NCBI GenBank assembly: GCA_963704905.1
Contig: CAVPHZ010000001.1
Coordinates: forward strand, 515,438-579,437
Source of the DNA: Candidatus Chisholmbacteria bacterium
Lineage (GTDB): Bacteria > Patescibacteriota > Microgenomatia > UBA1400 > Chisholmbacteraceae
Reading direction: 5' to 3'
Length of the DNA: 64,000 nt
This document shows positions 1 through 64,000 of this stretch, one piece after another; the stretch's first letter is position 1, and every line of letters begins with the position of its first letter. Both the position numbers and the translations under genes were made by a program. The notes beneath the pieces were generated by a model. The model did not search any database and was not told the DNA's origin. It worked only from the letters and a program-made list of their open reading frames with translations.

Positions 1-1139
1 CAGGCATGGAGTGGTTAGGAATTCTTATCTATGAAGACCCGATACGAGTGGGTGTGGCGACGGCATTAGAGGAGGCAAAAAAAGCTGGTATTTCAGTAAA
101 AGTTATCACCGGAGACTATCGTGCTACTGCTGAAGGTGTGTTAGAACAACTCGGAATACTTACTCAGAAAATGAAACTTTCATCTCATCAACCTCTTGTA
201 ATGGATGGTTCAGAGCTTGATCAGCTGAGCATTGATGAGCTTCGAAGCCGCGTCACAGACACCGTACTCTTTGTTCGCACTGATCCGACTCAGAAGCTAA
301 AGATTGTTGAAGCACTACAAGCAAATGGTGAGGTTGTTGCGATGACGGGGGATGGAGTGAATGATGCACCGTCTCTAAAACGAGCTGATATTGGGATTGT
401 TGTCTCAAGCTCTTCAGATGTCGCTAAGGAGACTGCAGATATGGTTCTTTTGGATAATAACTTTGCAACTATTATCTCGGCGGTAGAGGAAGGACGGGGG
501 ATCTATGAGAATCTACGAAAAGTAATTTTGTATTTGCTTTCAGATGCGTTTGCAGAGGTTGTTCTAGTGATGAGCTCACTTTTGTTTAGGCTTCCTCTTC
601 CTGTAACGGCGGCTCAGATACTTTGGATTAACCTTGTTGATGATGGCCTTCCAAACCTGGCGCTTACCGTTGATCCGAAAGAGGCTGATTTGCTCAAGCG
701 GACTCCCAGAAAGCTAGACGAGCCACTTCTTGATAAAGAAATAAAAGTTCTAATGGTACTTATCTCGACATCGGCTGCCTTCGTAGTGTTAATTGTGTTT
801 GCTGTTTATTTTCAACTGAGTAGCATCGACCATGCACGGACAATGGCTTTTACCGGATTAGCAGTTAGTACGCTGATATATGTCTTTTCCACTCGAAGTT
901 TGCGGAACCCAGTCTGGAAAGAGGGATTCTTTGTAAACAAATGGCTGGTTGTTGCAGTGCTTGGTGGTTTTGGTTTACAACTTTCAGCTATCTATATACC
1001 TTTCTTGCAAGAATTCCTTGAGACAGTGCCCCTATCATTGGTAGATTGGATCGTCATATTTGGATCTGCGCTGGTAGTAGTAGCAGTTGTGGAGATTACA
1101 AAGTTCTTGTTCATAAAAAGTAAGCTATTGAACCACTAA
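1..1139 (+). CDS. P-type cation-transporting ATPase, C-terminal portion (5' end lies outside window)
   Basis: The reading frame is open to the window edge. It carries the P-type ATPase hinge motif MTGDGVNDAPSLKRADIGI, followed by several hydrophobic TM segments. Confidence 0.85.
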   Translation, partial: GMEWLGILIYEDPIRVGVATALEEAKKAGISVKVITGDYRATAEGVLEQLGILTQKMKLSSHQPLVMDGSELDQLSIDELRSRVTDTVLFVRTDPTQKLKIVEALQANGEVVAMTGDGVNDAPSLKRADIGIVVSSSSDVAKETADMVLLDNNFATIISAVEEGRGIYENLRKVILYLLSDAFAEVVLVMSSLLFRLPLPVTAAQILWINLVDDGLPNLALTVDPKEADLLKRTPRKLDEPLLDKEIKVLMVLISTSAAFVVLIVFAVYFQLSSIDHARTMAFTGLAVSTLIYVFSTRSLRNPVWKEGFFVNKWLVVAVLGGFGLQLSAIYIPFLQEFLETVPLSLVDWIVIFGSALVVVAVVEITKFLFIKSKLLNH

Positions 1140-1228
1140 TCTGAAAGGGTAAATTTTCTGAATAGGTAATCAGAACTTGGCAACTGACCCTTCATTTATT
1201 AACGTGTTTTAATACATAATGGACTGAT

Positions 1229-2254
1229 ATGCTTGCAGGATACCTTGCACTATTAATTATTTTTGGATACTTGCTTATTCAAGCAACCTCTCACCTTGTC
1301 GACGAACTGCGAGAGATTGCTCAAATTACACAAATCGGTAAATTTGGTTTGACAGCGTTTTTACTGGCATTTGCGACAAGCCTACCCGAGCTAGTAGTAG
1401 GAATTGCTTCTGCAATCGAAGGTCGACCAGTGCTGTCGTTGGGAAATGTTTTAGGAAGCAATATCGCTGATATTTCGTTTGTTATGGGTGGTGTGGCTAT
1501 TGTTGGTGGTTCAATTCGTGTTTTGGGTGAATTTTTAACACGAGATTTATTTTCCACTTTTCTTGCAGGTTCGCTTCCGTTGCTTCTCTTGATTGATGGA
1601 GAACTATCAAGAATCGATGCTCTCGTACTCCTATCTGTATATGTTTGGTTCACATACACGGTTCTGGGGAAAAAGACAGAAGAGATTGTAGAATATCAAG
1701 AATCTGAAATTCCATTTATGCATCGAGTGTTTTTACGCCTACGACATACCAAGGTGCGTCGTCATTATGCAGTGTTGTTTTTCTGGGTCTTGGTGCTTCT
1801 GGTTTCTGCTGACATGTTGGTGCGAGTATCAACCGCAATTGCAGGAGGACTTGGAATTCCGGTTATTCTGATTGGCATGTTTTTTATTGCACTGGGCACA
1901 AGTCTACCTGAGTTTGCGTTCGAACTACGTGCATTGCGGAGTAATGAAACGGCGATGATTTTTGGCGATCTTTTGGGAAGTGTCGTAGCGAATTCTACGC
2001 TGGTGCTCGGTATCACATCGTTAATCCGGCCGATTGTTCTGGATGGGGGGTTCGCACCATATTTATTAGCCACGGTTGCATTTGTCGTCTTATTTGGCTT
2101 GTTTTGGATCTTTACGAGTACGAAGCGCACACTTGAGCGGTGGGAGGGAATTCTTCTTCTGCTTGTTTATATTGGTTTTATCTACTTGGAATTTTCCCGG
2201 CTGGGCGGATTTGATCCTGAACGGCTCATACACTCTTTCTTTTCAGGAAAATAA
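1229..2254 (+). CDS. Ca2+/cation antiporter (CaCA / Na+-Ca2+ exchanger family)
   Basis: It has two alpha-repeat signatures, 'ATSLPELVVGIASA' and 'GTSLPEFAFEL', plus 'GNVLGSNIADI'. The protein is polytopic. Confidence 0.8.
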   Translation: MLAGYLALLIIFGYLLIQATSHLVDELREIAQITQIGKFGLTAFLLAFATSLPELVVGIASAIEGRPVLSLGNVLGSNIADISFVMGGVAIVGGSIRVLGEFLTRDLFSTFLAGSLPLLLLIDGELSRIDALVLLSVYVWFTYTVLGKKTEEIVEYQESEIPFMHRVFLRLRHTKVRRHYAVLFFWVLVLLVSADMLVRVSTAIAGGLGIPVILIGMFFIALGTSLPEFAFELRALRSNETAMIFGDLLGSVVANSTLVLGITSLIRPIVLDGGFAPYLLATVAFVVLFGLFWIFTSTKRTLERWEGILLLLVYIGFIYLEFSRLGGFDPERLIHSFFSGK

Positions 2255-2269
2255 GGAATAAAGTTTCTG

Positions 2270-3157
2270 TCAGCCGAAATTTTTGTCTTCTTCTTTTCTG
2301 AAGAATTTAGCCAATATTCCAGATTTTGGTTTAATTTTTTCAACAGCTGAGCTGTTGTAGATCCAGTTTACAATTTTCCTTATTCGAGATGTTGATTGTT
2401 TATCCAAGAAATCGAAATAAGTTCCACCCTCCATCGGGTATAAATAGGATGCCTGTTCAATAGGAAGTTGGATTTTTCTGAGCCTTGCTAGTTCGATTAC
2501 CGCTAGGTTTCTGGCTGTTTTCAATGTTCCTTGTTTGCGAAGCCTTCTTAGAGAGTAGGTGTATCTCGGATCTTTCGAGACGATGAATTTCATCTTTTTT
2601 CGTACGGCTCTTCTTACTAGATCGCTCCCTTCACCCCAACCCAATGATTCGTCAAACCCTTTTAATTTCAAGAAAGAACTTTTTTTCGTGCATACACATG
2701 CCTCCAGCATGTATGGGTTATTCGTCTTTTTTTGAACTTCGTGGAATACGTTAGCAAGGGTTGCAAATGCTTGATCTTTTTTGTCTTTGGTATCGGCTTT
2801 GATCCAGGTTATAAGAATGTCTGGATCATATGCATCTACCCGATACTTTATTCCTTGAAAGTAATGTGAGGGAATTCTATTGTCAGCATCTGAGAAGATA
2901 ATCCAGTTGGTTGTTGCATGTTTTGCTCCAATATTTCGTTGATAGCCGACGTGTCTTTTTTTGCTGGTGATGATCTCAAATCCGAGGAATTTATGTTTAA
3001 ATTTTGTGGCATTTTCAACGGTTTTATCCTCAGAATGCCCATCAACGATGATTACTGAAAATGATGTGAATGTTTGTTTTGCGAGATCTTCTAATAATGT
3101 TGTAAGCGTTTTTTCTTCATTGAGCGTTGGAATGATGACGGTAAAAAATGGAGTCAT
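2270..3157 (-). CDS. family 2 glycosyltransferase
   Basis: The N-terminus 'FFTVIIPTLNEEKTL' and the 'IIVDGHSEDKT' and 'SDAD' motifs are typical of the GT-A/GT2 fold. Confidence 0.75.
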   Translation of the reverse strand: MTPFFTVIIPTLNEEKTLTTLLEDLAKQTFTSFSVIIVDGHSEDKTVENATKFKHKFLGFEIITSKKRHVGYQRNIGAKHATTNWIIFSDADNRIPSHYFQGIKYRVDAYDPDILITWIKADTKDKKDQAFATLANVFHEVQKKTNNPYMLEACVCTKKSSFLKLKGFDESLGWGEGSDLVRRAVRKKMKFIVSKDPRYTYSLRRLRKQGTLKTARNLAVIELARLRKIQLPIEQASYLYPMEGGTYFDFLDKQSTSRIRKIVNWIYNSSAVEKIKPKSGILAKFFRKEEDKNFG

Positions 3158-3163
3158 ACTTAT

Positions 3164-4261
3164 TTATATATATCTATTGTACAGTTGAATATATTTTTTT
3201 GCTGTGTGGTTGATTGAGAATTGCTGCGCGTTTTTTAGGGCTGATTTTGAGAGTGACTTGAATGTCGTTGTATGTGCATATGTCTTCATAATTTGGCTGG
3301 CTGCACTTCTCATATTTCTGGACACGAAGAGCGAATTTGAAGAGTTAAGGAAATCGAGTACCCCTTTTTTTAGAATGATGGTTGGTAGACCACAGGCTTG
3401 GGCTTCAAGATACGTCAATGGCATAACTTCTGAGGTGGAGAGACTGATAAAAAAGTGATGCTTGCTGATTAATTTGGGGAGTTTATTTCGATCGATATTT
3501 CCAGTTACGTTTATGTTTTTTTCTAAGCCATTCTGAGCGATGGATTTTTTAAGCGTCTTTGCCAATGTTCCTGTTCCAGTTATTGTGAGTCTTACATTTG
3601 GCAATACTTTTTTAATGTTTACTATTAATTTAACCAGCTGAAGCGGATTTTTTTCAGGCTCGAGTCTGCCAACGAATATCAGACTTAACTGTTTATATTT
3701 AATTTTGCTGGGTTGAAAATCCAATACATTGATACCGTTTGGAATGATCGCTGTATTTAGTACTCCAATTTCGTTGAGTTTTGCTTCAACTTCTCTGGTT
3801 GGGCAAATCACTTTTGAACATTTTTTGGCCAGTCTCCTCACTCTACTTTTGATATATTTTTTTATAGTTCTGCTGGCAATTGGTATGTAATAGTCGGTGT
3901 AATTGTCATAATTCGTGTGGTGAGTAAAGAATAGAGGGGAGTTGAATTTTTTTGCCAACGTTTCAGATAGTTTTCCTACTATGAATGGGTGATGTGTGTG
4001 GATTATCTCTGGGTTGAAGTCAACGATTTTTTTCATTGATACTAGAGGAACGCCAACCGGGTAGTTGCTGGGAATAAATGGATTAGGAATTGATGGGAAG
4101 TTGATCACGTTCTCACTCATTTTTTTCGCTCTATGATTTTTTGGGGCAAGAATTCTTGTTGAGTGACCGAGTGCTTGCAGTTGATGACTGAGGAGCTGTG
4201 TTTGAATAGCGACCCCATTTGTGCTGGGAGGATAGGTTGCAGTGAGGAGGAGAATTCTCAT
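3164..4261 (-). CDS. family 4 (GT-B) glycosyltransferase
   Basis: The start 'MRILLLTATYPPSTNGVA' and the C-terminal 'EAQACGLPTI' E-x7-E-type region are typical of GT4/RfaB-like enzymes. Confidence 0.75.
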   Translation of the reverse strand: MRILLLTATYPPSTNGVAIQTQLLSHQLQALGHSTRILAPKNHRAKKMSENVINFPSIPNPFIPSNYPVGVPLVSMKKIVDFNPEIIHTHHPFIVGKLSETLAKKFNSPLFFTHHTNYDNYTDYYIPIASRTIKKYIKSRVRRLAKKCSKVICPTREVEAKLNEIGVLNTAIIPNGINVLDFQPSKIKYKQLSLIFVGRLEPEKNPLQLVKLIVNIKKVLPNVRLTITGTGTLAKTLKKSIAQNGLEKNINVTGNIDRNKLPKLISKHHFFISLSTSEVMPLTYLEAQACGLPTIILKKGVLDFLNSSNSLFVSRNMRSAASQIMKTYAHTTTFKSLSKSALKNAQQFSINHTAKKYIQLYNRYI

Positions 4262-4297
4262 TATTACTGTTATGATACTATAACCTCGATTTTAGTC

Positions 4298-5671
4298 ATG
4301 GCTATGAATATCATTGCTGATCTTCAACTCCACTCAAAATACTCGCGTGCGGTTTCGAAACATATGGATGTTTCTGAAATTATGATGTGGGCGAAAAAGA
4401 AAGGTATTGACTTGGTTGCAACTGGGGATTGGATGCATCCTATTTGGTTTCGTGAACTTCAGAATGATTTGGAAGAGTTGGACGAAGGTATTTTTGGCTA
4501 TAAAGGGGATAAGGACTCTGGTAGGAAGCGGGTAAAGTTTTTACTTTCAGCGGAAATCTCGAGTATTTATACGCAAGGTGGAAAAGGTCGTCGGGTGCAT
4601 ACATTGGTATTTTCTCCCAGTTTTTCAGTAGCGGAGAACATTAATACGGAGCTTGTAAAGCGGGGCTGTAATCTATCTTCTGATGGGCGGCCGATCGTTG
4701 GCTTGTCTGCGCAAGCAATCGCAGAGATCGCGCTCTCAATGAGTGATAGGTGTTTGGTTATTCCAGCACATGCATGGACTCCTTGGTTTAGTTTGTACGG
4801 ATCAAAGAGTGGTTTTGATTCTGTTGAAGAGTGTTTTGGGGAATATGCGAAGTACGTTTATGCGGTCGAGACGGGATTGTCCTCTGATCCTGCCATGAAT
4901 TGGAGGATTGATGATCTTTCGAGTCGAGCCATTGTTTCGTTTTCCGATGCACATTCGGGAGCAAAGTTGGGCAGAGAAGCAACCGTTTTTCAGGTGAAAA
5001 ACGAACCGACCAATGATCAATTATCAATGATCAATTTCTCATATAATGACATTTATTGGGCAATTGCTGAACGGTTTTTAGGAAAGAATGAAGGATCGCT
5101 CAAGATTTCGCACACAATTGAATTCCACCCAGAAGAAGGGAAGTATCATTACACAGGACATCGAAAGTGTCAGGTGATTCAGTCTCCTGAAGAAACTCGG
5201 AGAAAAGGAACTACCTGTCATGTTTGCGGACGTTCGCTTACCGTTGGTGTTATGAGTAGGGTTGAGGAGCTGGCTCGGAGTACTGTCGAACCACTGAAGA
5301 AAGTTGGCAAACATGGAGTAGTTAGTTATATTCACCCAAATGACAAAACCCGGCCAGGTTATGTGATGTTGGTGCCTCTTCTTGAGATCCTGTCTGAAGT
5401 TTATCAAGTAGGTGTGGGGAGCAAGAAAGTCAAAGGGGCATATGATCATCTTATCGCTCAACTGAGTAGTGAATTTCATGTCTTATTGCAGGCAGATCTC
5501 GGTGATATTTCTCGAGTTGGAGGAGAACGATTGGCTGAGGCGATTGAGAAAAACCGGACTGATACGATATCAATTCAACCAGGTTATGACGGAGTATTTG
5601 GAACGGTGAAGATGTGGCCTTCTTTAGCTCAAGCTACGGAGGCTAGAGATGAGCAGATTAGTTTGTTTTAA
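4298..5671 (+). CDS. endonuclease Q-like PHP-domain nuclease with C-terminal zinc ribbon
   Basis: The motifs 'DLQLHSKYSRAVSK', 'HAWTPWFSLYG', 'SDAHS' and 'CHVCGRSLTVG' match the EndoQ/TIGR00375 family as remembered from Pyrococcus EndoQ. The start was moved to the in-frame ATG at 4298. The upstream part of ORF 4163 overlaps the end of the GT4 gene. Confidence 0.6.
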   Translation: MAMNIIADLQLHSKYSRAVSKHMDVSEIMMWAKKKGIDLVATGDWMHPIWFRELQNDLEELDEGIFGYKGDKDSGRKRVKFLLSAEISSIYTQGGKGRRVHTLVFSPSFSVAENINTELVKRGCNLSSDGRPIVGLSAQAIAEIALSMSDRCLVIPAHAWTPWFSLYGSKSGFDSVEECFGEYAKYVYAVETGLSSDPAMNWRIDDLSSRAIVSFSDAHSGAKLGREATVFQVKNEPTNDQLSMINFSYNDIYWAIAERFLGKNEGSLKISHTIEFHPEEGKYHYTGHRKCQVIQSPEETRRKGTTCHVCGRSLTVGVMSRVEELARSTVEPLKKVGKHGVVSYIHPNDKTRPGYVMLVPLLEILSEVYQVGVGSKKVKGAYDHLIAQLSSEFHVLLQADLGDISRVGGERLAEAIEKNRTDTISIQPGYDGVFGTVKMWPSLAQATEARDEQISLF

Positions 5672-5710
5672 GTTCATTGACACTCAAGAGGACCTGATGG
5701 TAGAGTGTGA

Positions 5711-6112
5711 TTGTCATTGTTTGTCAATTCTTCAAATCTGAAAGGTGGTGAGTTCATTTTGGCTGAAAAAGAAACTTCAACATCAGGCGCTGACATGCCT
5801 TCAAACACAGCAGGTGCGTTAGCATATGTGCTCGGTTTGATTACTGGAGTTGTTATGCTTGCAATACGTCGAAATGATGAGTTTGTTCATTTCCATGCGG
5901 TCCAATCGGTCGGGCTTTCTGTTGTGTGGGTGGCTGGTTGGCTCTTGTTGACGGTTATCCCAGTTATTGGATGGATCCTTCTTCCTTTTTGGGGTCTACT
6001 TATGTTTGTCTTTTGGCTTGTATCAATTGTTAAAGCATTTCAGGGAGAGAAGTTCGAGCTACCAGTTATTGGAGCAACGATCCAACGAGTTGGGAAGCAG
6101 GTAGGTCTCTAG
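5711..6112 (+). CDS. small membrane protein (DUF4870-like)
   Basis: It has 'FVHFHAVQSVGL' followed by TM helices. The true start may be the internal Met near 5795. Confidence 0.5.
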   Translation: MSLFVNSSNLKGGEFILAEKETSTSGADMPSNTAGALAYVLGLITGVVMLAIRRNDEFVHFHAVQSVGLSVVWVAGWLLLTVIPVIGWILLPFWGLLMFVFWLVSIVKAFQGEKFELPVIGATIQRVGKQVGL

Positions 6113-6123
6113 AGAAGGCTACA

Positions 6124-6753
6124 ATGGTTTTTGCAGATCGAAGGCAAGCAGGGGAACTTCTAGCGGAGCATCTTTGGGAATATTCAAGTCGTGATGATGT
6201 TTTAGTGTTAGCCATTCCAAGAGGCGGTGTCTTAGTTGGTGCTGAGATTGCAAAGAAACTTAAGGTTGCTTTGGATGTGATTGTAACGAAGAAAATTGGT
6301 GCTCCCGATAATTCGGAACTGGCAATTGGAGCAGTTGCTGAAGACGGAGAACCAATATTTGCTCAGGATTTACTTCAGCGACTTCGAATAGAAACTACTT
6401 ATCTCAATACAGCCACTGCTGAAGTACATGAAAAGATACGCGAGCAGATACAGACGTTTCGGCATGGTCGTGAACTGAAGGTCGCTGATATGGTTGTGAT
6501 TGTTACTGACGATGGTGTTGCAACGGGTTCAACGGTTGAGGCAGCCTTACATTGGTTGCGGAGCAAGAACTCTCGAGAAATTATTTTAGCTATACCAACT
6601 GGTGCGCGAGATTCGATGGTTGAACTGGAGAAACTTTCCGATAAGACAATATGTTTAGATCAACCACGATGGTTTGCTGCAGTTGGGCAATTTTACCGAG
6701 AATTTTCTCAAGTCAGTAACAAAGAAGTCCAGCAACTCCTTCGAGACAGATAA
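6124..6753 (+). CDS. putative phosphoribosyltransferase
   Basis: It carries a PRPP-binding motif 'VVIVTDDGVATGSTV'. Confidence 0.6.
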   Translation: MVFADRRQAGELLAEHLWEYSSRDDVLVLAIPRGGVLVGAEIAKKLKVALDVIVTKKIGAPDNSELAIGAVAEDGEPIFAQDLLQRLRIETTYLNTATAEVHEKIREQIQTFRHGRELKVADMVVIVTDDGVATGSTVEAALHWLRSKNSREIILAIPTGARDSMVELEKLSDKTICLDQPRWFAAVGQFYREFSQVSNKEVQQLLRDR

Positions 6754-6803
6754 TCAATTGACTGGTGATTATTTCTCACCCTTTGTTTGTTACAATTTGT
6801 TGA

Positions 6804-7586
6804 ATGGAAATACACCCTATTCGGACACGAGTTGTTCATCCTCCAAAAGATAATATTTTCGAAGTTATTGCTGAAAGTATTAGCACTATTGTTGAGCGAT
6901 CTATATTGGTTATTACAAGTAAAGTGATTTCAATACACCAAGGTAGGTGTGTTCCAGCGTCAAATATTGATCGAGACGATCTTGCTATCAGAGAAGCTGA
7001 TTGGTTTCTGCCAAGGAAATATGTTCCTGGTAGGCATATCCTGCTTACGCTTAAGTATCATAGTTGGGTTGCGTCGTCGGGTATTGATGCCTCAAACGGA
7101 AATGGTTATTGGATTCTTTGGCCCAAGGATCCAATGAAACTCGCTCGGGAGTTGTACGACTTTGTTCAAAAGCACTTTCATGTAAAAGAATTTGGTGTTC
7201 TTATTTGTGATAGTCACTCGATACCATTTCGTCGAGGGACAGTGGGTTTTAGTCTGGCACACTGTGGTTTTAGTCCAGTTCGAGATTATCGAGGGAGTTT
7301 GGACATTTTTTCTGAACCTCTGAAGGTCACGATTTCTAATTATGTCGACGGGTTGGCTGCAGCAGCGGTTGTTGTTATGGGTGAGTCAGGAGAGCAGACT
7401 CCTCTTGCCCTCATCTCTGAACATACGCACATTCAATTTTCTGAAGACCCTCAAGAAATATCTGGCAATCCTCTCTTTCATGTTCCTTTGGAAGATGATT
7501 TGTACGCAGAACTTTTTACTGGAAAGGCATGGAAAAAGGGAAGTGGGGGTATTTCAGAGAAGGAGATTAGAGAATTGAAAGAATAG
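6804..7586 (+). CDS. CofE-like F420-0:gamma-glutamyl ligase family protein
   Basis: The segment 'ILVITSKVISIHQGR' resembles the CofE 'VVISSKVVSKAEGR' region, and the length of about 260 aa fits. Confidence 0.45.
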   Translation: MEIHPIRTRVVHPPKDNIFEVIAESISTIVERSILVITSKVISIHQGRCVPASNIDRDDLAIREADWFLPRKYVPGRHILLTLKYHSWVASSGIDASNGNGYWILWPKDPMKLARELYDFVQKHFHVKEFGVLICDSHSIPFRRGTVGFSLAHCGFSPVRDYRGSLDIFSEPLKVTISNYVDGLAAAAVVVMGESGEQTPLALISEHTHIQFSEDPQEISGNPLFHVPLEDDLYAELFTGKAWKKGSGGISEKEIRELKE

Positions 7587-7602
7587 TAGAATATTTAACA
7601 CA

Positions 7603-8133
7603 ATGATGAAACTCGTCGTAGGGCTTGGAAATCCAGGAGCAGAGTTTAAAGAAGCTCGACACAATGTTGGGTTTATGGTTTTGGCCCGGCTAAATACAAA
7701 GAGGTGGGCGAAGAGCAAAAGCGGATTGCTTCAATATGCACATCAGACTATTGGTAATAAAAAGATTGAGTTTATTAGACCTTTAACGTTTATGAATCGA
7801 TCTGGAGAAGCGGTATCGTATGTCGTAAAAAAGCATGACATTGCACTTGATGATGTTTGGGTCGTTCATGATGATTTGGATATTGCTCTGGGAAGCTACA
7901 AGGTCCAATTTGGAAAGGGGCCGAGAGTACATCATGGCCTGCAGTCAATCTATGATCAATTAGGGTCGAAAGAATTTTGGCATGTTCGGGTTGGTATTGA
8001 GAATCGTGATACTATTAAACTCATATCTGGAAAAACGTATGTACTGCAACGCTTTTCTCGGGAAGAAAAAGTAGTCATTGCGAAAGTGATTTTTGAAGTT
8101 GCATCTACCCTTCTTGAACGAGTAGTTGACTGA
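7603..8133 (+). CDS. pth: peptidyl-tRNA hydrolase
   Basis: It has the classic Pth N-terminus 'KLVVGLGNPGAEFKEARHNVGF'. Confidence 0.9.
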   Translation: MMKLVVGLGNPGAEFKEARHNVGFMVLARLNTKRWAKSKSGLLQYAHQTIGNKKIEFIRPLTFMNRSGEAVSYVVKKHDIALDDVWVVHDDLDIALGSYKVQFGKGPRVHHGLQSIYDQLGSKEFWHVRVGIENRDTIKLISGKTYVLQRFSREEKVVIAKVIFEVASTLLERVVD

Positions 8134-8189
8134 TGCCATTAATTATTACATGTTTACTTCACCTGTAGTCTTTCTTGTATTATTGATCT

Positions 8190-9404
8190 ATGCGTAGATA
8201 CGGAATCCATGATCTAGTCCATAGCTACTTTCACACCGGAATGCATCGCGATGGGATCCGGGCGATGTTTTGGGGGGTAGCATTACGGACATTTGCAGCT
8301 ACTTCAGTCGGTTTGTTTGTACCTATTTATGTTTATACTATTGGGATTGATCAGTTTGGCGGAACAGTTGTTTCTGGTTTGCGGATACTGATTCTGTTTC
8401 TTCTCATAGCACGGTTAAGTATTGTTGCACATAGTTTTGTTGTTGAACATATTATCGATAGAATTGGTTTTCGATGGACCTTACTTTTATCATCCATCGC
8501 TCTGCTTGTTAAATACCTCTTGCTTACATTTGCTGACTCGTCAATTGTTTTTTTATGGATAGCCGCAGTCGTTTCTGGCACTGTCACAACAACCTACTGG
8601 ATTTCAAGACACGCTTTGTTTGGGGAAGATCAAGATGTTACGCACGTTGGCTCTTCGTTGGGTTTATTAGTTGTGCTTTCGAGATTGGCGACCATTATTG
8701 GCCCAATTGTTGGGGGACTCATTGCGTCTTTTTTTGGATTTCACTGGTTATTTGCTCTCGGATTAGTGTTGGCAATTCTTTCTGCAATTCCGTATTTTTT
8801 CATGCATCATCATCATCGCCATCATCCGGATGGAGTAGCTGGTTTATTAGATAAAATTCTCGATCCAAAGAATTTTCCTCTCATAATCGGTTGGCTAGGG
8901 AGAAGTTGGGATGATACCTTGAATGTGGATTTCTTGCCGCTTTACATTTTCATCGTTCTTGGGGGAGTTGGGCAACTTGGAGCAATGTGGTCCTTGGTTG
9001 CTGTTGTCGCGATGATTGTGGGTTATATTTCTGGGCGAATGTTTGATAAAACAGAGCACAGAAAGCGGATATTTGTTATTGGATCTGGTTTAACAGCCCT
9101 TACATGGCCAATGATGGCATTGGCAAGAGGGTTTGGTAGTCTATTTTTTCTCAATAGCGCTCACACACTAGTGGGTTCTTTTTACTCAATTCCATTTTTG
9201 TCACAAGTTTACCGGTTTTCATTTAGACGTGATACGGTTGCATTTTTTGTTTTTCGTGAGATCATTTGGAGTGTTGGTGTACTTGTTCTGCTCCTTTTTG
9301 TGTTTTTAATGACATTTTCTTGGTCATGGACATTACTCTTTATTCTTGGCGGATTGGGTGTTTTCATTTCTATAAATTTGATTTCCTATCAAGGGTTCCA
9401 ATGA
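8190..9404 (+). CDS. MFS-type transporter / polytopic membrane protein
   Basis: The protein has about 12 predicted TM helices in a pattern typical of the major facilitator superfamily. It also has a His-rich loop, HHHHRHHP. Confidence 0.5.
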   Translation: MRRYGIHDLVHSYFHTGMHRDGIRAMFWGVALRTFAATSVGLFVPIYVYTIGIDQFGGTVVSGLRILILFLLIARLSIVAHSFVVEHIIDRIGFRWTLLLSSIALLVKYLLLTFADSSIVFLWIAAVVSGTVTTTYWISRHALFGEDQDVTHVGSSLGLLVVLSRLATIIGPIVGGLIASFFGFHWLFALGLVLAILSAIPYFFMHHHHRHHPDGVAGLLDKILDPKNFPLIIGWLGRSWDDTLNVDFLPLYIFIVLGGVGQLGAMWSLVAVVAMIVGYISGRMFDKTEHRKRIFVIGSGLTALTWPMMALARGFGSLFFLNSAHTLVGSFYSIPFLSQVYRFSFRRDTVAFFVFREIIWSVGVLVLLLFVFLMTFSWSWTLLFILGGLGVFISINLISYQGFQ

Positions 9405-9754
9405 GCAAGATAAAAAAACCACTTCAGAGAGACAAGAAATTGAAACAACCGTTTCAATCAATGAGTGATTTGCTTCTGAATTTTGACTTTGACAAGAAAA
9501 AGTACATTTCACAAGAGTTTCAGGATTATGGCTATCGATTGGCGATAGAACTTGGGGATGAGAAGAGTAAAAGTTTGTATATTAAACTTGCGAAAGAAAC
9601 TGATCGAAAGCTTCTTGAACTGGCACGAACCTTTGTAAAAGATGCGAGGAATGTGCGAAATAAAGGAAAGCTATTTATGTGGGCGCTGGCGAAGATTAAA
9701 CGCGGAGAACCTCTTTATGATGAGTCAGTTTTTGAGCAAGAAAAGAAGGAGTAA
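9401..9754 (+). CDS. hypothetical protein
   Basis: It is an ORF with a Lys-rich product. The start was chosen at the ATG immediately after the MFS stop. The longer ORF 9266 overlaps the MFS gene. Confidence 0.4.
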   Translation: MSKIKKPLQRDKKLKQPFQSMSDLLLNFDFDKKKYISQEFQDYGYRLAIELGDEKSKSLYIKLAKETDRKLLELARTFVKDARNVRNKGKLFMWALAKIKRGEPLYDESVFEQEKKE

Positions 9755-9760
9755 CCCTCG

Positions 9761-10738
9761 ATGGAATTTTTTAAGGGTAATTATGTTGATCTGATCATCT
9801 TAGCTCTTCTTTCGATTTGGGTGTTTGATGGATGGGAGCGGGGGTTTTTTCTTTTACTGGCCGACCTTGTGGCATTTATCGGTTCGTTTTTGTTTGGTTT
9901 GGCGTTTTACTCCCGGGCTGCTTACTTATTTACAATCTACTTTTCCTTATCCCGGGGTTTTGCAAATGCGCTTGGATTTTTCTTCGTATATGGTATGGCT
10001 CATGCACTCATTGCAACTCTTTTAGTGAGCGCATTGCGAAAGGTACCAATCGATTATCTGCCAAAGTTATGGCACAAAGCACTAGGCATCTTTCCGGCTC
10101 TTATCAATGGTTCAATTTTGGTTGCTGCAGTTTTAACTTTATCGGTTAGTTTGCCGATTTATGGAGGAGTGAAGAAGGCGATAGCGGATAGTGAAATTGG
10201 AGGTTTTTTTGTTAGTAGAACCAGTGCATTGGAACAAACGATTAACCGTGTATTCGGAGAGGCGATACAGGAAAGTTTGGCTTTTCTTACCGTGGAGCCA
10301 GAGGGTACTGAGCGCATAGATCTCGGATTTGAGGTTGAGGAACCTGAGCTCGTAGTTTCTGAGCGACTTGAGAAGGCAATGTTTGCTCTGGTGAATCATG
10401 AGCGGGGCGTGAATGGTGTGGCTGAGCTTGTTTGGGATCCCTCGATCGTTCCGGTAGCGCGGGCGCATGCCGAAGATATGTTCGTTCATGGGTATTTCTC
10501 TCATGTGAGTCCTAACGGAGATGATGTTGGAGATCGATTGATGGAGGGTGGTGTTGACTATTTACTCGCTGGCGAGAATCTTGCATTCGCCCCGAGTTTA
10601 GAAATTGCGCATGATGGGTTGATGCAAAGTCCTGGACACCGGAAGAATATTTTAGAACCGGAATTTGGTCGAGTTGGAATCGGAGTAATAGATGGCGGAT
10701 CATATGGGAGAATGTTTGTGCAGGTATTTGCTAATTAA
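9761..10738 (+). CDS. CvpA-family membrane domain fused to CAP/SCP (YkwD-like) domain
   Basis: The N-terminus has 4 TM helices of colicin-V-production type. The C-terminus has 'GHRKNILEPEFGRVGIGV', a CAP-domain signature. Confidence 0.6.
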   Translation: MEFFKGNYVDLIILALLSIWVFDGWERGFFLLLADLVAFIGSFLFGLAFYSRAAYLFTIYFSLSRGFANALGFFFVYGMAHALIATLLVSALRKVPIDYLPKLWHKALGIFPALINGSILVAAVLTLSVSLPIYGGVKKAIADSEIGGFFVSRTSALEQTINRVFGEAIQESLAFLTVEPEGTERIDLGFEVEEPELVVSERLEKAMFALVNHERGVNGVAELVWDPSIVPVARAHAEDMFVHGYFSHVSPNGDDVGDRLMEGGVDYLLAGENLAFAPSLEIAHDGLMQSPGHRKNILEPEFGRVGIGVIDGGSYGRMFVQVFAN

Positions 10739-11047
10739 TTGCTACCTATGAGTTTTTTTGATGATGTTTATCAGATTGTAGTGAAAATTCCCAAAGGGAA
10801 AGTGACGACCTATGGGGAAATAGCGCGGGTGTTGGGAACGAAGGATGCCAGGAAAGTTGGATGGGCAATGCATGGGAATAAAAATCCGAAGGTTCCCTGT
10901 CATCGAGTAGTTTCAAAAGCTGGGCGGTTGGCTCCCAACTTTGCTTTTAATGGGGCAGAGGAGCAACGGCGCCGATTAGAAGCAGAAGGAATATCATTTG
11001 TGGATACTATGCACGTAGACATGAAGCGTCATATTCATTCCTTTTAA
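10739..11047 (+). CDS. MGMT-family (methylated-DNA-protein-cysteine methyltransferase DNA-binding domain) protein
   Basis: It has the active-site motif 'PCHRVV' in a 102-aa protein. Confidence 0.65.
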   Translation: MLPMSFFDDVYQIVVKIPKGKVTTYGEIARVLGTKDARKVGWAMHGNKNPKVPCHRVVSKAGRLAPNFAFNGAEEQRRRLEAEGISFVDTMHVDMKRHIHSF

Positions 11048-11089
11048 AGGTTTCTTGTTGCAACTTCAACAATTTGCTAGAGTAGAGAT

Positions 11090-11650
11090 ATGCGACAGCT
11101 TGTGCGAAAGCATCTTCTCGTACTAATTGTTTATCTTGGTGTTGTGACAATACTTCGTGCTGAACTTCCTCGAACGATTAGTATGTTTTTTGATCTGGTC
11201 GGTTTTTGGGTTGGAGGTGTAATCGGGATGGCTCTACTTGATCTTGATAGGCTTATTCATGTTTATATTGAACGCCCAGATGAACAGCTGAGTCAGCAGA
11301 TGAGAATGCACTTATCAAAGCAACAGTGGAAGAATGCACTCGAAACTATTCTGATTCGCCGACGCGAGCAGTATCACCTTGCATTTCGAAATGGTATATT
11401 TGCGGCTGTTTTTATGGTTGTCGTCTTTTTTGCCTTTTCCAGTTCAGCTGGTCTTTTTGGCAAAGGTCTTACAGCAGGTGTGATGGTGCACTTTCTCTAC
11501 GACGCATGGCGGGATTACCTTCGCGATAAAGAGCGATTCAAGTCTTGGTTTTTGTGGATGGTACAACGTGAGATCCCTCTTCGAGAGCAAAAGCTCGCTT
11601 TGTACGGCTTAACTGGGATTTTTGGGTTTTTGAGTTTGCTTCTTCTTTAA
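11090..11650 (+). CDS. hypothetical membrane protein
   Basis: The ORF has several TM segments. Confidence 0.4.
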   Translation: MRQLVRKHLLVLIVYLGVVTILRAELPRTISMFFDLVGFWVGGVIGMALLDLDRLIHVYIERPDEQLSQQMRMHLSKQQWKNALETILIRRREQYHLAFRNGIFAAVFMVVVFFAFSSSAGLFGKGLTAGVMVHFLYDAWRDYLRDKERFKSWFLWMVQREIPLREQKLALYGLTGIFGFLSLLLL

Positions 11651-11709
11651 GTCGTCTGGAACAACTTGGTTCGGTCTCAAATTTTCTTGAACAGGGTAGA
11701 ATACAGACT

Positions 11710-12495
11710 ATGATTCAACTAGGTCCACTTACACTTCGTTTATATGGATTGATTCTGGGTATTGCCGCCGGAGTTGGGTTTTGGGTTGCAGATAAGATGA
11801 GAGTCCGATTAGCTGTTTTTCAATCAACGCTTAATAATCTTGATATCTGGGGTGGGATGTGGTGGGTGGTCTTATCATCACTTATTGGAGCTCGGATTTA
11901 TCATGTGATTGGTGTTTGGGAGTATTACTCTTCCAACCCTTTTCAAATCATCGCTGTGTGGAATGGTGGACTTGGGATCTTTGGGGCGATTTTTGGAGGA
12001 TTGGCTGGGGCATGGCTGTATTCACGTCGATATGGTATTCCTCTTTTGGATATTGCTGATCTTGGTGCTTTTGGCTTGCCAATCGGGCAGGCAATAGGGA
12101 GATGGGGAAACTTTATAAACCATGAATTGTATGGCAAACCTACACATTTTCCATGGGGGATTGCTATACCACAAAACTATCGATTGCCTCAAGTTGTGAT
12201 GTTTGAAAGATTTCATCCATTGTTTTTATATGAGTCACTCTACAACTTATTTGTTTTTGGAGTATTGTATTTTGTTCTTCATAAAGTTGGAATAAGAATG
12301 AAGTCGGGAATGTATTTCGCAATTTATATTACTTTGTATGGATTTGGACGGTTCTGGCTTGAGTTTTTACGGGTTGATTCTTGGAGTCTGATTGGATTGA
12401 ATATTGCTCAAGTTGTAAGTTTATTACTGATAACCATGGGATTGAGATTTGTATTTGATGCCCATATTGCAACTAAGCATGGAGGAACACGATGA
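11710..12495 (+). CDS. lgt: prolipoprotein diacylglyceryl transferase
   Basis: It carries the Lgt signature 'GRWGNFINHELYGKPT'. The protein is polytopic. Confidence 0.85.
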   Translation: MIQLGPLTLRLYGLILGIAAGVGFWVADKMRVRLAVFQSTLNNLDIWGGMWWVVLSSLIGARIYHVIGVWEYYSSNPFQIIAVWNGGLGIFGAIFGGLAGAWLYSRRYGIPLLDIADLGAFGLPIGQAIGRWGNFINHELYGKPTHFPWGIAIPQNYRLPQVVMFERFHPLFLYESLYNLFVFGVLYFVLHKVGIRMKSGMYFAIYITLYGFGRFWLEFLRVDSWSLIGLNIAQVVSLLLITMGLRFVFDAHIATKHGGTR

Positions 12496-12968
12496 GTCGT
12501 ATACGAAATACTGCAGTATTTCTTTCTCTGCTTCTTATTGTTGCCTATATTGGTCGGGTGTCTGTACGCAAACCGCAGCAAATTGAGGATTTTCAAGACG
12601 CAAGACTCACAGTACGCGAAACAACAATTGGTGTAGAAATTGCAGATTATCAAGAGGCCTGGGATCAGGGTTTATCGGGGAGAGAATCACTGGATGATCT
12701 CAGTGGAATGTTGTTTATTTATCCTGAGCGGAGAAGATTATCGTTTTGGATGAAGGAAATGCGCTTCCCGCTTGATATTGTGTTTATTCGGGATGGACGG
12801 GTGACGGAAGTATATGAGCATGTTCCTGCACCACAGGCTGGGCAGGATGGCAGAGCAATTCAAGCTCATTCCTCAGGAACTGTTGATATGGTTTTGGAAG
12901 TGAATGCAGGTTGGGCGGAGAAGTACAATGTTCAGGTTGGAGATCCAATAAAGATTGATATCAATTAA
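12492..12968 (+). CDS. DUF192 (COG1430) secreted protein
   Basis: It has the 'MLFIYPERRR..WMKEMRFPLDIVFI' pattern characteristic of DUF192. Confidence 0.6.
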   Translation: MSRIRNTAVFLSLLLIVAYIGRVSVRKPQQIEDFQDARLTVRETTIGVEIADYQEAWDQGLSGRESLDDLSGMLFIYPERRRLSFWMKEMRFPLDIVFIRDGRVTEVYEHVPAPQAGQDGRAIQAHSSGTVDMVLEVNAGWAEKYNVQVGDPIKIDIN

Positions 12969-13699
12969 TTTTTGTTGAGAAATAGTAAGGTGGAGAGAAT
13001 TTGGTTTACTTGGTCTTCGCTCGCACCCAAACTATAGATGAGGAATATCTTATTTCCTTTTGTTTTGCTGTACAGGACATATCCTGTAGGAGGAATACTT
13101 ATCGAGTTTGCCACATGCTTGGTCCACTCATTGACGCCTACATCAACTTTTTGAGTTGACATGTTTGCATCACATAAGAACCCTTGAGGTTCTGGGTTCG
13201 ACTCGCTTTTTGATTCACAGATTTGTGTAATACTTAGATTAGAAGGATTCCCTTTTATAATAATAGAAATTCCAGACTCTGCAGGTATCTGATCAGTTGT
13301 TTCTCGAAAGTTTACCTCATCAGCTTCTTGAATATTTTGGGTGGGATAAATATTCCCAATTTTCCAACTTGTAGGGTATTTTAATGAATACTTATGTTTC
13401 TTGTTTGTAAATGTTTTCCAGTTTGAAGGGTCAGTGCTGAGAGTGTTTGATTGTGGTTTTTCATAGGGTGTTGGGGTAGAAGGTGTGGGTAAAATTTCTT
13501 CAAATTTTGCTGTTTTTGTCTGTATGTTGGCGAGGAGAAGAAAGCCGAATAAACCACTCAGTGTAAAAATGATAAATGTTGTTGTCACAAGGTGTCTGAA
13601 TTTTGATGACTTTGAAGTATTTTTTCGTGCTTTTTCAATGAGCTCGTCGAGGTGGGTGGGGTGCGCTAGGTGTGATGCTGATTCTTTTTTTACTTCCAT
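12965..13699 (-). CDS. membrane-anchored secreted protein (paralogous domain shared with 14402..15583)
   Basis: It has an N-terminal TM helix. Its 'NWKTFTNKKHKYSLKYPTSWKI' domain start is shared with the neighbouring gene, and the C-terminal 'QILSTLLF' resembles that gene's 'QILSTFKF'. Confidence 0.5.
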   Translation of the reverse strand: MEVKKESASHLAHPTHLDELIEKARKNTSKSSKFRHLVTTTFIIFTLSGLFGFLLLANIQTKTAKFEEILPTPSTPTPYEKPQSNTLSTDPSNWKTFTNKKHKYSLKYPTSWKIGNIYPTQNIQEADEVNFRETTDQIPAESGISIIIKGNPSNLSITQICESKSESNPEPQGFLCDANMSTQKVDVGVNEWTKHVANSISIPPTGYVLYSKTKGNKIFLIYSLGASEDQVNQILSTLLFLNKN

Positions 13700-13700
13700 T

Positions 13701-14399
13701 CTAACGATTGATGGTTATTTCTTGAGAATTTTCACCGATTGCTTTGAGTGTGAAGCCGCCAGTTTCATTCACATAGAAATAGTAGCCGGTGAATTCTTCT
13801 GTACCGCCCTTTGGATCCTTTGGAAATTCTGCAATGAAGTCTGGACTTAAGAGGCTGACGAGATCATAGCAATCTGGAGCAGTACCAATGCAGGTGTCTT
13901 TCGAAGGGAAGTCTTCAGGTGGACCAACTTCGGCTGTATAAATATTGAGAGCGGTTGATATCTGCATGAGATCAGCTTGCCTTCTGGTGTCGGATGCTTT
14001 GTTTAAGGCTTGGGTAAAATCCAGCGGACCAATAGGTTGATTATTTGGAGAGGTGATACCAGGAGACTGAGGTTGAGGAGAACTTGTTTCTGGATCTGAT
14101 GATGGGCTCGGTTGAGGTTTTAGAAATGAGAATGGAGAAAGAATGGTTGGGGTTTGCGTACCGTTCTGGTTGGGTGAGTTGTTTTTGTTTTGCATCATAA
14201 AGAAACTAGCGGTGAGGAGGTTGGTGAGGATGACAATAACAATAGTAACTCCAGCCCAGATTTTGAATTGGGAGAAGGAAGAATCTTGGACTGTGAATTT
14301 TAGTTCTTGTTTTTCTGGACGAAGCTTCCAGCGGGGAATAGACGACTTTTGAGTTGCAAGATCTTCTGTTTTAGGATTATTTATTTGTTCATCATTCAT
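13701..14399 (-). CDS. membrane-anchored protein with pilin/pseudopilin-like C-terminal domain
   Basis: It has a TM helix and a Pro/Ser-rich linker. The C-terminal 'RRQADLMQISTALNIYTAE..C..C' resembles the type IV pilin globular domain. No prepilin cleavage motif is present. Confidence 0.45.
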   Translation of the reverse strand: MNDEQINNPKTEDLATQKSSIPRWKLRPEKQELKFTVQDSSFSQFKIWAGVTIVIVILTNLLTASFFMMQNKNNSPNQNGTQTPTILSPFSFLKPQPSPSSDPETSSPQPQSPGITSPNNQPIGPLDFTQALNKASDTRRQADLMQISTALNIYTAEVGPPEDFPSKDTCIGTAPDCYDLVSLLSPDFIAEFPKDPKGGTEEFTGYYFYVNETGGFTLKAIGENSQEITINR

Positions 14400-14401
14400 A
14401 T

Positions 14402-15583
14402 TTATTCTGTGAATTCAAACGTGGAGAGGATTTGGTTAATATCTATAGCACGGGAGCTGATGGTGTAGGCGTATGGTTTTTTGTAGATGATGGCGAAAGT
14501 TGTTGAGCGTTGCGGTTCTTCCATTTGTGTTTCGTATGTGAGTAACACAGCAGGTTGGCCATCGATGGTTGACTCTCTTTCTTCAATAAGTTTGACGACT
14601 GAGTGGCTTGCTTGCCATTTATCGAACTCTACTGCTTTTTCAAGACTTTCTTCTCGAACAATAAGTGAAAACCAGACTGTTTCTGAAAATGGTGTACCAA
14701 ATGTGACATTATTTAGATAAATATCATTGTCGGTGTGTTCTTTTGGCGGTGATTCATTTGGGTGTTTTACTTCATACCCATACTCATTATTTATATATGT
14801 TTTCCAGTTTGAGGTGTTGTTAATAAACTTGAAGGTAGAGAGGATTTGGTGCAGCAGTTGATCGGGGCTTAATTGACTAGGCTTTTGCTCGTCGAAGACG
14901 CTTAACTGAAAGTCAGCGATGTAGTTGTCAAAAGCAAGGTAGTACATGCTTGAGTCTGGGTTTGTGGGCCATTTTACTACCTCGAAATCGTTAATGACTG
15001 ACTCTTGCATGGAATTTTGATAAAAGTAAGAAACATCTTCATTTTTTAGATATTCGATGATAGTTATACGGTTGGGGTTTTGGATGATGTTTATAAATAA
15101 TTGGATTTCTGAATTAGTTTTCGCCGGATTCAGCTTTGCTATTAAGATTGTGGAAGCTACTTCCTTTTTTGGTGTAGGTGTAAGTGGCGGGAAATCTTGA
15201 GAGCCATCGATGCTTGTTATTTCCCAGTTCCTAGGATATTTAATTTCAAAACCGTATTTTTCATTTGTATATATCAACCAGTTTGTTGTTGAGTAGTGAC
15301 TGGGGGTTGGAATGCGGTCAATAACTGGTGGTAGAGCAGGCTGTTGTTCTGAGGTGAACCTTAGGAATATGAGGATTGTAATCGGGAGGAGAAGAAAAGG
15401 GAACCAGAGTTTTTTAAGAATCGTGGTGGAATTGATGAATACTTTTTTTTCAACTGATTCCTCTTTTTTTATAATCGAGTGATGAAAGTCTTTCCAGCTG
15501 GGACGACTTTTTTGCCATGGGGCTGGTTCTTTTATGGTATCCGGTTGGTTGAGGCTTGGCTGCTGATTTTGTTGATTGCTCAT
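14402..15583 (-). CDS. membrane-anchored secreted protein with two copies of the W-x-Y-x-N-x-x-Y-G-[FY]-x-[IV]-K-[YH]-P domain
   Basis: The two repeats begin 'NWLIYTNEKYGFEIKYPRNWEI' and 'NWKTYINNEYGYEVKHPNE'. It is a paralog of 12965..13699. Confidence 0.5.
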   Translation of the reverse strand: MSNQQNQQPSLNQPDTIKEPAPWQKSRPSWKDFHHSIIKKEESVEKKVFINSTTILKKLWFPFLLLPITILIFLRFTSEQQPALPPVIDRIPTPSHYSTTNWLIYTNEKYGFEIKYPRNWEITSIDGSQDFPPLTPTPKKEVASTILIAKLNPAKTNSEIQLFINIIQNPNRITIIEYLKNEDVSYFYQNSMQESVINDFEVVKWPTNPDSSMYYLAFDNYIADFQLSVFDEQKPSQLSPDQLLHQILSTFKFINNTSNWKTYINNEYGYEVKHPNESPPKEHTDNDIYLNNVTFGTPFSETVWFSLIVREESLEKAVEFDKWQASHSVVKLIEERESTIDGQPAVLLTYETQMEEPQRSTTFAIIYKKPYAYTISSRAIDINQILSTFEFTE

Positions 15584-15617
15584 TTATTTATGACGTTATG
15601 ATCATTAAACTATTTTC

Positions 15618-16397
15618 TTGGCAAGTAGGCAACGAGAGTGTACAATCTCGAGCATGGGTGACTGTACAGTTGTTGGGTGTTATCTCGAACAACATGGTGG
15701 GCTGATTAGCTTTCCTCTGGTGACTATCGCGGGTTTGGCTGATGGAATTAATCCTTGTGCGATTGGAATGATGGTGATGCTTTTGGGGTATTTGATTGTG
15801 TTTGCTAAAAAGCCACAGCGGGTTTTGCAGATAGGGATCACCTATGTTTTGTCAATATTTTTTACTTACCTGTTTATTGGTCTGGCGTTTTACTCGGTTG
15901 TGGTTCAGATTCAAGAGCTCATTTCGTATGGATTGGTGAATAAAATTGTCGGAAGTATTCTTGGAATTGCGGCTCTTATCATGCTCAAGGATGTTGTTTG
16001 GCCAGACTCTCCGATTCACTTACGAATTCCTGGAGCTAGCAAAGAGCGACTGATGAGTCTAATTGAGAGAGTGAGTTTATCAGGGACGATTCTCTTGGGT
16101 GTTGCGGTCACAATATTAGAAACTCCTTGTTCACTGCCTTTGTATGTTGGGACGGCGACACTTTTGGCAAACTCTGGGATGGCGTTTCCATTGGTGGTTG
16201 GATATTTCCTCTACTACAACCTATTGTTTGTTTTACCACTGTTGGTGGTGTTGTTTGTGGTGTGGAAAGGGAAGCAGATTGTTGAAATAAAGGAGTGGGA
16301 GCATAAAGCGGAAAAATGGATGAAGCTTTCTCTCGGATCGTTACTTCTGATTATGTCGGTTTGGTTGTTGTTTGGTGAGTATGTTTCTTTGATTTAG
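15618..16397 (+). CDS. ccdA: cytochrome c-type biogenesis / thiol-disulfide transporter CcdA (DsbD TM domain) family
   Basis: It has 'GLADGINPCAIGMMVML' and a second Cys in 'ETPCSLPL'. The protein is polytopic. Confidence 0.7.
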   Translation: MASRQRECTISSMGDCTVVGCYLEQHGGLISFPLVTIAGLADGINPCAIGMMVMLLGYLIVFAKKPQRVLQIGITYVLSIFFTYLFIGLAFYSVVVQIQELISYGLVNKIVGSILGIAALIMLKDVVWPDSPIHLRIPGASKERLMSLIERVSLSGTILLGVAVTILETPCSLPLYVGTATLLANSGMAFPLVVGYFLYYNLLFVLPLLVVLFVVWKGKQIVEIKEWEHKAEKWMKLSLGSLLLIMSVWLLFGEYVSLI

Positions 16398-16404
16398 CGC
16401 GCTT

Positions 16405-17055
16405 CTATCGATTTGGAATTGAGGCTTTACCCCAGAGAATGGGGGCTTTTTCATTTTTTAAGAATTCGTAGATCATGGCTGCTGCTTGGGTTCCTTGAGC
16501 TGCTGCATTCACCACTTGCTCTAGTGAGTCTGGAAATTTTAGACAGTTACCAGCGGTAAAGACTCCTAGTACATTCGTTTCGAGTGTGTTGCGTGAAGCA
16601 ATAAATCCATCGTTTGTTACATCAATGCCTAATGATTTTGCCAGACTGACACCAGAGTAATTTGTTCGCCTTTTTTCGTTGCCAGTTGCAAAGATTAGAG
16701 AAGCTGAGATGAAAGTGTTGTTTTGAGAGGTTTGGAGGGTGAATTTTGATGTTTGATTAGATGACTCTTTTTTAACTCCAGTTACTTTTTCATTGACGAG
16801 CTCTACTCCAGATTTTTTAACTTGTTCTAGTATCCCACTCAACCAATCTTTGCCACTGATTGATTCAACACCCGGATAATCGAAGATCATGGGTGCGAAG
16901 ATAATTTGACCGCCAATGACATCACCAATAATGAGGGTTTTAAGTTTGTAGAGGCCACAAAATAAGCCGGCCGAGAGGCCTGCTGGACCAGCTCCGATGA
17001 TGGCAATATCGTACATAACAAGGACTATTGTACGGAGGATAAAGCTGTTTGACAA
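16405..17055 (-). CDS. thioredoxin-reductase-like FAD-binding protein lacking the NADPH-binding domain and CxxC
   Basis: The N-terminus 'YDIAIIGAGPAGLSAGL' carries GxGxxG. The C-terminus 'GVFTAGNC' matches the TrxR 'GVFAAGDV' position. The protein is only 216 aa and has no CAVC motif. Confidence 0.55.
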   Translation of the reverse strand: MSNSFILRTIVLVMYDIAIIGAGPAGLSAGLFCGLYKLKTLIIGDVIGGQIIFAPMIFDYPGVESISGKDWLSGILEQVKKSGVELVNEKVTGVKKESSNQTSKFTLQTSQNNTFISASLIFATGNEKRRTNYSGVSLAKSLGIDVTNDGFIASRNTLETNVLGVFTAGNCLKFPDSLEQVVNAAAQGTQAAAMIYEFLKNEKAPILWGKASIPNR

Positions 17056-17069
17056 ACAGATTATTACTA

Positions 17070-17085
17070 ATCTAATATATTAGAT
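17070..17085. promoter_or_regulatory. perfect 16-bp palindrome ATCTAATATATTAGAT in divergent promoter region
   Basis: The palindrome is seen directly in the sequence. It sits between the divergently transcribed TrxR-like gene (start 17055, minus strand) and the yerC/trpR-like gene (start 17098). Confidence 0.4.
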
Positions 17086-17097
17086 AATTACACATCT

Positions 17098-17442
17098 ATG
17101 GCGCGTGTGAGTGTGAATAGGCCGCTTTCGGTTGATGATGAGCAAAGGCTTTTTGAGAAGCTGTTTTTAGCGCTGTCTTCTCTGGGAAACTGGCAAGAAG
17201 CCGAGGCTTTTTTGCTTGAGTTTTTGACCAAAGAAGAGTTAGCAATGTTTGCAAAGAGACTTGAGCTCTACAAACGTATATCACAAAAACAGAAGTACAA
17301 AAAGATTACTCGAGATTTGCATGTTACGAGTCAAACCATTAGTGAGGCGAAAAAGAAAATGAAGCGTACAAATGTCTACTTTTTACGGGTGTTGCGGAAG
17401 ATCCAGAGCTTGGATAAGCGTTTCTTCAAATTAGTTGATTGA
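17098..17442 (+). CDS. TrpR-like YerC/YecD family DNA-binding protein
   Basis: The segment 'EELAMFAKRLELYKRISQKQKYKKITRDLHVTSQTISEAKKKMK' matches the YerC/YecD TrpR-like fold pattern. Confidence 0.6.
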   Translation: MARVSVNRPLSVDDEQRLFEKLFLALSSLGNWQEAEAFLLEFLTKEELAMFAKRLELYKRISQKQKYKKITRDLHVTSQTISEAKKKMKRTNVYFLRVLRKIQSLDKRFFKLVD

Positions 17443-18316
17443 CATTGGTAGGAGGATTCTCAACAATACTAGTATGAATGGATGTGGAAAACAGTGTTTG
17501 TGCGTTCAGCCTTCAAAGAGTCGTTGCTTGTCGTACAAAGGTTTACTTGGGGCCTTTGTGGTTGCGGTTTTTATATCGGGGTTGCTTTTGGCTTTAAATA
17601 GTAGTGTCTTTGCTGAAACAACAGACGGGAAAGAGCCTTTCGTCGAAGAGAAAGTAGCAACGGATTCGTACAACGCTGAAGAAGATACCATTACCTCTTT
17701 GCCGCCGCTTCCTAAAGTTGATTGTTACACAACACGAGAGGTTGCTCGTGAAGTGGGAGTTGGTCGTTGTTTGGTTATTTTTGATGGTGGTGTGTATAAC
17801 GTCACCGAAGGCAATAAATGGAGCCCTGAGGGACATGTTGGGCAACATGCTTGTGGTGGGGTGTATATCTCAGATACGATCGAGCAAGGTCCACATCTTG
17901 CTGAAGTCATGAAACAATTTTATGTCGCGCCTATTTGTGGTGAGGAGGAAACGGCGATGGAGGTCTCGCCTATTCGTGGTGAGCGAGAAATTGCGGATGG
18001 AGAGGTTGGGCAATCAGACTCTGAGGTTCTTCGTCGGTGGTCTAAAAGACCTTTTGGTCTCAATGGTTGGCGAGTGTTTTTTGCGTATCTTTCAGGGATT
18101 TTCTTTATCCTTAATTTTGCCACTTGTTATGCCATGCCCTGGGCGCGGCATGGTGCGCCATGGGCTGGAGAAAAACCCGGTGAGGATGATAAAGACCAGA
18201 TTGGACATTTTCCCTTAACCCACTGGCATCCATGGTTTGCATGGGGATCAGTGCTTTTTTTAGGACTTCATGGCATTCTGGGATTTCTCTGCTCCTGGGG
18301 TGTCGCATGCCTCTAG
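17435..18316 (+). CDS. membrane protein with cytochrome b5-like domain and His/Trp-rich C-terminal TM region
   Basis: The segment 'YTTREVAREVGVGRCLVIFDGGVYNVTEG' resembles the cyt-b5 fold start, but there is no HPGG heme-ligand motif. The C-terminus has 'HFPLTHWHPWFAWG'. Confidence 0.4.
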   Translation: MIDIGRRILNNTSMNGCGKQCLCVQPSKSRCLSYKGLLGAFVVAVFISGLLLALNSSVFAETTDGKEPFVEEKVATDSYNAEEDTITSLPPLPKVDCYTTREVAREVGVGRCLVIFDGGVYNVTEGNKWSPEGHVGQHACGGVYISDTIEQGPHLAEVMKQFYVAPICGEEETAMEVSPIRGEREIADGEVGQSDSEVLRRWSKRPFGLNGWRVFFAYLSGIFFILNFATCYAMPWARHGAPWAGEKPGEDDKDQIGHFPLTHWHPWFAWGSVLFLGLHGILGFLCSWGVACL

Positions 18317-18355
18317 CTTTTATAAAGTTGACTTGACTTTTTTTAGCCAACTTAT

Positions 18356-18374
18356 TATACTAGGGGGGAGTATA
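18356..18374. promoter_or_regulatory. inverted repeat TATACT-AGGGGGG-AGTATA upstream of csoR-like gene (candidate CsoR operator / -10 region)
   Basis: A 6-bp inverted repeat flanks a G6 tract about 40 bp upstream of the 18413 start. CsoR operators are GC-tract pseudo-palindromes. Confidence 0.35.
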
Positions 18375-18412
18375 CAGAGAATTATTACTCTACTATCAGT
18401 TTCAATTTATTT

Positions 18413-18649
18413 ATGGATGACATAGAGAAGCGGCTAAAAAAAGTTGAAGGGCAGATCGTGGGAATCCAGAGGATGTATACAGAACGTCGGGAGTGTATGG
18501 AGATTGCCCAGCAGATAGCGGCTGCACGGGCTGCACTGGCAAGTATTGGTCGAGAGATTCTTGGTGGAGAGGCCATTCGGTGTTCTCGCTCACCGAAAAA
18601 ACAAAAACAGTTTGAGAAGATGCTTGAGCAGCTGTTTATAATGAGTTGA
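18413..18649 (+). CDS. csoR: CsoR/RcnR-family metal-sensing transcriptional repressor
   Basis: The segment 'RLKKVEGQIVGIQRMYTERRECMEIAQQIAAARAALASIGREIL' matches the DUF156/CsoR pattern. Confidence 0.75.
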   Translation: MDDIEKRLKKVEGQIVGIQRMYTERRECMEIAQQIAAARAALASIGREILGGEAIRCSRSPKKQKQFEKMLEQLFIMS

Positions 18650-18784
18650 TGTTATAAAAAGTTATGTGGATCCACCATATTTTTCGATGATTGGCTAACT
18701 GTTTATTCAGCCGTATCCGCTCTCGAAAAATATTGGCGGACTGCGAAAATAATATATTTCTAATTTTCTTGAAGGAGGTGACGT

Positions 18785-19114
18785 ATGGCAGGTGATGCAA
18801 CTTTAACAATCACAGATGATAATTTTGAAGAAGAAGTGATGAAGAGCGATACTCCTGTTATGGTTGATTTTTGGGCACCGTGGTGTGGTCCATGCAAGAT
18901 GGCTGGGCCAGTGATTGATGAATTGGCGGTAGAACACAAGGGAAAGATTAAGATTGGGAAGATTAACGTGGATGAGAATATTGAACAGCCAGGAAAGTTT
19001 GGTGTGATGAGCATTCCTACCGTTATTTTGTTTAATGATGGTAAGGAAGTTGATCGAAAGATTGGATTCGGTGGGAAGCAAGGGTATGAGGAACTTCTAA
19101 AGAAGGTGTCATGA
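18785..19114 (+). CDS. trxA: thioredoxin
   Basis: It has the 'WAPWCGPCKM' active site. An RBS 'GGAGGTG' sits upstream. Confidence 0.9.
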   Translation: MAGDATLTITDDNFEEEVMKSDTPVMVDFWAPWCGPCKMAGPVIDELAVEHKGKIKIGKINVDENIEQPGKFGVMSIPTVILFNDGKEVDRKIGFGGKQGYEELLKKVS

Positions 19115-19119
19115 TACTT

Positions 19120-19156
19120 GCGGGGCTGCTTTGAGGCAACCCCGCTTAATTATTTA
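19120..19156 (+). terminator. rho-independent terminator after trxA
   Basis: A GC-rich hairpin 'GCGGGG...CCCCGC' is followed by 'TTAATTATTT'. Confidence 0.55.
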
Positions 19157-19188
19157 AAAAGTATATACTTCAATTATTAAGGAGTTTC

Positions 19189-20277
19189 ATGGCTGACGTT
19201 AGAAATACTATTATTATTGGTTCCGGTCCAGCGGGATATGCGGCAGGAATTTACATGGCAAGAGCGGAGCTTGTTCCACTACTTCTTGCTGGAGAGAAAA
19301 GTGGTGGGCAGTTGATGCTGACGACTGATGTTGAGAACTATCCTGGATTTGCTGAGGGAAAGATGGGACCTGAGTTGATGGCGGAGATGCGGCAACAAGC
19401 AGAACGATTTGGCACAGAGATGGTTGATACTTTCGTGACTGCGGTAGATTTTTCTTCTCGACCTTTCAAGATTTGGACGGCAGTAACTGAAGGAAAGTCG
19501 ATGGAAGATTTGGCGATACATTCCAAACCTGAAGAATTCCAGAGTGCAATCTCTGAGGTTAAAAAGCAACCGCATGCCTATGAAGCCAAGTCAGTTGTTT
19601 TGGCTACTGGAGCAATCTCAATTCTTCTCGGATTACCTGGTGAGTCAGAACACTTAGGTCGTGGAGTAAGCACGTGCGCTGTGTGTGACGCAGCGTTTTT
19701 TCGAGAAAAGAATGTTTACCTTGTTGGTGGTGGTGATGCTGCGATGGAGGATGTTTTAGCGTTGGTGAAGTTTGCATCTACCGTCACTTTAATTCATCGA
19801 AGAGATGAGCTTCGTGCAAGTAAAATAATGCAGAGAAGGGTGCTGGAGGACAATAAAGACAAAGTTAAGGTTTTGTGGAACTCAGAAGTGCTTGAGGTGA
19901 AAGGAGATGGGCAGAGAATTTCTGGGATACGGGTGAAGAACAATCGGACTGGTGAAAAGCGAGAGCTACCAGCAGACGGTCTGTTTGTTGCTATCGGTCA
20001 TAAACCAATGACGCAGGTGTTTCGAAATGAAGTACGGTTGGATGAGAAAGGCTACATTGTGACCCGACTGGGTTTAGATAAACAGAGCGTTGAGCTGGCT
20101 GAATCGCATATTAATGTAGAAGGAAAATTAGAATTTCCCACAATGACGAGCGTGGAAGGTGTTTTTGCAGCTGGAGATGTGGTTGATTTTCGTTATAAAC
20201 AAGCAATTACTGCGGCTGGATTTGGTACAATGGCGGCGCTTGATGCAGAGTGGTGGTTGCAGAAACATAATACTTAA
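19189..20277 (+). CDS. trxB: thioredoxin-disulfide reductase
   Basis: It has 'IIIGSGPAGYAAGIY', the redox-active 'CAVCDAAFF', and a second dinucleotide-binding 'VGGGDAAMEDV'. At 362 aa it is longer than typical TrxB, with an insertion in the FAD domain. Confidence 0.85.
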   Translation: MADVRNTIIIGSGPAGYAAGIYMARAELVPLLLAGEKSGGQLMLTTDVENYPGFAEGKMGPELMAEMRQQAERFGTEMVDTFVTAVDFSSRPFKIWTAVTEGKSMEDLAIHSKPEEFQSAISEVKKQPHAYEAKSVVLATGAISILLGLPGESEHLGRGVSTCAVCDAAFFREKNVYLVGGGDAAMEDVLALVKFASTVTLIHRRDELRASKIMQRRVLEDNKDKVKVLWNSEVLEVKGDGQRISGIRVKNNRTGEKRELPADGLFVAIGHKPMTQVFRNEVRLDEKGYIVTRLGLDKQSVELAESHINVEGKLEFPTMTSVEGVFAAGDVVDFRYKQAITAAGFGTMAALDAEWWLQKHNT

Positions 20278-20335
20278 GGGCGAGTGGTGAGCTACGTTAT
20301 GAATTCTTGTGGGCGGACATGGAGTTAACTAGACG

Positions 20336-20674
20336 ATGTTAGAAAGAGAAATAGTTGATGAACAATCATCGGATGAAGGTGGTGGGACTGAAAAAGAACC
20401 AGTTTTTCAGATTGATCATGGTACGGCTAATGGGCGTACATTATTTTGGAGGAACAAAGACGGTGAAGGGGTAACTATGTTGATCTGGGATCCAGAAAAT
20501 GGCTACTATGGATGGGCATCTGCAGCTAAAGCAGCTAAAACATTTGATCGATGTATTACAAGAGAAGATCTACTACTTCAACTTGACCACCTACCAGAAT
20601 CATCCATTAACGAGGAGATGTTCGATAGTTTATTACTTGTAATAAGAGGGGAAGAACATGTCGAATCCGTATAG
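20336..20674 (+). CDS. hypothetical protein
   Basis: The ORF overlaps the gdh start by 17 nt. Confidence 0.35.
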   Translation: MLEREIVDEQSSDEGGGTEKEPVFQIDHGTANGRTLFWRNKDGEGVTMLIWDPENGYYGWASAAKAAKTFDRCITREDLLLQLDHLPESSINEEMFDSLLLVIRGEEHVESV

Positions 20675-21953
20675 CAATGCTTTACAGCAGCTAGATGAAG
20701 TATTGAAGCATATTGAAGTTCCTAAGGACGTAACTCAGCAGCTAAAGAAGCCGAAGACTGTTATTAAGAAAAACCTCAAAGTGAAGATGGACACTGGGAA
20801 AGTGAAGTCTTTCTTTGCTTTTCGATCTCAGCATAACGATGCGAGGGGACCGTTTAAGGGAGGAATTCGATTTCATCCACAAGTGAGCGAAGATGAGGTG
20901 AAGGCGCTTTCTATGTGGATGACCTGGAAGTCGGCAGTGGTTGGTATTCCCTATGGAGGAGGAAAAGGTGGAGTCATTGTTGATCCAAAATTACTCTCTT
21001 CATCAGGAGAACTCGAGCGACTCTCGCGTGAGTATATGAAGGCATTTGCTCCTCACTTCGGTGCGTGGAGAGACGTCCCAGCTCCTGATGTAAATACAAA
21101 TCCCCAAGTTATGGCATGGATGCTGGACGAGTATCAGAAATATGTAAAGAACCACGAGCAACACGATGCAAGGAATTATTCATCACCGTATGCGGTATTA
21201 ACGGGAAAGCCGATTGAGTTGGGGGGGTCGCAAGGCAGGACAGAGGCGACTGGTTTTGGAGGATTTATCATTCTTGAGCAGTTGGCTAAAAAACTTAAAT
21301 TGCGGAGGCAGTATACAACTATTGCTATACAAGGATTCGGTAATGTTGGGTATTGGTTTGCGTATTATGCTGATCGGGCTGGTTTTAAGGTGGTTGCGGC
21401 TTCTGACAGTCAAGGTGGTGTCTATGTTCCTCGGGGTTTGAGTCCTGAATTAACTATGACGCGAAAGCGAGAGCGGGGGCAGATAGCAGGAAATTACTGC
21501 GTTGGGTCGGTTTGTGATCTTAAACTTGGAAAAGATATCAGCCAAGAAGAACTTCTCGAACTTGATGTCGATATTTTAGTCCCGGCAGCGCTTGAAGGAG
21601 TAATTCATAAAAAAAATGCTGCAAAAATCAAGGCGAAGGCAATTATTGAGCTGGCAAATGGACCGGTAACACCTGAAGCGGATGCTATTTTTATAAAACG
21701 AAAGATGCAGTCTGTGCCTGATATTTTGGCGAATGCAGGAGGAGTAACAACCTCATATTTTGAGTGGTCGCAAAATCTTTCAGGTTACTACTGGAAAAAA
21801 GACCTGGTTTTTGAGCGGTTGCAAGAGATCTTGGAGGATGCATTTGAGAATGTGTGGGAAATCTCGAAGGATAAGCATACTGACTTACGAACAGCTGCTT
21901 ACATTTTGGCAGTTTCTCGAGTAGTTGAGGCAATGAAACTGCGTGGGAATTAA
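20658..21953 (+). CDS. gdh: glutamate dehydrogenase (Glu/Leu/Phe/Val dehydrogenase family)
   Basis: It has 'GGIRFHP' and 'KSAVVGIPYGGGKGGV' GDH signatures, plus the Rossmann 'GFGNVG'. Confidence 0.85.
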   Translation: MSNPYSNALQQLDEVLKHIEVPKDVTQQLKKPKTVIKKNLKVKMDTGKVKSFFAFRSQHNDARGPFKGGIRFHPQVSEDEVKALSMWMTWKSAVVGIPYGGGKGGVIVDPKLLSSSGELERLSREYMKAFAPHFGAWRDVPAPDVNTNPQVMAWMLDEYQKYVKNHEQHDARNYSSPYAVLTGKPIELGGSQGRTEATGFGGFIILEQLAKKLKLRRQYTTIAIQGFGNVGYWFAYYADRAGFKVVAASDSQGGVYVPRGLSPELTMTRKRERGQIAGNYCVGSVCDLKLGKDISQEELLELDVDILVPAALEGVIHKKNAAKIKAKAIIELANGPVTPEADAIFIKRKMQSVPDILANAGGVTTSYFEWSQNLSGYYWKKDLVFERLQEILEDAFENVWEISKDKHTDLRTAAYILAVSRVVEAMKLRGN

Positions 21954-22032
21954 AAAAAACAACAAGATTCAAATATTTATCATATTGTTTAGTTGACATT
22001 GCTCACACGCTCGAGTATAGTTTGGTGATCTT

Positions 22033-22791
22033 ATGAAGCTTCCTGAAAAAACAACTCCACTCCTTTTGGTGCTTCTGATTGCTGCTGCTTTTCTTATTGG
22101 GCGCTATCAGGGTCAGCTTGAACTTCTTAAAGGTGGGAGTACTTCAGGAACACGTACTGTTCAACAACCAACAACTCAACAAGGAATACAACCTGGAACT
22201 CAACAAGGTCAAGATCCTAATGCGCAACTCCCTCCTCAAACGCAACTTACTGATGATCAATGGCAGAATCTTTTGGCTTTTCCAGTTGCAGCAAAAGGGG
22301 ATGACAGTGCCCCTGTGACCATCGTGGAATTTACTGACTATCAATGTCCATACTGTTCGCAATATTTTACTTCCACGTATCCTCAGATCAATGAGCAGTA
22401 TATCAATACGGGTAAAGTACGTTACATGGTGCGGGATTTCCCCTTGCCATTTCATGGAAATGCAGCTATTGCAGCACAGGCAGCACGATGTGCTGGAGAT
22501 GGAGGGAAATATTGGGAGATGCATGAGGTACTCTTTGAGAAGCAAGAGGATTGGTCATCTGGTAATCCTACTGAGACATTTACGTCTTATGCAGGTGATA
22601 TTGGCATAAATACTGGATCGTTCTCTGATTGTTTGTCTAGTGAAAAATACAAGCAGGCTGTTGATGATGATCTTGAGCTGGCTCAGCAACTTGGTGTGGG
22701 AGGGACTCCTGGTTTCTTCATCAATGGGAAGCTGTTGGTTGGAGCGCAGCCGTTTTCGGCATTTGAAACAGAAATCGAGAGTAATTTCTAA
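22033..22791 (+). CDS. DsbA-like thiol:disulfide oxidoreductase (thioredoxin fold)
   Basis: It has an N-terminal TM/signal sequence and a 'YQCPYC' active site in a DsbA-like context. Confidence 0.75.
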   Translation: MKLPEKTTPLLLVLLIAAAFLIGRYQGQLELLKGGSTSGTRTVQQPTTQQGIQPGTQQGQDPNAQLPPQTQLTDDQWQNLLAFPVAAKGDDSAPVTIVEFTDYQCPYCSQYFTSTYPQINEQYINTGKVRYMVRDFPLPFHGNAAIAAQAARCAGDGGKYWEMHEVLFEKQEDWSSGNPTETFTSYAGDIGINTGSFSDCLSSEKYKQAVDDDLELAQQLGVGGTPGFFINGKLLVGAQPFSAFETEIESNF

Positions 22792-22813
22792 AACTTTTTC
22801 TTCTTTTTTCTTT

Positions 22814-23197
22814 TTACTCTTCTGGGATGAAACTCTTAATTTTTTCTGATAGAAGGTCAGGATTCACGTCGGTTTTGATGATAAAGGCGTTGGCTCCCAA
22901 TGCCATTGCTTGTTCGAGGACGGGATCGTGAGCAAGATTTGTGAGAATGACAATAGGACCGTTTTTCATTTTTGGCGGTGATGTTTGAAGTTTTTTTAAT
23001 ACTGAGATGCCATCGAGTTTTGGCATCATGAGGTCAAGGAGAATTAGCGCATATCCACCTTGTTGAGCTTTTGTTAATCCTTCTTCACCGTCGCCTGCGC
23101 TTTCGACCTGGTAGCCTGCAAACTTGATAATCTCGGTATAGAGTTCTCTGGCGTCTTTTTCGTCTTCTATAAGGAGAATGCGTTGGTTTGATTGCAT
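22814..23197 (-). CDS. stand-alone response-regulator receiver domain (CheY-like)
   Basis: It has 'ILLIEDEKDARE', 'ILLDLMMPKLDG' and the phospho-acceptor Asp. The start was trimmed to the Met of 'MQSNQRILLIEDE', because the upstream extension of ORF 22814..23326 is not receiver-like. Confidence 0.75.
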   Translation of the reverse strand: MQSNQRILLIEDEKDARELYTEIIKFAGYQVESAGDGEEGLTKAQQGGYALILLDLMMPKLDGISVLKKLQTSPPKMKNGPIVILTNLAHDPVLEQAMALGANAFIIKTDVNPDLLSEKIKSFIPEE

Positions 23198-23229
23198 TAC
23201 TTGTAGACTACGATACCTAAAGCGCGAAA

Positions 23230-25440
23230 TCAAGCGGCTGGTAATGTGAATGATACAGTGCTCCCTTTGCCAAGTTCTGAATCGAACCAAATTTTTCCAC
23301 CTGAGATGTTTATGAGAAGGTTGCAAATGTACAGACCTAGCCCCGAGCCGGGAGTTTCGGTGAATTCTGCTTCTTTGACATCGAGTTTTCCAAATTTAGT
23401 GAACAACTGGGTGAGATTATCTTTGCTTACACCGATGCCTGTATCAGATATATTTACTTTGATCATTTCTCCTTCTTTGAAGATTGAGAGAGTAATTTTT
23501 CCATCCTTGGGAGTGAATTTGATCGCATTGTCTATCAGGTTTGAAATGACCTGATGGATTTTATCACTATCTGCAGTGACAATATACGTTTTATGAGTAT
23601 TCAATTTTACATAGACCTTTTTCTCTTCTGCCTTGGGGTAGAGCTCTTCAACTGCACGTTGTGCAAGCTCAGTAATATTAAAATTTGTAGGCTTAAGATT
23701 GATACGCTTGCTTTCTATTTTTGACACATCAAGCATGTCGTTTATGAGTTTAATTTCTCGCTCGTTGGTTTCATAAACACGCTGGAGACGGTGGTAGATG
23801 TGCTGGGGAAGATCCTTTTCTTGCTTCAGTATCATATAGAGATAGTTTTTCATGATTGATGCTGGCGTGCGGAGTTCATGAGATGCAATCGAGATGAATT
23901 CATCTTTGAGTTTATCTAAATCTTGGAGATGGCGAAGTGCTTGTCGTAAGTCTTTAGTAGCTTTTTTAACTTCATCCTGTAGTGTGATGTTAAAGTTTTT
24001 GATTTCCTCATACCGTTGAGCGTTTTGGAGGGCGACGGCAAACTCAGGACCAACAATATTCAGCAGGTTTAAATCTTTGGCGTAGTACGGTTCACCAGAT
24101 GATTTCTCACCAAGAAGGAGTGATCCAATGATCTGGTTTTTTGTAACCATAGGGACTACAATGGCAATTGATAAGTCTCGCAATCTTTGTTTGGTATGGC
24201 CTTCTTTCAATTCTTCGTAGATCACCATTTTGTCAGAACTGTCTTTGGCGATAAGTTTTTTTAGTATCTCTCGAGTCAGCTTTTTTTTATGACTTTCAGG
24301 TTGGGTTCTTAAAGATAAATAATGGATATCTGATCCGATAATAAATGATCCCCAAGAGATTTTCATTTGTTCTCTAAGAATAGTTAGTAGTTTGTCAGAG
24401 AGTTTGTTCAGATTTCTTGTTAACGCCATCGATTGCGAAAGGCTATGTAAAAGTACATCAGTGCTATATCTATCCTTATAGAAGATATTGTCGGTGATTT
24501 TCCCAAAATAATCCTGTAATGGTTGGAATGTATATGCGATAAATAGTGCAATAACCGTGGTTATGAGTATGTTCATTGTTCTACTATCGCCAATTTGTAC
24601 GTATGTACTCAGTAAAAATAACAGCGAAGAGTAAAATAACCCCAAAAAAATGATCAGTACTGTGTAACTAATGGATCTTGCGATGATAACCCGAATATCC
24701 ATAAATCTGTGCTTGATGATTGCGTAAGTGATTATGACATTCATGGGTGTGAGGAAAATGGGACCGAGAGCAATCCATCTAAAATTTCTGAAGAGAGGCA
24801 GTATGATGTTTGGAATAATTGCACCAATACTTGGGAAAAGAAGACCTATCAGCACTAGACGCATCTGGAGTTTGACGATTCCTTTTGAGGAGTGGAACTT
24901 TTTCCAAACAAGCAAGAAACCCCAAATTATGAATGCAAGGTAATACACCATCCAAAACAGATAGACTGGGCCGAGCGTTATGATTTTTTCAGTTGGGAGT
25001 ATCTGAATTTGTTTAATCCATACACCAGGCAGTAGGAGTAAAGCTACAAAGAGAAGTGGAGCGAGTGTGATGAGCAGTAGTTGTTTGCTCGGGGGAGATT
25101 TTTTCTGAGTAAGAGCATATGCGAATAATACAAAAAGCGAAGGGACGAAGATTACAGAGATGTAGATAAGTGTACTCCAGAGGTAAAGAAATTGAAGATC
25201 TTTGGTGATTTGAAAAAATGATATAGCGAAAGACCAAAGGCCGACGCTTGATAGAAAAAGTGTAAGCGATTTATTAATAATACTTTGATGATTTCTCCAG
25301 AATACAATTGCGGCAAGTAGAAAGGTAAAAATGCCTATGATAATGAGTGATGCATTGATCAAGCTCATGTTATCTACCAGTTTACCATTTGCGATGGACT
25401 GGTATTTAGGTGTGACTAATTTTTTTAATAACACCGACAA
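23230..25440 (-). CDS. sensor histidine kinase with multi-TM N-terminal sensor domain
   Basis: It has about 7 N-terminal TM helices, the H-box 'SHELRTP', and C-terminal HATPase_c motifs (N-, G1-, G2-box-like 'GSGLGLYI'). Confidence 0.8.
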   Translation of the reverse strand: MSVLLKKLVTPKYQSIANGKLVDNMSLINASLIIIGIFTFLLAAIVFWRNHQSIINKSLTLFLSSVGLWSFAISFFQITKDLQFLYLWSTLIYISVIFVPSLFVLFAYALTQKKSPPSKQLLLITLAPLLFVALLLLPGVWIKQIQILPTEKIITLGPVYLFWMVYYLAFIIWGFLLVWKKFHSSKGIVKLQMRLVLIGLLFPSIGAIIPNIILPLFRNFRWIALGPIFLTPMNVIITYAIIKHRFMDIRVIIARSISYTVLIIFLGLFYSSLLFLLSTYVQIGDSRTMNILITTVIALFIAYTFQPLQDYFGKITDNIFYKDRYSTDVLLHSLSQSMALTRNLNKLSDKLLTILREQMKISWGSFIIGSDIHYLSLRTQPESHKKKLTREILKKLIAKDSSDKMVIYEELKEGHTKQRLRDLSIAIVVPMVTKNQIIGSLLLGEKSSGEPYYAKDLNLLNIVGPEFAVALQNAQRYEEIKNFNITLQDEVKKATKDLRQALRHLQDLDKLKDEFISIASHELRTPASIMKNYLYMILKQEKDLPQHIYHRLQRVYETNEREIKLINDMLDVSKIESKRINLKPTNFNITELAQRAVEELYPKAEEKKVYVKLNTHKTYIVTADSDKIHQVISNLIDNAIKFTPKDGKITLSIFKEGEMIKVNISDTGIGVSKDNLTQLFTKFGKLDVKEAEFTETPGSGLGLYICNLLINISGGKIWFDSELGKGSTVSFTLPAA

Positions 25441-26744
25441 AATTATTTTGTAATCACGGCTTTGAATGCAAATGCTATTGGGAAATACGCGTCATTAGTG
25501 TTTGGAGAGCATTGAGAGCGTTTTAGATGTGCTTGGAACGTTTGTACTCAGGAAATTATGCTGATTTTTCCTCTTTTATTCTGTTCGATTAGGGCGATAG
25601 GAGACGTGGAGCGAGGATTTGTATCTATTGATCTGGCATCGTCTTGTTATATAGCATTATAAGCTCTTTCTTCACGAGTTATCTTTTATCTTATAGTTAT
25701 TATTCAGCATGATATTAAGTCTAGTAGCTTGGTTTTTAGGAACTATGTTATTGGAGAATATTGTTTATTAGAAATTGTTTGATGACTATGTATATTGGTT
25801 ACCTAAATTAAGAACTACTATGTTCACTTTGCAACTAGTATAAATAATCGAAACTGCTGATATAGATGTTCTTTATAGGATTAGACTAGTAATTTGGATG
25901 AATTTCCAGTCATGTAATAGGGCAGATTTCACTGAATTAGAACATACATGAGTTGAGGGGAGTATGTCGCTTAATCATATAAAGATATATATTATTATAT
26001 TACATACTATTAGATATCAATAAGTAGGACCTAGAGTAATACTTTTCGTCGAGAGATAGATAAATGGCAGAAAATTGTTACATTTGAAAGTTTTACGTGT
26101 GTTTTTTTAATTAAATTTCTCATCATTCATTGAACTGAGCATAGAAGCGGAAAGACATATTTGGGTTTGCTTAGGTACTGCTTGCTCAATGCATAGCTAT
26201 ATCCAGGCGAAGAGGCTGTCTTATCTTATTGGTTGGGATGGATTGTGAGATTGCTGGAAGCTTCATTTTTCTAGCAAACTCATATTTTCTCAAGATAGTG
26301 AAATATTGCCGGATGATTAGGAAATGTAGATTGATTTTCGTTTTATGGCCTTACTTTCTTTCACCTTGGCGAAAAGTCAGGGCTATCATTCTAGGGATGG
26401 ATATCCTGATTGGGAATTCGACTATTTCGTCTGGGCGATATTTCAGGTCAAGTGGAGTGAGCATCTGGTTTGACAACGATGGAACCATGGAATCTTAGCC
26501 CATGGAGCTTCATTTGAGGTTGTGAATTCATTTGCTTTGTTTAACTGCTGTTTTGTTGATTTAGTGTATGTGCTGTTTCCTAAATTTATGATTGGGAGGA
26601 GGGTATTGAGCAAATTATGCCTCCACTTGAGGAAACAGCCTAGTATTCAGCTACCTATGCATTGGTTAGGCTTTGCGTAGGTGACCTCTGGTAAGAGGCT
26701 TGTCAACAATTCGGTGGTGCAATCGATTTGGATGGAGAGTGAAA

Positions 26745-27698
26745 TTAAGCTCGAGTGTAGTAAACTGAGCGGCCTTTTCCATGAGGGAAAAGAAGTCCGA
26801 GGTTGACGAGTTTTCTCAAGTCACGGCTGGCGGTTATTTGGGAGATCTTACAGATTTGTTGAACTTTCCTATTTGTTACTTTTAACTCTGGTTGTTGAAC
26901 AATTCTCATGACTTCTTTCTGACGATCGTTGAGCTCGAAATATCTGGGTGAGGTCTCAGTTTTAAAACTCCGGTCTTTTACTGATTGGACGGCTTTGTTG
27001 AGTTGGACTACAACACCCTTCGTGAAGTACTCGATCCAGAGAGTTAGATTATTTGAGCGTTGTACACTCTCGAGTGCCTGCTGGTAGGAATTCATGTCTT
27101 TTCTCCAATATTCCTCAAGCACTAAGAGGCCTCTAAAGTCATAGCCATGTTTGTAGAGGAAGAGGTGAGCTAGAAGTCTGGCGAGTTTGCCATTTTTCTC
27201 TGAGATGGGTTTGAGGTTTTCGATGAGTGCTTGCGCTGCTGCAGCTTGAATGATGGGGCTTTCTTCACCCGCCTGAAGGTAATCAAGTGAGGCTTTGAGC
27301 GTTCTCTCGGGTGTGAGGAATGTTTTATCTTTGGTGTCCACGGTTGGGAGGATGGCTATTTCGTAGAGTTCCTTTAATGTTGCGGTTGAGATGGTTTTTG
27401 GAGACACGAGCCAGTTCTGGGTGATGTAGTCAAGAGCTCTTTTGTAATTTATAACCTCTTGTTGGTCAGTGGATATCTGTTTTATTTCTCTGGTGAGAGT
27501 GGAAATGGTATCTTTTTTGGAAAGTGGGTGGTTTTCGATCTTTAATGACCAGTAGATACGCTCAATGTTGGCTTCCCACTTAAGGCGTAACTCGGTTTTT
27601 GGAGCCAAGGGGGTAAGGAGGATTTGTCTTTTTAGACTTTCAATTCTCTCAGGCAGAGTTTTGAGATCTTGTGAAAGGTTGTATGAGAGACCTTGCAT
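26745..27698 (-). CDS. Fic-family protein with degenerate Fic motif and C-terminal winged-helix
   Basis: The canonical motif HPFxDGNGRxxR appears here as 'KPISEKNGKLAR', followed by 'LLAHLFLYKHGYDF'. The C-terminus 'QICKISQITASRDLRKLVNLGLL' is wHTH-like. Confidence 0.55.
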   Translation of the reverse strand: MQGLSYNLSQDLKTLPERIESLKRQILLTPLAPKTELRLKWEANIERIYWSLKIENHPLSKKDTISTLTREIKQISTDQQEVINYKRALDYITQNWLVSPKTISTATLKELYEIAILPTVDTKDKTFLTPERTLKASLDYLQAGEESPIIQAAAAQALIENLKPISEKNGKLARLLAHLFLYKHGYDFRGLLVLEEYWRKDMNSYQQALESVQRSNNLTLWIEYFTKGVVVQLNKAVQSVKDRSFKTETSPRYFELNDRQKEVMRIVQQPELKVTNRKVQQICKISQITASRDLRKLVNLGLLFPHGKGRSVYYTRA

Positions 27699-27895
27699 GG
27701 CTGCATGCTAGCTAAAATTGAAAGTTAAGTCAATATATTCTCATCTCGCTGACTAACCAGATCTAGATAAAATATCATGTTAAGATTATGATAAGTTTAG
27801 TTACGCCTTATTTTGGGGCTTGACATATATATTAAAAAGCTGATTCAATAATGATAAGAATATCCAGGTGTTGAATAAGCAATACCTAAGCAAAC

Positions 27896-30298
27896 ATGAA
27901 AGCTAACCTGCCCAGGAAAAAAAAGCTTATCCCGATCAGTGAAGCTGCTGAGGTGTTGGGAGTTTCAGTTGATACCATCCGACGATGGGATAAGAAAGGA
28001 ACGCTACACGCGGAAAGACCGAATGGAAAGACGCGGTATTTTTCGCTGGAGGAAATTGAAAACATCAAGTTTTCCAAACCCCTCTCGATCTCTGAGGCAT
28101 CGAAACAATTGGGACTTTCTGCATCTACACTCAGGCGACTTGAGGAAAGAGAGGTACTCAAGCCTGACAGAAATGACGCGGGTGAGCGTCAATATACAAA
28201 GAAAACTCTGGAAGAATTTCTTCATTCAGAGTATTTCCTAAGAAAAAAAGCTGTTGAAGAGAAGATTCTTGAACCGTTTAAAACGGTTGATCATAAAGAT
28301 GATGATGTCCTTTTTTCAGATGCGCCCAAATCACAGGCTGAACCGAACCATAAGACGCTAAGCATCGAAATTGAAGAACAGAGGAGAAGATTACACCATC
28401 TCACCAAGTTTCAACGATCACTCTGGTCCTCTTTACTGTTTCTGACTACAACTTTCATTCTCCTGGTTACCATTATCACCGTGGCATTTTTAATGTATCC
28501 GGAGGAAACTGCTCTGTTTTTTGGCTACAGAAGTCAAGTTGACCGGCCGATGATTGCGGGTGAGACTGATGATGTACAAGTGCTAGGTGCGACATACCCT
28601 GCTGATGCACCTCTTGAACGAGGTACTCTTGTTGGTCGAGCATTGAAACCGTTTAGCCGAGTGTCTTTGGCGGTTGTGAAACGAATTGATGAAGATACCT
28701 ATGAGGAGATTATTCCTGACCGACGTATTCCAGATGTGAATGATGTGTTTACGATTGATGAAGAAGGATATTTAACCAACTACTTCACATTTCGTCCTCC
28801 AGATAGTTCGTTTCTGGCAATTCCTGATAAAGAGCTGATTGAGAACCTAAACTCAGACTATATTCGAGGAAGAGTTCCAGGTGGTGAGGTGGGTAACTTG
28901 GTTTACTTTGGGGAAGATGGTGTGATTGATGGACTGAGTGTGGGGAGTGAGCAGTTAAGAGCTGGGTCGGTGATTGGTGGAGTGGGAGGAGTGATACTTG
29001 ATTCTTCGATTAGCGCTTTTGACTTAGCGGATGGATCGGTGACAACTCCAAAGTTAGCAGAAGAGGCAGTGACCGAGGCAAAAATATCTGGAAAATCGGT
29101 GAGTGAGGGTAAACTAGCCGATGGGGCGGTTACCAGTGACAAGATTGCAGATGACACTATTACTTCTAAGGACCTGGCTCAGGCTATTGTTCTTGGAGAC
29201 GGGGATTTTCTTGACTTAGGGTCGATTGTCCATAATGACAGAGGGATGCAGGGGTTGAGGTTACCAAATGTACCAACGTCAACACCTGAGGCTCCTGAGA
29301 GTGGAGAGGGTTATATCATCTATAGCACCGCAGGTGATGAGGTCATGGTGTTTTCGAATGGTGCATGGAGTTCGGTTGGGGGTGGGGATATTACGGGTGT
29401 TACAGTTGGGAATGGAATGACTGGTGGCGGATTGGTTGGAGATCTTACCGTTAATTTAGATGTAACAACATCTGGGACTACGTTGACGAACTCTGCAAAC
29501 TCTGGGTTAGAGTTGGCTGCTGATGGTTTGAGCATGCTTCGAGGGTGTGCAGATAACGAGATTCTCAAATGGGATTCTGGATCTGGAGTTTGGCAATGTG
29601 AAGGTGATGTGAGCGGAGCTGGGGCAGTGCAAGTTGAAGAGGGAGATAGTTCTGTGGTGGGTTCGCTTACTAACTTGGATTTTCTGGCTGCTGATTTTAT
29701 TGTTTCCCAATCTCCTGTTGGAGAGGGAAACGTTTCAATAGACTATGCGAATAGCAGCATCACGCGTTCGAGTCAAGCAGAAGCGATCACTGGAGGGTGG
29801 ACATTTAACACACTAGGAACGACATTTGCGACGAGCATTGCTGCCAATGGAGGGATTACGTTTGATCAGACAACTGACACGATTGGAGCCCACACTGCGG
29901 CTGGCACTTATGATATGAACACTAACCTAATCACCAACATTGGCAATGCTGGGACTGACTTTGTTAGTGGTGGAGGACTGACTTTGGCTGGAACCCTAAC
30001 CGCCAATGGACAGGTAACCCTAGGAGATGATGGAGATACGGTGGCCATTGATTCATCAGACTGGAACATTGATGCCACCGGAGCAATTACCGGAATCTCC
30101 TTGGATGCTAATGGCACAGGGAACTCCTTGAGCAATATTGAAAATGCTGATTTAGCTAGTGACACTTTAGATTGGGATAAGTTTGCAAATGCTATGACTG
30201 TCGATGAAGCCACGACCCTGGCATCAACTATTGATTTAACTACTTTTGACCTTAATCATTCACCAGTCGGAACTGCCGCTTCACCCCATCAGTTTTGA
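27896..30298 (+). CDS. giant surface repeat protein, segment 1: two excisionase/MerR-type HTH domains, TM helix, extracellular repeats
   Basis: The HTH domains are 'IPISEAAEVLGVSVDTIRRWDKKGTL' and 'SISEASKQLGLSASTLRRLEEREVL'. The TM helix is 'LLFLTTTFILLVTIITVAFLMY'. The frame is lost at about 30290 by a 1-nt insertion relative to the paralogous copy. Confidence 0.6.
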   Translation: MKANLPRKKKLIPISEAAEVLGVSVDTIRRWDKKGTLHAERPNGKTRYFSLEEIENIKFSKPLSISEASKQLGLSASTLRRLEEREVLKPDRNDAGERQYTKKTLEEFLHSEYFLRKKAVEEKILEPFKTVDHKDDDVLFSDAPKSQAEPNHKTLSIEIEEQRRRLHHLTKFQRSLWSSLLFLTTTFILLVTIITVAFLMYPEETALFFGYRSQVDRPMIAGETDDVQVLGATYPADAPLERGTLVGRALKPFSRVSLAVVKRIDEDTYEEIIPDRRIPDVNDVFTIDEEGYLTNYFTFRPPDSSFLAIPDKELIENLNSDYIRGRVPGGEVGNLVYFGEDGVIDGLSVGSEQLRAGSVIGGVGGVILDSSISAFDLADGSVTTPKLAEEAVTEAKISGKSVSEGKLADGAVTSDKIADDTITSKDLAQAIVLGDGDFLDLGSIVHNDRGMQGLRLPNVPTSTPEAPESGEGYIIYSTAGDEVMVFSNGAWSSVGGGDITGVTVGNGMTGGGLVGDLTVNLDVTTSGTTLTNSANSGLELAADGLSMLRGCADNEILKWDSGSGVWQCEGDVSGAGAVQVEEGDSSVVGSLTNLDFLAADFIVSQSPVGEGNVSIDYANSSITRSSQAEAITGGWTFNTLGTTFATSIAANGGITFDQTTDTIGAHTAAGTYDMNTNLITNIGNAGTDFVSGGGLTLAGTLTANGQVTLGDDGDTVAIDSSDWNIDATGAITGISLDANGTGNSLSNIENADLASDTLDWDKFANAMTVDEATTLASTIDLTTFDLNHSPVGTAASPHQF

Positions 30299-31958
30299 AT
30301 TGACCCCAACTTGGGGAATCGATGCTACCGATCAGACTTTGATTGGCCTGAATATCAACCCGAATACCAATGGAAATACGGATAGTGGTGATGTTCTTGA
30401 GGCAATAAGCATTACCAATATCACTGGGACTGTTGGAACGGAGACAGCAATTGATATTGGAACGGGGTGGGATTCAGGATTGTCGATAGGTGGGACAGTT
30501 GTCATTGATGGGTCTGGCAATGTGGCTGCTAGCCAATTGTCAGGGACGCTAATTACTGTAGCTGGGGATTCTGGCTCACAAGCTGTAAGTCAGGGAAATA
30601 CTTTTACAATTGTGGGTGGGACAAACTTATCGACTACTGGTGCGGCTGGACCACAGGTACAAGTTGATTTGAACAACTCTATTACTCTTTCAGGAGATCT
30701 CACAGTCCAGGGACAGAATGTGAATTTTGACAATGCAACTGATATTGATATCGATGATAATCTGACTGATTCTTTAACGATTTCTGTTGGCGCGGATAAC
30801 TATTTAGATATTGATTCTAATAATGGGACTGAAGGGGTGAGTTTTGGGAATGCGGTTACCAATCCGAGTTTCAGCTTCTTAGGATCGGGTGAGGCTGCGT
30901 TTACTGGGAATGTGAATGCCAACTCTGGAGTAGATGTTACGGGTGCAGACCTGACTGTTGGGGGAGCGAATTTCTCTGTAGCATTTGGCAACGGCAACAT
31001 CACCACTGCAGGAACCTTAGCCGTCAACGGAGACCAAATCACCAGTGACGGGAACCTGGTCATCAATGCCACCAGTACGGATATCCAAGATCCGTTAACG
31101 GCTGATTCGCTTACCTTAGACACGGGAGCCTTGGCCATCAACAATGCCGGAGGGATCACCAGTAACCAAGCCACCCTGATTGTCAATGCCGGCGGGAACG
31201 TTGATGTCCAAGATGCTCTGAATGCTGACAGTATCACTTCTGATGCGGGAGTCTCGATCGCCGCCGGCAATGCCTACACCGGAGCGGGAGCGGTGACCCT
31301 GAGTTCAGGAGCAGGAGCTTTAACCCTGGATGCCAACAATGGAAATGTGACCCTCAATACCGATGATGATCTCTTCCCAACCCTGGGAGCAGGAGATGCT
31401 GACCTAGGAGCCAGCGGCACCCGCTGGGACAACCTGTTTGCTGTAGCAGGTAACTTTTCAGGGAATGTGGATGTAGCCAGTGGTGTTGATATTACTGGTG
31501 CTAATCTGACTGTGGGAGCCACCAACTTCGTGGTGACGGTAGGATCCGGAAACGTGGACACCCAAGGCACCATCCAAGCCGGTTCAGGAAACATCACTCT
31601 TACTGATGCGACGGGAAACATCCAAGCCGGAGCGTATGCCCTGGCCTCCATTGACGGAGATGACCTGAACAGCAACCTGGCTGGGAATGGTCTCACCCTT
31701 ACGGCTGGTTCTCCTGATGTTCTCAACATTGCCCTGGATAGTGCTGCTGCTGATGGAAGTACCACTTCCTCCATCTCCGGTCTTGAATTTGACTCAGGAG
31801 AACTGACCCTGATCCGCGGCTGTGGAGCCAACCAGATCCTGAAATGGGACAACATCAACTTTGAGTGGGATTGTGCGGACGACGATGATACGGGAGGAAC
31901 GGTATCTTTAGACTCTGCTTACAACCAACGGAGGGTCCATCACCGTAGATGCCTATGA
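30246..31958 (+). CDS. giant surface repeat protein, segment 2 (frameshift-interrupted continuation)
   Basis: 'FELTPTWGIDATDQTLIGLNINPNTNGNTD' continues the repeat architecture seen intact at 35090. The segment ends at a second 1-nt insertion near 31935. Confidence 0.5.
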   Translation: MTLIIHQSELPLHPISFELTPTWGIDATDQTLIGLNINPNTNGNTDSGDVLEAISITNITGTVGTETAIDIGTGWDSGLSIGGTVVIDGSGNVAASQLSGTLITVAGDSGSQAVSQGNTFTIVGGTNLSTTGAAGPQVQVDLNNSITLSGDLTVQGQNVNFDNATDIDIDDNLTDSLTISVGADNYLDIDSNNGTEGVSFGNAVTNPSFSFLGSGEAAFTGNVNANSGVDVTGADLTVGGANFSVAFGNGNITTAGTLAVNGDQITSDGNLVINATSTDIQDPLTADSLTLDTGALAINNAGGITSNQATLIVNAGGNVDVQDALNADSITSDAGVSIAAGNAYTGAGAVTLSSGAGALTLDANNGNVTLNTDDDLFPTLGAGDADLGASGTRWDNLFAVAGNFSGNVDVASGVDITGANLTVGATNFVVTVGSGNVDTQGTIQAGSGNITLTDATGNIQAGAYALASIDGDDLNSNLAGNGLTLTAGSPDVLNIALDSAAADGSTTSSISGLEFDSGELTLIRGCGANQILKWDNINFEWDCADDDDTGGTVSLDSAYNQRRVHHRRCL

Positions 31959-33700
31959 TGTGCTGTTCACCCTAGCTGATGCCACCAATGACTACGGATT
32001 GGTCATTGATAACAATACCGCCGGGGACATTGCTACCGCCCTGGAATTCACCACCACGGGTGTGGGAGGCACCTTTGCCACCGCCATTGATACCTACTGA
32101 CGGGGGAATCACCACCGGGATCAACCTGGGTACGAGTGATATCGTGGGAACCACTGCCGACATCAACCTGACCAACTTTGATGTCACCGGGTCCAACGGC
32201 AACATCACCACCGCAGGAACCTTGGCCGTCAACGGAGACCAAATCACCAGTGACGGGAACCTGGTCATCAATGCCACCAGTACGGATATCCAAGATCCGT
32301 TAACGGCTGATTCGCTTACCTTAGACACGGGAGCCTTGGCCATCAACAATGCCGGAGGGATCACCAGTAACCAAGCCACCCTGATTGTCAATGCCGGCGG
32401 GAACGTTGATGTCCAAGATGCTCTGAATGCTGACAGTATCACTTCTGATGCGGGAGTCTCGATCGCCGCCGGCAATGCCTACACCGGAGCGGGAGCGGTG
32501 ACCCTGAGTTCAGGAGCAGGAGCTTTAACCCTGGATGCCAACAATGGAAATGTGACCCTCAATACCGATGATGATCTCATCCCAACCCTGGGAGCAGGAG
32601 ATGCTGACCTAGGAGCCAGCGGCACCCGCTGGGACAACCTGTTTGCTGTAGCAGGTAACTTTTCAGGGAATGTGGATGTAGCCAGTGGTGTTGATATTAC
32701 TGGTGCTAATCTGACTGTGGGAGCCACCAACTTCGTGGTGACGGTAGGATCCGGAAACGTGGACACCCAAGGCACCATCCAAGCCGGTTCAGGAAACATC
32801 ACTCTTACTGATGCGACGGGAAACATCCAAGCCGGAGCGTATGCCCTGGCCTCCATTGACGGAGATGACCTGAACAGCAACCTGGCTGGGAATGGTCTCA
32901 CCCTTACGGCTGCTTCTCCTGATGTTCTCAACATTGCCCTGGATAGTGCTGCTGCTGATGGAAGTGTGGGACCGACGGTTCCTCCATCGTCCGGTCTTGA
33001 ATTTGACTCAGGAGAACTGACCCTGATCCGCGGCTGTGGAGCCAACCAGATCCTCAAATGGGACAACGTGAACTTTGAATGGGATTGTGCGGACGACGAC
33101 GATGCCGGACTCTCCACGGAATCTTTAGATACTGCTTATGACCAAGGTGGTTCCATTACCGTGGATGCGTATGATGTGCTGTTCACCCTAGCTGATGCCA
33201 CCAATGACTACGGCCTGGTCATCGATAACAATACCGCAGGTGACATTGCCACCGCCCTGGAATTCACCACCACGGGTGTGGGAGGCACCTTTGCCACCGC
33301 CATTGATACCTCTGACGGGGGAATCACCACCGGGATCAACCTGGGTACGAGTGATATCGTGGGAACCACTGCCGACATCAACCTGACCAACTTTGATGTC
33401 ACCGGGTCCAACGGCAACATCACCACTGCAGGAACCTTAGCCGTCAACGGAGACCAAATCACCAGTGACGGGAACCTGGTCATCAATGCCACCAGTACGG
33501 ATATCCAAGATCCGTTAACGGCTGATTCGCTTACCTTAGACACGGGAGCCTTGGCCATCAACAATGCCGGAGGGATCACCAGCAACCAAGCCACCCTGAT
33601 TGTCAATGCCGGCGGGAACGTTGATGTCCAAGATGCTCTGAATGCTGACAGTATCACTTCTGATGCGGGAGTCTCGATCGCCGCCGGGAACGCCTACACC
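30991..33700. repeat. about 1.21-kb near-identical tandem direct repeat, about 2.2 copies (30991-32195, 32196-33410, 33411-~33700)
   Basis: Direct comparison of the three intervals shows near-identical sequence with a period of about 1205-1215 bp. The first copy starts at 'caacggcaacatcacc'. Confidence 0.85.
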
Positions 33701-36313
33701 GGAGCGGGAGCTGTTACCCTGTCCTCCGCGGCAGGTACTGCTTTAACCATTAACTCGGGTACTACTGGAACTTTGGCAATTGGAGATGATGGGAGCGCTG
33801 AAACTATTAATCTTGGAACTGGAGCTGCTGCTAAGACTCTAGTTTTGGGATCGACGAACACAACAAGCTCAACAGCTATTCGGTCTGGATCAGGAGGAGT
33901 GAATATCAATGCCAGTATTAATCAACCGATGAATATCGGGACTGGTACTTCGACAGGACTGGTTACCATTGGTGGGAGTGCCGCACAAACGATTTCGATT
34001 GCCAATGGAGCGGCAGCAAAGACTCTTAATTTGGGAAGCTCGAATACAACCTCCACAACGACTCTTCTCTCTGGGTCAGGTGGTATTAACTTGAATGCGA
34101 GCAATAACCAACCCGTGAATGTTGCAACCGGTACTTCTGCTGGACTTGTGACTATTGGTGGTAGTGCAGCGCAGTCAATTGCAATAGGAAACGGTGCAGC
34201 TGCCAAGACAGTTACCTTGGGATCGACCAACACCACCAGTACTACGACCATTCAATCGGGAACGGGGAATGTGAATTTCAGCGCAGGAAGTACTGGAGAT
34301 TTTCTTTTCAACGTTGATGATGACAGCACGCTTATTTTAACCGGTTCTGTGACCAATACTGGTTCATTGCAAGATATTAACTTAACCCTTGGTAATGACG
34401 CTGGAGCCGATACGGTAGCAGGTCTTCAGATTGACGTTACCAGTGTGGATACGGGAGCAGACTCTGATGTCCTTTTGGGTCTTAATATCGGGAACCTTAC
34501 GGGAGGGAATGCCAATGTTACGGAGCGTGCTTTACAGATTGGAACCGGATGGGACATGGGTATTGATGTACAAAGTGGGGGGATTACGATTTCTTCTGGG
34601 GCTTTGGCAATTAACAATGCAAGTGGAATTACTTCAAACCAAGCAACCTTAATCATTAACGCTTCCGGAACTGTGGATGTGCAAGACGCCCTGAACGCTG
34701 ACTCGATCACCTCAGATGCTGGAGTCTCGATTGCGGCTGGGAATTCATACACCGGAGCCGGGGCCGTGACCTTCTCAAGCGGTGGTGGGGCTGGACTTAC
34801 AATCGATTCAGCCAATGGAACTATAACCATTCAAACTGATGATGATCTCATACCCACACTTGGGGCCGGAGATGCCGATATCGGGGCATCCGGAACCCGC
34901 TGGGATAACATTTATGCATTGAACTCGAATTTCTCGGGAACAGTTACTGCAAATGACTTTAGCTGTACTGACTGTTTGGATTTTGCCGAACTTGTTAATG
35001 GCATGACGGTGGATGAAGCTACTACAATGGCATCGACTTTGGCGGCTACGACGCTGGACCTTAATGTTTCTCCGGCTGGAACCGCTGCGAGTCCAGTGGC
35101 TTTTGAGATCACTCCAACTTGGGGTATTGATGCAACAGACCAGACGTTGTATGGATTACAGATTAACCCGAACACGAACGGGAATACCGATGCAGGAGAC
35201 GTGCTTGGGGCAATGTTTATTGGGAATATTACCGGAACTGCCGGAACGGAAAGAGCGATTACCATTGGAACCGGATGGGATACGGGACTTGAGATTAATA
35301 GCGGAGGTATCAATGTGGTTGCTGGAGGAATTACGATAGCTTCTGGGGCATTGGCAGTGAACTCCGATTCGATCACATCTGATGGAGCGACTCTGACGAT
35401 CAATGCCGCTGGAACCGTGGATGTTGATGATGTATTGAACGCCAATTCCATTACTTCGGATGCTGGTGTCTCGATAGCCGCCGGGAATGCTTACACCGGA
35501 GCTGGGGCGGTAACGGTATCGTCTGGAGGTGGGGCGACAATAACAATAGACTCAGCAAACGGAAGCGTAACCTTCCAGACAGACGATGATCTTATTCCAA
35601 CGCTTGGAGCTGGGGATGCTGATCTCGGTTCTTCAGGACTGCGATGGGATAACGTTTTTGCAACTGTTGGGAATTACGCAAGTACTTTAAATGCCGATGG
35701 AACCGTTACGATTGGGACCGGCGGGAATACCTTTACCTTTGATCCCTCGAGTGGACCGACGTATGCCGGGACGGCGAGGATCAGTAAAACTATGACACTG
35801 CATGCTGAGTACGCAGGTGCGACACTTTCTGATTATTATGGCGCTGGAACGGACTCAAATACTTCAGGGACGATGATTGCAGATGTTGAGCCGAATGCAA
35901 CTGACCTGCAACGGACGTACTACGAATGGGAGCGCGGTGCTGCTACACAACATTTCCAGACGGTTGCGGTTCGGGTGACGCTTCCGCAGGATTTTGCTGC
36001 ATGGCAGACAAGTAATGCCATGGTTGTTGATTTTGAAACCGAGAATACGACGAGTACAAACAGCGATGTGGATGTGCGAGTGTACCTGGAAAGTGATGCG
36101 ACAACTGCAGTTGCAACGAGTGCTGATAACGCCTCTTCGGTCGCGAATACTTGGGAGACGGTTACGATTGATGATAGCGTTCTTGATGATGGTGGTGCTC
36201 CTGAGTGGGATGCGGCTGGGGAAACGGTGGTTATATACTTGCGGATGGGATCGCAGAGTGGAAACCATGTGCGAGTTGGGGATATCACTTTAAATTACCT
36301 AGCCCAGTTTTAA
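31979..36313 (+). CDS. giant surface repeat protein, segments 3 and 4 (continuation; the true frame resumes at about 32101 after the stop at 32098..32100, and a short 31960..32100 piece is in a third frame)
   Basis: It holds near-identical repeats of the segment-2 sequence and shares modules with the 51805 gene, such as NADSITSDAGVSIAAGNAYTGAGAVT. The first 40 codons of the listed ORF are out of the repeat frame. Confidence 0.55.
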   Translation: MPPMTTDWSLITIPPGTLLPPWNSPPRVWEAPLPPPLIPTDGGITTGINLGTSDIVGTTADINLTNFDVTGSNGNITTAGTLAVNGDQITSDGNLVINATSTDIQDPLTADSLTLDTGALAINNAGGITSNQATLIVNAGGNVDVQDALNADSITSDAGVSIAAGNAYTGAGAVTLSSGAGALTLDANNGNVTLNTDDDLIPTLGAGDADLGASGTRWDNLFAVAGNFSGNVDVASGVDITGANLTVGATNFVVTVGSGNVDTQGTIQAGSGNITLTDATGNIQAGAYALASIDGDDLNSNLAGNGLTLTAASPDVLNIALDSAAADGSVGPTVPPSSGLEFDSGELTLIRGCGANQILKWDNVNFEWDCADDDDAGLSTESLDTAYDQGGSITVDAYDVLFTLADATNDYGLVIDNNTAGDIATALEFTTTGVGGTFATAIDTSDGGITTGINLGTSDIVGTTADINLTNFDVTGSNGNITTAGTLAVNGDQITSDGNLVINATSTDIQDPLTADSLTLDTGALAINNAGGITSNQATLIVNAGGNVDVQDALNADSITSDAGVSIAAGNAYTGAGAVTLSSAAGTALTINSGTTGTLAIGDDGSAETINLGTGAAAKTLVLGSTNTTSSTAIRSGSGGVNINASINQPMNIGTGTSTGLVTIGGSAAQTISIANGAAAKTLNLGSSNTTSTTTLLSGSGGINLNASNNQPVNVATGTSAGLVTIGGSAAQSIAIGNGAAAKTVTLGSTNTTSTTTIQSGTGNVNFSAGSTGDFLFNVDDDSTLILTGSVTNTGSLQDINLTLGNDAGADTVAGLQIDVTSVDTGADSDVLLGLNIGNLTGGNANVTERALQIGTGWDMGIDVQSGGITISSGALAINNASGITSNQATLIINASGTVDVQDALNADSITSDAGVSIAAGNSYTGAGAVTFSSGGGAGLTIDSANGTITIQTDDDLIPTLGAGDADIGASGTRWDNIYALNSNFSGTVTANDFSCTDCLDFAELVNGMTVDEATTMASTLAATTLDLNVSPAGTAASPVAFEITPTWGIDATDQTLYGLQINPNTNGNTDAGDVLGAMFIGNITGTAGTERAITIGTGWDTGLEINSGGINVVAGGITIASGALAVNSDSITSDGATLTINAAGTVDVDDVLNANSITSDAGVSIAAGNAYTGAGAVTVSSGGGATITIDSANGSVTFQTDDDLIPTLGAGDADLGSSGLRWDNVFATVGNYASTLNADGTVTIGTGGNTFTFDPSSGPTYAGTARISKTMTLHAEYAGATLSDYYGAGTDSNTSGTMIADVEPNATDLQRTYYEWERGAATQHFQTVAVRVTLPQDFAAWQTSNAMVVDFETENTTSTNSDVDVRVYLESDATTAVATSADNASSVANTWETVTIDDSVLDDGGAPEWDAAGETVVIYLRMGSQSGNHVRVGDITLNYLAQF

Positions 36314-36320
36314 AAGGAGA

Positions 36321-38015
36321 ATGAAGTATAAAGTATGGTGTATGAAATTACGACGAAGAATTATTGTCAAGGCGTTCGCTGTACTTCTTCTACTGCTTCT
36401 TCAAATTTATAGTTGGCTCTCTCCTAGTTATTTTCAAATACCTCAAGCGTATGCGGCAGATATGGCACGGTTAGAGTGGGGGGTAGAAACAGGTGTGACT
36501 ACGAGTTGGACAACGGTGAATCTGTCAAATACATTTTCAAGTCCAATTGTATCGGCCACAGCTCTCTATAGCTACACGTTAGGAGGAACTGGTGATGAAT
36601 GTTCGATAGAAGCGGAAGTACAATCTGTTACTTCTACAAGCTTTCAAGTTCGGATGGGGGTACCGCCGCACAGCTCTGCAAGCAGTTGTACAGCTGATCC
36701 AAGTTCGATTGAAGTGCACTGGTTAGTTGCTGAAAATACCGGAACTACAACCGATACGACTTTACCAGGCACAAGTATTCAAGTTCAAGCGGGGAGTTTT
36801 AGCACAACGAATTTGGATGGGGCTGGTGATTGGACTGATACCACAGGGAATGTGACGATCTATCCTACATTTAGCGCACCGATTACCCTTTCTCAACGAG
36901 TTTCCTGGAATGCTACCAATTGGGCGACGGCTGCAAGCTTTCGGACTGGGAACCGCGCAGATTACTTACGAGCAGGTGATGGCACAGTTCATGTTAGTTT
37001 TATGGATGGTGGGATGTCTGCTTCAAGTATGACCAGCTCTGATACTCTGCATTATATAATCCATGATGGGAATGAAAATGGAACGGTTAGCGGGGATTAC
37101 GGTTCTTATGTCCAATCACTACTCTCGTCGGATTCAATCCTGGGTTTACAAAATAGTGCAAGCGGTTATTCTATGGGGACATTGAGTGGTTTTTCTTCTG
37201 CACCAGCAATTGCTTTGGCTGATAGTATTGAAGAGGATGGAGGGGATGGTCACTGGTGGGTAACAAAGAGTTTGTCGACTACTGATTGGTTGGGATGGGC
37301 AATTGAAGATCAGGAAAGTGACAATGAGCGGAGCCATACAACAGAAGTTGAAGGTGGGATTGTGTTTGAAACTTCCGGTGCTTATCCCGAAGCTACCTTT
37401 ACCCAAAACCGCTACCGCTGGTACGTCGATAATGATTCTACCAATCCTGTCGGTGCATGGGGAAACCCTGACCTGGCAGAGAATACGGCGATTACGATTA
37501 CTCCCAGTGGCAACGATCCACCCAATGAGACACAAGAACTGCGGCTGCGGGTGAATCTAACTGTTAATACTGGCGGTATGCCGGTTGGCATGCAGCAATT
37601 CACCCTGCAATACAAAGAAGGAACAGATGGAAGCTGTACGACGGGGAGCTGGACGGATGTGGGAGCAGCAGCCACCTGGGAGTATGCGACCAGTAGTGTT
37701 ACTGACGGAGCTGATATCACGGGAGTGCTCACCGGAACTGATAGAGATCAAGAATATGCAAAGAGTGAACCGACTCAAATCAATCACAATCTTGGGAGAG
37801 TGAATGAAGACATTGAGTATGACTTTCATATCATTGGCACTAACATTTCCAGTGCTACTCAATATAGTTTCCGACTTATTGAAGCCGATGATACTGTTTT
37901 AGATGGCTATACCAATTGTCCTACATTGACCACTGAACCGGGACCAACAGACCTCATGCGGCATGGTCGATATTATGCTGATGAGGTGAAGGGAGGGTTT
38001 TTCTGGGCGAAATAG
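36321..38015 (+). CDS. secreted protein of unknown function (paralog family)
   Basis: It has an N-terminal signal/TM segment. An RBS 'AAGGAG' sits upstream. A paralog lies immediately downstream. Confidence 0.6.
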   Translation: MKYKVWCMKLRRRIIVKAFAVLLLLLLQIYSWLSPSYFQIPQAYAADMARLEWGVETGVTTSWTTVNLSNTFSSPIVSATALYSYTLGGTGDECSIEAEVQSVTSTSFQVRMGVPPHSSASSCTADPSSIEVHWLVAENTGTTTDTTLPGTSIQVQAGSFSTTNLDGAGDWTDTTGNVTIYPTFSAPITLSQRVSWNATNWATAASFRTGNRADYLRAGDGTVHVSFMDGGMSASSMTSSDTLHYIIHDGNENGTVSGDYGSYVQSLLSSDSILGLQNSASGYSMGTLSGFSSAPAIALADSIEEDGGDGHWWVTKSLSTTDWLGWAIEDQESDNERSHTTEVEGGIVFETSGAYPEATFTQNRYRWYVDNDSTNPVGAWGNPDLAENTAITITPSGNDPPNETQELRLRVNLTVNTGGMPVGMQQFTLQYKEGTDGSCTTGSWTDVGAAATWEYATSSVTDGADITGVLTGTDRDQEYAKSEPTQINHNLGRVNEDIEYDFHIIGTNISSATQYSFRLIEADDTVLDGYTNCPTLTTEPGPTDLMRHGRYYADEVKGGFFWAK

Positions 38016-38043
38016 CTAACGAAGCTGGCTAGAATACAGATTT

Positions 38044-39716
38044 ATGATGAGAAGACAACGGAAATATACTGCAATAATTCTTACTTTGTCTTTGGCTCAT
38101 GTAACCATAAGGCTGGGAGGGTGGTTGCCGATTTCTCAAGTATATGCAGTTGACATGGCGCGGTTGGAGTGGGGATACTGAGACTGGGGTGGGGACAAGC
38201 TGGACGACGGTGAATCTGGCGAATACGTTTACGGCGCCAATTGTGGTGGCTTCGGCTTTATACAACTACACTGATAATTCCATTACCGGTGAGTGTTCAA
38301 TAGAGGCAGAAGTACAGTCAGTAACCACGACGAGCTTTCAAGTACGAATGGGAATTCCGCCACATGATGCGGCTGGCGGTTGTACTTCTGACCCAAGCTC
38401 GATAGATGTGCACTGGATGGTTGCGGAAGACACAGGGACGAGTACGGACATTACTTTACCGGGGACCAATATACTGGTTCAAGCCGGGAGCTTTACTGAT
38501 ACCGATGTCGATAATGCAACCAGTTGGACGTTGGATGGGAATGTGACGTTTTATCCCACATGGGGAAGCAACCCAAATGTTTTAGCTCGACGGGTAACAT
38601 GGAACGATTCTACCAATTGGGCAACCGCATGGGCGTGTCAGACTAACAGCCGTACAAATCCTCCTACCACTGCACAATCGAATGTCCATGTTCATTTTCA
38701 GCAGCTAGAGATTGCGCCGGCATCTGATTTTTCGTCCGCAGAGACGATGCACTATGTACTCTATGAATCGGGGGAGTCTGGAACGATCAGCGGTGATTAT
38801 GGATCGTATGTTGAAGCGATTCGATCCGGTGACGCTGTCTTAGGCCTCACAGACAGCGTTAATGGATACAGCATGGGAGGGTTGACCGGGTTTAGCGCTG
38901 CTCCTGAAACTGCTGTTGGTTTTCAACTTGAGATGGATGGCGGTAATGGAGGGTGGTGGATTTCAAAGAGCGTTTCCCAGACAGATATCATGGCATGGTC
39001 GCTTGAAGATCAGGATGGTGATAATGAACGGACTCATATCAATGAGACAACCGGAGCTGTGGCGTTTGAAACAGAGGGTTCTTATCCCGAAGCTACTTTC
39101 ACCCAGAACCGCTACCGGTGGTACGTCGATAATGATTCTACCAATCCCGTCGGATGCATGGGGAAACCCTGACCTGGCAGAGAATACGGCGATTACGATT
39201 ACTCCCAGTGGCAACGATCCACCCAATGAGACACAAGAACTGCGGCTGCGGGTGAATCTAACTGTTAATACTGGCGGGATGCCGGTTGGCATGCAGCAAT
39301 TCACCCTGCAATACAAAGAAGGAACAGATGGAAGCTGTACGACGGGGAGCTGGACGGATGTGGGAGCAGCAGCCACCTGGGAGTATGCGACCAGTAGTGT
39401 TACTGACGGAGCTGATATCACGGGAGTGCTCACCGGAACTGATAGAGATCAGGAATATGCAAAGAGTGAACCGACTCAAATCAATCACAATCTTGGGAGA
39501 GTGAATGAAGACATTGAGTATGACTTTCATATCATTGGCACTAACATTTCCAGTGCTACTCAATATAGTTTCCGACTTATTGAAGCCGATGATACTGTTT
39601 TAGATGGCTATACCAATTGTCCTACATTGACCACTGAACCGGGACCAACAGACCTCATGCGGCATGGTCGATATTATGCTGATGAGGTGAAGGGAGGGTT
39701 TTTCTGGGCGAAATAG
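38044..39716 (+). pseudogene. frameshifted paralog of 36321..38015
   Basis: A signal-peptide frame 'MMRRQRKY..VDMARLEWGY' ends in a stop at about 38179. The body continues in ORF 38144..39172. A second shift near 39155 follows. The 3' portion, 39086-39716, is about 99% identical to 37385-38015. Confidence 0.6.
39086..39716. repeat. about 0.6-kb near-identical duplicate of 37385..38015
   Basis: Direct comparison shows one substitution and one 1-nt indel over about 560 bp. Confidence 0.8.
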
Positions 39717-39765
39717 CAGAGCAGAGCTCGACGATAAAGGATTTTTGATTTAAGATTTAAGTGTC

Positions 39766-40797
39766 ATGAAGAGAAGATCTCGATCAACCAAAATACCAAA
39801 GCTTCTTTCTTATGTGGTACCTGTTCTAGTTGGAATTGGATTGTTTTTTGCCGTGCGGCCGAGGTTTGAACAGATCTTTGCCGGAGAAGTAAATGTTTCC
39901 GAGTTTCTGGTTCAAGGCGGCGATGTGGAGGTTGACTCCGAAACCATCGAAGGCTATCAGCAAGTATATTATCTGTTTGAAGGACGGAAAACGTTTGTCA
40001 GTGAAGAGGTAAGTCTCAACAGTTTTCAGGCTCACTCAAGGGGAGAGTACATCGTTTGGGTGATGAGTGTCAATGGAGCCGGGCAGGTATTTCGCCATCA
40101 TATTCCCAGCGGGGAGACGGTACAAATCACTGACTCAAGTAGCAATGGACAACCCAAGGTTGATCGAAGCGGGAGTGTTGTCTGGGAGCGGTGGGTCTGG
40201 CCGGACGAAGAAGGCGGAGGCGATGGTAGTTGGCAGGTGTTTCTGTTCGATGGGGTATCAACGAGACAGATTACGAGCGGTGTAGCGTCGATTAACCCTG
40301 ATTTAGATGGCGATCGGGTAGTTTTTGCGAGCAAAAGCGGGAGAAGCTGGAAAGCATTTGAGTATCTCCGACCGTCAAGGAAATTATCTGAGATCCGTCA
40401 GGGAAATGATGCCAAGCGGCCGTACTTTGATAAGGGTCAAATCCGTTTTGAGGTCGAATTGCCTGTTCCAACATTGCCTCAGGATATTCATCGTGGTGAG
40501 CCGGATGGATTACCTCCGGCTAGATATGAGCAGTCTGAGGGAGTGCAAGAATCTACACCTTCAGCAATTCAGCCAACAATGAAACCTACTCCGACTGTGG
40601 TTGATGAAAAACCGACGCCAACATCCCGTCCTTCTCCGAATCCCACAATTGTTCCCTCACCAACACCAACGGTACCAAAGACAGTATCTACAGAGGATGT
40701 AGTCCAAGAGCTAACCGGGGAAGCTGAAGTCGTGACTCCCACACCTACCTCGGGTGAAGATGGGTCTTCCGGTGAAGAGGTTCCTACCGGTCTTTGA
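39766..40797 (+). CDS. membrane-anchored protein with beta-propeller-like repeats and Pro/Thr-rich C-terminal tail
   Basis: It has an N-terminal TM helix. The repeats are of the form '..GETVQITDSSSNGQPKVDRSGSVVWE..', '..STRQITSGVASINPDLDGDRVVF..'. The tail reads 'PTPTVVDEKPTPTSRPSPNPT'. Confidence 0.4.
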   Translation: MKRRSRSTKIPKLLSYVVPVLVGIGLFFAVRPRFEQIFAGEVNVSEFLVQGGDVEVDSETIEGYQQVYYLFEGRKTFVSEEVSLNSFQAHSRGEYIVWVMSVNGAGQVFRHHIPSGETVQITDSSSNGQPKVDRSGSVVWERWVWPDEEGGGDGSWQVFLFDGVSTRQITSGVASINPDLDGDRVVFASKSGRSWKAFEYLRPSRKLSEIRQGNDAKRPYFDKGQIRFEVELPVPTLPQDIHRGEPDGLPPARYEQSEGVQESTPSAIQPTMKPTPTVVDEKPTPTSRPSPNPTIVPSPTPTVPKTVSTEDVVQELTGEAEVVTPTPTSGEDGSSGEEVPTGL

Positions 40798-41635
40798 GCA
40801 TAGCACTCATTTTTTGCATGTGGAACTCGTATTCGAGGATAAGGTTGGTGAGGCGGGTGAGCAAGGAAATTGAGTCTTCTGATTTGATGAGAGCTAACTC
40901 TGACTCTAGTGCAGCATTTTTTAACTCCCCAAACCGTTGAATTAGCCCGATTCGCGTTTGGTTGGCATCATCGAGTTCACTGTTCTCCAGTTGGCTGATG
41001 AGTTGGTCGATTAAGCCCTGGGTCGCGGATATCTCGACTATCAGGCTGTCTGCATTAGTTTCTCTAGTGGGTCGGCTGGTTTTTATTGCATCGAGACCTT
41101 CAAGAGCGGCGTTTAGGCGGCCAAGCAGCTCTTCCCGGTCGTCAGCGGTGCTTACGTCTAGACTTGAAAGATCAATCACCGGATCGTAGAGATATATATT
41201 CTTAAGATTTTCGTGTCGTGCTTCGAGTTTTTCAATGAGTGTTTGTTGATCCGAAAGGATGCTTGATGTCTTTTCTATGAGTATTGGATAGGCTGCTTCA
41301 AGTTCTCTGTATCTGGATATAACCTTATTGGAAAGCGTTGGCGGGTTCTGTGCAAGGCTCTGAGCTTGTTGACTGGTTTCTTTTAGCCTGGAGAGAGATC
41401 TTTGCTTTTCGTCGAAAAAGTCGGTTGATGTTGAGTCTAGCCGGGTGAGTTCGGTTAAGGCTATGCGGTTCTGGAGGAGTGCTTCGTGAAATTGACCAAG
41501 GTTTGCCTGGGTATCTAATAATGCAATGGGGAGTGCAAGAGAGGGTTTTAGGAGGAGAGTGTAATAGCCTCCAAGTAATACAACAGTTGTGATCAGAGGA
41601 ATGGTTATCCATCGAATTGGGATTGGTAGTTTCAT
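40784..41635 (-). CDS. membrane-anchored coiled-coil protein, unknown function
   Basis: It has an N-terminal TM helix and a Leu/Glu/Gln-rich heptad-like sequence. Confidence 0.4.
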   Translation of the reverse strand: MKLPIPIRWITIPLITTVVLLGGYYTLLLKPSLALPIALLDTQANLGQFHEALLQNRIALTELTRLDSTSTDFFDEKQRSLSRLKETSQQAQSLAQNPPTLSNKVISRYRELEAAYPILIEKTSSILSDQQTLIEKLEARHENLKNIYLYDPVIDLSSLDVSTADDREELLGRLNAALEGLDAIKTSRPTRETNADSLIVEISATQGLIDQLISQLENSELDDANQTRIGLIQRFGELKNAALESELALIKSEDSISLLTRLTNLILEYEFHMQKMSAMLKDR

Positions 41636-42390
41636 GTCAGTTCAGATTGTACCAATTAGAGCAAATTGTTTATGAATCTAATATATGTTCATTGTTTTAC
41701 ATTTACGTATACTTTGTTTATATATTTAAGCTTAGTATCCTATTTGTTATACCTGGTGTTAAGGATTCGTCGGCGAGAAAGAGAGTCGTATCAAGGATGA
41801 TATGGATCTCCTCTATTTTTACTCAAGTAGCTTGGGGAAGTAAGCGCATTTACTTCTTACACTAACTGTTATAGATGAGATGTTAACCACATTTCCAGGG
41901 TGAAGGTGTAAAGTTTTGGTCATTTTTCCAGATGAGGAGGTCGCGAATGGTGGATTAAACTCATTTTTCGCATGAAGGATGGGAATAGCTTCATTGAACG
42001 TGCTATTCAGCTTGTTACTTTTGGAGCACTTTTGCTTTTATGGGCGCTGATTTTTCAAGTTGATATATGTCGCACATTTATTGCGGAATTTTATCTATTT
42101 GGCGCTCAATTGGGCATATGTTAATCACATGCATAGGTTTGGGATCGGTTGCTAAGGTCACAGGAAAATATCAGAGAGTATTTATTAGTGCTTAAGTTTA
42201 ATCTTCAAAGGGCAAGGCAGTGAAGCGGTGATGATTAGTGCTTGAAGTTGAGGAACATGATGGTTTATACTATCCGAAAAGAGGAAAGAGTGTTTACGTG
42301 TAAAGTTTACACTCGGCGTTCTCGATATCATGCAGTACTATATCAAAGCAGATTAAAAATGCATAGTATTTAAAAAAAAAGAAAATTGAG

Positions 42391-43839
42391 ATGACAGAAA
42401 CAGCTAAGATTCGCAAAGCTTTCATTGAGTTTTACAACAAGGTTGGTGATGTATCCTTGGTATGTAAGACGTTTGGAATCAGTCGTCCCACCTTTTACAA
42501 GTGGTATAAACGGTATGATCCACTTAATCCTCAATCATTGGAAGATCAACCTAAGACACCTAAAACGAGGAGAAAAACTACTCTATCTCCAGAGAAAGAG
42601 AAGAGAATTCGTGAGTTACGGATGAAACACATGGATATGGGCAAAGATCGGTTGAAGATGCTCTATCAAAGCCTTTATGCGGAACCGATTTCAACCCACC
42701 ATGTTCAATTTGTGATTCAAAAGTACAAACTCTATCCTCAGCAGTCGGTATCGTCTTTTGATAGTGAGGGAGATGAAAGCAGTAAAGTCGAACCATCTTG
42801 GATGAAAGACGTTTCCCCTCTGGATTATTCTGGATACTCAGCACCAAGTAAGCCGTTTGAGCTTATTGGATCTGGCGTTGCGGTTCGGCCAAGAACCCCT
42901 CCAAGGAGAAGAGAACCTGAGTCGAGAGGATATCGAGTGAATCCATTGCTCTATGCAATTCGATCGCTGCTTCAGCAATGGCAACTTGTACGAGATAGTG
43001 TGGATCATCGAACTCGAGTAAAGCAGATGCGTCCAGGTAGAACTATGAAAGAGAAGAAGGCGACGTATCCAGCTTATGGAACCTCTGCATATGCTGCTCA
43101 AGCACTTGGCTATGGACCCCAGCCACAGTCTGATTTTGGAAGGAAGGCGTTTATTGTCGTTGCAGTGAGTTTTGTGATTTTTGTATCTATCGCACCAGCC
43201 TACTTTTTCTATCGACGATATGAAGACACTCAAGAGAAGATCAGCAATCCGACGCTGGCAGCTCGACAAGATACTGAGGACATGATTACAAAGGTGGCTG
43301 AATATGTCGAGCTTCCAGAGGATGAGGAGCCAAGTATCGTGACCGTTTCTGACAGGGATAAGCTCAGAGGTCATCCTTTTTTCTCCAAGGCAAAGAATGG
43401 AGATAAGGTGCTTATCTACAGCAAAGCGAAGAAGGCTGTGCTCTATGACCCGGTTGAGCAGAAAATTGTCAATGTTGCCCTGATTACCAGCGACACGCCG
43501 ACGGTTAGCTCCAGCCTGGGAATTGAGTCTGCTACTCGAGTAGCAATCTATAACGGTACTGCGGTATCTGGTTTAACCAAGATCGTAGAGAACACACTTA
43601 AAGAGAAGGTTTCTGGAGTTGATGTGGTCCTTCGTGATAATGCTAATCAGGCAGATTATGTCCAGACAATCGTAGTTGATCTGACTGGTGGAAAAAAGCG
43701 AGTACTTGCCGAGAGCATTGCAACTACGCTCAATGGCATCGTTGGTAGCCTTCCTGAGGCAGAAGATCGTCCTGTGACATCTGGAGCTGGTGGAGGTGTT
43801 GAGATTCTGGCGATTGTTGGGAACAGCTATTTGGAGTAG
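42391..43839 (+). CDS. HTH (transposase-N-terminal-like) / TM / LytR_C-like domain protein
   Basis: The N-terminus 'CKTFGISRPTFYKWYKRY' is an HTH. There is a TM helix at about residue 255. The C-terminus 'VAIYNGTAVSGLTKIVENTLKEKVSGVDVVLRDNANQ' is LytR_C-like. No DDE catalytic domain is present. Confidence 0.5.
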   Translation: MTETAKIRKAFIEFYNKVGDVSLVCKTFGISRPTFYKWYKRYDPLNPQSLEDQPKTPKTRRKTTLSPEKEKRIRELRMKHMDMGKDRLKMLYQSLYAEPISTHHVQFVIQKYKLYPQQSVSSFDSEGDESSKVEPSWMKDVSPLDYSGYSAPSKPFELIGSGVAVRPRTPPRRREPESRGYRVNPLLYAIRSLLQQWQLVRDSVDHRTRVKQMRPGRTMKEKKATYPAYGTSAYAAQALGYGPQPQSDFGRKAFIVVAVSFVIFVSIAPAYFFYRRYEDTQEKISNPTLAARQDTEDMITKVAEYVELPEDEEPSIVTVSDRDKLRGHPFFSKAKNGDKVLIYSKAKKAVLYDPVEQKIVNVALITSDTPTVSSSLGIESATRVAIYNGTAVSGLTKIVENTLKEKVSGVDVVLRDNANQADYVQTIVVDLTGGKKRVLAESIATTLNGIVGSLPEAEDRPVTSGAGGGVEILAIVGNSYLE

Positions 43840-44681
43840 CTGTAGTATATTCAGCTCACTATGGTGAGATTGTCTGTATGCACTCCAGGGACGAATCCCG
43901 GCAGACTCAATTATATTGTTATACATTGGGCGATTTTAACTTGGTTGCGGGGTGGTTTTTGAGGCTTGTACATCTCTTTTCTCAAGAAGAATTTTCAATG
44001 TTAGATACCTTCAGCCGGTATGGAGGTATTCATTTTATATCAAATTGATATTTTGGGCGAAATCATGAAGATATTGCTAAAGAGAATAGTGTTGCATTTT
44101 TGTTGATTTACCGGACTAATGTTAATTTACGAGTTTTTATCACATCTGAGCAGTTGGTAACCTATGCACACCTTCATCAGTGTTTTTAATTGATTTATCG
44201 GCATATATTTCACCGCACGATATGTTTTTCCTGGCAGGAATTAATCAGTGCTGATGCGCATTTTGACAAAAGAATGTAAGCGAAAGAGCGTTAATGATGA
44301 TAATCTTCATTGCAATTGGTGTAAAATATGTGTTTCAAAGTGGAAGAACTGTAAACCAATGTGTCTGAGAGAGGTAAAGTGGCCTCTCATAACCAAAATA
44401 TGCCATATCAGGCGTCTGCTTTTAATTACCTATAGGTTTAACCACGTGAAAGAATATCACATCGATGGTCTTAATGGCATAGAAAATTGATTTGACACAT
44501 GCTTGTGAGCCAATGTTTCGATTAAGGAAGTGCGCTGTTTTACGTATACTAGAAACGCTTAGAACGTATCAATGAAATTACAAACTCACAGCGTCATTTA
44601 TCTTGTTTCAATGAACGTGATTAGTGTTTTATATCCTCCGGTTGCAGAAATGACTCGGAGTAGTTATGATTATTACCACTT

Positions 44682-45542
44682 ATGCCTGCCTGGGCAAAAA
44701 TAAAGATTTTAGCATTGATTTTCTCCATCACAACTCTCTTGGTTGTGTTTGCTCCAGTGGTCATGGCACAAGATCAATTTGGGATTGCGCAGACGTATCG
44801 TATTGTTGATGAAGAAGTTGAGGATGGGGATATCATCGTCCTTGGATCAGAAGGGGAGATGGTTCGAGCTAGTGTTAGTTTTGACGAGCGGATGTTTGGT
44901 GTTTATGTTGAGAATCCTACGGTCGTTTTACGTGTTGACGAATCTTACTTGCCTGTGGTTCGCACGGGAGATGCGTATGTCAACGTGACAACTTTGAATG
45001 GGGATATTGCGATCGGGGATTTTATCACTTCTTCAACGATTCAAGGAAAGGGAATGTATGCCCAGGCTGGAAATACATCTGGAAGAGTGGTTGGTTTGGC
45101 GCTTGAATCGTTTACCTCTGAAGATGGATTTAAGCAGTCTGTGGAGGTGAATGAGAAGAACGAGTTAGTGCAAAAGGAGATTGCATTTGGCAAGATTAAG
45201 GTAGCACTGGGAATAGGACCAGTGCCGTCTTCACTGGTGACTGAGCGTGGAGGGGTGATCGGTCTGGTTGCTCAGCTGGGATTTGATTTGCTTCGAGCTC
45301 TGCAGCAGACGGAAGGTACCGCCCAGCTGCTTCGTTACATTTTAGCTGCGCTGGTGGCAATAGCGACGCTGGCGTTTAGTTTCTTTACCTTTGGGCGTAA
45401 TATTACCAAGGGTATTGAGTCGATAGGAAGGAATCCACTGGCGAAGTTGCAGATTCAGTCAATGATCATTCTCAATCTGGTGCTGATCGCCTTAGTAACT
45501 GTGGGTGGAGTGATATTGACCATGATTATTGTAAAGTTTTAG
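44682..45542 (+). CDS. secreted N-terminal domain fused to ATP-synthase c-subunit-like C-terminal hairpin (atypical)
   Basis: It has a signal peptide. The C-terminal 70 aa form two TM helices joined by a loop 'GIESIGRNPLA', which resembles the c-subunit 'IEGIARQPEL'. The position of the conserved Glu/Asp in helix 2 is occupied by Ala or Asn. The gene sits immediately upstream of atpF. Confidence 0.4.
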   Translation: MPAWAKIKILALIFSITTLLVVFAPVVMAQDQFGIAQTYRIVDEEVEDGDIIVLGSEGEMVRASVSFDERMFGVYVENPTVVLRVDESYLPVVRTGDAYVNVTTLNGDIAIGDFITSSTIQGKGMYAQAGNTSGRVVGLALESFTSEDGFKQSVEVNEKNELVQKEIAFGKIKVALGIGPVPSSLVTERGGVIGLVAQLGFDLLRALQQTEGTAQLLRYILAALVAIATLAFSFFTFGRNITKGIESIGRNPLAKLQIQSMIILNLVLIALVTVGGVILTMIIVKF

Positions 45543-45557
45543 AGGAGGATACAGATT

Positions 45558-46262
45558 ATGAATGAACTTATTTTGCTTATCATTTTACTTGGCGTAACAG
45601 CGTTTAACACCGTGTTTGTCACCATTCTTTTTCTACGGTCTAAAGCGAAAAAAGCAGAGGTTGTAGAAAAAAGTGAACAGATTTTAGAAGAAGCACAGAA
45701 AAAGGCAGATGAGATTGTACAGAAGGCAGTTGAGCAGGCGGACAAAATTGTCAGCGGTACAAAGCAGCGTGGCGAAAAAGTTACTGAAGAACAGAAGCAG
45801 AAAAGTGAAACGCTTGAGGTGCAGTACGAAGAGCAGCTGCGGACAGTAGTTGAGGATATTACTAAGCAGCTTCGGGTTGGAGAGAAAAAGGCGGAGGAGA
45901 TGTATACGCATTTTGTTGAGGAGATGCAGAAGAACGTTTCTCAAGGGGTAGAACTCAATCAAAAAGCACTGCAAGAAAAGGCGGATGATGCACTTGGTAA
46001 GACCCAGCAGCAAATTGATCAGTTCGTTGATGATGTGCAGGGAAGAGTGCGAAAGCAAATTGATGAACAAGTTGATAAAGCCCATGAGGCTATTGAGCAA
46101 TACAAGCGGCAACGCATGGAGGTGGTTGATACTAACGCAGTTCAAATTCTCGAGAAGGCGCTGGCAATTACTTTAGGGAAGAAGCTTCCACTCAGCGATC
46201 AAGTTGATTTAGTTTATCAGGCATTAGAGAAGGCTCGAGAAGAGGGGTTTTTCTCTGAGTAA
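45558..46262 (+). CDS. atpF: F-type ATP synthase subunit b-like
   Basis: It has a single N-terminal TM helix and a long charged coiled coil, and lies in the operon position of subunit b. Confidence 0.6.
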   Translation: MNELILLIILLGVTAFNTVFVTILFLRSKAKKAEVVEKSEQILEEAQKKADEIVQKAVEQADKIVSGTKQRGEKVTEEQKQKSETLEVQYEEQLRTVVEDITKQLRVGEKKAEEMYTHFVEEMQKNVSQGVELNQKALQEKADDALGKTQQQIDQFVDDVQGRVRKQIDEQVDKAHEAIEQYKRQRMEVVDTNAVQILEKALAITLGKKLPLSDQVDLVYQALEKAREEGFFSE

Positions 46263-46279
46263 CTTCGTAGGATTTCACA

Positions 46280-46798
46280 ATGGATGAGAAATTGATGAAT
46301 ACCATTTTGACTAATACGTATACCAAGGCGAGTTTATTGCGGCGTCTGGCATTATTCCGGTCGTTTTTAGAACACAAACATTACAGTACGTCTGGATTTA
46401 AGCGATTGAAAACATTTTTTGAGGAGAAAGAAGTTGTCGAAGATGATGCGCAGGCACTACAGTCATGGAGTGGGGTGTTCAATAAACGGCTTTCCCGAAG
46501 TACGTTTTACAAAAAGCTTGAGGCGATTCGCAAAGAGATATTGAGCTTGCCAAGTGTGACTGTGTATTTGCCGTTTATCGCTCAAGAATCAGAGCTTACC
46601 AAGATAGGCCAATGGCTGCGTGCGCATGTCAAAAAACAAATGATTATGGATGTGAAAGTTGATCCGGCTCTTGTCGGAGGATGCGCTCTGGTCTGGAATG
46701 GATATTATCGAGATTATTCACTGCATCGGCAATTTAAAGATAAAAGAGAAGATATCAATCAATTGATCAGTGATTTTGAGGAGAAAAAAGAGGAATAA
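46280..46798 (+). CDS. atpH: F-type ATP synthase delta (OSCP) subunit
   Basis: The size fits, and the C-terminal 'LVGGCALVWNGYYRDYSLHRQF' resembles the delta C-terminal motif. It lies between b and alpha. Confidence 0.6.
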   Translation: MDEKLMNTILTNTYTKASLLRRLALFRSFLEHKHYSTSGFKRLKTFFEEKEVVEDDAQALQSWSGVFNKRLSRSTFYKKLEAIRKEILSLPSVTVYLPFIAQESELTKIGQWLRAHVKKQMIMDVKVDPALVGGCALVWNGYYRDYSLHRQFKDKREDINQLISDFEEKKEE

Positions 46799-46902
46799 AG
46801 TGATTGATTTGGCCTGAAACATTCTGGTTCATTGCATTCACCAGATATGCACAAGGTGACACAGCCGATTATAAATAGCACATCAGCTGGGTCAATCTAC
46901 GT

Positions 46903-48477
46903 TTGGATGATTTAATTATGGAGAGTAAAAAGTTAAGAAATTCAAATACCCGAAGGCAAACCCGAAGTAAGCGATTGTCAAAGGCGGAGCAGGCCGATGT
47001 ATTGCGTCGGGAAGAAGTTGGATTAGTCGTTGAAACGCAAAATTATTTGTCTTACATTGAGGGATTGCCATCTGCGCGGGTAAATGATGTGTGTGTTTCA
47101 CAGGAAGGCCATCGTGGGTTGGTGTATGGTTTGAATCGCGGTCGAGTTGAAATTCTCTTGCTTGATCAAGAGCAACCAAAACCTGGGGATTTGTTTACGC
47201 TTGAACCAGAGGGCTTAAAGCTAGAGATAGGTGAAGAGTTGCTTGGTCGGGCGATTAGCCCTCTCGGGGAACCGCTTGATGGTCGAAAGAAGATTGCCGG
47301 CAATGGAACGAAGATCGAATTTGATGTTAAAGCTTTGGGAATTGAGTATCGAGAGATTATTTCTCAGCAAGTGGAGACGGGGATTAGCATTGTCGATACG
47401 CTCTTGGCTCTGGGAAGGGGTCAGCGAGAGTTAATTTATGGAGAACCGCGAAGCGGGAAAACGAGCTTTCTCCTTGATGCAATTATCAATCAGAAAGACC
47501 GCAATGTTGTTTGTATCTATGCTGCTATTGGTAAGAGTGAGATTGACACGAAGCGGTTTGTGAAGGATGTCGAGAAGGCAGGAGGACGTGATTACACCGT
47601 TGTCTTGGCTGCGACCTCGACTGAGCCGTCACCGGTGATTTTTATTGCACCAACTGTGGCAATGGCTGTGGCAGATTGGTTTCGAGAGCAGGGCAGGCAT
47701 GTGTTAGTGTTTCTCGATGATTTAGGAACACATGCGAAGTATTTGCGAGAGATGTCGCTGCTGGCAGAACGAACTCCTGGTAGAGAATCGTATCCAGGAG
47801 ACATGTTTTATCAGCATGCTCATATTTTAGAGAGGGCTGGGAATTTTAACGAAAAAGGCGGAGGAGGATCGGTTACACTGCTTCCGGTAATTGAAACAGA
47901 TCTTGATAACTTTACGGCCCTTGTACCAACTAATCTCATGGCTTCGACGGATGGACACTTGCTTTTTTCGGCATCGCTGCGTGCGGAAGGACGGCACCCG
48001 GCAATTGATGTGGATCGTTCAGTTACCCGAGTTGGACGGCAGACACAGTTTTTACTTCATAAACTTCTGGCAGATAAGATCAGACGCCTGCTGATTGATT
48101 TTGAAGAGCTACGGCGATTCAGCAGATTTGGTGCTGAAGTCAGCGAGGAAACACAGCTTGCCATTAAAAAAGGACAAATCATGCAGGAACTCTTGAGGCA
48201 GGAGCCACTTCAGAGGATTGACCGATTTGTGCAGATGCAGTATTTAGGTCTTGTGTTTACTCCGTTTTACGATCAGAAGGATTTGAACTTTTTACAGACA
48301 AACAAGACGAAAATTCTCTCAACTATTCAAGAAGCGCAGGAGTTTCGACTGATGCGTGATGAGATGGAAAAGAACATTGAGCATTTGGAAATTGAAAAAT
48401 TTCTAGAGCAGTTGGGGCAGAAATTATCGGTATTGGAGGAGGCATGCCAGAACTCACAGAGCTCAGAGAAGAACTAA
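46903..48477 (+). CDS. atpA: F-type ATP synthase alpha subunit (divergent)
   Basis: It has 'GRGQRELIYGEPRSGKTS' (compare GRGQRELIIGDRQTGKT), 'RESYPGDMFYQHAHILERAG', and 'VVLAATSTEPSPVIFIAP'. Confidence 0.8.
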   Translation: MDDLIMESKKLRNSNTRRQTRSKRLSKAEQADVLRREEVGLVVETQNYLSYIEGLPSARVNDVCVSQEGHRGLVYGLNRGRVEILLLDQEQPKPGDLFTLEPEGLKLEIGEELLGRAISPLGEPLDGRKKIAGNGTKIEFDVKALGIEYREIISQQVETGISIVDTLLALGRGQRELIYGEPRSGKTSFLLDAIINQKDRNVVCIYAAIGKSEIDTKRFVKDVEKAGGRDYTVVLAATSTEPSPVIFIAPTVAMAVADWFREQGRHVLVFLDDLGTHAKYLREMSLLAERTPGRESYPGDMFYQHAHILERAGNFNEKGGGGSVTLLPVIETDLDNFTALVPTNLMASTDGHLLFSASLRAEGRHPAIDVDRSVTRVGRQTQFLLHKLLADKIRRLLIDFEELRRFSRFGAEVSEETQLAIKKGQIMQELLRQEPLQRIDRFVQMQYLGLVFTPFYDQKDLNFLQTNKTKILSTIQEAQEFRLMRDEMEKNIEHLEIEKFLEQLGQKLSVLEEACQNSQSSEKN

Positions 48478-49283
48478 CTGAAATCACGACACTGAAATAC
48501 GTAAGCGCAGCATTTTTGGAGGCTGCGTCAGCAAAGATTGTGGGTATTCGTAAAGCGTTTGAGGTTAATCAACAGTTTTACGAAGAAGTGAGTCATGTTT
48601 ATCACGTTGTCAAAGTCAGTTCGGAATTGCTAAAAATTAAGGAGAAGAGACAAACTGAGCCTGGAAAAACGGTTTCGGTAGCAGTCACAAGCAATCACCG
48701 CTTCTATGGACTCTTAAACATTAACGTGATGAAGGAGTTTGCTGAAAAAACAGAGCAAGTACAGACTGATCGATTTGTTATAGGGAAAACTGGGGCTGAT
48801 TATCTGATGCTGAAGAGTTATAAGCAGCCATATGAAACAGTGATTAATGCTAAAGACACTCCAAACGAGGAGGAGATACGACAATTTTTAGAGCGGATCA
48901 CATCGTATGAGAAGGTGATTTTATATTACCCGAAGTTTGTCAGCATGATCAGCCAAGCCGTTGGTGTTACTGATATTACCCAATCGGCAAAGGAGGAAGA
49001 GGTCACTCCAGAGGATCTAATCCGGCATATCTTTGAGCCTGAACTTGATAAGATGGTTGCGTTTTTTGAGACGGTGATCCGAACTCTCTTATTCAGTCGG
49101 TCGATGCTTGAGGCAGATCTGTCGCGTACTGCGGCGAGGCTCATGTCAATGAGTTCGGCTGAGGAACGGGCGGATGAGTTGATTGTTGATAAGAAGAGTG
49201 AAATTCGTAAGGTGAGGCGGTCAATTCTTGATAAAGAGCTGCTTGATACGTTTGCAGGAATGAAGAACTGGAATAGGCATTAG
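48444..49283 (+). CDS. atpG: F-type ATP synthase gamma subunit
   Basis: It is 279 aa and lies between alpha and beta. The terminal helices are consistent with gamma. The sequence is divergent. Confidence 0.55.
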   Translation: MPELTELREELTEITTLKYVSAAFLEAASAKIVGIRKAFEVNQQFYEEVSHVYHVVKVSSELLKIKEKRQTEPGKTVSVAVTSNHRFYGLLNINVMKEFAEKTEQVQTDRFVIGKTGADYLMLKSYKQPYETVINAKDTPNEEEIRQFLERITSYEKVILYYPKFVSMISQAVGVTDITQSAKEEEVTPEDLIRHIFEPELDKMVAFFETVIRTLLFSRSMLEADLSRTAARLMSMSSAEERADELIVDKKSEIRKVRRSILDKELLDTFAGMKNWNRH

Positions 49284-50687
<1,404 letters not shown>

Positions 50688-50787
50688 TGTTTGTCCCGTA
50701 AACTCCTGGCTCGGTACATCTCGCCAGGTTATTACGGGATGACTGGATCGCACTATTGAGTTTAGCAATCCAGTCAAATGGAGAAAT

Positions 50788-51042
50788 ATGGCGAAGTTTA
50801 TTTTGAATGTCAGGATCAATAGCCCAGAGAAGATCATTTGGGAAGGGCAAGCATTGTCTGTGTCTTCTGAGAACAGTGAGGGACCGTTTGATATTTTGCC
50901 AAAACATGCAAATTTTATTACAGCAATCGAGGAAAAACCGATCAAGATAAAAACTCCAGATAAGAAAAAAATTGAGTATACGTTCCCACGGTCAGTACTT
51001 TACATGCATGATGATCTGGTGAGTATTTATACGCAGATTTGA
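50788..51042 (+). CDS. atpC: F-type ATP synthase epsilon subunit (beta-sandwich domain only)
   Basis: It has 'LNVRINSPEKIIWEGQALSVSSENSEGPFDILPKHANFITAIEEKPIKI'. At 84 aa it has no C-terminal helical hairpin. Confidence 0.7.
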   Translation: MAKFILNVRINSPEKIIWEGQALSVSSENSEGPFDILPKHANFITAIEEKPIKIKTPDKKKIEYTFPRSVLYMHDDLVSIYTQI

Positions 51043-51804
51043 AATGTTCATTTCTTTGCTTGTCCAAAGAAACGAACCAAAGAAAAGACAGGCCTGCTCT
51101 CGCGGTTGAATCACCTTCGATTTATCAGTGGAGATGGGGCCTCTCCGAAATTCCTTCGCAAGGCTCAGTCAGTTTCGGTTTCTCCTCCTGATAAATCGGG
51201 TGTTTCTAAACCACTTTCGCAAAGTCCTATATTTCTAGAGCGATCAAAAGGGTCTCGACAATTTCATTTTCATTAGTTGTGTTCTAAGAGATTCTTCAGT
51301 CATCGCTATTGTGGGTTCAATTATTTCCAGGCTAAAGTTGTTGGCGGGAACTTCAGAAGAGTGCTATTTCCTCAAGAATTCTCCAAGGCAAATTATTTAC
51401 GTTTTCAGTTATTTGAGGTGATTATTCTTTACTTGAGGTTCTCCTCTGGATTCAATTTGCATAGGTTTACCCTATCTTGGTACTTGACAAGGTATTCATA
51501 ATAGTACTTTAATGTACTTATCAATAGCAAAAGTTGTATAAAAGACTCATATAACAGGAAATTATAATAGCACTTCAATCACCACACGAATATATGAAGA
51601 ACAGCATCTACCAGAGGAAACTAGCTTTAGAAGTAAATACTAGCAAAATTATTTTCACGCAAGGGACATTTAACGTCCAACTTTGGTTTGATCTATCATT
51701 AGAAAATACCGATAAATCGGTCTTTTATAATTATTGCAACAATATTCGCTAGATATTACTAAGTTATGAATATTCGCCTGCCCAAGCGAATATAACCCGC
51801 CCAT

Positions 51805-54800
51805 ATGAGCAGCCTGCCCAAAGACTTCTCGCGATTTTTACAACAACAAGGCCTTAGTGGTGTATCGATTAAAAACTACACTGCTGATGTCAATAAATTC
51901 ATCAAATGGCTTGAGGCTACCGCTGATGGGCCAGTTGCGGCTCATTACATCCGAAAAAATCACATTGATCAGTACCTGGCATCACTAGAAACAGAAGGTG
52001 TGGCTGAGAGTACCATCAAGCGATATACCGCTGTCCTCAACCGCTTTTACTCCTGGATTCATCCGACACAAGTAAGGAAGGAGACTACCCCACCTCTGGC
52101 TCGTTACAAACCGAGAAAGCGCGGCGCACCTCGGAAAGCTTCCTCTGGAAGAGGATTGAGTCAACCTGATTTGGCTCAAGTTATGGAGCAAATGAAGGCT
52201 CAAGAGTCGCCGTTTGCCAAGCTTGCCTCAATCCCCATGCCAATTGCTGCGATTTCCGGCATCACCATTGTGGTCATGTTTGGAATCGCTTTTGTATCAA
52301 TTAATCATCTCTACTCGCTGTTTGCCGGACAGCGGACAACCTCCACCCTGCCGGCGGAATTTGCTACCGTTCCAGGGGATGTATTTGAGGATCTTCAACG
52401 AGGTAGGGTGCTGACTGCTCAAACTGAAGGAGGAGTACTGGAGTTTGGGACGAATGTGGGAACTGGATCAGCTGCCTTGGCAGTTGACAAGTCTGATGCT
52501 TTTGTGGGCGGGTTTGCTCTTGATGAGAGCGAGTACATCACCATTCCTGAGTCTCTACTTCTTGACACTGCGTACGGTCGAGTGCTAGCAGCTGCTACAT
52601 CAAGTGGGGTTTTGGAAATTAATACTGATACTGAAATAGCAGCAACCTTAACTGTTACTGGAGATGGAACGTACGGTGGATTGGTGACTGCATTGGGTGG
52701 GATCCAAACACAGAATGCTGATATCAATGCGGGAACAGGGGAACTTACCGCTTCCAACGTTATTTATGATGTACTGGCTGGTACAAATATTACGATTACC
52801 GGAGATGCGCAGAGTCCAGTTATTAATGCTGATACGGCTGGGATAGATACGATCATTGGGACCTCTGGGCGGATCACGGTATCAACAGCAGCGGATCCAG
52901 TGCTTGATATTTCGACTGACTATGCTGGACAGACTTCAATTTCAACACTTGGGACGATTACCAATGGAACATGGCAGGGAACTGAGATCGATGTGGTCTA
53001 TGGAGGGACTGGCTTAACGTCTGTGGCTTCTGGGCAATTGTTGTATGGAACTGGGACGGACACCTTAGGGACTCGGACGCTGGCGGCGGGAACGAATTTA
53101 ACTCTTACCGACAGCGGAACTGCGCTGACCTATGCAACTAGTTTAACTCCTACGTTTAACTACATCACTTCTACAGCGACAAGCAGTGGTATTGCGACGA
53201 CACAATATGGCGGGGACTATATCACCACGACGGCTACAAGCTCAGGATTTTCATTCAACGTCGGAGATGGTGGAGCGTTTCGATTCAGCGATGGAACGAA
53301 CACCCTTTTCCAAATTCTTGACGGAAATGAGTTTGGTGTTGCTAGTTTATCCGGAAAACAAAATGTCGGTGATCCAGCTTGTCAACCGGGACAGATCTAC
53401 TTCAATGAAGCTGGAAGTGTGTTTAAGGCGTGTACCGCAGAAAATACATGGACGACAATTGCCGATGAAAATGGACCAGTTACTTTTCATCCAGCATCAG
53501 CTGATAGCTGGGGTGATGCGAATCCAGGTATTTGGCTAGATGAGATTGGTGCTGGTTCCCCAGATCTTTTTCGACTTCAAGTTGGCGGATCAAGCCGATT
53601 TGTGGTGCCAAATGATGGTGGATTTCAGTCGGCAGTCGGCGGGGCAGGAACAGCATATTTGAACTTGTCTTCGACGGGAGATTTTGAGATTCAGGATGCG
53701 GGCACTCCGTTCGTGTCGTTTTTGGATAATGGCACTGTGACGTTTGATGGGGCGTCAACTTTCAATACTGACGTTAACTTAGTGATGGATGGGGCTGAGA
53801 ATGTCACGCTGACCAATGCAGCTGCTACGGCTGATCAATTAGCACTCACAGTGGGTGGAGTGACAACTGATGCGGTCGATGGTATTGTTGTAGATTTTAC
53901 TCAAGCTGATGATGCTGACGGGACTGATACGAATGCGGCTTTGTTTGTGGATGTGACTTCTTCATCGGGAGATGCTGATACGTTATATGGTGTGCGCATT
54001 GATGCAATTACTGGTGGTGCGGCTACAGAAACGGCATTGGATATTGGTGCTGGTTGGGATACGGCGATTAATATCGGAGGTGGGAGTATTGTCACGGCGG
54101 GTGGATACACACAAAGCGGAGCGAGTCAAAACACATTTACCGGAAATGTTGATGCAACTAATGGATTGGATGTAACAAATGCTGACCTCACGGTTGGAGG
54201 GGCGAATTTTGCTGTCGATGATGCGACAGGTGATATTACCTCGCTGGGTGATGCAACCATCGGCGGTCGAATCACATTTGAGAATAGCGAATATATTTCG
54301 AATGAAACGGATGACCTTATCATCTTTTCAGGATCAGGTGGATCAGATGATACCGATTTGGTTTTCAATCTTGATGGAGTGGCTCCAGTTATCTATTCTC
54401 AGTCCGACAGTGCTATTCGGATCGACGATGACTTGCACTTTGTCGGCGATCAGAACATTACGACGACGAGCGGGAATTTGAGTATTGTTCCTAATGGAAT
54501 ATTGACGATTGATACCTCCTCAGTCTTGAATGTCGGTACCGGTACTGCTACGGCTATTAACTTTGGAAATGCTTCGCTCGACTCCTTTACTGTAATAACG
54601 AATGGGTCAGGTGATAGTGAGGTCGTCTTACCGGCTCAATCGATATCTTCGACAGAGGTGTTGAATGAGTCACTTGATACAAACGATTTTGCTGCAACAC
54701 TCACATTCTCTGATGGAGATTTCATAGATCTTGGGTCAATTCAACCTACGGGTGGAATTAATGAAGGTTTTCGGCTACCGCAAGTAACAGGTGCAATTCC

Positions 54801-57800
54801 AAGTCCTGCGAGCGGGGAGGGATACCTTGCATATCGGGATGATGCCAATACTGTTGAATATTTTGACGGATCAAGCTGGATCACCATTGCTGCGCAGACA
54901 CCGCTCTGGGCTGATGATGGGACAATTACGCACCTGATTTCAAATACCGATGATTTATCTGTAGGTGGAATCACGTTGGCTTCACCATTTTCGGTGGATG
55001 TCGATACCAACACAGCGCGAATTGGTGACGGTGTTACCACCAATGCAAATTTATCGATGTATTCTTCGACCGCAGATACCGGTACTTTGACATACAACAC
55101 GAGCGATACTTTTCAGTTTTCGGGTGGAGATGTGCTCATAGATCAGGCACTCGAAGTTACCGCTATTACAACACTATCTGATGATCTTATTGTGGGTGGA
55201 ACGACGTTGGCATCACCTTTCTCGGTTGATGAGAGTGCAAACACCGTACGGATTGGTGATGCTGCTACCGGAAATGCAACTTTGGCGTTGTATGCGAGCA
55301 CTGGTCAAACCGGTTCGCTTCTTTTCAATACCAGCGATCAATTCCAGTTTACGGGTGGTGATGTTCGCATGGATCAGGATCTGACAGTTCTTGATGACAC
55401 AACTTTAGGAAATGCGGCTACTGACAGCATCACGCTCACAGGTTCGATTGCGACTAATGTCAATTTCTTGGATTCTGGTGTAGGAACCGATCGGTCGATC
55501 GCTGGCTCGGATGCAACTGGAGGTAACAGCGCAGGTGGAGATTTAACTGTACGAGCTGGAAACGCTACGGGAGTTGGTCAGGGTGGGGATTTAACTTTAG
55601 CTCCAGGATTAGCAGGAGGGGGAGGAACGGGTGGAGATGTTGTTTTTCAAACTGGAGATACGGTATTAGCAACTCGATTTACTATTGGAAATGACGGAAC
55701 GTTGACGCAGTCAGGGACCGGACAGGTGACTTTCTCCGGGAACGTCGATGCCACAAGTGGGCTCGATGTATCCGGAGGAAATCTAACCCTGACTGCGGCG
55801 AACGACATTGTTCTCTCGAGTGGAGCTCTGGATACTACTGGTGGGGTTTTAAACATTGCCGACACGAATGCCTCCTCGATTGCAATGGGGCATGCTTCGC
55901 TGGGATCGTTGACGGTTGTGACTGACGGTACTGGGGATAGTGAAGTCGTACTTCCAGATCAATCAATTTCCTCAACTGAAATTCTTGATGATACCGTTGC
56001 GACATCAGATCTAGCTGCATCTTTAGTCTTTGCGGATGGCGATTTTATTGATCTTGCGTCAATAATTAATTCAGCTGGTGTTAATGAAGGTTTTCGTTTG
56101 CCACAATCAAGTTCTGCACTTGGTAATCCTTCCAGCGGTGAGGGATACATAGCATATCGTTCAGATAGCAATAATATTCAGTTCTATGATGGCACTCAAT
56201 GGGTCACGCTTGCATCGTTTACCCCTCTTTGGACAGATGATGGAACTATTTCATATCTCATCGATACGGCTGATGACTTAGCTGTAGGTGGAACTACGCT
56301 CAATTCTCCATTTTCTGTAGACGTATCTGCTAATACCGTGAGAGTTGGAAGTGGGGCTACTGTCGATGCTGTGCTGCAGCTGTATGCTCAAGATAACGAT
56401 ACTGGAAACCTGACATACAACGTGAATGATCAATTTCAATTTTCCGGCGGAGATGTTCTCATTGACCAAGATTTTCGAGTTACCCAAACCACTACTCTTG
56501 ACGATGATCTCTACGTGGGAGCAACCGGACTTGCTGCTCCATTTTCAGTTGATGAGTCATTGAATACGGTACGCGTGGGGGATGGCAGCGGAACGAATGC
56601 GACCATTACCATGTATGCAAGTGATAATGATGTGGGGAGTTTTCTTTATAACACCAACGATAGCTTCGAGTTTCAAGGGGGAAATGTTCAAGTCGATCAG
56701 AATCTAACAGTTCAAGAGGATACTACTTTCGGCGATGCCACGACAGATACAATAACGGTAACAGGTTCATTCAACTCAAACCTAAATTTCTTAGATGCTG
56801 ACAATCAAAATTACACCTTTGCAGGTGCTGATGCAGTAACTGGATCCGGAAATGCTGGTGACTTAACCATTCGAGCAGGATCGGGTGGAGCTACGACAGG
56901 AAATGGCGGAGATTTGGTATTAGCCGGCGGAACTGTCACATCAGGTACAGCGGGATACATCGCCTTCCAGACTGACAACACTGAGCGACTGCGGATTGAA
57001 AATGATGGTGATCTCTTCTTTGAGCGAGGCAGCGAAGATTTGACCGTTCAGATCAGCGCTCCTTCGGGAGCATCGCGGGTGGCTACAATACCAGCGCTGA
57101 CTGCTGATGACACATTTGTGTTTGAGGTTCAGACTCAAACACTATCAAACAAGAGCTTAGCATCTCCTTCTATTACGGGCTCTCCAACTGCTGCCGGTGC
57201 TAGTTGGACTGATTTAGGTTCAGTCTCAACCATTGATATTAATGGCGGAACGATAGATGGGACAAGCATTGGGGTGACGACGCCTGCTAGTGGTACGTTT
57301 ACAACTTTATCCTCTTCAGGAGTAACTACCATTGGGAATGGTACTTCTACTGTGGCTATCGATTCATCTGATTGGGATATCACAGCTGCTGGTGTGGGAA
57401 CCGGATTTGATTCTTGGACAGTTGATAATTTGATTATTGACGGCAGCAATATCGGTCGAACGTCCGATCCAGATCTGTTGAATTTTGCAAATGCTATTCT
57501 GACCGTGAATGGCGATGTCCGGCTGGCTAACAATTCCAACATCGAAGTCGGTGGTTTGACTGGCGTGGCATATAACGCGATCTCAGATGGAGGAGGGTCG
57601 GCTAGTTTTGCTTCAACTGATAATGATCTTTATATCGAGGATATCCTTGAGGTTGACGGAACTGTATATATCGGTGGTAAGCCGCTATCAGCCAGTGCTC
57701 TTTGGGAAAATGAGAGTAATGTATTTCACCCAATTGATGAGTATGCCGGTGTGGTTGATTTAACTATTGGTGGTGAGGCAACTTCAAGTGCTGATATTTA

Positions 57801-60800
57801 TTTCTCGTCTGCCGGAGCCGCAGTATTTAATGAGCAATCGAACAGCGTTAACTTCAGAGTTGAGGGAAATAATGATCCTGATCTCATTTTTGCTGATGGA
57901 TCATCTGACACGGTTACCATTGGAGCTCAACTTGAACTGGGGAAATTGGGAGTGAGAGGAGATCAAGATGAAATTCAGTTTCGAGTGCGTGGAAACAGCA
58001 CCCAAAATGCAAACCTGATGGTGATTGAACAAAACAGCGGTGCAGATGCTTTGTCTGTTTCCAATGCTGGATTAACTTCAACTGCTGACTTGACGCTCGG
58101 TCTCAATGATACAACTGCAACCATTTCTACTAGTGATGTTGATGAAGATTTAACTATTGATCCGAACGGAACTGGCGATATCTACTTCAATGGGTCGACC
58201 TACGTGTTGACTGATTCAGGTGATTTTACGATTGGGGGCAGACAAACTTTTGAGAATGGTGAGTACATTCAGAATGAAACTGATGATATTTTTGCGTTCG
58301 TAGGCGCATCTGGCGTTGATGACACTGATCTGTATCTCAACCTCGATGGTAGCTATCCCATTCTTTATTCTAATACCGATACAACAATTGGTATTGATGA
58401 TGACCTGCAATTCATTGGCGCAACGAACATATCAAATACCAGTGGCAATCTTTCGATTAGCGCGGCTACAGATCTGTCAATTGACTCTACCAGTGATGTA
58501 AATATCGGTCCAACGTATGCGGCATTTATCACTATTGGGTCTTCGACATTAAATTCGGTTACGATAGACACCGATGGAACAGGTGACGGAGAACTTATTC
58601 TTCCTGACAGTTCTGTTTCATCTTTGGAAATTGTTAATGACAGTTTGACACCTACTGACTTTGCAGCAACGCTCACTTTTACTGATGGCGATTTTCTAGA
58701 TCTGGCAAGCATTGTTCCTTCAAGCAGTATCAATGAAGGTCTTCGATTGCCGCAATCATCCGGAGCGTTAGGTGAACCAGGATCCGGAGAAGGATATCTC
58801 GCATATCGAACTGATACCAACACTATTCAATACTATGATGGGGCTGACTGGCAATCAGTCGCATCATCGACGCCAATCTGGACTGATGACGGAACCATTA
58901 CCTATCTTATTTCCGCTACAGATGATATGGCGGTAGGAGGAACGTCTTTAGCTGCACCATTTTCTGTTGATGTGAGTGCGAATGCTGTTCGGATTGGAGA
59001 TGGTACTGTAGCTGGGAACGGCCGACTTACCATGTACGCCTCTGATACTGATCAGGGTACTATTATATTTAACACGAATGATCAATTTGAATTTAATGGT
59101 GCGGATGTTCTGGTTGACCAAGATTTCAGAGTTAATGGGAACACAACGCTTGATGATGATGTCTATATTGGAGCAACAACTTTAGCCGCTCCTTTTTCTG
59201 TAGATGTTTCGACTAATACGGTTCGACTTGGGGATGGAACCGCAAGCGGAGATGCGACACTGCTGATGTTCTCTTCGGGTGGAGATGTGGGGACACTTGC
59301 GTATACAACCAGTGATGAGTTCAATTTTCAAGGCGGAAATATTCGAACTGCGGGAATTATAGTTGAGGGTAACACAACGCTGGGAGATCAAGTCACCGAT
59401 ACGGTTACTGTTACTGGTTCTTTAAACAGCAATGTTAACTTTCTTGATCAGAACAACACCAGTTATACCGTTGCCGGTGCAGATGCTGGGACCGCTACTG
59501 GAAATGCTGGGAACCTGACAATTCGGGCTGGGTCTGGAGGATCAACGAGCGGAAGTGGTGGAGATCTCATCTTGTCTGCCGGGACAGTTACCTCTGGTAC
59601 CCCTGGAGATCTCAATTTGCGGACTAACAATGTTGACCGATTAGTCATTCAAGGAGATGGAACATTCCGATTTGAAGAAGGTGTGAATGACTTTATTCTC
59701 GATGTAAATGCGCCAACTGGGGCTGACAGAACAGGCACGATACCGACACTCTCTAGTAACGACACATTTGTGTTTGAGTCACTATCTCAAACTCTAACAA
59801 GCAAGACTTTAATATCTCCTACTATATCAGGTTCTCCAACGGCTGTGGGGGCTGCATGGGCTGATCTAGGGTCAGTAGCAACGATTGATATCAATGGGGG
59901 GACGATTGATGGAACTGCAATTGGCGGGAGCACTCCATCATCAGGTGCGTTTACGACTCTCTCATCAACCGGTGTAACTACCATTGGAAATGGCAGCTCA
60001 ACTGTTGCGATTGATAGCAATGATTGGGACATTACGAGTATTGGTGTGGGAACCGGGTTTAACTCCTGGACGGTTGATAATGTGATTATCGATGGAAATG
60101 ATATCGGGTTGGTTTCTGACACTGATCTGCTTTCTTTTACCGATAGCAATCTGACAGTGAATGGGGATGTGACGATCACGGGTGGGGATATAACCGGTGC
60201 AGCTGGAGCTGCATTGGATTTGGGTGAGCAAAACTCTGGAGATGTGACGGTTACTGGAGACTTGATTTTGGCTGATGACGCCTTCATTGGGATTGGTGGG
60301 AGTGCAGCCCGAATCGTGTTTGACTCGACACCAACTCCAGATCAGATCGATATTCTTTCTGCAAGCTTAGACATGAATAACAATATCATTACGAATATCG
60401 GGAATGCTGCGACTGATTTTGATACAAACGGCGGACTGACATTAGCTGCTGATTTGGCGGTTAATGGTGGAGACCTGACAACCACTGACTCTACTTTCAA
60501 TTTGGTGAATAACACGCCAACTACCGTCAATTTTGCCGGGAATGCAGGAGCTATTTCTATCGGAGCTGTAACCGGGACGACGACGGTGAATCACAATCTT
60601 ACGGTTGCGGGGGTGTTCACCGCAAACGGCCAGGCGAATATCGGTGACGGCGGGGATACGGTGGCGATAAACTCGAGCGATTGGGATATCACCTCGACCG
60701 GTGTAGGAACAGGGTTTGATTCATGGACGGTAGACAACTTGATTATTAATGGGAATAACATCGGGACGCTTACCGATCAGGACTTGATTGTATTTGCCGA

Positions 60801-62769
60801 TAACCTGCTCACCTTAAATGGTGGATTGACAATGAGTGGAACGTTGGATGCCAATGGACAAGTAGATTTGGGAGATGGTGGTGATGCGGTAGCTGTATCC
60901 GGAACAACTGTGACGATAAGCGCTAATGGTTCAACCAATGACATCACGATGAATTTAGTAGACAACAATACTGATGCCTTTGATCTCCAAGAAGGGACTA
61001 ATAATTACATTAACATCAATACTTTGGATGGATCAGAAGAGATTGAACTAGGTAACACTGTAACTAATCCAGACATTACTTTGATTGGGAGCGGAGCGTT
61101 TAACTGTACAGATTGTATTGATTTTGATGACTTGAGTGACAATATGAGCGTGGATGCAGCGACCACCATTAGTCTTGACGCGAATAACTTTGCAATTAAC
61201 ATGAATTCTACTGGGGAGTTTATTCTTCAGGATAATGGTGGAGATATCTTCCGCGCTGATGATTCCACGGGAACAATGACCTTTTCCGATGATGTCGACC
61301 TTCAATTTGCCGGAGCTGAGAATCTTACTATTTCAAATGTCAGCGTCACTAGTGGTGCGGATATTGTGGCTTTGAACATGACTGTTCCCGACTCGACGAG
61401 TGCTGACGCCATGCATATCTCAATTACTGATAATTCAGCCAGTAGCGGGAATGTGCGTGGACTAGTAGTTGAGACAGGTAACGGTGCCGCGACACTTGAC
61501 TCAGCAATCGCGATTAACCACACAGATACTGGTCAGGCAATGACGGCTGGGATTGAGATTACCGGTGATCCTTCTACTGCAATTACTATTGCCCTTGATG
61601 TCGATGATCCTGAGATTGTTACCGCACTTTCAGCTGGGGCAAATGATTTAACGGGGACAAACTGGAGCATTAATGGGTCAACTGGGAGTTTAACATTAAC
61701 CGGTGATGCAGCTGTGAACGGTGGGGATTTAACTTCTACAGCTGGGACACTGAACATCAATGCCGGTGGCAATGTCGATGTTCAAGACGCGTTGAATGCT
61801 GACAGTATAACCACTGACACAGGTGGTGTGACCATTGCTGCTGGGCAGAGTTACACTGGCGCTGGGACTGTGACGCTTTCATCCGGAGGAGCGGCTGGAC
61901 TCACGCTTGACTCAGCAAGTGGAACAATTAACCTGAGTACAAATGATGATTTAGCCGCAAGTGGCGACGTTGACCTGACGTTTGCAGGTACTGAGAACTT
62001 GGCAATGACATCTGACCTGGCCGGGACGGTTAATGTCACCAGCATTGTTACAACTCCTTCGAATACTGCGGGGACGACGCGTGGGATATTTCTTCAGCAA
62101 ACAAATTCTGCCAATACCAATGGCCTTGATAGTGCGATTGTGGTTGATAATGCTGATCTTAATTTGGCGATTGGAACAGCAATTCAGATTACTGACTCAG
62201 GTGGTGGAGGATACACCACAATTCTTGATACACCTACGACTGATATCAGTGGTACTGGTGATATTAGCGTGCCAGCTGGGACTGGACTTGATACAAATGC
62301 AATAGGCACGTTGAATTTGGGAGCTGGTTTGGCAAATGCTATTTCAGTCGGCACAAGCGGGATGACTACAACCGTCAATGGTTCCCTGACGGTTACTGAG
62401 ACGCTGACTGGGACAGGTGAGGTGGTTCTTGGAGATGGTGGAGATAATGTCACGATTGATAGTGCAGATTGGGATATTACCAGTACAGGAGTTGGAACAG
62501 GATTTGATTCTTGGACGGTTGATAGTCTGATTCTCAATGGGATTACCATTGGTTTAACTACCGATACTGATCTGCTTTCCTTAGCAGATAACGCATTGAC
62601 AGTGAATGGTGACATGACGCTCACTGGAGGGGATATCACCGGCGCCGGGGGTGCTGCAATCGATATTGGTGAGGCGAATGCTGGAGATATTACCTTAACC
62701 GGTGATGTCATTGTTGGTGAGGATGCGTTTGTGGGACTTGTCAGCAACTGGAGCGCGGTTCGTTTTTGA
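51805..62769 (+). CDS. giant (3654 aa as called) membrane-anchored surface repeat protein with N-terminal phage-integrase SAM-like (core-binding) domain
   Basis: The N-terminus 'FLQQQGLSGVSIKNYTADVNKFIKWLE...STIKRYTAVLNRFYSWI' matches the integrase N-terminal SAM-like pattern. The TM helix is 'IPMPIAAISGITIVVMFGIAFVSI'. It then carries more than 3,400 aa of Gly/Thr/Asp/Asn-rich repeats. The repeat sequence continues beyond the stop at 62769 in other frames. Confidence 0.7.
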   Translation: MSSLPKDFSRFLQQQGLSGVSIKNYTADVNKFIKWLEATADGPVAAHYIRKNHIDQYLASLETEGVAESTIKRYTAVLNRFYSWIHPTQVRKETTPPLARYKPRKRGAPRKASSGRGLSQPDLAQVMEQMKAQESPFAKLASIPMPIAAISGITIVVMFGIAFVSINHLYSLFAGQRTTSTLPAEFATVPGDVFEDLQRGRVLTAQTEGGVLEFGTNVGTGSAALAVDKSDAFVGGFALDESEYITIPESLLLDTAYGRVLAAATSSGVLEINTDTEIAATLTVTGDGTYGGLVTALGGIQTQNADINAGTGELTASNVIYDVLAGTNITITGDAQSPVINADTAGIDTIIGTSGRITVSTAADPVLDISTDYAGQTSISTLGTITNGTWQGTEIDVVYGGTGLTSVASGQLLYGTGTDTLGTRTLAAGTNLTLTDSGTALTYATSLTPTFNYITSTATSSGIATTQYGGDYITTTATSSGFSFNVGDGGAFRFSDGTNTLFQILDGNEFGVASLSGKQNVGDPACQPGQIYFNEAGSVFKACTAENTWTTIADENGPVTFHPASADSWGDANPGIWLDEIGAGSPDLFRLQVGGSSRFVVPNDGGFQSAVGGAGTAYLNLSSTGDFEIQDAGTPFVSFLDNGTVTFDGASTFNTDVNLVMDGAENVTLTNAAATADQLALTVGGVTTDAVDGIVVDFTQADDADGTDTNAALFVDVTSSSGDADTLYGVRIDAITGGAATETALDIGAGWDTAINIGGGSIVTAGGYTQSGASQNTFTGNVDATNGLDVTNADLTVGGANFAVDDATGDITSLGDATIGGRITFENSEYISNETDDLIIFSGSGGSDDTDLVFNLDGVAPVIYSQSDSAIRIDDDLHFVGDQNITTTSGNLSIVPNGILTIDTSSVLNVGTGTATAINFGNASLDSFTVITNGSGDSEVVLPAQSISSTEVLNESLDTNDFAATLTFSDGDFIDLGSIQPTGGINEGFRLPQVTGAIPSPASGEGYLAYRDDANTVEYFDGSSWITIAAQTPLWADDGTITHLISNTDDLSVGGITLASPFSVDVDTNTARIGDGVTTNANLSMYSSTADTGTLTYNTSDTFQFSGGDVLIDQALEVTAITTLSDDLIVGGTTLASPFSVDESANTVRIGDAATGNATLALYASTGQTGSLLFNTSDQFQFTGGDVRMDQDLTVLDDTTLGNAATDSITLTGSIATNVNFLDSGVGTDRSIAGSDATGGNSAGGDLTVRAGNATGVGQGGDLTLAPGLAGGGGTGGDVVFQTGDTVLATRFTIGNDGTLTQSGTGQVTFSGNVDATSGLDVSGGNLTLTAANDIVLSSGALDTTGGVLNIADTNASSIAMGHASLGSLTVVTDGTGDSEVVLPDQSISSTEILDDTVATSDLAASLVFADGDFIDLASIINSAGVNEGFRLPQSSSALGNPSSGEGYIAYRSDSNNIQFYDGTQWVTLASFTPLWTDDGTISYLIDTADDLAVGGTTLNSPFSVDVSANTVRVGSGATVDAVLQLYAQDNDTGNLTYNVNDQFQFSGGDVLIDQDFRVTQTTTLDDDLYVGATGLAAPFSVDESLNTVRVGDGSGTNATITMYASDNDVGSFLYNTNDSFEFQGGNVQVDQNLTVQEDTTFGDATTDTITVTGSFNSNLNFLDADNQNYTFAGADAVTGSGNAGDLTIRAGSGGATTGNGGDLVLAGGTVTSGTAGYIAFQTDNTERLRIENDGDLFFERGSEDLTVQISAPSGASRVATIPALTADDTFVFEVQTQTLSNKSLASPSITGSPTAAGASWTDLGSVSTIDINGGTIDGTSIGVTTPASGTFTTLSSSGVTTIGNGTSTVAIDSSDWDITAAGVGTGFDSWTVDNLIIDGSNIGRTSDPDLLNFANAILTVNGDVRLANNSNIEVGGLTGVAYNAISDGGGSASFASTDNDLYIEDILEVDGTVYIGGKPLSASALWENESNVFHPIDEYAGVVDLTIGGEATSSADIYFSSAGAAVFNEQSNSVNFRVEGNNDPDLIFADGSSDTVTIGAQLELGKLGVRGDQDEIQFRVRGNSTQNANLMVIEQNSGADALSVSNAGLTSTADLTLGLNDTTATISTSDVDEDLTIDPNGTGDIYFNGSTYVLTDSGDFTIGGRQTFENGEYIQNETDDIFAFVGASGVDDTDLYLNLDGSYPILYSNTDTTIGIDDDLQFIGATNISNTSGNLSISAATDLSIDSTSDVNIGPTYAAFITIGSSTLNSVTIDTDGTGDGELILPDSSVSSLEIVNDSLTPTDFAATLTFTDGDFLDLASIVPSSSINEGLRLPQSSGALGEPGSGEGYLAYRTDTNTIQYYDGADWQSVASSTPIWTDDGTITYLISATDDMAVGGTSLAAPFSVDVSANAVRIGDGTVAGNGRLTMYASDTDQGTIIFNTNDQFEFNGADVLVDQDFRVNGNTTLDDDVYIGATTLAAPFSVDVSTNTVRLGDGTASGDATLLMFSSGGDVGTLAYTTSDEFNFQGGNIRTAGIIVEGNTTLGDQVTDTVTVTGSLNSNVNFLDQNNTSYTVAGADAGTATGNAGNLTIRAGSGGSTSGSGGDLILSAGTVTSGTPGDLNLRTNNVDRLVIQGDGTFRFEEGVNDFILDVNAPTGADRTGTIPTLSSNDTFVFESLSQTLTSKTLISPTISGSPTAVGAAWADLGSVATIDINGGTIDGTAIGGSTPSSGAFTTLSSTGVTTIGNGSSTVAIDSNDWDITSIGVGTGFNSWTVDNVIIDGNDIGLVSDTDLLSFTDSNLTVNGDVTITGGDITGAAGAALDLGEQNSGDVTVTGDLILADDAFIGIGGSAARIVFDSTPTPDQIDILSASLDMNNNIITNIGNAATDFDTNGGLTLAADLAVNGGDLTTTDSTFNLVNNTPTTVNFAGNAGAISIGAVTGTTTVNHNLTVAGVFTANGQANIGDGGDTVAINSSDWDITSTGVGTGFDSWTVDNLIINGNNIGTLTDQDLIVFADNLLTLNGGLTMSGTLDANGQVDLGDGGDAVAVSGTTVTISANGSTNDITMNLVDNNTDAFDLQEGTNNYININTLDGSEEIELGNTVTNPDITLIGSGAFNCTDCIDFDDLSDNMSVDAATTISLDANNFAINMNSTGEFILQDNGGDIFRADDSTGTMTFSDDVDLQFAGAENLTISNVSVTSGADIVALNMTVPDSTSADAMHISITDNSASSGNVRGLVVETGNGAATLDSAIAINHTDTGQAMTAGIEITGDPSTAITIALDVDDPEIVTALSAGANDLTGTNWSINGSTGSLTLTGDAAVNGGDLTSTAGTLNINAGGNVDVQDALNADSITTDTGGVTIAAGQSYTGAGTVTLSSGGAAGLTLDSASGTINLSTNDDLAASGDVDLTFAGTENLAMTSDLAGTVNVTSIVTTPSNTAGTTRGIFLQQTNSANTNGLDSAIVVDNADLNLAIGTAIQITDSGGGGYTTILDTPTTDISGTGDISVPAGTGLDTNAIGTLNLGAGLANAISVGTSGMTTTVNGSLTVTETLTGTGEVVLGDGGDNVTIDSADWDITSTGVGTGFDSWTVDSLILNGITIGLTTDTDLLSLADNALTVNGDMTLTGGDITGAGGAAIDIGEANAGDITLTGDVIVGEDAFVGLVSNWSAVRF

Positions 62770-64000
62770 TGGAACCCCTGCTCCAGATGAAATTGATGTT
62801 CTTTCTGCGACGCTCGATTTGAACAACAACCTGATCACCAATATTGGCAGCGCGGGAACTGACTTTACCTCAGGTGGTGGGTTGACCTTGGCAGGTAACG
62901 CCAATTTGACTTTGTCGAGTGGAACCGGATCGCTTGTCATGACAAATGCCGTGACTAATGTTTCTGAGCAGGTGATTGATATTGCCCCTGGGTTTACCGG
63001 GGGAGGTTCAGACGGGCTTAACTATAATGTTATCGATATCGCGGCGTTTGCGCCGAGTAATGCGAGCGGAACAGATTATGTTGATGGCATTTCGATTGGG
63101 AATCTCACCGATCCGGGAGGGACTATCGAAAGTACGGCGATTGATATTGGGACTGGATGGGATTATGCCCTGCGAGTAGCGGGCACGACGGTGGTTGATG
63201 GTTCTGGCAATATTCCTTCCGGGTTACTGACCGGAACACTTTTTGACTTGGATGCAGATAGCGGGACTCTTCAAAACGTTGAGCAGGGTGATGAAGTTGA
63301 CCATCGCTGGAGGGACAAATATCTCAACCGTGGTAGGCGCGACGGATACGGTTACCGTGAACCTCGACCCCTCGATTACCTTGACCGGGGATGCGGCAGT
63401 CAATGGTGGAGATATCACTACAAATGCTGACGTTTTTAATCTCATCGACACCGATGCGGAGACGGTCAACTTTGCCGGAGCGGCAACCACCCTGAATATT
63501 GGTGCTTCGTCGGGCACGACGGCGATTGCCAATGCACTTGATATCGCCGGGGCTTTAACCGCGAACGGGAATATTGATTTGGGGAACGCGGCTACAGATT
63601 CAATTACATTTAATGGCAGCATTGACAGTAACGTGAACTTTTTGGATGCGGCGGTCGGGGTTGACTATACGCTGGCCGGTTCGGATGCGACGGGGGTCAA
63701 CAGCGCGGGTGGGGATCTTACCGTTCGGGGTGGTAGTGCCACGGGGAATGCTTTGGCAGGAAACTTGACTTTAGCGGGTGGAATCGCCGGGGTAGGCGGG
63801 ACGGGCAATAGCATCATCTTCCAGACCGGGGACCAGGCTTTGTCCACTCGTTTAACAATAGAGAACGACGGGGACATTACCCAGGCGGGAAGCGGGCAGG
63901 TGACGTTTACGGGGAACGTTGATACCACCAGCGGGCTGGATGTTTCCGGTGGGAACCTGACGATTGCTGCGGCAAACGATATCCTATTATCAACTGGTGC
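62702..64000 (+). CDS. continuation of giant repeat protein in shifted frames (62702..63430 frame, then a further frame from about 63293 to window end)
   Basis: 'FVFDGTPAPDEIDVLSATLDLNNNLITNIGSAGTDF' parallels 'IVFDSTPTPDQIDILSASLDMNNNIITNIGNAATDF' at 60310. An open frame 'KLTIAGGTNISTVVGATDTVTVNLDPSITLTGDAAVNGG...' runs to 64000. Confidence 0.5.

Follow-up and report, generated by a model that had tools for sequence, protein, structure and literature searches.

Why would two giant genes for what look like surface proteins open with nucleic-acid-binding-type domains? Both genes lie on one strand of the window, by which we mean the whole 64,000-nucleotide stretch analyzed here. The window belongs to a 772,908-bp contig of a CPR bacterium, and the nearest relatives of its genes are found in Saccharibacteria/Patescibacteria MAGs, in agreement with the earlier assignment to a small-genome bacterium. 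The reading developed below, to which we give an even chance, is that the giants are membrane-tethered, DNA-binding surface fibers, probably autoregulated.

Architecture of the giant proteins

27896..36313, + strand: giant gene 1, 2,804 aa once three single extra bases (30260-30296, 31929, 32096) are deleted
27932..28225, + strand: giant 1 cytoplasmic head, two tandem MerR/excisionase-type winged-helix domains (aa 13-110)
28433..28489, + strand: giant 1 single transmembrane (TM) helix, aa 180-198 (hydropathy scan)
30989..33748, + strand: recent tandem duplication within giant 1, period about 1,205 nt, 2.3 copies, 96% identity
51805..64000, running off the window, + strand: giant gene 2, at least 4,064 aa after removal of extra bases near 62740 and 63298
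51823..52056, + strand: giant 2 cytoplasmic head, integrase-type SAM-like core-binding domain (aa 7-84)
52243..52299, + strand: giant 2 single TM helix, aa 147-165 (hydropathy scan)

The first-pass annotation had described N-terminal nucleic-acid-binding-type domains, and profile searches identify them as two MerR_1 domains in giant 1 and Phage_int_SAM_1 in giant 2, each followed by a TM helix. The giant 1 head matches MerR_1 (PF13411, E 1.8e-21) in two stretches, aa 13-59 and 63-99 (Pfam), and both domains are modeled by AF2 with pLDDT of about 80-85. Its top Foldseek matches are MerR-family DNA-binding domains, BldC and RacA, with BldC superposing on the head halves at TM 0.80-0.84 and rmsd 1.2 Å. 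The second HTH and the helix after it also align weakly with CueR residues 2-106 (profile alignment, E about 1e-3). Pfam and profile searches gave no effector-binding or dimerization domain typical of MerR regulators. The giant 2 head matches Phage_int_SAM_1 (PF02899, E 3.6e-9, aa 7-84; Pfam) and covers only positions 2-93 of the 290 of XerD (NCBIfam); no recombinase catalytic domain follows it in Pfam or NCBIfam searches.

Both giants have an N-in/C-out single-pass anatomy. In giant 1, a long helix spans aa 153-200 (AF2), and reading of the sequence places basic residues N-terminal of the TM helix and acidic ones beyond it, which supports the N-in/C-out assignment. The ectodomains are repetitive, rich in Gly/Thr/Ala/Asp/Ser/Asn (the first five make up about 54-55% of composition) and carry Cys-pair motifs. 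Short stretches of 53-85 aa match tail-fiber families PHROG 892 and 28766 (E about 1e-11), and many tail-fiber-like matches run through the motif GQTSISTLGTITxGTW. Together with the signal-anchor, these features support the proposed cell-surface character of the giants. Among PDB profiles, the repeat region best matches a chain called 'orf16' (9eg4_H; E 8e-4), and the homolog at related locus L003 has a weak H-type lectin at its far C-terminus. No recognized adhesin domain was found in either ectodomain by Pfam or NCBIfam, and the C-terminal tip is modeled at pLDDT 43; both points, like the frame breaks treated below, weaken the fiber reading.

The two genes had been presented as paralogous giant repeat genes with three motifs in common. 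They are indeed two very large genes on the same strand; neither is a single intact ORF, and only part of the modules are common to both. The best alignments between them reach 54-57% identity over about 130 aa. The NADSIT..IAAG..YTGAG motif occurs five times in giant 1 and once in giant 2, there as a variant seen by eye and missed by the regular expression, and is the only shared one of the three; WDIT..GVGTGFDSWTVDN is found four times, in giant 2 only, and LIRGCGANQILKWD in giant 1 only.

Frame breaks in the window assembly

Giant 1 is split into mechanical ORFs at 27896-30298, 30246-31958 and 31979-36313, and the stretch at about 31925-32100 is read in a fourth frame; a single-base deletion at each of the three sites leaves it stop-free across 2,804 aa. 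The first frame of giant 2 ends at a stop at 62769, and other frames carry on to the window end. With two further breaks in a secreted paralog next to giant 1, there are seven in total (three in giant 1, two in secreted paralog 2, two in giant 2), all of them +1 insertions.

These breaks make it possible that the window copies are decaying pseudogenes, with full-length proteins no longer made by this strain. The seven breaks fall within about 24 kb of surface genes, several lie outside homopolymers, and the other 40 kb or so shows no clear break by frame scan and Pfam coverage. We nevertheless regard decay as rather improbable. Every one of the seven is a single-base insertion, and three are insertions relative to a near-identical sister copy (copy 1 of the giant 1 tandem duplication contains two breaks), the pattern expected of unpolished consensus errors in repeats. 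After repair, no further stop appears in 2,804, 556 and 4,064 codons. In addition, an independent assembly of run ERR12037370 matches the window co-linearly between 39766 and 51805 and keeps giant 2 open for 3,680 aa up to its contig end, 79 nt beyond the window's stop at 62769.

Gene neighborhood

26745..27698, − strand: Fic-like gene with degenerate active site and C-terminal winged-helix region, divergent from giant 1
36321..38015, + strand: secreted paralog 1, 564 aa, signal peptide, starting 8 nt past the giant 1 stop codon
38044..39716, + strand: secreted paralog 2, 556 aa, signal peptide, after two single-base deletions (38150-38181, 39154)
39766..40797, + strand: membrane-anchored protein, 343 aa, Pro/Thr-rich tail, syntenic homolog in L021
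40784..41635, − strand: 283-aa protein with N-terminal TM helix, the remainder coiled-coil-like by eye, syntenic homolog in L021
42391..43839, + strand: three-part ORF with IS481-transposase-like HTH (aa 8-118), TM helix (aa 254-272) and extracellular LytR_C
about 44248-51042: F1Fo ATP synthase operon, between the giants

The degenerate Fic gene reported upstream of giant 1 is present, with active-site motif KPISEKNGKLAR in place of HPFxxGNGRxxR. It matches SoFic in NCBIfam (E 7e-11), while Pfam Fic (E 0.0019) and SoFic-like_C (E 0.0018) do not reach curated cut-offs, and homologs in L002 (43% identity) and L022 are likewise placed divergently at this position. The tandem secreted pair downstream likewise proved to be true paralogs (proteins 74% identical, 3' 780 nt 92.5% identical), with the correction that paralog 2 starts at 38044 and has its frame broken twice. 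Paralog 1 gave no family match in searches that included Pfam, NCBIfam and PHROGs; in L021, a homolog with 51% identity comes after the giant gene. For 39766-40797, a 'beta-propeller' label could not be confirmed, as neither Pfam nor PDB gave a match. The HTH-TM-LytR_C protein has all three announced parts, but its HTH is IS481-transposase-like and is missing from the homologous genes of relatives: in L003, L009, L011, L021 and L031, the TM and LytR_C part lies directly downstream of the MerR-headed giant without it.

The idea of a dedicated island was not supported. The ATP synthase operon, which the first-pass annotation leaves out, separates the giants, so their region is not one contiguous island; third-position GC of giant 2 (0.373) matches that of housekeeping genes (0.379); and relatives repeat the order giant, secreted protein, TM protein, coiled-coil protein, LytR_C protein, along with a divergent Fic-like gene and an atp operon close by. 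The giant locus is thus a conserved chromosomal neighborhood rather than an acquired island. Giant 1 shares its conserved gene block with the secreted paralogs and small membrane proteins downstream of it; the ATP synthase operon is a mere neighbor.

The PHROG and GQTSISTLGTITxGTW matches could also indicate a prophage remnant whose tail-fiber genes were misread as cellular surface proteins. This is almost certainly wrong, and we rejected it: capsid, terminase, portal, lysis and recombinase catalytic genes are all absent from the window, only short tail-fiber motifs match PHROGs, and the neighbors are a histidine kinase, the Fic-like gene and the ATP synthase operon. Codon usage is native, the proteins have a head in the cytoplasm and an anchoring TM helix, and the chromosomal synteny is conserved across several genomes.

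Conservation of the head-ectodomain fusion

The two-MerR-plus-TM head opens ORFs at related loci L003 (2,492 aa), L009 (2,920), L011 (2,581; a complete 915-kb chromosome), L012 (2,698), L021 (1,912) and L031 (1,421). It also heads ORFs of at least 3,516, 3,739 and 3,444 aa that run off their contigs in Saccharibacteria/Patescibacteria MAGs, and in Daviesbacteria the same head sits on a small SH3_3 ectodomain. Proteins with two SAM-like domains and a TM helix, 1,000-3,306 aa long, form at least 22 clusters among the best 150 representative clusters, and metagenome loci L081, L084 and L087 agree with a SAM-like head on TM proteins. Giant homologs lacking the N-terminal domains would have argued against a functional fusion; relatives instead keep MerR heads (1,421-2,920 aa, run-offs above 3,700) and SAM-like heads (up to 3,306 aa). 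Heads are exchanged between homologous ectodomains: the giant 2 juxtamembrane region aligns with the MerR-headed protein P0034 (31% identity, E 1e-20).

The heads could alternatively have lost DNA binding and serve, being small, basic and quick to fold, as plugs in the cytoplasm or as protein-interaction modules that fix the N-in topology or anchor the fiber to a cytoplasmic partner, in the way that the HTH of RodZ binds MreB, with the leader palindromes described below being unrelated. MerR, SAM-like and IS481-type HTH domains (the last in this lineage only) share the position before a TM helix, and three kinds of fold at one position mean that head size and charge could matter more than fold; the lack of a typical MerR effector-binding or dimerization domain points the same way. 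We judge this unlikely, since the heads are the best-conserved part of the proteins (68% and 58% identity among homologs for the two giant 1 head domains, vs 26-40% elsewhere). Invariant residues are concentrated in the recognition-helix motifs SxDTxRRWD and STLRRLE, motifs common to DNA-binding MerR/excisionase proteins, and each head type has a conserved palindrome of its own.

Leader palindromes

27820..27892, + strand: giant 1 leader with -35 TTGACA, weak -10 TTCAAT and a diverged palindrome
26650..26690, − strand: canonical MerR-family leader palindrome CACCTACGCAAAGCCTAACCAATGCATAGGTAG, with TTGACA before it (26706-26701)
51741..51800, + strand: giant 2 leader with AATATTCGC twice in direct orientation

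MerR-headed genes have a conserved palindrome, ACCTAKGCA-N12-TGCATAGGT, right next to the start codon. At least 18 of 30 loci, short SH3 members included, carry it as ACCTAKGCA-nnGGTTAACCAAT-GCATAGGT, ending 3-10 nt upstream of the start codon; the strict half-pattern is matched in six loci, once in each, and the chance expectation of the leader pattern within the window is 0.00. The giant 1 leader has a perfect -35 hexamer (TTGACA, 27820-27825) and, by eye, a weak -10 (TTCAAT), a putative promoter since the promoter scan does not list it. Its diverged copy of the family palindrome (27862-27892) ends 3 nt short of the ATG, with right arm ACCTAAGCA vs family GCATAGGTA. The leader aligns without gaps to 18 leaders from relatives, with 8 columns invariant in 21 of 21 sequences. 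No recognizable gene lies downstream of the canonical copy at 26650..26690, which is 1.2 kb from the giant 1 leader on the other strand. The autoregulatory reading is weakened by this arrangement, a diverged copy at the gene and a canonical copy without one, and by the palindrome lying downstream of the putative -10.

SAM-headed genes have a distinct palindrome, TGTAACAGCTTGA-N5-7-TCAAGCTGTTACA, at seven of seven loci. The giant 2 leader is without it, a further point against the reading; there, the second AATATTCGC copy forms an inverted repeat, ATATTCGC-CTGCCCAA-GCGAATAT.

The palindrome could serve another factor or act as RNA, and either would count against autoregulation by the head. As RNA it would be a 5'-UTR hairpin with a Shine-Dalgarno-like AGGU in its 3' arm (..AUAGGU..) and would govern how these very long mRNAs are translated or how stable they are, whatever the protein head does. 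This has a modest chance of being right, well below even. The palindrome's end just before the ATG, the AGGT within its right arm and the different inverted repeat at the same place in giant 2 are consistent with it, and three leaders fold better than shuffles: that of L004 at z -3.2, that of L012 at z -3.7 and that of giant 1 at z -2.4, the last in a shifted register. Against this, shuffled sequences fold as well as the canonical window copy (z -0.5), the leader has no Rfam match, and mid-stem mismatches are frequent (columns 13/32 are unpaired in 13 of 21 sequences, columns 15/30 in 11). Across the arms, 74.2% of cells are paired vs 74.4% in shuffles, and covariation (0.090 vs 0.100) is not above shuffles; independent variation of the arms is more in keeping with a DNA palindrome bound by protein than with an RNA hairpin under selection. 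The loop GGTTAACCAAT is itself conserved and palindromic.

A head that binds DNA might also be a tether rather than a regulator, holding the chromosome to the membrane where the fibers are, in a RacA-like manner, or keeping its own locus there for synthesis and export of the giant ectodomain on the spot. The best structural matches of the head include RacA, and the head leaves the ribosome first, its putative site lying in cis, at the 5' end of the gene that encodes it. We consider both forms, taken together, quite improbable: a single site was seen per locus, compared with the many of RacA, and head and palindrome also occur on small SH3 proteins, where co-translational tethering would bring no obvious benefit.

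Proposed model

Conserved DNA-binding heads and matching leader palindromes suggest fibers wired directly to gene control. In the autoregulatory model, each giant gene would encode a type-II (N-in/C-out) single-pass membrane protein in which a C-terminal stretch of 2,600 to over 3,900 residues makes up a long extracellular fiber of internal repeats and phage-tail-fiber-like modules, a good candidate for contact with host or neighboring cell surfaces. The first 90-130 residues would stay in the cytoplasm as a sequence-specific DNA-binding head, built from two MerR/excisionase-type winged helices per chain in giant 1 and from a SAM-like core-binding domain without recombinase in giant 2. We infer that the head binds the palindromic element between its own gene's promoter and start codon, so that the tethered giant protein would autoregulate its synthesis and could couple fiber events to transcription by ToxR/CadC-type logic. 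The start-codon-adjacent conserved palindrome of MerR-headed genes and the separate palindrome of SAM-headed genes are newly described here; the literature searched holds no description of cytoplasmic DNA-binding heads or leader palindromes on Patescibacteria giant surface proteins.

Comparison with known systems

Giant surface proteins of Patescibacteria and fibrillar adhesins have been described as very large, repetitive, predicted at the surface of episymbiotic small-genome bacteria and proposed to act in host recognition, with signal peptides or TM segments and adhesin domains such as FN3, VCBS and dockerin, among others (PMC13059738; PMC10633639). The window giants are likewise very large, repetitive and predicted at the cell surface. 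With phage tail fibers they share short motifs and a repeat-rich, fiber-like composition, but their context is cellular: they are anchored by a TM helix, have a head in the cytoplasm and lack phage neighbors.

For the giant 1 head, a parallel in chain organization is TraN of plasmid pIP501, in which a single chain with two MerR/excisionase-like winged helices binds DNA sequence-specifically and regulates the tra operon (PMC10877727); the double winged helix in one chain is common to both. Structurally, each head half matches BldC best (PDB 6AMA), a minimal winged helix of the MerR-like type. TraN and BldC are small and soluble, whereas in giant 1 the head leads through a long helix and a TM segment to a giant ectodomain. 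The canonical MerR-family regulators CueR, SoxR and BmrR share the N-terminal winged-helix fold and sequence motifs with giant 1, which differs in having two HTH per chain and no effector-binding domain; their operator lies in a 19-20 bp -35/-10 spacer, unlike the palindrome adjoining the giant 1 start codon. RacA anchors the Bacillus chromosome to the pole. The protein of Bacillus subtilis (PDB 5I44) has in common with giant 1 a MerR-like winged helix, which RacA uses to attach DNA to a membrane-associated site, but it is soluble, binds many chromosomal sites, reaches the pole via DivIVA and has neither TM helix nor ectodomain. The giant 2 head corresponds to the N-terminal SAM-like core-binding domain of XerC/XerD and phage integrases (PF02899; XerD positions 2-93); where tyrosine recombinases have a catalytic domain, giant 2 continues with a basic linker that leads to a TM helix and an ectodomain.

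ToxR, TcpP and CadC combine a cytoplasmic N-terminal DNA-binding domain, one TM helix and an extracytoplasmic C-terminal domain, and act on DNA while membrane-bound. The giants have the same order of head, TM helix and outer domain, and their DNA binding and regulation are proposed from sequence. Their heads are of the MerR/excisionase or integrase core-binding type in place of OmpR-type winged helices, and the small periplasmic sensor of the known regulators is replaced by a repetitive ectodomain of 2,600 to over 3,900 residues, the predicted fiber.

Cytoplasmic DNA-binding-type heads precede two giant putative surface fibres

The plus strand carries two very large genes, both built from large internal repeats, whose N-terminal domains (heads) are of DNA-binding type:

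27896-36313, plus strand: giant 1, headed by two MerR/excisionase-type winged helices (MerRx2; PF13411, E 1.8e-21, and PF00376, E 1.5e-20, two stretches each)
51805 to past 64000, plus strand: giant 2, headed by an integrase SAM-like core-binding domain (PF02899, E 3.6e-9; PF13495, E 9.6e-8; NCBIfam XerD model positions 2-93)

A PDB sequence search with the single sequence of the giant 1 head found no match. An AF2 model from 11 homologs placed both winged-helix domains at pLDDT ~80-85; beyond the second (HTH2) it shows a helix (aa 112-129) that a disordered linker separates from another, long helix (aa 153-200), of which the transmembrane (TM) segment is part. Foldseek matched this head to MerR-family DNA-binding domains, with BldC superposing at 1.2 Å over 49 residues and RacA among the top matches. 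Past aa 90, giant 2 continues with a linker, a TM helix and a repetitive ectodomain; the catalytic Phage_integrase domain matched nowhere in its 3,654 aa. A word-indexed homolog search with its aa 1-200 returned a single match, the 132-aa protein fragment P0376 (72% identity), from which no deep alignment could be obtained for modeling the SAM-like head.

In both giants, basic residues precede the TM helix, acidic residues follow it and a signal peptide is missing, which makes the heads cytoplasmic and the remainder of each protein extracellular. The repeats, the TM anchor with its N-in charge bias and the composition together describe a long repetitive extracellular stalk on the envelope, as in fibrillar adhesins.

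The head-fibre fusion is conserved in Patescibacteria

We searched for MerR-headed relatives with giant 1 aa 1-420 as query and then scanned 185,579 species genomes. Homologs (33-62% identity in the best local alignment) have the MerRx2, TM and juxtamembrane regions in common. In the scan, the MerRx2+TM module opens ORFs of 2,492, 2,920, 2,581, 2,698, 1,912 and 1,421 aa, as well as ORFs that run 3,516, 3,739 and 3,444 aa before the contig ends; these belong to Candidatus Saccharibacteria and other Patescibacteria MAGs. Daviesbacteria MAGs (loci L016-L019) carry the same head and leader palindrome on proteins of only 291-355 aa with a small extracellular SH3_3 domain, so the MerRx2+TM head is a portable cassette not limited to giant proteins. 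For giant 2, an exhaustive HMMER search with aa 1-330 returned 246 representative clusters; among the best 150, 22 are proteins of 1,000-3,306 aa with two SAM-like domains and a TM helix, and many others are fragments. A scan with a 7-sequence alignment added three metagenome loci of the same architecture (L081, L084 and L087).

Conservation peaks in the heads (68% and 58% identity vs 26-40% elsewhere), with invariant residues within SxDTxRRWD and STLRRLE. Heads have been swapped on homologous ectodomains, the juxtamembrane region of giant 2 matching the MerR-headed P0034 (E 1e-20). Together, the conserved heads, their wide distribution and their exchange argue that the fusion is functional and old. 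The first-pass annotation had singled out the N-terminal domains as the novel element and named head-less giant homologs in relatives as an argument against a functional fusion; the scan instead showed the same heads on relatives' giants.

Leader palindromes track the head type

MerR-headed genes bear a palindrome in the leader, the region 5' of the start codon, with the consensus T-ACCTAKGCA-nnG-GTTAACC-AAT-GCATAGGT-A and 3-10 nt from its end to the start codon. We took ACCTATGCA-N12-TGCATAGGT as its canonical form. The palindrome occurs in at least 18 of 30 loci, the short SH3 members included, and the strict half-pattern matched in six loci, once each and at the leader. With hexamers read by eye, a TTGACA/-10 pair lies ~13 nt before the palindrome in several loci (28 nt in L012), the spacers between TTGACA and the -10-like hexamer being ~16-18 nt; the promoter of giant 1 in the window was not listed by a promoter scan. 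SAM-headed genes have a different palindrome, TGTAACAGCTTGA-N5-7-TCAAGCTGTTACA, in 7/7 loci (metagenome contigs L081-L087), 16-34 nt upstream of the start codon and preceded by a conserved TTATTATAAAT-like box. The leader of giant 2 itself has its own inverted repeat, ATATTCGC-N8-GCGAATAT.

The type of element goes with the type of head whatever the size of the ectodomain, from which we infer that each head binds the palindrome of its own leader. Two less probable readings of the heads compete with this. If they were non-DNA-binding topogenic or anchoring modules, their place ahead of a TM helix with N-in charge bias would be as expected, and the pairing of each head type with its own leader element would be left over. 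Heads that tether the chromosome or the locus would be consistent with the Foldseek match to RacA.

A further, likewise less probable rival holds that the leader element acts at the RNA level. Many copies would indeed still fold as RNA, but the arms are paired at 74.2% vs 74.4% in shuffles, with a covariation of 0.090 vs 0.100; they thus vary independently, more in keeping with a DNA palindrome bound by protein than with an RNA hairpin under selection. Neither Rfam nor tRNA scans found anything in the window.

The window holds three copies of the MerR-type palindrome:

27862-27892, plus strand: diverged copy, in the leader of giant 1
26650-26690, minus strand: canonical copy, with TTGACA 10 nt upstream (chance expectation 0.00)
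~26165-26205, minus strand: third copy, whose last 12 bases are those of the giant 1 leader

Both minus-strand copies fall in an AT-rich 1.3-kb gap (25441-26744) between a histidine kinase gene and the Fic-like gene, with no ORF above 89 aa. No recognisable gene lies behind either copy (26650-26706, 26165-26205), and when the gap was searched by tblastn for traces of degraded MerR or SAM-like coding sequence, the best match had E 0.37. These orphan copies could have been left behind by lost paralogs, serve as decoy sites or drive small RNAs.

A TGATAAGA motif repeated in the stretch from the Fic-like gene to giant 1 was rejected as a regulatory site, being not enriched in the window (7 found vs 3.3 expected); it probably belongs to the -10/start region. 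The interval between the Fic-like gene and the giant also shows ATGATAAG(A/T) boxes ~62 nt apart in three genomes (27785-27795 and 27848-27858 in the window; 9847-9927 in L002; 9821-9904 in L022). As the 8-mer is not enriched window-wide, the boxes may be the -10 regions of divergent promoters.

Frame breaks were evident only in the surface genes

In this assembly the reading frames of both giants are interrupted. Giant 1 is broken into ORFs at 27896-30298, 30246-31958 and 31979-36313, with a further frame used at ~31925-32100. Comparison with the 96%-identical tandem sister copy in the same gene pinpointed an extra C at 31929 and an extra A at 32096, and a third inserted base was placed inside 30260-30296; removal of one base per site leaves 2,804 stop-free codons. 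The second of two tandem secreted paralogs (36321-38015 and 38044-39716, plus strand) starts at 38044 with a signal peptide and reads through 556 aa after two deletions (38150-38181 and 39154). Giant 2 meets a stop at 62769 while other frames carry on; once a base is deleted near 62740 and another near 63298, it stays open up to the window end for at least 4,064 codons.

All seven breaks (7/7) are +1 single-base insertions within giant or secreted surface genes, and an adjacent-open-frame scan with Pfam coverage found no clear break outside them in ~40 kb. An independent assembly of run ERR12037370 is co-linear with 39766-51805; in one of its short contigs giant 2 stays open for 3,680 aa to the contig end, 79 nt beyond the window stop, and the break near 62740 is absent. 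This break at least thus reflects a difference between assemblies or strains, and the giant and secreted surface genes are probably intact. That the breaks are real and the window copies decayed pseudogenes would suit their restriction to these genes; with the open frame in ERR12037370 and the full repair by single-base deletions, we consider it improbable. A prfB-like programmed +1 frameshift was considered since TTT TGA follows two breaks, and was rejected on paralogous copies that put the shift upstream of TTT TGA. Stop-codon reassignment was discarded likewise, the interruptions being frame changes fully mended by single-base deletions. In practice, such insertions fragment the giant repetitive genes of this assembly in automatic annotation.

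Repeats and ectodomains

The repeat unit of giant 1 spans ~402 aa (2.3 copies at 87-100% identity, plus older copies) and corresponds to a recent duplication:

30989-33748, plus strand: tandem duplication in giant 1 (period ~1,205 nt, 2.3 copies, 96% identity)

The highest window G+C in giant 1 (up to 0.54, at 32-34 kb) overlaps this duplication, in which repeat expansion or gene conversion still appears to be ongoing. Super-repeats of giant 2 are 50-68% identical. Between the giants, the best alignments reach 54-57% identity over ~130 aa and 32% over 126 aa; of three modules that the first-pass annotation had described as shared, the first is common to both giants and the other two are not.

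The secreted paralogs are 74% identical to each other, with no detectable similarity to the giants. Their C-terminal halves (37235-38016 vs 38935-39717) share 92.5% DNA identity and their N-terminal halves only ~70%, a contrast that may reflect gene conversion, or a constrained shared C-terminal domain beside a diversifying N-terminal part.

The C-terminal 245 aa of giant 1 matched nothing in Pfam (searched to E 5), NCBIfam or PDB, and AF2 from the single sequence was unusable (pLDDT 43). At the extreme C-terminus of the L003 homolog there is a weak H_lectin match (E 3e-4). Pfam searches at E up to 5 returned nothing for a secreted paralog or for the 343-aa protein (39766-40797), which had earlier been read as a beta-propeller; PDB sequence searches were likewise without match for secreted paralog 1 and the 343-aa protein.

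The surface genes lie in native chromosomal context

The giants are separated by a housekeeping locus:

~44248-51042: F1Fo ATP synthase operon, between giants 1 and 2

In GC3, giant 2 (0.373) is on a par with housekeeping genes (0.379), and giant 1 is somewhat higher (0.448). The raised G+C of the giants stems from second codon positions (0.50 vs 0.36), a Gly/Thr/Ala-rich composition. Gene order is kept in relatives: locus L021 has a MerR-headed giant, a secreted-protein homolog, a 343-aa homolog, an opposite-strand homolog of the 283-aa protein (40784-41635, minus strand in the window) and a LytR_C homolog; in L003, L009, L011 and L031 the next gene after the giant is a LytR_C gene, and a Fic-like gene lies divergently upstream in L002 and L022. 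The surface-gene region is thus native conserved chromosomal context, neither an acquired island nor a prophage, and the dedicated island proposed from the first reading does not survive these synteny and GC checks. A prophage remnant with tail-fibre genes, its proposed alternative, could draw on matches to PHROG 892 and 28766, but these are short motifs (53-85 aa), no other phage family matches the neighbouring genes, and the neighbours of the giants are cellular genes by Pfam. This rival we set aside as well.

In the distant relatives L011, L023, L024 and L025, as in the window, the ATP synthase operon and the MerR-headed gene are only a few kb apart, with the operon in either orientation. 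Just upstream of the surface genes, 22814-25440 (minus strand) encodes a 7TM-type histidine kinase (HisKA_7TM, GAF, HisKA, HATPase_c) and a receiver-only response regulator; histidine-kinase homologs are found near the MerR-headed gene in L007, L030 and L031 too. Further upstream, a 216-aa Pyr_redox_2 fragment (16405-17055, minus strand), probably a truncated thioredoxin-reductase-like gene, sits 2 kb from a full-length 362-aa paralog (19189-20277, plus strand).

The Fic-like gene upstream of giant 1 reads KPISEKNGKLAR in place of the AMPylase motif HPFx[D/E]GNGRxxR and scores 19.5 bits against the 24-bit Pfam Fic cut-off; its earlier description as degenerate is confirmed by this altered active-site motif. 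The LytR_C membrane ORF (42391-43839) begins in frame with ~200 aa similar to the region by which an IS481 transposase binds DNA (E 5e-17). The stretch could have been fused to the gene in this lineage alone, or be left over from an IS and read through into the gene, and translation may really start at an internal Met ~40-50 residues ahead of the TM helix. As the head is IS481-like and missing from relatives' LytR_C genes, this ORF is weaker evidence for headed membrane proteins than the giants are.

A proposed mechanism

In our working model, the giants would insert N-in/C-out, so that the fibre projects from the cell surface; the weak H-type lectin match at the C-terminus of the L003 homolog would fit a distal binding tip. 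The cytoplasmic head, seated on the leader palindrome, would limit further expression of its own gene, and it may pass changes at the fibre on to transcription in the manner of ToxR/CadC-type regulators. CPR/Patescibacteria have few classical regulators. A broader and distinctly tentative extension makes these proteins phylum-wide contact sensors, in which a fibre or SH3 domain, one TM helix and a mobile-element-derived head that reads the cognate palindrome of its own, possibly other, genes would convert host-surface events into transcription. The head would come from the excisionase/MerR or the integrase core-binding type, and the ectodomain would range from a fibre of up to several thousand residues to a small SH3 wall-binding domain.

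The matter bears on how episymbiotic CPR/Patescibacteria sense and hold host cells. Should the heads truly bind the leader palindromes, they would form a simple one-protein link from cell surface to gene expression and offer a genetic handle on attachment in culturable Saccharibacteria. Any CPR genome can now be searched for the two protein families defined here (MerRx2-TM-X and SAM-like-TM-X) and for the two DNA motifs, and DNA-binding modules typical of mobile elements have been domesticated into heads of membrane proteins.

Comparison with known systems

Very large surface-targeted proteins, and adhesins essential for epibiotic growth, are documented in Patescibacteria (PMC13059738; PMC10633639), and the giant genes of Omnitrophota have N-terminal features of other kinds (10.1101/2023.11.21.568195). 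In the literature searched, which covered few subscription journals, we found no description of cytoplasmic MerR-type or integrase-core-binding-type heads on CPR giants, or of such leader palindromes; the leader palindrome of headed genes is a new observation.

Giant 1 shares the N-terminal MerR-type winged helix-turn-helix with MerR-family regulators (by Pfam, and by AF2 with Foldseek), but lacks their antiparallel coiled-coil dimerisation helix and C-terminal effector-binding domain: one helix, a linker and the TM segment follow HTH2, Pfam finds no effector domain, and the CueR helix region aligns only weakly (E ~1e-3). MerR operators sit in an over-long 19-20 bp -35/-10 spacer, whereas the palindrome here lies downstream of the -10-like hexamer, next to the ATG. 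The closest characterised protein for the double winged helix is TraN of pIP501, which carries two MerR/excisionase-like wHTH motifs on one chain, recognises DNA specifically and controls the tra operon (PMC10877727). Giant 2 has the N-terminal SAM-like core-binding domain of tyrosine recombinases (XerC/D, phage integrase) but not their C-terminal catalytic domain with its R-H-R-Y active site. With ToxR-like one-component regulators the giants share a cytoplasmic DNA-binding-type domain, a single TM helix and an extracytoplasmic domain in one chain, although the ToxR fold is OmpR-type and the head folds of the giants are of another type. Since the defining features of canonical MerR regulators and tyrosine recombinases are missing, we read the giants as proteins that join the features of a fibrillar surface protein to those of a DNA-binding protein tethered to the membrane.

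Follow-up and report, generated by a model that had tools for sequence, protein, structure and literature searches.

The window, as we refer to the whole 64,000-nucleotide stretch analysed here (GCA_963704905.1 CAVPHZ010000001.1:515438-579437, Candidatus Chisholmbacteria bacterium), comes from an uncultivated ultra-small Patescibacteria/CPR bacterium and contains a giant fibre-type gene followed by two downstream paralogues. The surroundings are chromosomal and of a housekeeping character, with histidine kinase, Fic-like, GDH, DsbA-like, Lgt and F-ATP synthase genes, and a second giant gene adjoins the first. Neighbouring proteins scanned against Pfam revealed no phage genes near the giant gene, and scanning the window with Rfam and for tRNAs found nothing. 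The coordinates of the features are collected in Table 1.

Table 1. Features of the giant-gene locus, numbered from the first nucleotide of the window.
Feature	Position	Strand	Details
Giant fibre-type gene	27896-36313	+	ORFs 27896-30298, 30246-31958 and 31979-36313
Two tandem MerR/excisionase-type HTH	27932-28219	+	aa 13-59 and about 60-108; predicted cytoplasmic
Single TM helix	28418-28510	+	aa 175-205; preceded by K/R-rich sequence
Decapeptide-periodic repeats, phage-tail-fibre-like	28937-29191	+	aa 348-432
Frame break 1	30284-30287	+	CCCC run where paralogous sequence implies CCC; +1 shift
Repeat copy 1	30989-32193	+	1205 nt; 401 codons once corrected
Divergent patch, copy 1	31761-32034	+	274 nt; copy 2 counterpart 32966-33250 (285 nt)
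Frame break 2	31929	+	Extra C in copy 1, CAA[C]GGA vs CAAGGT in copy 2; no homopolymer
Frame break 3	32096	+	Extra A in copy 1, CCT[A]CTGAC vs CCTCTGAC in copy 2
Repeat copy 2	32194-33408	+	1215 nt; 405 codons, frame open
Partial copy 3	33409-33720	+	Near-identical to ~33708; A-core only, 104 codons; from three-way comparison
Older diverged A-core and RWDN module	34598-34917	+	70-73% nt identity to the tandem copies
Second diverged A-core copy	35386-35628	+	About 69-74% nt identity
Downstream paralogue 1	36321-38015	+	564 aa; signal-peptide-like N-terminus; 3' tract 37419-38016 near-identical to paralogue 2
Downstream paralogue 2	38144-39716	+	Split by extra A at 39154 (+1)
Second giant gene, frame breaks	about 62734-62751 and about 63293-63310		

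As sequenced, the giant gene is not one reading frame. ORF lists and three-frame translation show that three single-base +1 insertions split it into three ORFs, two of the insertions falling within the first repeat copy, and the earlier note's placement of the repeats inside one giant gene has to be amended in this respect. Removal of the three bases restores a single 2,804-aa ORF without an internal stop, whose product combines a pair of MerR-type HTH domains with a single TM helix and some 2,600 aa of repeats that are predicted to be extracellular. The HTH region matches Pfam MerR_1 (E 1.8e-21, in two stretches), MerR and HTH_17 as well as the NCBIfam excisionase domain TIGR01764, and is modelled by AF2 as two winged-HTH units (pLDDT 64-78; overall pLDDT 56 for the N-terminal 440-aa model). 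The TM helix is the sole hydropathy peak in 2,804 aa and lies in a long predicted helix (residues 150-208, pLDDT 78-91); because it is single and follows a K/R-rich stretch, a predicted topology of N-in, C-out is implied.

Beyond the membrane, the segment at aa 348-432 matches the PHROG tail-fibre families phrog_892 (E 1.3e-11) and phrog_28766 (E 6.8e-11), along with many proteins bearing DUF5907/Peptidase_S74. The repeat unit itself (401/405 aa) is built of several sub-modules, and its AF2 model reaches a pLDDT of 57 on a 20-sequence alignment. Foldseek searches of PDB with the unit and N-terminal models returned nothing meaningful, a PDB sequence search with ORF3 (which holds copy 2) and Pfam and NCBIfam searches of ORF2 and ORF3 gave no match, and PHROGs yielded for ORF3 only one weak match of unknown function (E 8e-4), outside the repeat unit. 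With so little to go on in the unit, the fibre label is drawn from context, and a surface-fibre role is plausible given the single N-terminal TM helix, the decapeptides and relatives that carry Peptidase_S74 or Phage_fiber_2.

The repeat array comprises 2.25 direct tandem copies of a 1.2-kb block, and the alignment covers 1557 nt at 96% identity, which excludes chance. The earlier note had located these copies to within 2 nt of the boundaries given here, but its description of them as almost base-for-base identical throughout does not hold: copies 1 and 2 match at 1173 of 1217 columns (96.4%), with ~920 of the 1205 nt in the unit at 99.5-100% identity and perfectly matching tracts of about 330-350 nt. 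Each block opens with a 104-codon segment, the A-core (NGNITTAGTLAVNGDQ...AYTGAGAVTLSS), which is strongly conserved across the protein family and occurs five times in the giant protein, such that the repeat region reads A-B-A-B-A-C. The partial third copy differs from copy 1 at three positions in 300 nt (99%); similarity decays by 33712-33748, and a different module then starts (SSAAGTALTINSGTTG...). In a three-way comparison each A-core carries its own copy-specific synonymous SNPs. Diverged core copies elsewhere in the gene, previously put at about 75% identity, do exist and were measured at 69-73%. TRF reported no repeat in the window, since the 1.2-kb period exceeds its 500-nt limit; the protein self-comparison used 120-aa fragments.

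Divergence between copies 1 and 2 is mosaic. On the 5' side (30989-31760) there are only four substitutions in ~770 nt, and the probability of four or fewer differences over this length under the average rate is 1.6e-8. Relative to copy 2, the adjoining patch has 26 substitutions and two in-frame indels, of 9 nt and 3 nt, and in the ~150 nt that follow the sole difference is the extra A at 32096. Correspondingly, dS is 0.010 over codons 1-256, 0.433 over codons 257-350 and 0 over the last 51 codons (351-401). The near-identity noted earlier thus reflects recent shared DNA ancestry rather than protein constraint, because synonymous sites are identical too. The patch encodes two variable loops and a Cys-pair motif, and carries the indels (STTSSIS vs SVGPTVPPSS). 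Its dN/dS is 0.16, and every one of the 11 differences that fall between 31929 and 32096 is synonymous once the frame is corrected; B1 and B2 are therefore distinct evolved sequences and not read noise.

The two downstream paralogues present the same kind of mosaic. Their 5' halves are about 70% identical, whereas the last 598 nt are ~99.5% identical, with three substitutions and the extra A, in a tract running up to the stop codon. Halves at ~70% beside a tract at ~99.5% cannot result from a recent duplication but can from conversion; with this pattern in an adjacent pair, gene conversion seems to be active at the locus. Between the two origins that the earlier note had offered for the array, recent expansion or gene conversion, the second (as concerted evolution) fits better, since a single very recent expansion accommodates poorly both the patch with dS 0.43 and the same mosaic in the next two genes.

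We regard as the probable origin of the array a genuine duplication of a 401/405-codon super-module in the ectodomain, with recombination between A-cores homogenising the copies. RecA-type homologous recombination between A-cores, by unequal crossing-over and gene conversion, would both create copies and keep homogenising them, leaving most of the unit identical even at synonymous sites, and the A-B-A-B-A-C order is the product expected of such exchanges. The ~280-nt patch with the variable loops and Cys pair would have escaped conversion, or been imported, and so would keep its old divergence; it could derive from another strain's allele instead of an old in-situ duplicate. The same machinery should gain and lose 1.2-kb units, presumably lengthening or shortening the ectodomain in steps of about 400 aa.

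An allele from elsewhere is also central to another history, in which one very recent tandem duplication was followed by replacement of the ~280-nt patch in one copy from a diverged allele of another strain or locus, with no long-term concerted evolution. On either side the patch is bordered by essentially identical sequence (dS 0.01 and 0), as this history would have it, and the patch covers the most variable loops, which are plausibly exchanged under diversifying pressure. Against this, neither patch variant has a donor elsewhere in the 64-kb window, and the many repeats of intermediate age (85-95% aa identity) in homologues are consistent with long-lived arrays. The neighbouring pair, moreover, needs conversion between old duplicates, so that conversion is already required at the locus, and we consider duplication with replacement unlikely.

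After break 1 the continuation SPISFELTPTWGIDATDQT matches the paralogous module from aa 2384 on, break 3 sits within an otherwise identical tract, and the corrected frame reads, for example, ...AYNQGGSITVDAYDVLF... Six breaks, each net +1, are present in all: the giant gene has three, paralogue 2 has one and the second giant gene has two; none was seen among about 35 ordinary genes. Decoding with code 25 (UGA = Gly) was discarded, as read-through of the TGA at 30296 yields a sequence that does not resemble the paralogous module. Programmed +1 ribosomal frameshifting finds some encouragement at site 1 (TCA CCC_C AT), where a tRNA-Pro +1 slip is permitted and yields exactly the expected downstream peptide, but no slippery motif is common to CAA[C]GGA, CCT[A]CTG and CGG[A]TGC, and the base is simply absent from their paralogous copies. 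A diversity-generating retroelement behind the repeat mosaic fares no better, in that substitutions between copies are of all types and not adenine-specific, and no reverse-transcriptase domain was found in 30 window proteins scanned against Pfam; we treat both mechanisms as effectively refuted.

The breaks are then either consensus errors, which we slightly favour, or very recent inactivating insertions. On the latter reading the frameshifts are real, the fibre genes are freshly dead pseudogenes, and the repeats persist as neutral leftovers that play no present part in length variation. Breaks spread over the giant gene, the downstream paralogue and the second giant gene would agree with this, as would the absence from paralogue 2 of the signal-peptide-like N-terminus seen in paralogue 1 and public gene calls that likewise split the gene (800-aa and 570-aa products). 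However, the corrected frame is free of stops over its 2,804 codons, and differences in the out-of-frame stretch are all synonymous once corrected, so any inactivation must be extremely recent. Independent natural indels would not be expected to give six breaks that are all net +1 (two-sided P about 0.03), whereas a systematic error would, and homologues on good assemblies are intact, among them a single ORF of 2,581 aa in L025. A dead gene cluster is accordingly possible but on balance doubtful, and whichever origin the breaks have, the gene kept a single open frame through its evolution almost to the present day.

The array might instead be an assembly artefact, with a different true copy number (a longer or shorter array collapsed or expanded) or with two strain alleles of one A-B-A locus joined in tandem; the breaks would then be consensus errors from mixing reads of different copies or strains. 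Perfect tracts of about 330-350 nt, identical ones of about 690 nt and 99.5% identity over 770 nt are beyond the resolving power of short reads, and the array could therefore be longer or shorter than assembled. The strongest hint, overlooked in the earlier note, is given by the three single-base insertions that break the giant gene, two of them within copy 1, and the confinement of all six breaks to repeat-rich fibre-type genes points the same way. Genes of this family do break assemblies: homologue contigs tend to stop just downstream of the N-terminal domain (a full 10-kb flank is present upstream at 13 of 24 loci and downstream at 6 of 24), and a related contig, L091, is frame-fragmented as well. 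A simple spurious extra loop can be discarded, because it would make the B segments identical, and the actual ones differ and have been shaped by selection.

Several observations run counter to an artefact of any kind. B1 and B2 differ by the patch, with its dS of 0.43, dN/dS of 0.16 and in-frame indels, and the copy-specific synonymous SNPs in each A-core gave the assembler copy-resolving information. The source is a single 772,908-bp contig, and the remainder of the window is clean, including 11 kb of the second giant gene in which repeats of 65-80% identity are cleanly assembled. Three of the four precisely located insertions fall outside homopolymers, which is atypical of the usual platform errors. 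We judge it improbable that the array was created by assembly; even so, long reads are needed before the copy number and reading frame that the public record gives for this locus can be relied on.

Recurrent amplification of modules in relatives accords with a genuine duplication. The family is Patescibacteria-wide and annotated as "MerR family DNA-binding transcriptional regulator"; its giant members (P0001-P0014) are 1,400-4,200 aa long and share 40-48% identity with the N-terminal 340-520 aa, including 38 invariant columns. This conserved part spans the two HTH domains, the TM helix, the juxtamembrane region and the decapeptide repeats, whereas the distal repeat region is hypervariable across the family, with distal modules common to only 173 of 1.84 billion representative proteins. 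Both junctions of the A-core, to the RWDN module and to the TINSGTTG module, are conserved in homologues (the latter in P0050, P0053 and P0055). Homologues contain internal tandem repeats of 85-99% aa identity with periods of 230-660 aa. In the intact 2,581-aa homologue, which lies on a chromosome-level MAG of 915 kb, a direct repeat of 327 nt is perfect, and L091 has repeats of 82-92% identity with a period of about 1.56 kb. Of the internal repeats seen in the family, that of the window is the most recent, most of its unit being 99.5-100% identical at the nt level.

Closer relatives were sought in several ways. An exact 51-nt repeat pattern had no matches in the genome contig collection, and a metagenome scan with the unit found relatives at no more than 64% and none with DNA repeats of at least 85%, at which short-read contigs would break in any case. 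The closest sequences in the collections searched were at 83% for AtpD (P0067) and 64% for the repeat unit, and the protein clusters are singletons. Our literature search found no description of a MerR-HTH/TM giant protein family.

Recombination between repeats is a common route to length change in surface proteins. In the periscope proteins (SasG/Aap, Rib/alpha C) near-identical DNA repeats make up the stalk, short-read assemblies cannot resolve them, and homologous recombination between repeats has been proposed to change their length (PMC9704523). The array resembles these, and M proteins whose size varies by intragenic recombination, in its high-identity DNA tandem repeats. It departs from them in that the periscope unit is a single 70-130-aa domain, whereas what is repeated here, in only 2.25 copies, is a 1.2-kb block of several modules (401/405 aa); in anchoring, by LPXTG or T1SS there and by an N-terminal TM helix with cytoplasmic HTH domains here (predicted); and in form, as the periscope class is defined as monomeric rods and the window protein may be a trimeric fibre. 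The organism, an uncultivated CPR bacterium, differs as well. Since repeats homogenised by recombination are familiar from surface proteins, the array is a new example and not a new principle: the event is of an ordinary kind, the gene unusual.

Likeness to phage tail fibres extends from the matches at aa 348-432 and the Peptidase_S74 or Phage_fiber_2 domains of relatives to a G/A/T/D/N-rich composition, a beta-solenoid-like periodicity and conserved cores that flank swappable modules. The gene is chromosomal, however, its predicted product is membrane-anchored, has HTH domains and lacks the S74 chaperone domain, and the repeat unit itself matches no phage family. Within its own family the protein shares the HTH/TM N-terminus and the common habit of internal tandem repeats with P0001-P0014, but the window copy is split by three +1 insertions. 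Omnitrophota ultra-small predators also encode, in small genomes, very large, mostly extracellular and poorly annotated proteins, thought to be attachment-related and hidden by assembly fragmentation (bioRxiv 10.1101/2023.11.21.568195), but those are longer than 30,000 aa and contain numerous TM regions as well as SecA-DEAD domains, in contrast to the single TM, HTH N-terminus and 2,804 aa here.

Concerted evolution here would act on blocks of 1.2 kb that comprise several modules between conserved cores, which suggests a reshuffling route for the hypervariable distal parts of giant CPR proteins. The episymbiotic lifestyle of Patescibacteria is poorly understood, and a widespread family whose members appear to link a DNA-binding domain in the cytoplasm with a giant fibre outside the cell offers plausible candidates for host attachment. 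ToxR/CadC-type membrane-tethered regulators have the same layout, with an N-terminal DNA-binding domain, one TM and an extracytoplasmic C-terminus, and the likeness is one of layout only; in the window protein the domain is of MerR/excisionase type and duplicated, and the ectodomain comprises about 2,600 aa of fibre-like repeats. It is conceivable, if highly speculative, that the giant protein and the product of the adjoining giant gene form a new class of contact sensors, in which an extracellular fibre is coupled through the TM helix to a cytoplasmic DNA-binding domain, host binding controls transcription or nucleoid tethering, and turnover of 400-aa modules tunes reach or specificity. Were this so, binding to the host cell would be relayed directly to the chromosome in an episymbiotic CPR bacterium. 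The adjoining gene encodes a product of about 8,750 aa with an integrase SAM-like domain that is predicted to be cytoplasmic.

The direct tandem repeat reported in an earlier note is present at that location in a self-comparison of the window, and comprises two full copies and a partial third within the first giant gene, which encodes a fibre-type protein. TRF is silent on the array because the 1.2-kb period exceeds its upper limit of 500 nt. The description of the copies as almost base-for-base identical holds for most of the unit but not for a divergent patch in copy 1 (31761-32034): copies 1 and 2 match at 1173 of 1217 aligned columns (96.4%), and the differences are strongly clustered. Only four substitutions lie in 30989-31760 (at the average rate, a 770-nt stretch would show no more than four differences with a probability of 1.6e-8), and 3′ of 32034 the sole difference is the additional A of break 3, whereas the patch has 26 substitutions and in-frame indels of 9 nt and 3 nt, and includes variable loops (STTSSIS vs SVGPTVPPSS; TGGTVSLDS vs AGLSTESLDT). 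The remote copies are close to the 75% identity noted previously. The repeat region (30989-33708) is 54.7% G+C, compared with 44.2% in the whole window and 41.3% in its left 27 kb, a composition probably driven by its richness in Gly, Ala, Thr, and Asp.

Features of the fibre-type genes, the repeat array, and neighbouring genes
Feature	Position	Size or sequence	Remarks
First giant gene	27896-36313 (+)		carries the repeat
ORF 1	27896-30298	800 aa
ORF 2	30246-31958	570 aa
ORF 3	31979-36313	1444 aa
Repeat copy 1	30989-32193	1205 nt
Repeat copy 2	32194-33408	1215 nt
Partial copy 3	from 33409		99% identity over 300 nt; similarity fades 33712-33748
Remote copies of first part of unit	34598-34917 and 35386-35628		69-73% identity
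Break 1	30284-30287	CCCC run, CCC expected	+1
Break 2	31929	additional C	+1; in copy 1, missing from copy 2
Break 3	32096	additional A	+1; in copy 1, missing from copy 2
Paralogue 1	36321-38015
Paralogue 2	38144-39716
Break in paralogue 2	39154	additional A	+1; splits gene
Second giant gene	51805-64000	3,654-aa ORF	then two +1 breaks; runs past window end
Breaks in second giant gene	~62734-62751 and ~63293-63310		frame changes, net +1
Fic/SoFic-like protein gene	26745-27698 (minus)	317 aa	adjoins first giant gene upstream, divergent
HTH-TM-LytR_C gene	42391-43839		N-terminal IS481-like HTH_32; TM helix aa 247-275; extracytoplasmic LytR_C
Corrected protein: two MerR/excisionase-type HTH domains	N-terminal		Pfam MerR_1 E 1.8e-21
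Corrected protein: hydrophobic helix	aa 175-205		sole one in protein
Corrected protein: juxtamembrane region	between helix and decapeptide repeats
Corrected protein: decapeptide-periodic repeats	aa 348-432		phage tail-fibre PHROGs, E 1e-11
Corrected protein: G/A/T/D/N-rich modules		~2,300 aa

Every unit opens with a 104-codon A-core (NGNITTAGTLAVNGDQ...AYTGAGAVTLSS) whose central motif, DVQDALNADSITSDAGVSIAAGN.YTGAGAVTLSS, is near-invariant in homologues from other organisms, and which occurs five times in the first giant protein. The array has the order A-B-A-B-A-C, in which B contains an RWDN 'neck', a beta-rich stretch, a Cys-pair motif, and a linker, and C is a distinct module (TINSGTTG...). 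The A-to-B and A-to-C junctions are both kept in homologues, and partial copy 3 is therefore an A-core that natively precedes C. Unequal crossing-over between the A-cores flanking B would be expected to generate this order.

Between units 1 and 2, dS is 0.010 for codons 1-256, 0.433 for codons 257-350 (dN/dS 0.16), and 0 for codons 351-401. This 40-fold contrast within a single unit is not rate variation and thus reflects different coalescence times, i.e. a recombination mosaic. The simplest account would be an older duplication with flanks homogenised again and again by gene conversion; the patch may have stayed divergent because indels block conversion, or because the coding of variable loops keeps the copies different. 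This account is supported by a similar mosaic in the two paralogues immediately downstream, the 5′ halves of which are ~70% identical and the final 598 nt of which show, as far as the stop codon, only three substitutions and a one-base insertion, a pattern explained solely by conversion between old paralogues. The earlier interpretation, of a very recent expansion or gene conversion, a possible assembly problem, and probable length variation, was reasonable and is supported in part, with the dS mosaic and the paralogue pair favouring conversion. RecA-dependent recombination acts between kilobase direct repeats, and unit gain and loss would be expected in the array. A DGR was rejected: substitutions between the copies are not confined to adenines, and the 30 window proteins scanned against Pfam included no RT. 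The paralogues form a tandem gene pair with no family match, and paralogue 2 is without the signal-peptide-like N-terminus of paralogue 1.

An assembly problem had also been suggested. The array cannot have arisen as a crude assembly loop, as the B modules of copies 1 and 2 are distinct and selection-shaped and every A-core carries synonymous SNPs of its own, but two strains may have been joined in a chimera, or the copy number may be wrong. The exact DNA of the repeat has no match in species-representative genomes, and the source proteins form singleton clusters at 90% identity. Only 173 relatives of the unit were detectable in a set of 1.84 billion representative proteins; the best metagenomic relative of the unit is at 64% identity. 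Among 24 contig loci with homologues, 13 retain a complete 10-kb flank on the upstream side and six on the downstream side, and family contigs (L011-L057) often end within a few kb 3′ of the conserved N-terminal domain. These ends fit repeat-induced assembly breaks, suggesting that short-read assembly fails in the repeat-rich distal parts. Of these MAG records, many carry the label "uncultured Gammaproteobacteria", whereas other occurrences of the family are in Patescibacteria.

The repeats were said to lie inside one giant gene, and here the deposited sequence differs, having three consecutive same-strand ORFs instead of one that is open. Three-frame translation and comparison with paralogous modules located the +1 breaks, and deletion of the three inserted bases restores a stop-free ORF of 2,804 codons. 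Public gene calls of the source record, a single NCBI/ENA contig of 772,908 bp, include 800-aa and 570-aa products, so the breaks exist in the deposited sequence. From 31929 to 32096 none of the 11 differences between copies 1 and 2 changes an amino acid once the frame is corrected (dS 0.53, dN 0), and the frame was thus open until very recently, or is still open and the extra bases are errors. The window's six frame breaks are all net +1 and occur only in fibre-type genes, with none comparable in ~35 ordinary genes of the gene map; the four that are exactly placed are all single-base insertions, one of them in a homopolymer. We slightly favour an artefact, a systematic consensus problem such as the mixing of reads from paralogous or strain-variant modules in polishing, in keeping with the confinement of the breaks to repeat-rich surface genes and their one-sided direction. 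However, non-homopolymer insertions are atypical of platform errors and the insertion at 32096 lies inside a tract identical between copies, so that a genuine loss of function in all three fibre-type genes, dating from very recently, is almost as likely. No motif common to the breaks was found, and programmed frameshifting was rejected as there is no shared slippery motif.

In the corrected first giant protein the ~2,300 aa of G/A/T/D/N-rich modules have no match in Pfam, NCBIfam, PHROGs, or PDB, and the protein would most naturally be a surface fibre of N-in, C-out topology. AF2 models the N-terminal 440 aa poorly (mean pLDDT 56), moderate confidence being confined to the pair of winged-HTH units (64-78) and a long helix that includes the TM segment (78-91). 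The repeat unit also models poorly (pLDDT 57), as would be the case for a fold that depends on oligomerisation; Foldseek gave no structural match.

Over its N-terminal 340-520 aa the first giant protein shares 40-48% identity with giant proteins (1,400-4,200 aa) of many Patescibacteria MAGs, including WWE3, Woesebacteria, Daviesbacteria, Levyibacteriota, Andersenbacteria, and Saccharibacteria. The only annotation on named homologues is "MerR family DNA-binding transcriptional regulator", and literature searches turned up no account of the family. The distal region is hypervariable among relatives, some of which have Peptidase_S74, Phage_fiber_2, SH3, or laminin-G domains. Several homologues have tandem repeats of 85-99% amino acid identity with periods of 230-660 aa, and module amplification is a trait of the family. 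Locus L025 (OZ246414.1, a 915-kb chromosome-level MAG) has an intact 2,581-aa ORF (10001-17746) with a perfect 327-nt direct repeat at 543-nt spacing (13856-14725), an independent and very recent internal duplication or conversion. A related giant-gene fragment (L091 1-4415; ENA ERZ25039597 contig_15231) has 82-92% DNA repeats with a period of ~1.56 kb; it contains two frame switches (3>1>3) and is hence called as three genes.

The original observation is thus real and its description too simple, and the array is a fresh example of an already known phenomenon. The functionally closest concepts are Periscope proteins and M-protein size variation, in which homologous recombination alters the number of near-identical tandem repeats in a surface stalk (PMC9704523). 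The array, a possible member of the Periscope class, shares the DNA-level repeat identity that marks those proteins; the repeats of that class are single domains forming a monomeric rod, and the unit here is a 400-aa composite. Phage tail fibres are similar in decapeptide repeats and modular logic but differ in genomic context, and Omnitrophota giant genes differ in architecture. More unusual are the coupling of DNA-binding domains to giant ectodomains in an uncharacterised family, and the restriction of six +1 breaks to these genes.

Neighbouring genes include housekeeping ones (F-ATP synthase, GDH, Lgt), which show the locus to be chromosomal, in a Patescibacteria lineage that branches deeply; the closest relative of the F-ATP synthase beta subunit is 83% identical, and named matches are to Patescibacteria/Gottesmanbacteria. 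Across the entire 64-kb window, scans found neither a tRNA gene nor an Rfam family at the gathering threshold, and gaps of 400-790 nt without an ORF of at least 80 aa include 25441-26228, 41866-42390, and 51043-51804. The 317-aa protein has weak Fic/SoFic-like and C-terminal winged-HTH matches (Pfam E ~1e-3) and an NCBIfam SoFic match (7e-11) under that model's cut-off. The second giant gene encodes a Phage_int_SAM_1 domain (E 2.6e-10) at the N-terminus, a single TM helix (aa 139-174), and a very large repeat region that has its module family in common with the first giant gene, and continues after its breaks as database protein P0186 (4,889 aa, start 63381); if corrected, its product would be ~8,750 aa, in a 773-kb genome. 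Three window proteins combine a cytoplasmic DNA-binding-type domain, one TM helix, and an outside domain. The HTH-TM-ectodomain arrangement of the first giant protein recalls membrane-tethered regulators of the ToxR/CadC type in layout only.

Follow-up and report, generated by a model that had tools for sequence, protein, structure and literature searches.

A giant type-II membrane protein of a Chisholmbacteria bacterium with a tyrosine-recombinase core-binding domain at its N-terminus

Organisation of the locus

The window, as we call the whole stretch of 64,000 nucleotides from a Candidatus Chisholmbacteria genome that was analysed here, contains three genes for membrane proteins with a DNA-binding-type domain at the N-terminus. 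The largest lies next to the ATP synthase genes. The other neighbours are housekeeping genes, and a phage structural cluster was not found in the window.

27896 to 36313, + strand: paralogous giant gene with two MerR/excisionase helix-turn-helix (HTH) domains, a transmembrane (TM) helix at aa 175-205 and tail-fibre-like repeats; three +1 frame changes
42391 to 43839, + strand: third gene, with an IS481-transposase-type N-terminal HTH, a TM helix at aa 247-275 and an extracellular LytR_C domain
44682 to 51042, + strand: F-type ATP synthase operon (atpB-like, F, H, A, G, D, C), directly upstream of the main ORF and its conserved synteny partner
51805 to 62769, + strand: main ORF of 3,654 codons with its ATG at 51805, encoding a SAM-like domain, linker, TM helix and repeat ectodomain
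51823 to 52056, + strand: tyrosine-recombinase core-binding (SAM-like) domain, aa 7-84, single copy (Pfam, NCBIfam, PDB sequence matches, AF2 and Foldseek)
52090 to 52218, + strand: basic cytoplasmic linker, aa 96-138, net charge +6, with KPRKRGAPRK at aa 102-111
52219 to 52326, + strand: single TM helix, aa ~139-174, N-in/C-out (Kyte-Doolittle scan and charge asymmetry by the positive-inside rule)
52327 to 62766, + strand: extracellular T/G/S/D/A-rich repeats with tail-fibre-like segments (self-similarity, PHROG matches)
54757 to 55794, + strand: SGEGY repeat unit, copy 1, aa 985-1330
56080 to 57105, + strand: SGEGY repeat unit, copy 2, aa 1426-1767
58729 to 59754, + strand: SGEGY repeat unit, copy 3, aa 2309-2650

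The upstream giant gene (27896 onwards) and the giant gene with the SAM-like domain have modules in common at 32-57% identity, and the upstream paralogue's module matches phrog_892 (1.3e-11). Its MerR-type HTH has a weak resemblance (E=0.0016) to RacA, which anchors chromosomes. A preliminary description of this DNA had proposed two paralogous surface fibres with different phage-type DNA-binding domains, and the MerR HTHs, the TM helix and the common modules bear this out. The predicted plan of a mobile-element-type DNA-binding anchor extends to the third gene, which has a syntenic homologue in the locus L007. The domains are of mobile-element type, but a phage origin of the locus is not implied: at least 16 related genomes have the gene with the SAM-like domain as a conserved chromosomal gene, directly 3' of their ATP synthase genes.

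The reading frame of the main ORF is uninterrupted for 10,962 nt, from the ATG to the stop codon at 62767-62769. More than 4,000 codons running off the window had been claimed for this gene. Coding does reach the window end, but a stop stands at 62769 and two +1 frameshifts are needed to get there:

62742 to 62769, + strand: first +1 frame change; compared with the in-frame paralogous repeat at 60250-60480 there is one base more, which makes the stop at 62767-62769
62747 to about 63296, + strand: coding continues in the +1 frame
63297 to 64000, + strand: second +1 frame change, after which coding runs off the window; homologous to aa 1123-1340 of the main ORF at 56% identity

In total, the surface-protein genes of the window have six +1 frame changes, two of them in this gene and all in repeat-rich genes, where polishing errors are to be expected. 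A Logan contig from ERR12037370 keeps the ORF open past the stop, for at least 3,680 codons and to the equivalent of window position 62846. As this independent assembly stays open, errors of assembly most likely account for both frameshifts near the end of the window, and the true length of the gene probably exceeds 4,065 codons. The frameshifts might also be real, as a pseudogene or as strain variation.

The N-terminal domain is that of a tyrosine recombinase

Residues 7-84 match Phage_int_SAM_1 (Pfam: PF02899) with an E-value of 7.2e-11 and 42.7 bits against a gathering cutoff of 22.3, and the domain also matches Phage_int_SAM_4 (Pfam: PF13495) with E=1.3e-9. This HMM search had been proposed in the preliminary description, and its significant result agrees with the assignment of the first ~95 residues to the SAM-like domain of integrases. 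The giant protein covers just the first ~95-130 positions of the NCBIfam models for XerD, XerC and XerA, and its N-domain has sequence matches in the PDB to 3nrw and 4a8e. The AF2 model of residues 1-100 consists of four helices with a pLDDT of 91.4. Searching this model against the PDB with Foldseek returned tyrosine-recombinase core-binding domains for all of the top ~29 matches, including XerA (5hxy, RMSD of 1.8-2.0 Å over 83-86 residues), IntI, Cre and lambda Int, so the predicted fold is that of recombinase N-domains as well. The domain is in frame with the TM helix and the repeats rather than a separate small ORF.

As had been noticed before, the protein is without a catalytic domain: PF00589 has no match in its 3,654 aa even at E<=1. 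A tyrosine-recombinase catalytic domain was not found in any other ORF scanned in the 64-kb window either. Since it is without the PF00589 or R-H-R-Y region, the giant protein cannot recombine DNA. A second SAM-like copy was not found in the three upstream frames or in the rest of the giant protein, and Trans_reg_C, the OmpR/PhoB-type winged helix, has no match in the protein.

Tyrosine recombinases such as XerC, XerD, XerA and the integron and phage integrases are thus alike to the protein in sequence and fold of the N-domain. They are soluble proteins of ~300-400 aa tied to a recombination site or mobile element, whereas the window protein, of at least 3,654 aa, continues into a TM helix and a giant ectodomain, and its gene adjoins the atp operon and is not part of a mobile element.

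Linker, TM helix and ectodomain

The basic KPRKRGAPRK linker and the TM helix that were described to follow the N-domain are both present, with a net charge of +6 for the linker and one hydrophobic helix whose flanking charges obey the positive-inside rule. The giant gene product is a type-II (N-in, C-out) single-pass membrane protein with a catalytically incapable core-binding domain.

Beyond the TM helix the main frame encodes an ectodomain of ~3,480 aa, in agreement with the thousands of extracellular repeat residues reported earlier. The Pfam scan of the whole protein matched no ectodomain family. Segments of the protein have weak matches to PHROG tail fibre and virion structural families with E-values of 4e-6 to 8.6e-7, among them phrog_4527 (4e-6) and phrog_31660 (8.6e-7). 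The AF2 model of one ectodomain unit contains beta strands only, at low confidence (pLDDT 49). The SGEGY[IL]AYR motif occurs at residues 1003, 1444 and 2327 (nt 54811, 56134 and 58783), inside duplicated blocks of 55-60% identity. Of the three or four modules ~1.3 kb apart in the preliminary description, three were found and no fourth, and they are spaced by 1,323 and then 2,649 nt.

From its weak segment homologies, the ectodomain may form a long cell-surface fibre for attachment to a host cell or substrate, a role that would be expected in an episymbiotic CPR bacterium. Phage tail fibres and tailspikes with a C-terminal Peptidase_S74/G2 domain resemble the window segments and members of the family described below; no S74 domain was found in the part of the giant gene within the window. 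In contrast to these phage proteins, the window gene is cellular, its product is anchored by an N-terminal TM helix and there are no phage genes nearby. Giant genes have also been described in Omnitrophota and other predatory bacteria, where they encode very long repeat-rich surface proteins implicated in cell-cell interaction in small uncultivated cells (bioRxiv 10.1101/2023.11.21.568195). For these genes, C39/S8 peptidase domains at the N-terminus are reported, along with signal peptides and dockerin-type proteins, and no integrase or SAM-like domain is mentioned (bioRxiv 10.1101/2023.11.21.568195). They differ from the window gene in both lineage and domain content.

A family of relatives downstream of the ATP synthase operon

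A phmmer search with the N-domain against 1.84 billion representatives gave 355 cluster representatives at E<=1e-3. The top matches (E-values of 1e-26 to 1e-10) are proteins of the same type and not ordinary integrases. The best 150 of the 355 relatives are not integrases, and many of them are 1,300-6,346 aa long with a TM helix at aa ~210-430; this is the plan of SAM-like domain, TM helix and long ectodomain for which the preliminary description had suggested searching metagenomes. The catalytic domain PF00589 was found in 0 of 13 relatives scanned.

Unlike tyrosine recombinases, the relatives duplicate the core-binding domain: 126 of 149 of the best relatives have two SAM-like domains in tandem, and the window protein has one. 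Other members with a single domain exist (L027, P0031, P0044, P0070 and P0072), so the one-domain plan is a minority variant rather than a reason for exclusion from the family. The N-domain, TM helix and juxtamembrane segment of the window protein can be aligned to the orthologue L027, which has a single domain too, and to the two-domain orthologues from their domain 2 onwards. The linkers of the relatives have a mean charge of +4.5 and carry the conserved linear motifs FPPxRLxQK and RPxWYxxYH. Their ectodomains vary, with S74/G2 chaperones accompanied by tail-fibre regions, collagen repeats, lectin-like domains, DUF2341 and LVIVD propellers; P0014, P0017 and P0023 combine S74/G2 domains with strong tail-fibre PHROG matches.

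All ten species-representative loci, from Gottesmanbacteria or Patescibacteria MAGs, encode two SAM-like domains, a TM helix and a long tail. As in the window, the gene directly follows the ATP synthase operon in 16 of 16 loci, which come from Gottesmanbacteria and other Patescibacteria. Because it occupies the same place, the window gene is a single-domain positional orthologue of the Gottesmanbacteria-type gene. The anchor module of SAM-like domain, TM helix and juxtamembrane segment is kept across the orthologues and the ectodomain is swapped between lineages. We conclude that proteins with a SAM-like domain, TM helix and variable ectodomain are a widespread, undescribed family which is mislabelled in databases, where public sources name its members as integrases ('site-specific integrase', 'XerD').

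This conservation also bears on whether the gene is an artefact or decaying, that is a pseudogene, a mis-assembled chimera or a prophage tail-fibre remnant joined to an integrase fragment, without function as a unit. The six frame changes, the phage-tail-fibre-like ectodomain segments and the public annotation of relatives as integrases would fit such an origin. However, the fused plan is present in hundreds of 50%-identity clusters and in the 16 atp-syntenic loci, where phage genes are absent from the surroundings, a single unbroken frame spans the first 10,962 nt and is extended past the stop by the independent assembly, and the frame changes are confined to repeat-rich genes. We therefore consider an artefact very improbable.

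A palindrome upstream of the orthologous genes

The orthologous genes are preceded by the pattern TGTAAY-N18-RTTACA. Of 10 loci, 9 have it once each, and there is one variant; it lies 11-45 nt before the start codon and 13-20 nt past a conserved -35/-10 promoter. In full, the element is a 30-bp 12-6-12 palindrome, TGTAAY-N3-YTG-N6-CAA-N3-RTTACA. Searching metagenomes with the DNA pattern alone identified six further loci, in each of which the SAM-like gene follows the pattern. All 16 palindrome-bearing loci are orthologous, and they therefore represent one conserved regulatory element and not independent associations. Both the palindrome and the atp synteny are missing from the more distant family members L097 and L099. 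TGTAAY..YTG is kept in each arm, mid-arm positions pair in only 40-70% and the overall pairing is no better than in shuffled sequences, which favours protein binding over a hairpin. The arm-spacer-arm layout of this candidate site is like that of tyrosine-recombinase core sites.

In the window, a spacer of 762 bp separates atpC (50788-51042) from the giant gene at 51805. It contains the following candidate elements:

51484 to 51513, + strand: candidate sigma-70-type promoter, TTGACA, 18 nt, TTTAAT (pattern match, one mismatch)
51537 to 51566, no strand assigned: degenerate 12-6-12 inverted repeat TATAAAAGACTC-ATATAA-CAGGAAATTATA, the best match in the spacer to TGTAAYNNNYTGNNNNNNCARNNNRTTACA (14/18)
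51742 to 51793, no strand assigned: three exact copies of ATATTCGC, at 51742 (+), 51770 (+) and 51786 (-), the last two forming an 8-8-8 inverted repeat

The candidate promoter resembles the cTCTTGACg -35 box kept in the orthologous loci, and sigma-70-type pattern matches are not enriched in the window. The canonical palindrome TGTAAY-N3-YTG-N6-CAA-N3-RTTACA has no match in the window even allowing 3 mismatches. The repeat at 51537-51566 starts 23 nt past the candidate -10 box and has the same G-to-A change in both arms; its 14/18 match was equalled in 24 of 500 shuffles (p about 0.05), so it is at most a possible diverged counterpart of the orthologues' palindrome. Of the 5 exact copies of ATATTCGC in 64 kb, 3 are found within 52 bp, and their 8-8-8 inverted repeat ends 12 nt 5' of the ATG. 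An RNA hairpin at these repeats would have ordinary stability (z=-0.45).

Possible functions of the cytoplasmic domain

ToxR, CadC and TcpP are membrane-tethered one-component regulators with an OmpR-type winged helix and a small sensor ectodomain. The window protein is alike in layout only, with a cytoplasmic DNA-binding-type domain, a TM helix and an extracytoplasmic part. It differs in having a recombinase core-binding fold and a fibre of thousands of residues, and its DNA binding is putative. As a whole, the explanation that we prefer is a membrane-anchored surface fibre with a DNA-binding cytoplasmic core-binding domain, which we regard as having an even chance of being correct. We take DNA binding by the cytoplasmic domain to be probable, with a role as membrane-tethered autoregulator or as tether. 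In this mechanism, the core-binding domain would keep the ancestral sequence-specific DNA binding without strand cleavage, making the fibre a membrane-tethered DNA-binding protein. Its likeliest target would be an operator just 3' of its own promoter. In the orthologues the candidate operator is the 30-bp palindrome, whose geometry would mimic a recombinase core site, and in the window it would have diverged. The outcome could be ToxR-like one-component autoregulation, with which the promoter-proximal candidate site before the orthologous genes would fit, or tethering of the gene to the membrane. Against this explanation, a membrane-fixed protein can only regulate genes that come to the membrane, and the window gene lacks the canonical palindrome, its own candidate sites being weak.

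A precedent for a recombinase-fold protein acting as a sequence-specific DNA-binding regulator is MrpR/YopR, reported as the master repressor of the Bacillus phage SPbeta with a tyrosine-recombinase fold (PMC10516654). MrpR/YopR is a prophage repressor for which title and abstract mention no membrane anchor (PMC10516654), whereas the window protein has the core-binding domain only, is membrane-anchored and is chromosomally encoded.

The absence of the canonical palindrome from the window gene, L097 and L099 could also mean that the SAM-like domain is a protein-protein docking or sorting module, which positions the fibre at a pole, a septum or an export site or links it with a partner in the cytoplasm; in that case the palindrome would serve an unrelated regulator as its operator, or would be a 5'-UTR element. 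RodZ is a bitopic protein with an HTH, a TM helix and a small periplasmic domain, and its HTH binds MreB and not DNA. It likewise combines a cytoplasmic DNA-binding-type helical domain with one TM helix, although the window protein is unrelated to it in sequence. The motifs FPPxRLxQK and RPxWYxxYH in the linkers of the relatives suggest partner binding as well. In the three membrane proteins of the window a SAM-like domain, a MerR HTH and an IS481-type HTH occupy the same position, and therefore any compact helical domain could serve as a cytoplasmic plug. Yet what these three unrelated N-domains have in common is nucleic-acid binding and not a partner surface, the linker of the window protein is strongly basic, and a 12-6-12 geometry like that of a core site beside a recombinase core-binding domain would have to be a coincidence. 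Docking is therefore a doubtful explanation, though one to be taken seriously.

DNA binding might alternatively serve nucleoid-envelope anchoring, with the N-domains binding the chromosome at dif-like or ram-like sites, or non-specifically via the linker, for segregation or organisation in an ultra-small cell and not for transcription. The core-binding domain is the DNA-clamp half of Xer-type proteins, the palindrome has the arm-spacer-arm geometry of a recombinase site, the linker is AT-hook-like as well as basic and the weak RacA resemblance of the paralogue points in the same direction. We consider this unlikely, as the palindrome sits precisely between promoter and start codon, a typical place for an operator but not for a segregation site, and there is only one site per 10-20 kb locus. 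Canonical dif has inner TTATG arms, and the palindrome sequence is unlike it.

Returning to the preferred explanation of a DNA-binding fibre, a more far-reaching version of it can be proposed tentatively, at less than even chances. The core-binding domains of the family would be domesticated readers of the palindrome at their own promoters, and the fibres self-regulating factors or gene-to-membrane tethers that couple host contact to DNA, the N-domain possibly being released on contact. Together with the paralogues with MerR and transposase-type HTHs, they would form a new class of one-component trans-envelope signalling proteins.

Implications for the biology of Patescibacteria

CPR bacteria, or Patescibacteria, account for much of bacterial diversity and are believed to live bound to host cells. 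The giant surface proteins of this conserved chromosomal family bear on how these bacteria attach and sense contact. Many 'site-specific integrase' or 'XerD' entries of Patescibacteria are N-terminal pieces of such surface proteins, and an estimate of mobile elements in Patescibacteria that counts these pieces as integrases will be too high.

The swapping of ectodomains between lineages is the pattern expected of host-range determinants, and the conserved cytoplasmic end of the family is a DNA-binding module taken from integrases. If this module binds the palindrome, it would provide a directly testable path by which a surface fibre could act on gene expression in organisms that have few regulators of the conventional kind.

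The N-terminal domain and its membrane anchor

The window protein (3,654 amino acids) is encoded by a single ORF at 51805-62769 on the + strand.
It consists of a SAM-like domain, a basic linker, a transmembrane (TM) helix and a giant repeat ectodomain. Residues 7-84 match the integrase N-terminal SAM-like model PF02899 of Pfam (E-value 7.2e-11; score 42.7 bits, cutoff 22.3) and also PF13495 (E-value 1.3e-9), in both cases above the curated threshold. The alignments to the NCBIfam models XerD, XerC and XerA are confined to the first ~95-130 positions of these models. The rest of the protein has no Pfam match, even a weak one, and there is no catalytic Phage_integrase domain, in agreement with the preliminary description. 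The AlphaFold2 model of residues 1-100, built on a 30-sequence family alignment, has four helices and a pLDDT of 91.4. Its top ~29 structural matches in the PDB are all tyrosine recombinase core-binding domains, of which XerA is the best (RMSD 1.8-2.0 Å over 83-86 residues), followed by IntI, Cre and lambda Int. With Pfam scores above threshold and a confident four-helix model resembling tyrosine recombinases, the SAM-like domain is real. The top PDB match by sequence, 9i5v 'RaiA', is misleading: it is a 400 amino acid P. gingivalis protein with only 34 residues modelled, and the region aligned with the window protein is the recombinase-type N-terminus of that protein.

A second SAM-like copy was found neither upstream of the ATG nor elsewhere in the window protein. 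We also rejected a split integrase with a partner ORF, because no catalytic domain that could act in trans was found in any window ORF.

The linker at residues 96-138 has a net charge of +6 and includes KPRKRGAPRK at residues 102-111. It is followed by a lone hydrophobic helix at about residues 139-174, and the segment behind the helix is slightly acidic. The basic linker before the helix and the slightly acidic segment after it indicate an N-in, C-out topology. As had been read from the sequence, the SAM-like domain, the TM helix and the repeats form a translational fusion in one ORF.

A family of SAM-like, membrane-anchored proteins

We searched 1.84 billion cluster representatives exhaustively with HMMER, using residues 1-200 as query, and found 355 proteins with an E-value of 1e-3 or lower. 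The best 150 of these are not ordinary integrases: nearly all of those longer than 350 amino acids have one TM helix (at residues ~210-430) and a long tail, with lengths of up to 6,346 amino acids. Two tandem SAM-like domains are present in 126 of 149 of the best relatives, and in the 13 relatives that were scanned no catalytic domain was found. The closest relatives of the N-terminal domain come from Candidatus Gottesmanbacteria and other Patescibacteria MAGs. A genome scan with an 8-sequence alignment recovered ten loci from species-representative genomes; in all ten, two SAM-like domains precede the TM helix and its long tail. The ectodomains are diverse and include the Peptidase_S74/G2 intramolecular chaperone with strong tail-fibre matches, collagen repeats, DUF2341 with Laminin_G_3, and LVIVD propellers.

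The window protein has a single SAM-like domain. Its residues 1-99 align to domain 1 of the relatives with ~44% identity, and residues 15-224 align to their domain 2, linker, TM helix and juxtamembrane region with ~30%. These alignments are consistent with the in-frame loss of one tandem SAM-like copy. The protein of the orthologous locus L027 is likewise single-domain, and its alignment to the window protein extends through the TM helix.

The cytoplasmic linkers of many relatives (proteins P0017, P0023, P0046, P0049, P0057, P0059, P0065, P0068 and others) carry the conserved linear motifs YS(K/R)F(P/A)P(L/F/V)RLxQK and RPxWY(K/R)xYH directly before the TM helix. These motifs may bind a partner or be sites of processing. 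In the window protein, only PPLARYKPRK might correspond to them, in compressed form.

Two loci of more distant Patescibacteria, L097 and L099, have a family gene that is divided within the second SAM-like domain, at a point common to both (L097 8001-9200 is from GCA_049322615.1, JBMORX010000010, and is the same as L098; L099 8001-8700 is the same as L100). The first part is an ORF of 163-170 amino acids with domain 1 and the first ~40 amino acids of domain 2, ending in a stop. After 651 nt, which contain a 190 amino acid ORF, or 174 nt of intervening DNA, a giant ORF begins, which holds the remainder of domain 2 and then the TM helix; it has 5,631 amino acids in L097 and at least 3,317 in L099. 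The intervening DNA is possibly an intron, a mobile insertion or a case of recoding; neither group I nor group II introns were matched by Rfam in these sequences at an E-value of up to 1. Such split genes probably explain the many 'integrase/XerD' entries of 135-185 amino acids, of which 71 were counted.

Members of the family are publicly named 'site-specific integrase' or 'site-specific recombinase XerD'. A full-text literature search, including the giant-gene preprint and the CPR protein-family paper, gave no account of the family architecture. The parts are individually of known kinds; the combination and the conserved locus are, as far as we can tell, undescribed.

Conserved position and upstream palindrome of the orthologues

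In 16 of 16 loci examined, 10 of them from genome representatives and 6 on metagenome contigs, the family gene lies directly downstream of atpB-F-H-A-G-D-C. Its place in the window is likewise behind the F-type ATP synthase operon, which makes the window gene a positional orthologue, in which the anchor module is conserved and the ectodomain swapped.

The spacer between atpC and the gene in the 16 loci contains a sigma-70-type promoter (cTCTTGACg, 17-19 nt, TTATTATA) and, 13-20 nt beyond it, a 30-bp element with the consensus TGTAAY-NNN-YTG-N6-CAA-NNN-RTTACA. Between the element and the start codon there are 11-45 nt, and 15 of the 16 loci use GTG. Scanning metagenomes with the strict DNA pattern alone gave 88 sites, among them six loci beyond the ten from genome representatives; in each of the six, the element is followed at a distance of 14-38 nt by the start of the SAM-like gene. 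As the palindrome loci are orthologous, the palindrome is one deeply conserved regulatory element; identity of atpD across these loci is no more than 58-71%, and conservation does not extend to the intergenic sequence on either side.

About 45 of the 88 sites are one unrelated 30-bp perfect palindrome, TGTAAC[AG]ACTTGAT(TT/AA)ATCAAGT[TC]GTTACA, on contigs of which many are labelled human gut metagenome (L012, L015, L016, L019-L026 and about 35 more metagenome loci). No SAM-like gene was found beside it, and it probably serves some common gut bacterium as a conserved operator or terminator. Several other matches to the pattern were discarded as AT-rich chance matches with no adjacent ORF.

Covariation at the outer arm position of the element is symmetrical (C..G or T..A). 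At the variable mid-arm positions, only 40-70% of the sequences can pair, and overall arm pairing does not exceed that of column shuffles (80.8% versus 78.6%, with 80 of 500 shuffles as high). Each arm individually fits the consensus. Judged by these patterns, an inverted repeat read by a protein, its arm-spacer-arm geometry being that of a recombinase core site, would suit the element better than an RNA hairpin.

The region upstream of the window gene

The canonical palindrome has no match in the window, even with 3 mismatches allowed. Beyond a candidate promoter at 51484-51513, the best match to the consensus upstream of the window gene begins 23 nt further on, at 51537-51566 (14 of 18 positions); it has the same G-to-A change in both arms, and 24 of 500 shuffles reach an equal score. 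Just before the ATG, ATATTCGC occurs in 3 exact copies within 52 bp, out of only 5 in the 64 kb, and the last two copies form an 8-8-8 inverted repeat. As an RNA hairpin this repeat is not more stable than its shuffled versions (z = -0.45), which further disfavours the hairpin reading. The cis evidence for the window gene itself is weak. Joint loss of one SAM-like domain and the two-arm palindrome was rejected, since the single-domain L027 retains the canonical palindrome.

A nine-codon mini-ORF at 51766-51795 (ATG AAT ATT CGC CTG CCC AAG CGA ATA TAA, encoding MNIRLPKRI and a stop) lies partly within the ATATTCGC inverted repeat. It contains GCCTGCCCAA, a direct repeat of the beginning of the main ORF (MSSLPK...). 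The mini-ORF could be what is left of a former start, or it could encode a leader peptide.

The ectodomain

The ectodomain has a high content of T, G, S, D and A, and large diverged duplications make it up.

Duplications within the ectodomain (amino acid positions, 55-60% identity)
811-1340 and 2135-2660
884-1300 and 1326-1737
1325-1959 and 2214-2833

The motif SGEGY[IL]AYR marks three units, at residues 1003, 1444 and 2327 (nt 54811, 56134 and 58783). Of the three or four modules about 1.3 kb apart that had been described, three are present and a fourth is not, and the spacings are 1,323 and 2,649 nt. Separate segments match phage tail-fibre and virion-structural PHROGs (E-values 4e-6 to 9e-7), and the homologous module of the MerR-anchored giant paralogue (27896-36313, + strand) matches tail-fibre PHROGs at ~1e-11. 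The AlphaFold2 prediction of one SGEGY repeat unit, from a shallow alignment, has beta strands only and is of low confidence (pLDDT 49).

The end of the gene and apparent frame changes

The preliminary description had the gene running off the window. The ORF is uninterrupted from the ATG at 51805 to a stop at 62767-62769 (3,654 codons), and further coding is reached only via two +1 frame changes. By comparison with the in-frame paralogous repeat at 60250-60480, the stop is created by one extra base at ~62745, after which repeat-like coding resumes in the +1 frame to ~63295 and then, after another +1 change, to the window end. A short-read Logan contig of run ERR12037370 includes this locus, and its ATP synthase beta and HTH-LytR_C proteins are identical to those of the window. 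There the gene is called as 3,680 codons and is open to the contig end, equivalent to window position 62846, and this assembly is therefore without the stop seen in the window.

The whole window has six apparent frame changes, each within a repeat-rich surface-protein gene: three in the MerR-anchored giant gene, one in the 38144/38916 pair and two in the window gene. None falls in a housekeeping gene.

Zones of apparent frame change (all +1)
30240-30298
31890-31958
~32095
38886-39172
~62745
~63295

A shared slippery motif or homopolymer was looked for at the six junction zones and none was found. The simplest explanation is that they are likely polishing errors in repeats; the uniform +1 direction is odd. 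An artefact or pseudogene as the origin of the window gene as a whole is unlikely in view of the family-wide conservation.

Genomic surroundings

The other window genes are those of an ordinary chromosome (glutamate dehydrogenase, peptidyl-tRNA hydrolase, Lgt, glycosyltransferases, a two-component system), and no phage genes, tRNAs or Rfam matches were found within the 64 kb. The source contig has a length of 772,908 bp, and the organism belongs to the CPR bacteria, probably to the Microgenomatia. Five proteins checked (ATP synthase beta, glutamate dehydrogenase, the HTH-TM-LytR_C protein, peptidyl-tRNA hydrolase and a 564 amino acid secreted protein) are singletons at 90% identity.

Signalling and surface-protein genes of the window
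22814-23326, - strand: response-regulator receiver-only protein, adjacent to the kinase
23230-25440, - strand: 7TM-receptor histidine kinase (HisKA_7TM, GAF, HisKA, HATPase)
26745-27698, - strand: weak Fic/DeoR-like protein
36321-38015, 38144-39716 and 39766-40797, + strand: secreted or membrane-anchored proteins behind the MerR-anchored giant gene
42391-43839, + strand: HTH-TM-LytR_C protein of 482 amino acids, with an IS481-transposase-type N-terminal HTH, TM helix at residues 247-275 and extracellular LytR_C

The kinase, the receiver-only protein and the Fic/DeoR-like protein are all encoded just upstream of the MerR-anchored giant gene. The three proteins encoded behind it have no Pfam match; the first two are paralogues sharing the motif TSWTTVNL(S/A)NTF, and all three may be accessory components of the fibre locus. 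The gene at 42391-43839 is the third in the window to combine a mobile-element DNA-binding domain, a TM helix and an ectodomain. Its HTH is matched by NCBIfam (E-value 5e-17, profile positions 2-111 of 284) and no DDE domain is present. In the syntenic locus L007 a homologue lies upstream of the atp operon.

Within the MerR-anchored giant gene, G+C peaks at 32001-34000 (54% versus ~43% for the window) with a GC skew of ~0, a composition driven by repeats. The skew is +0.06 to +0.32 in every 2-kb bin but one (-0.01, 32-34 kb), regardless of gene strand. A one-strand G/C disparity over the whole chromosome has been reported for the Microgenomatia order UBA1400 (PMC7143001), and the source genome may share it.

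Proposed function

The architecture, topology, family membership and synteny are established, as are the conserved palindrome of the orthologues and its position. The ectodomain would act as a surface fibre or adhesin, and DNA binding may persist in the cytoplasmic core-binding domain. The N-terminal folds of the three bitopic window proteins are SAM-like, a double MerR/excisionase HTH and an IS481-type HTH, and their common property is nucleic-acid binding. That the SAM-like domain is instead a RodZ-like protein-docking module is doubtful, and that it is a nucleoid anchor is quite improbable. A recombinase fold serving as a repressor has a precedent in MrpR/YopR of SPbeta (PMC10516654). We favour the window protein as a membrane-tethered autoregulator or a gene-to-membrane tether, because three unrelated mobile-element DNA-binding folds share one position in three bitopic proteins, because the linkers are basic, and because a recombinase-site-like palindrome is conserved at the operator position before the orthologues.
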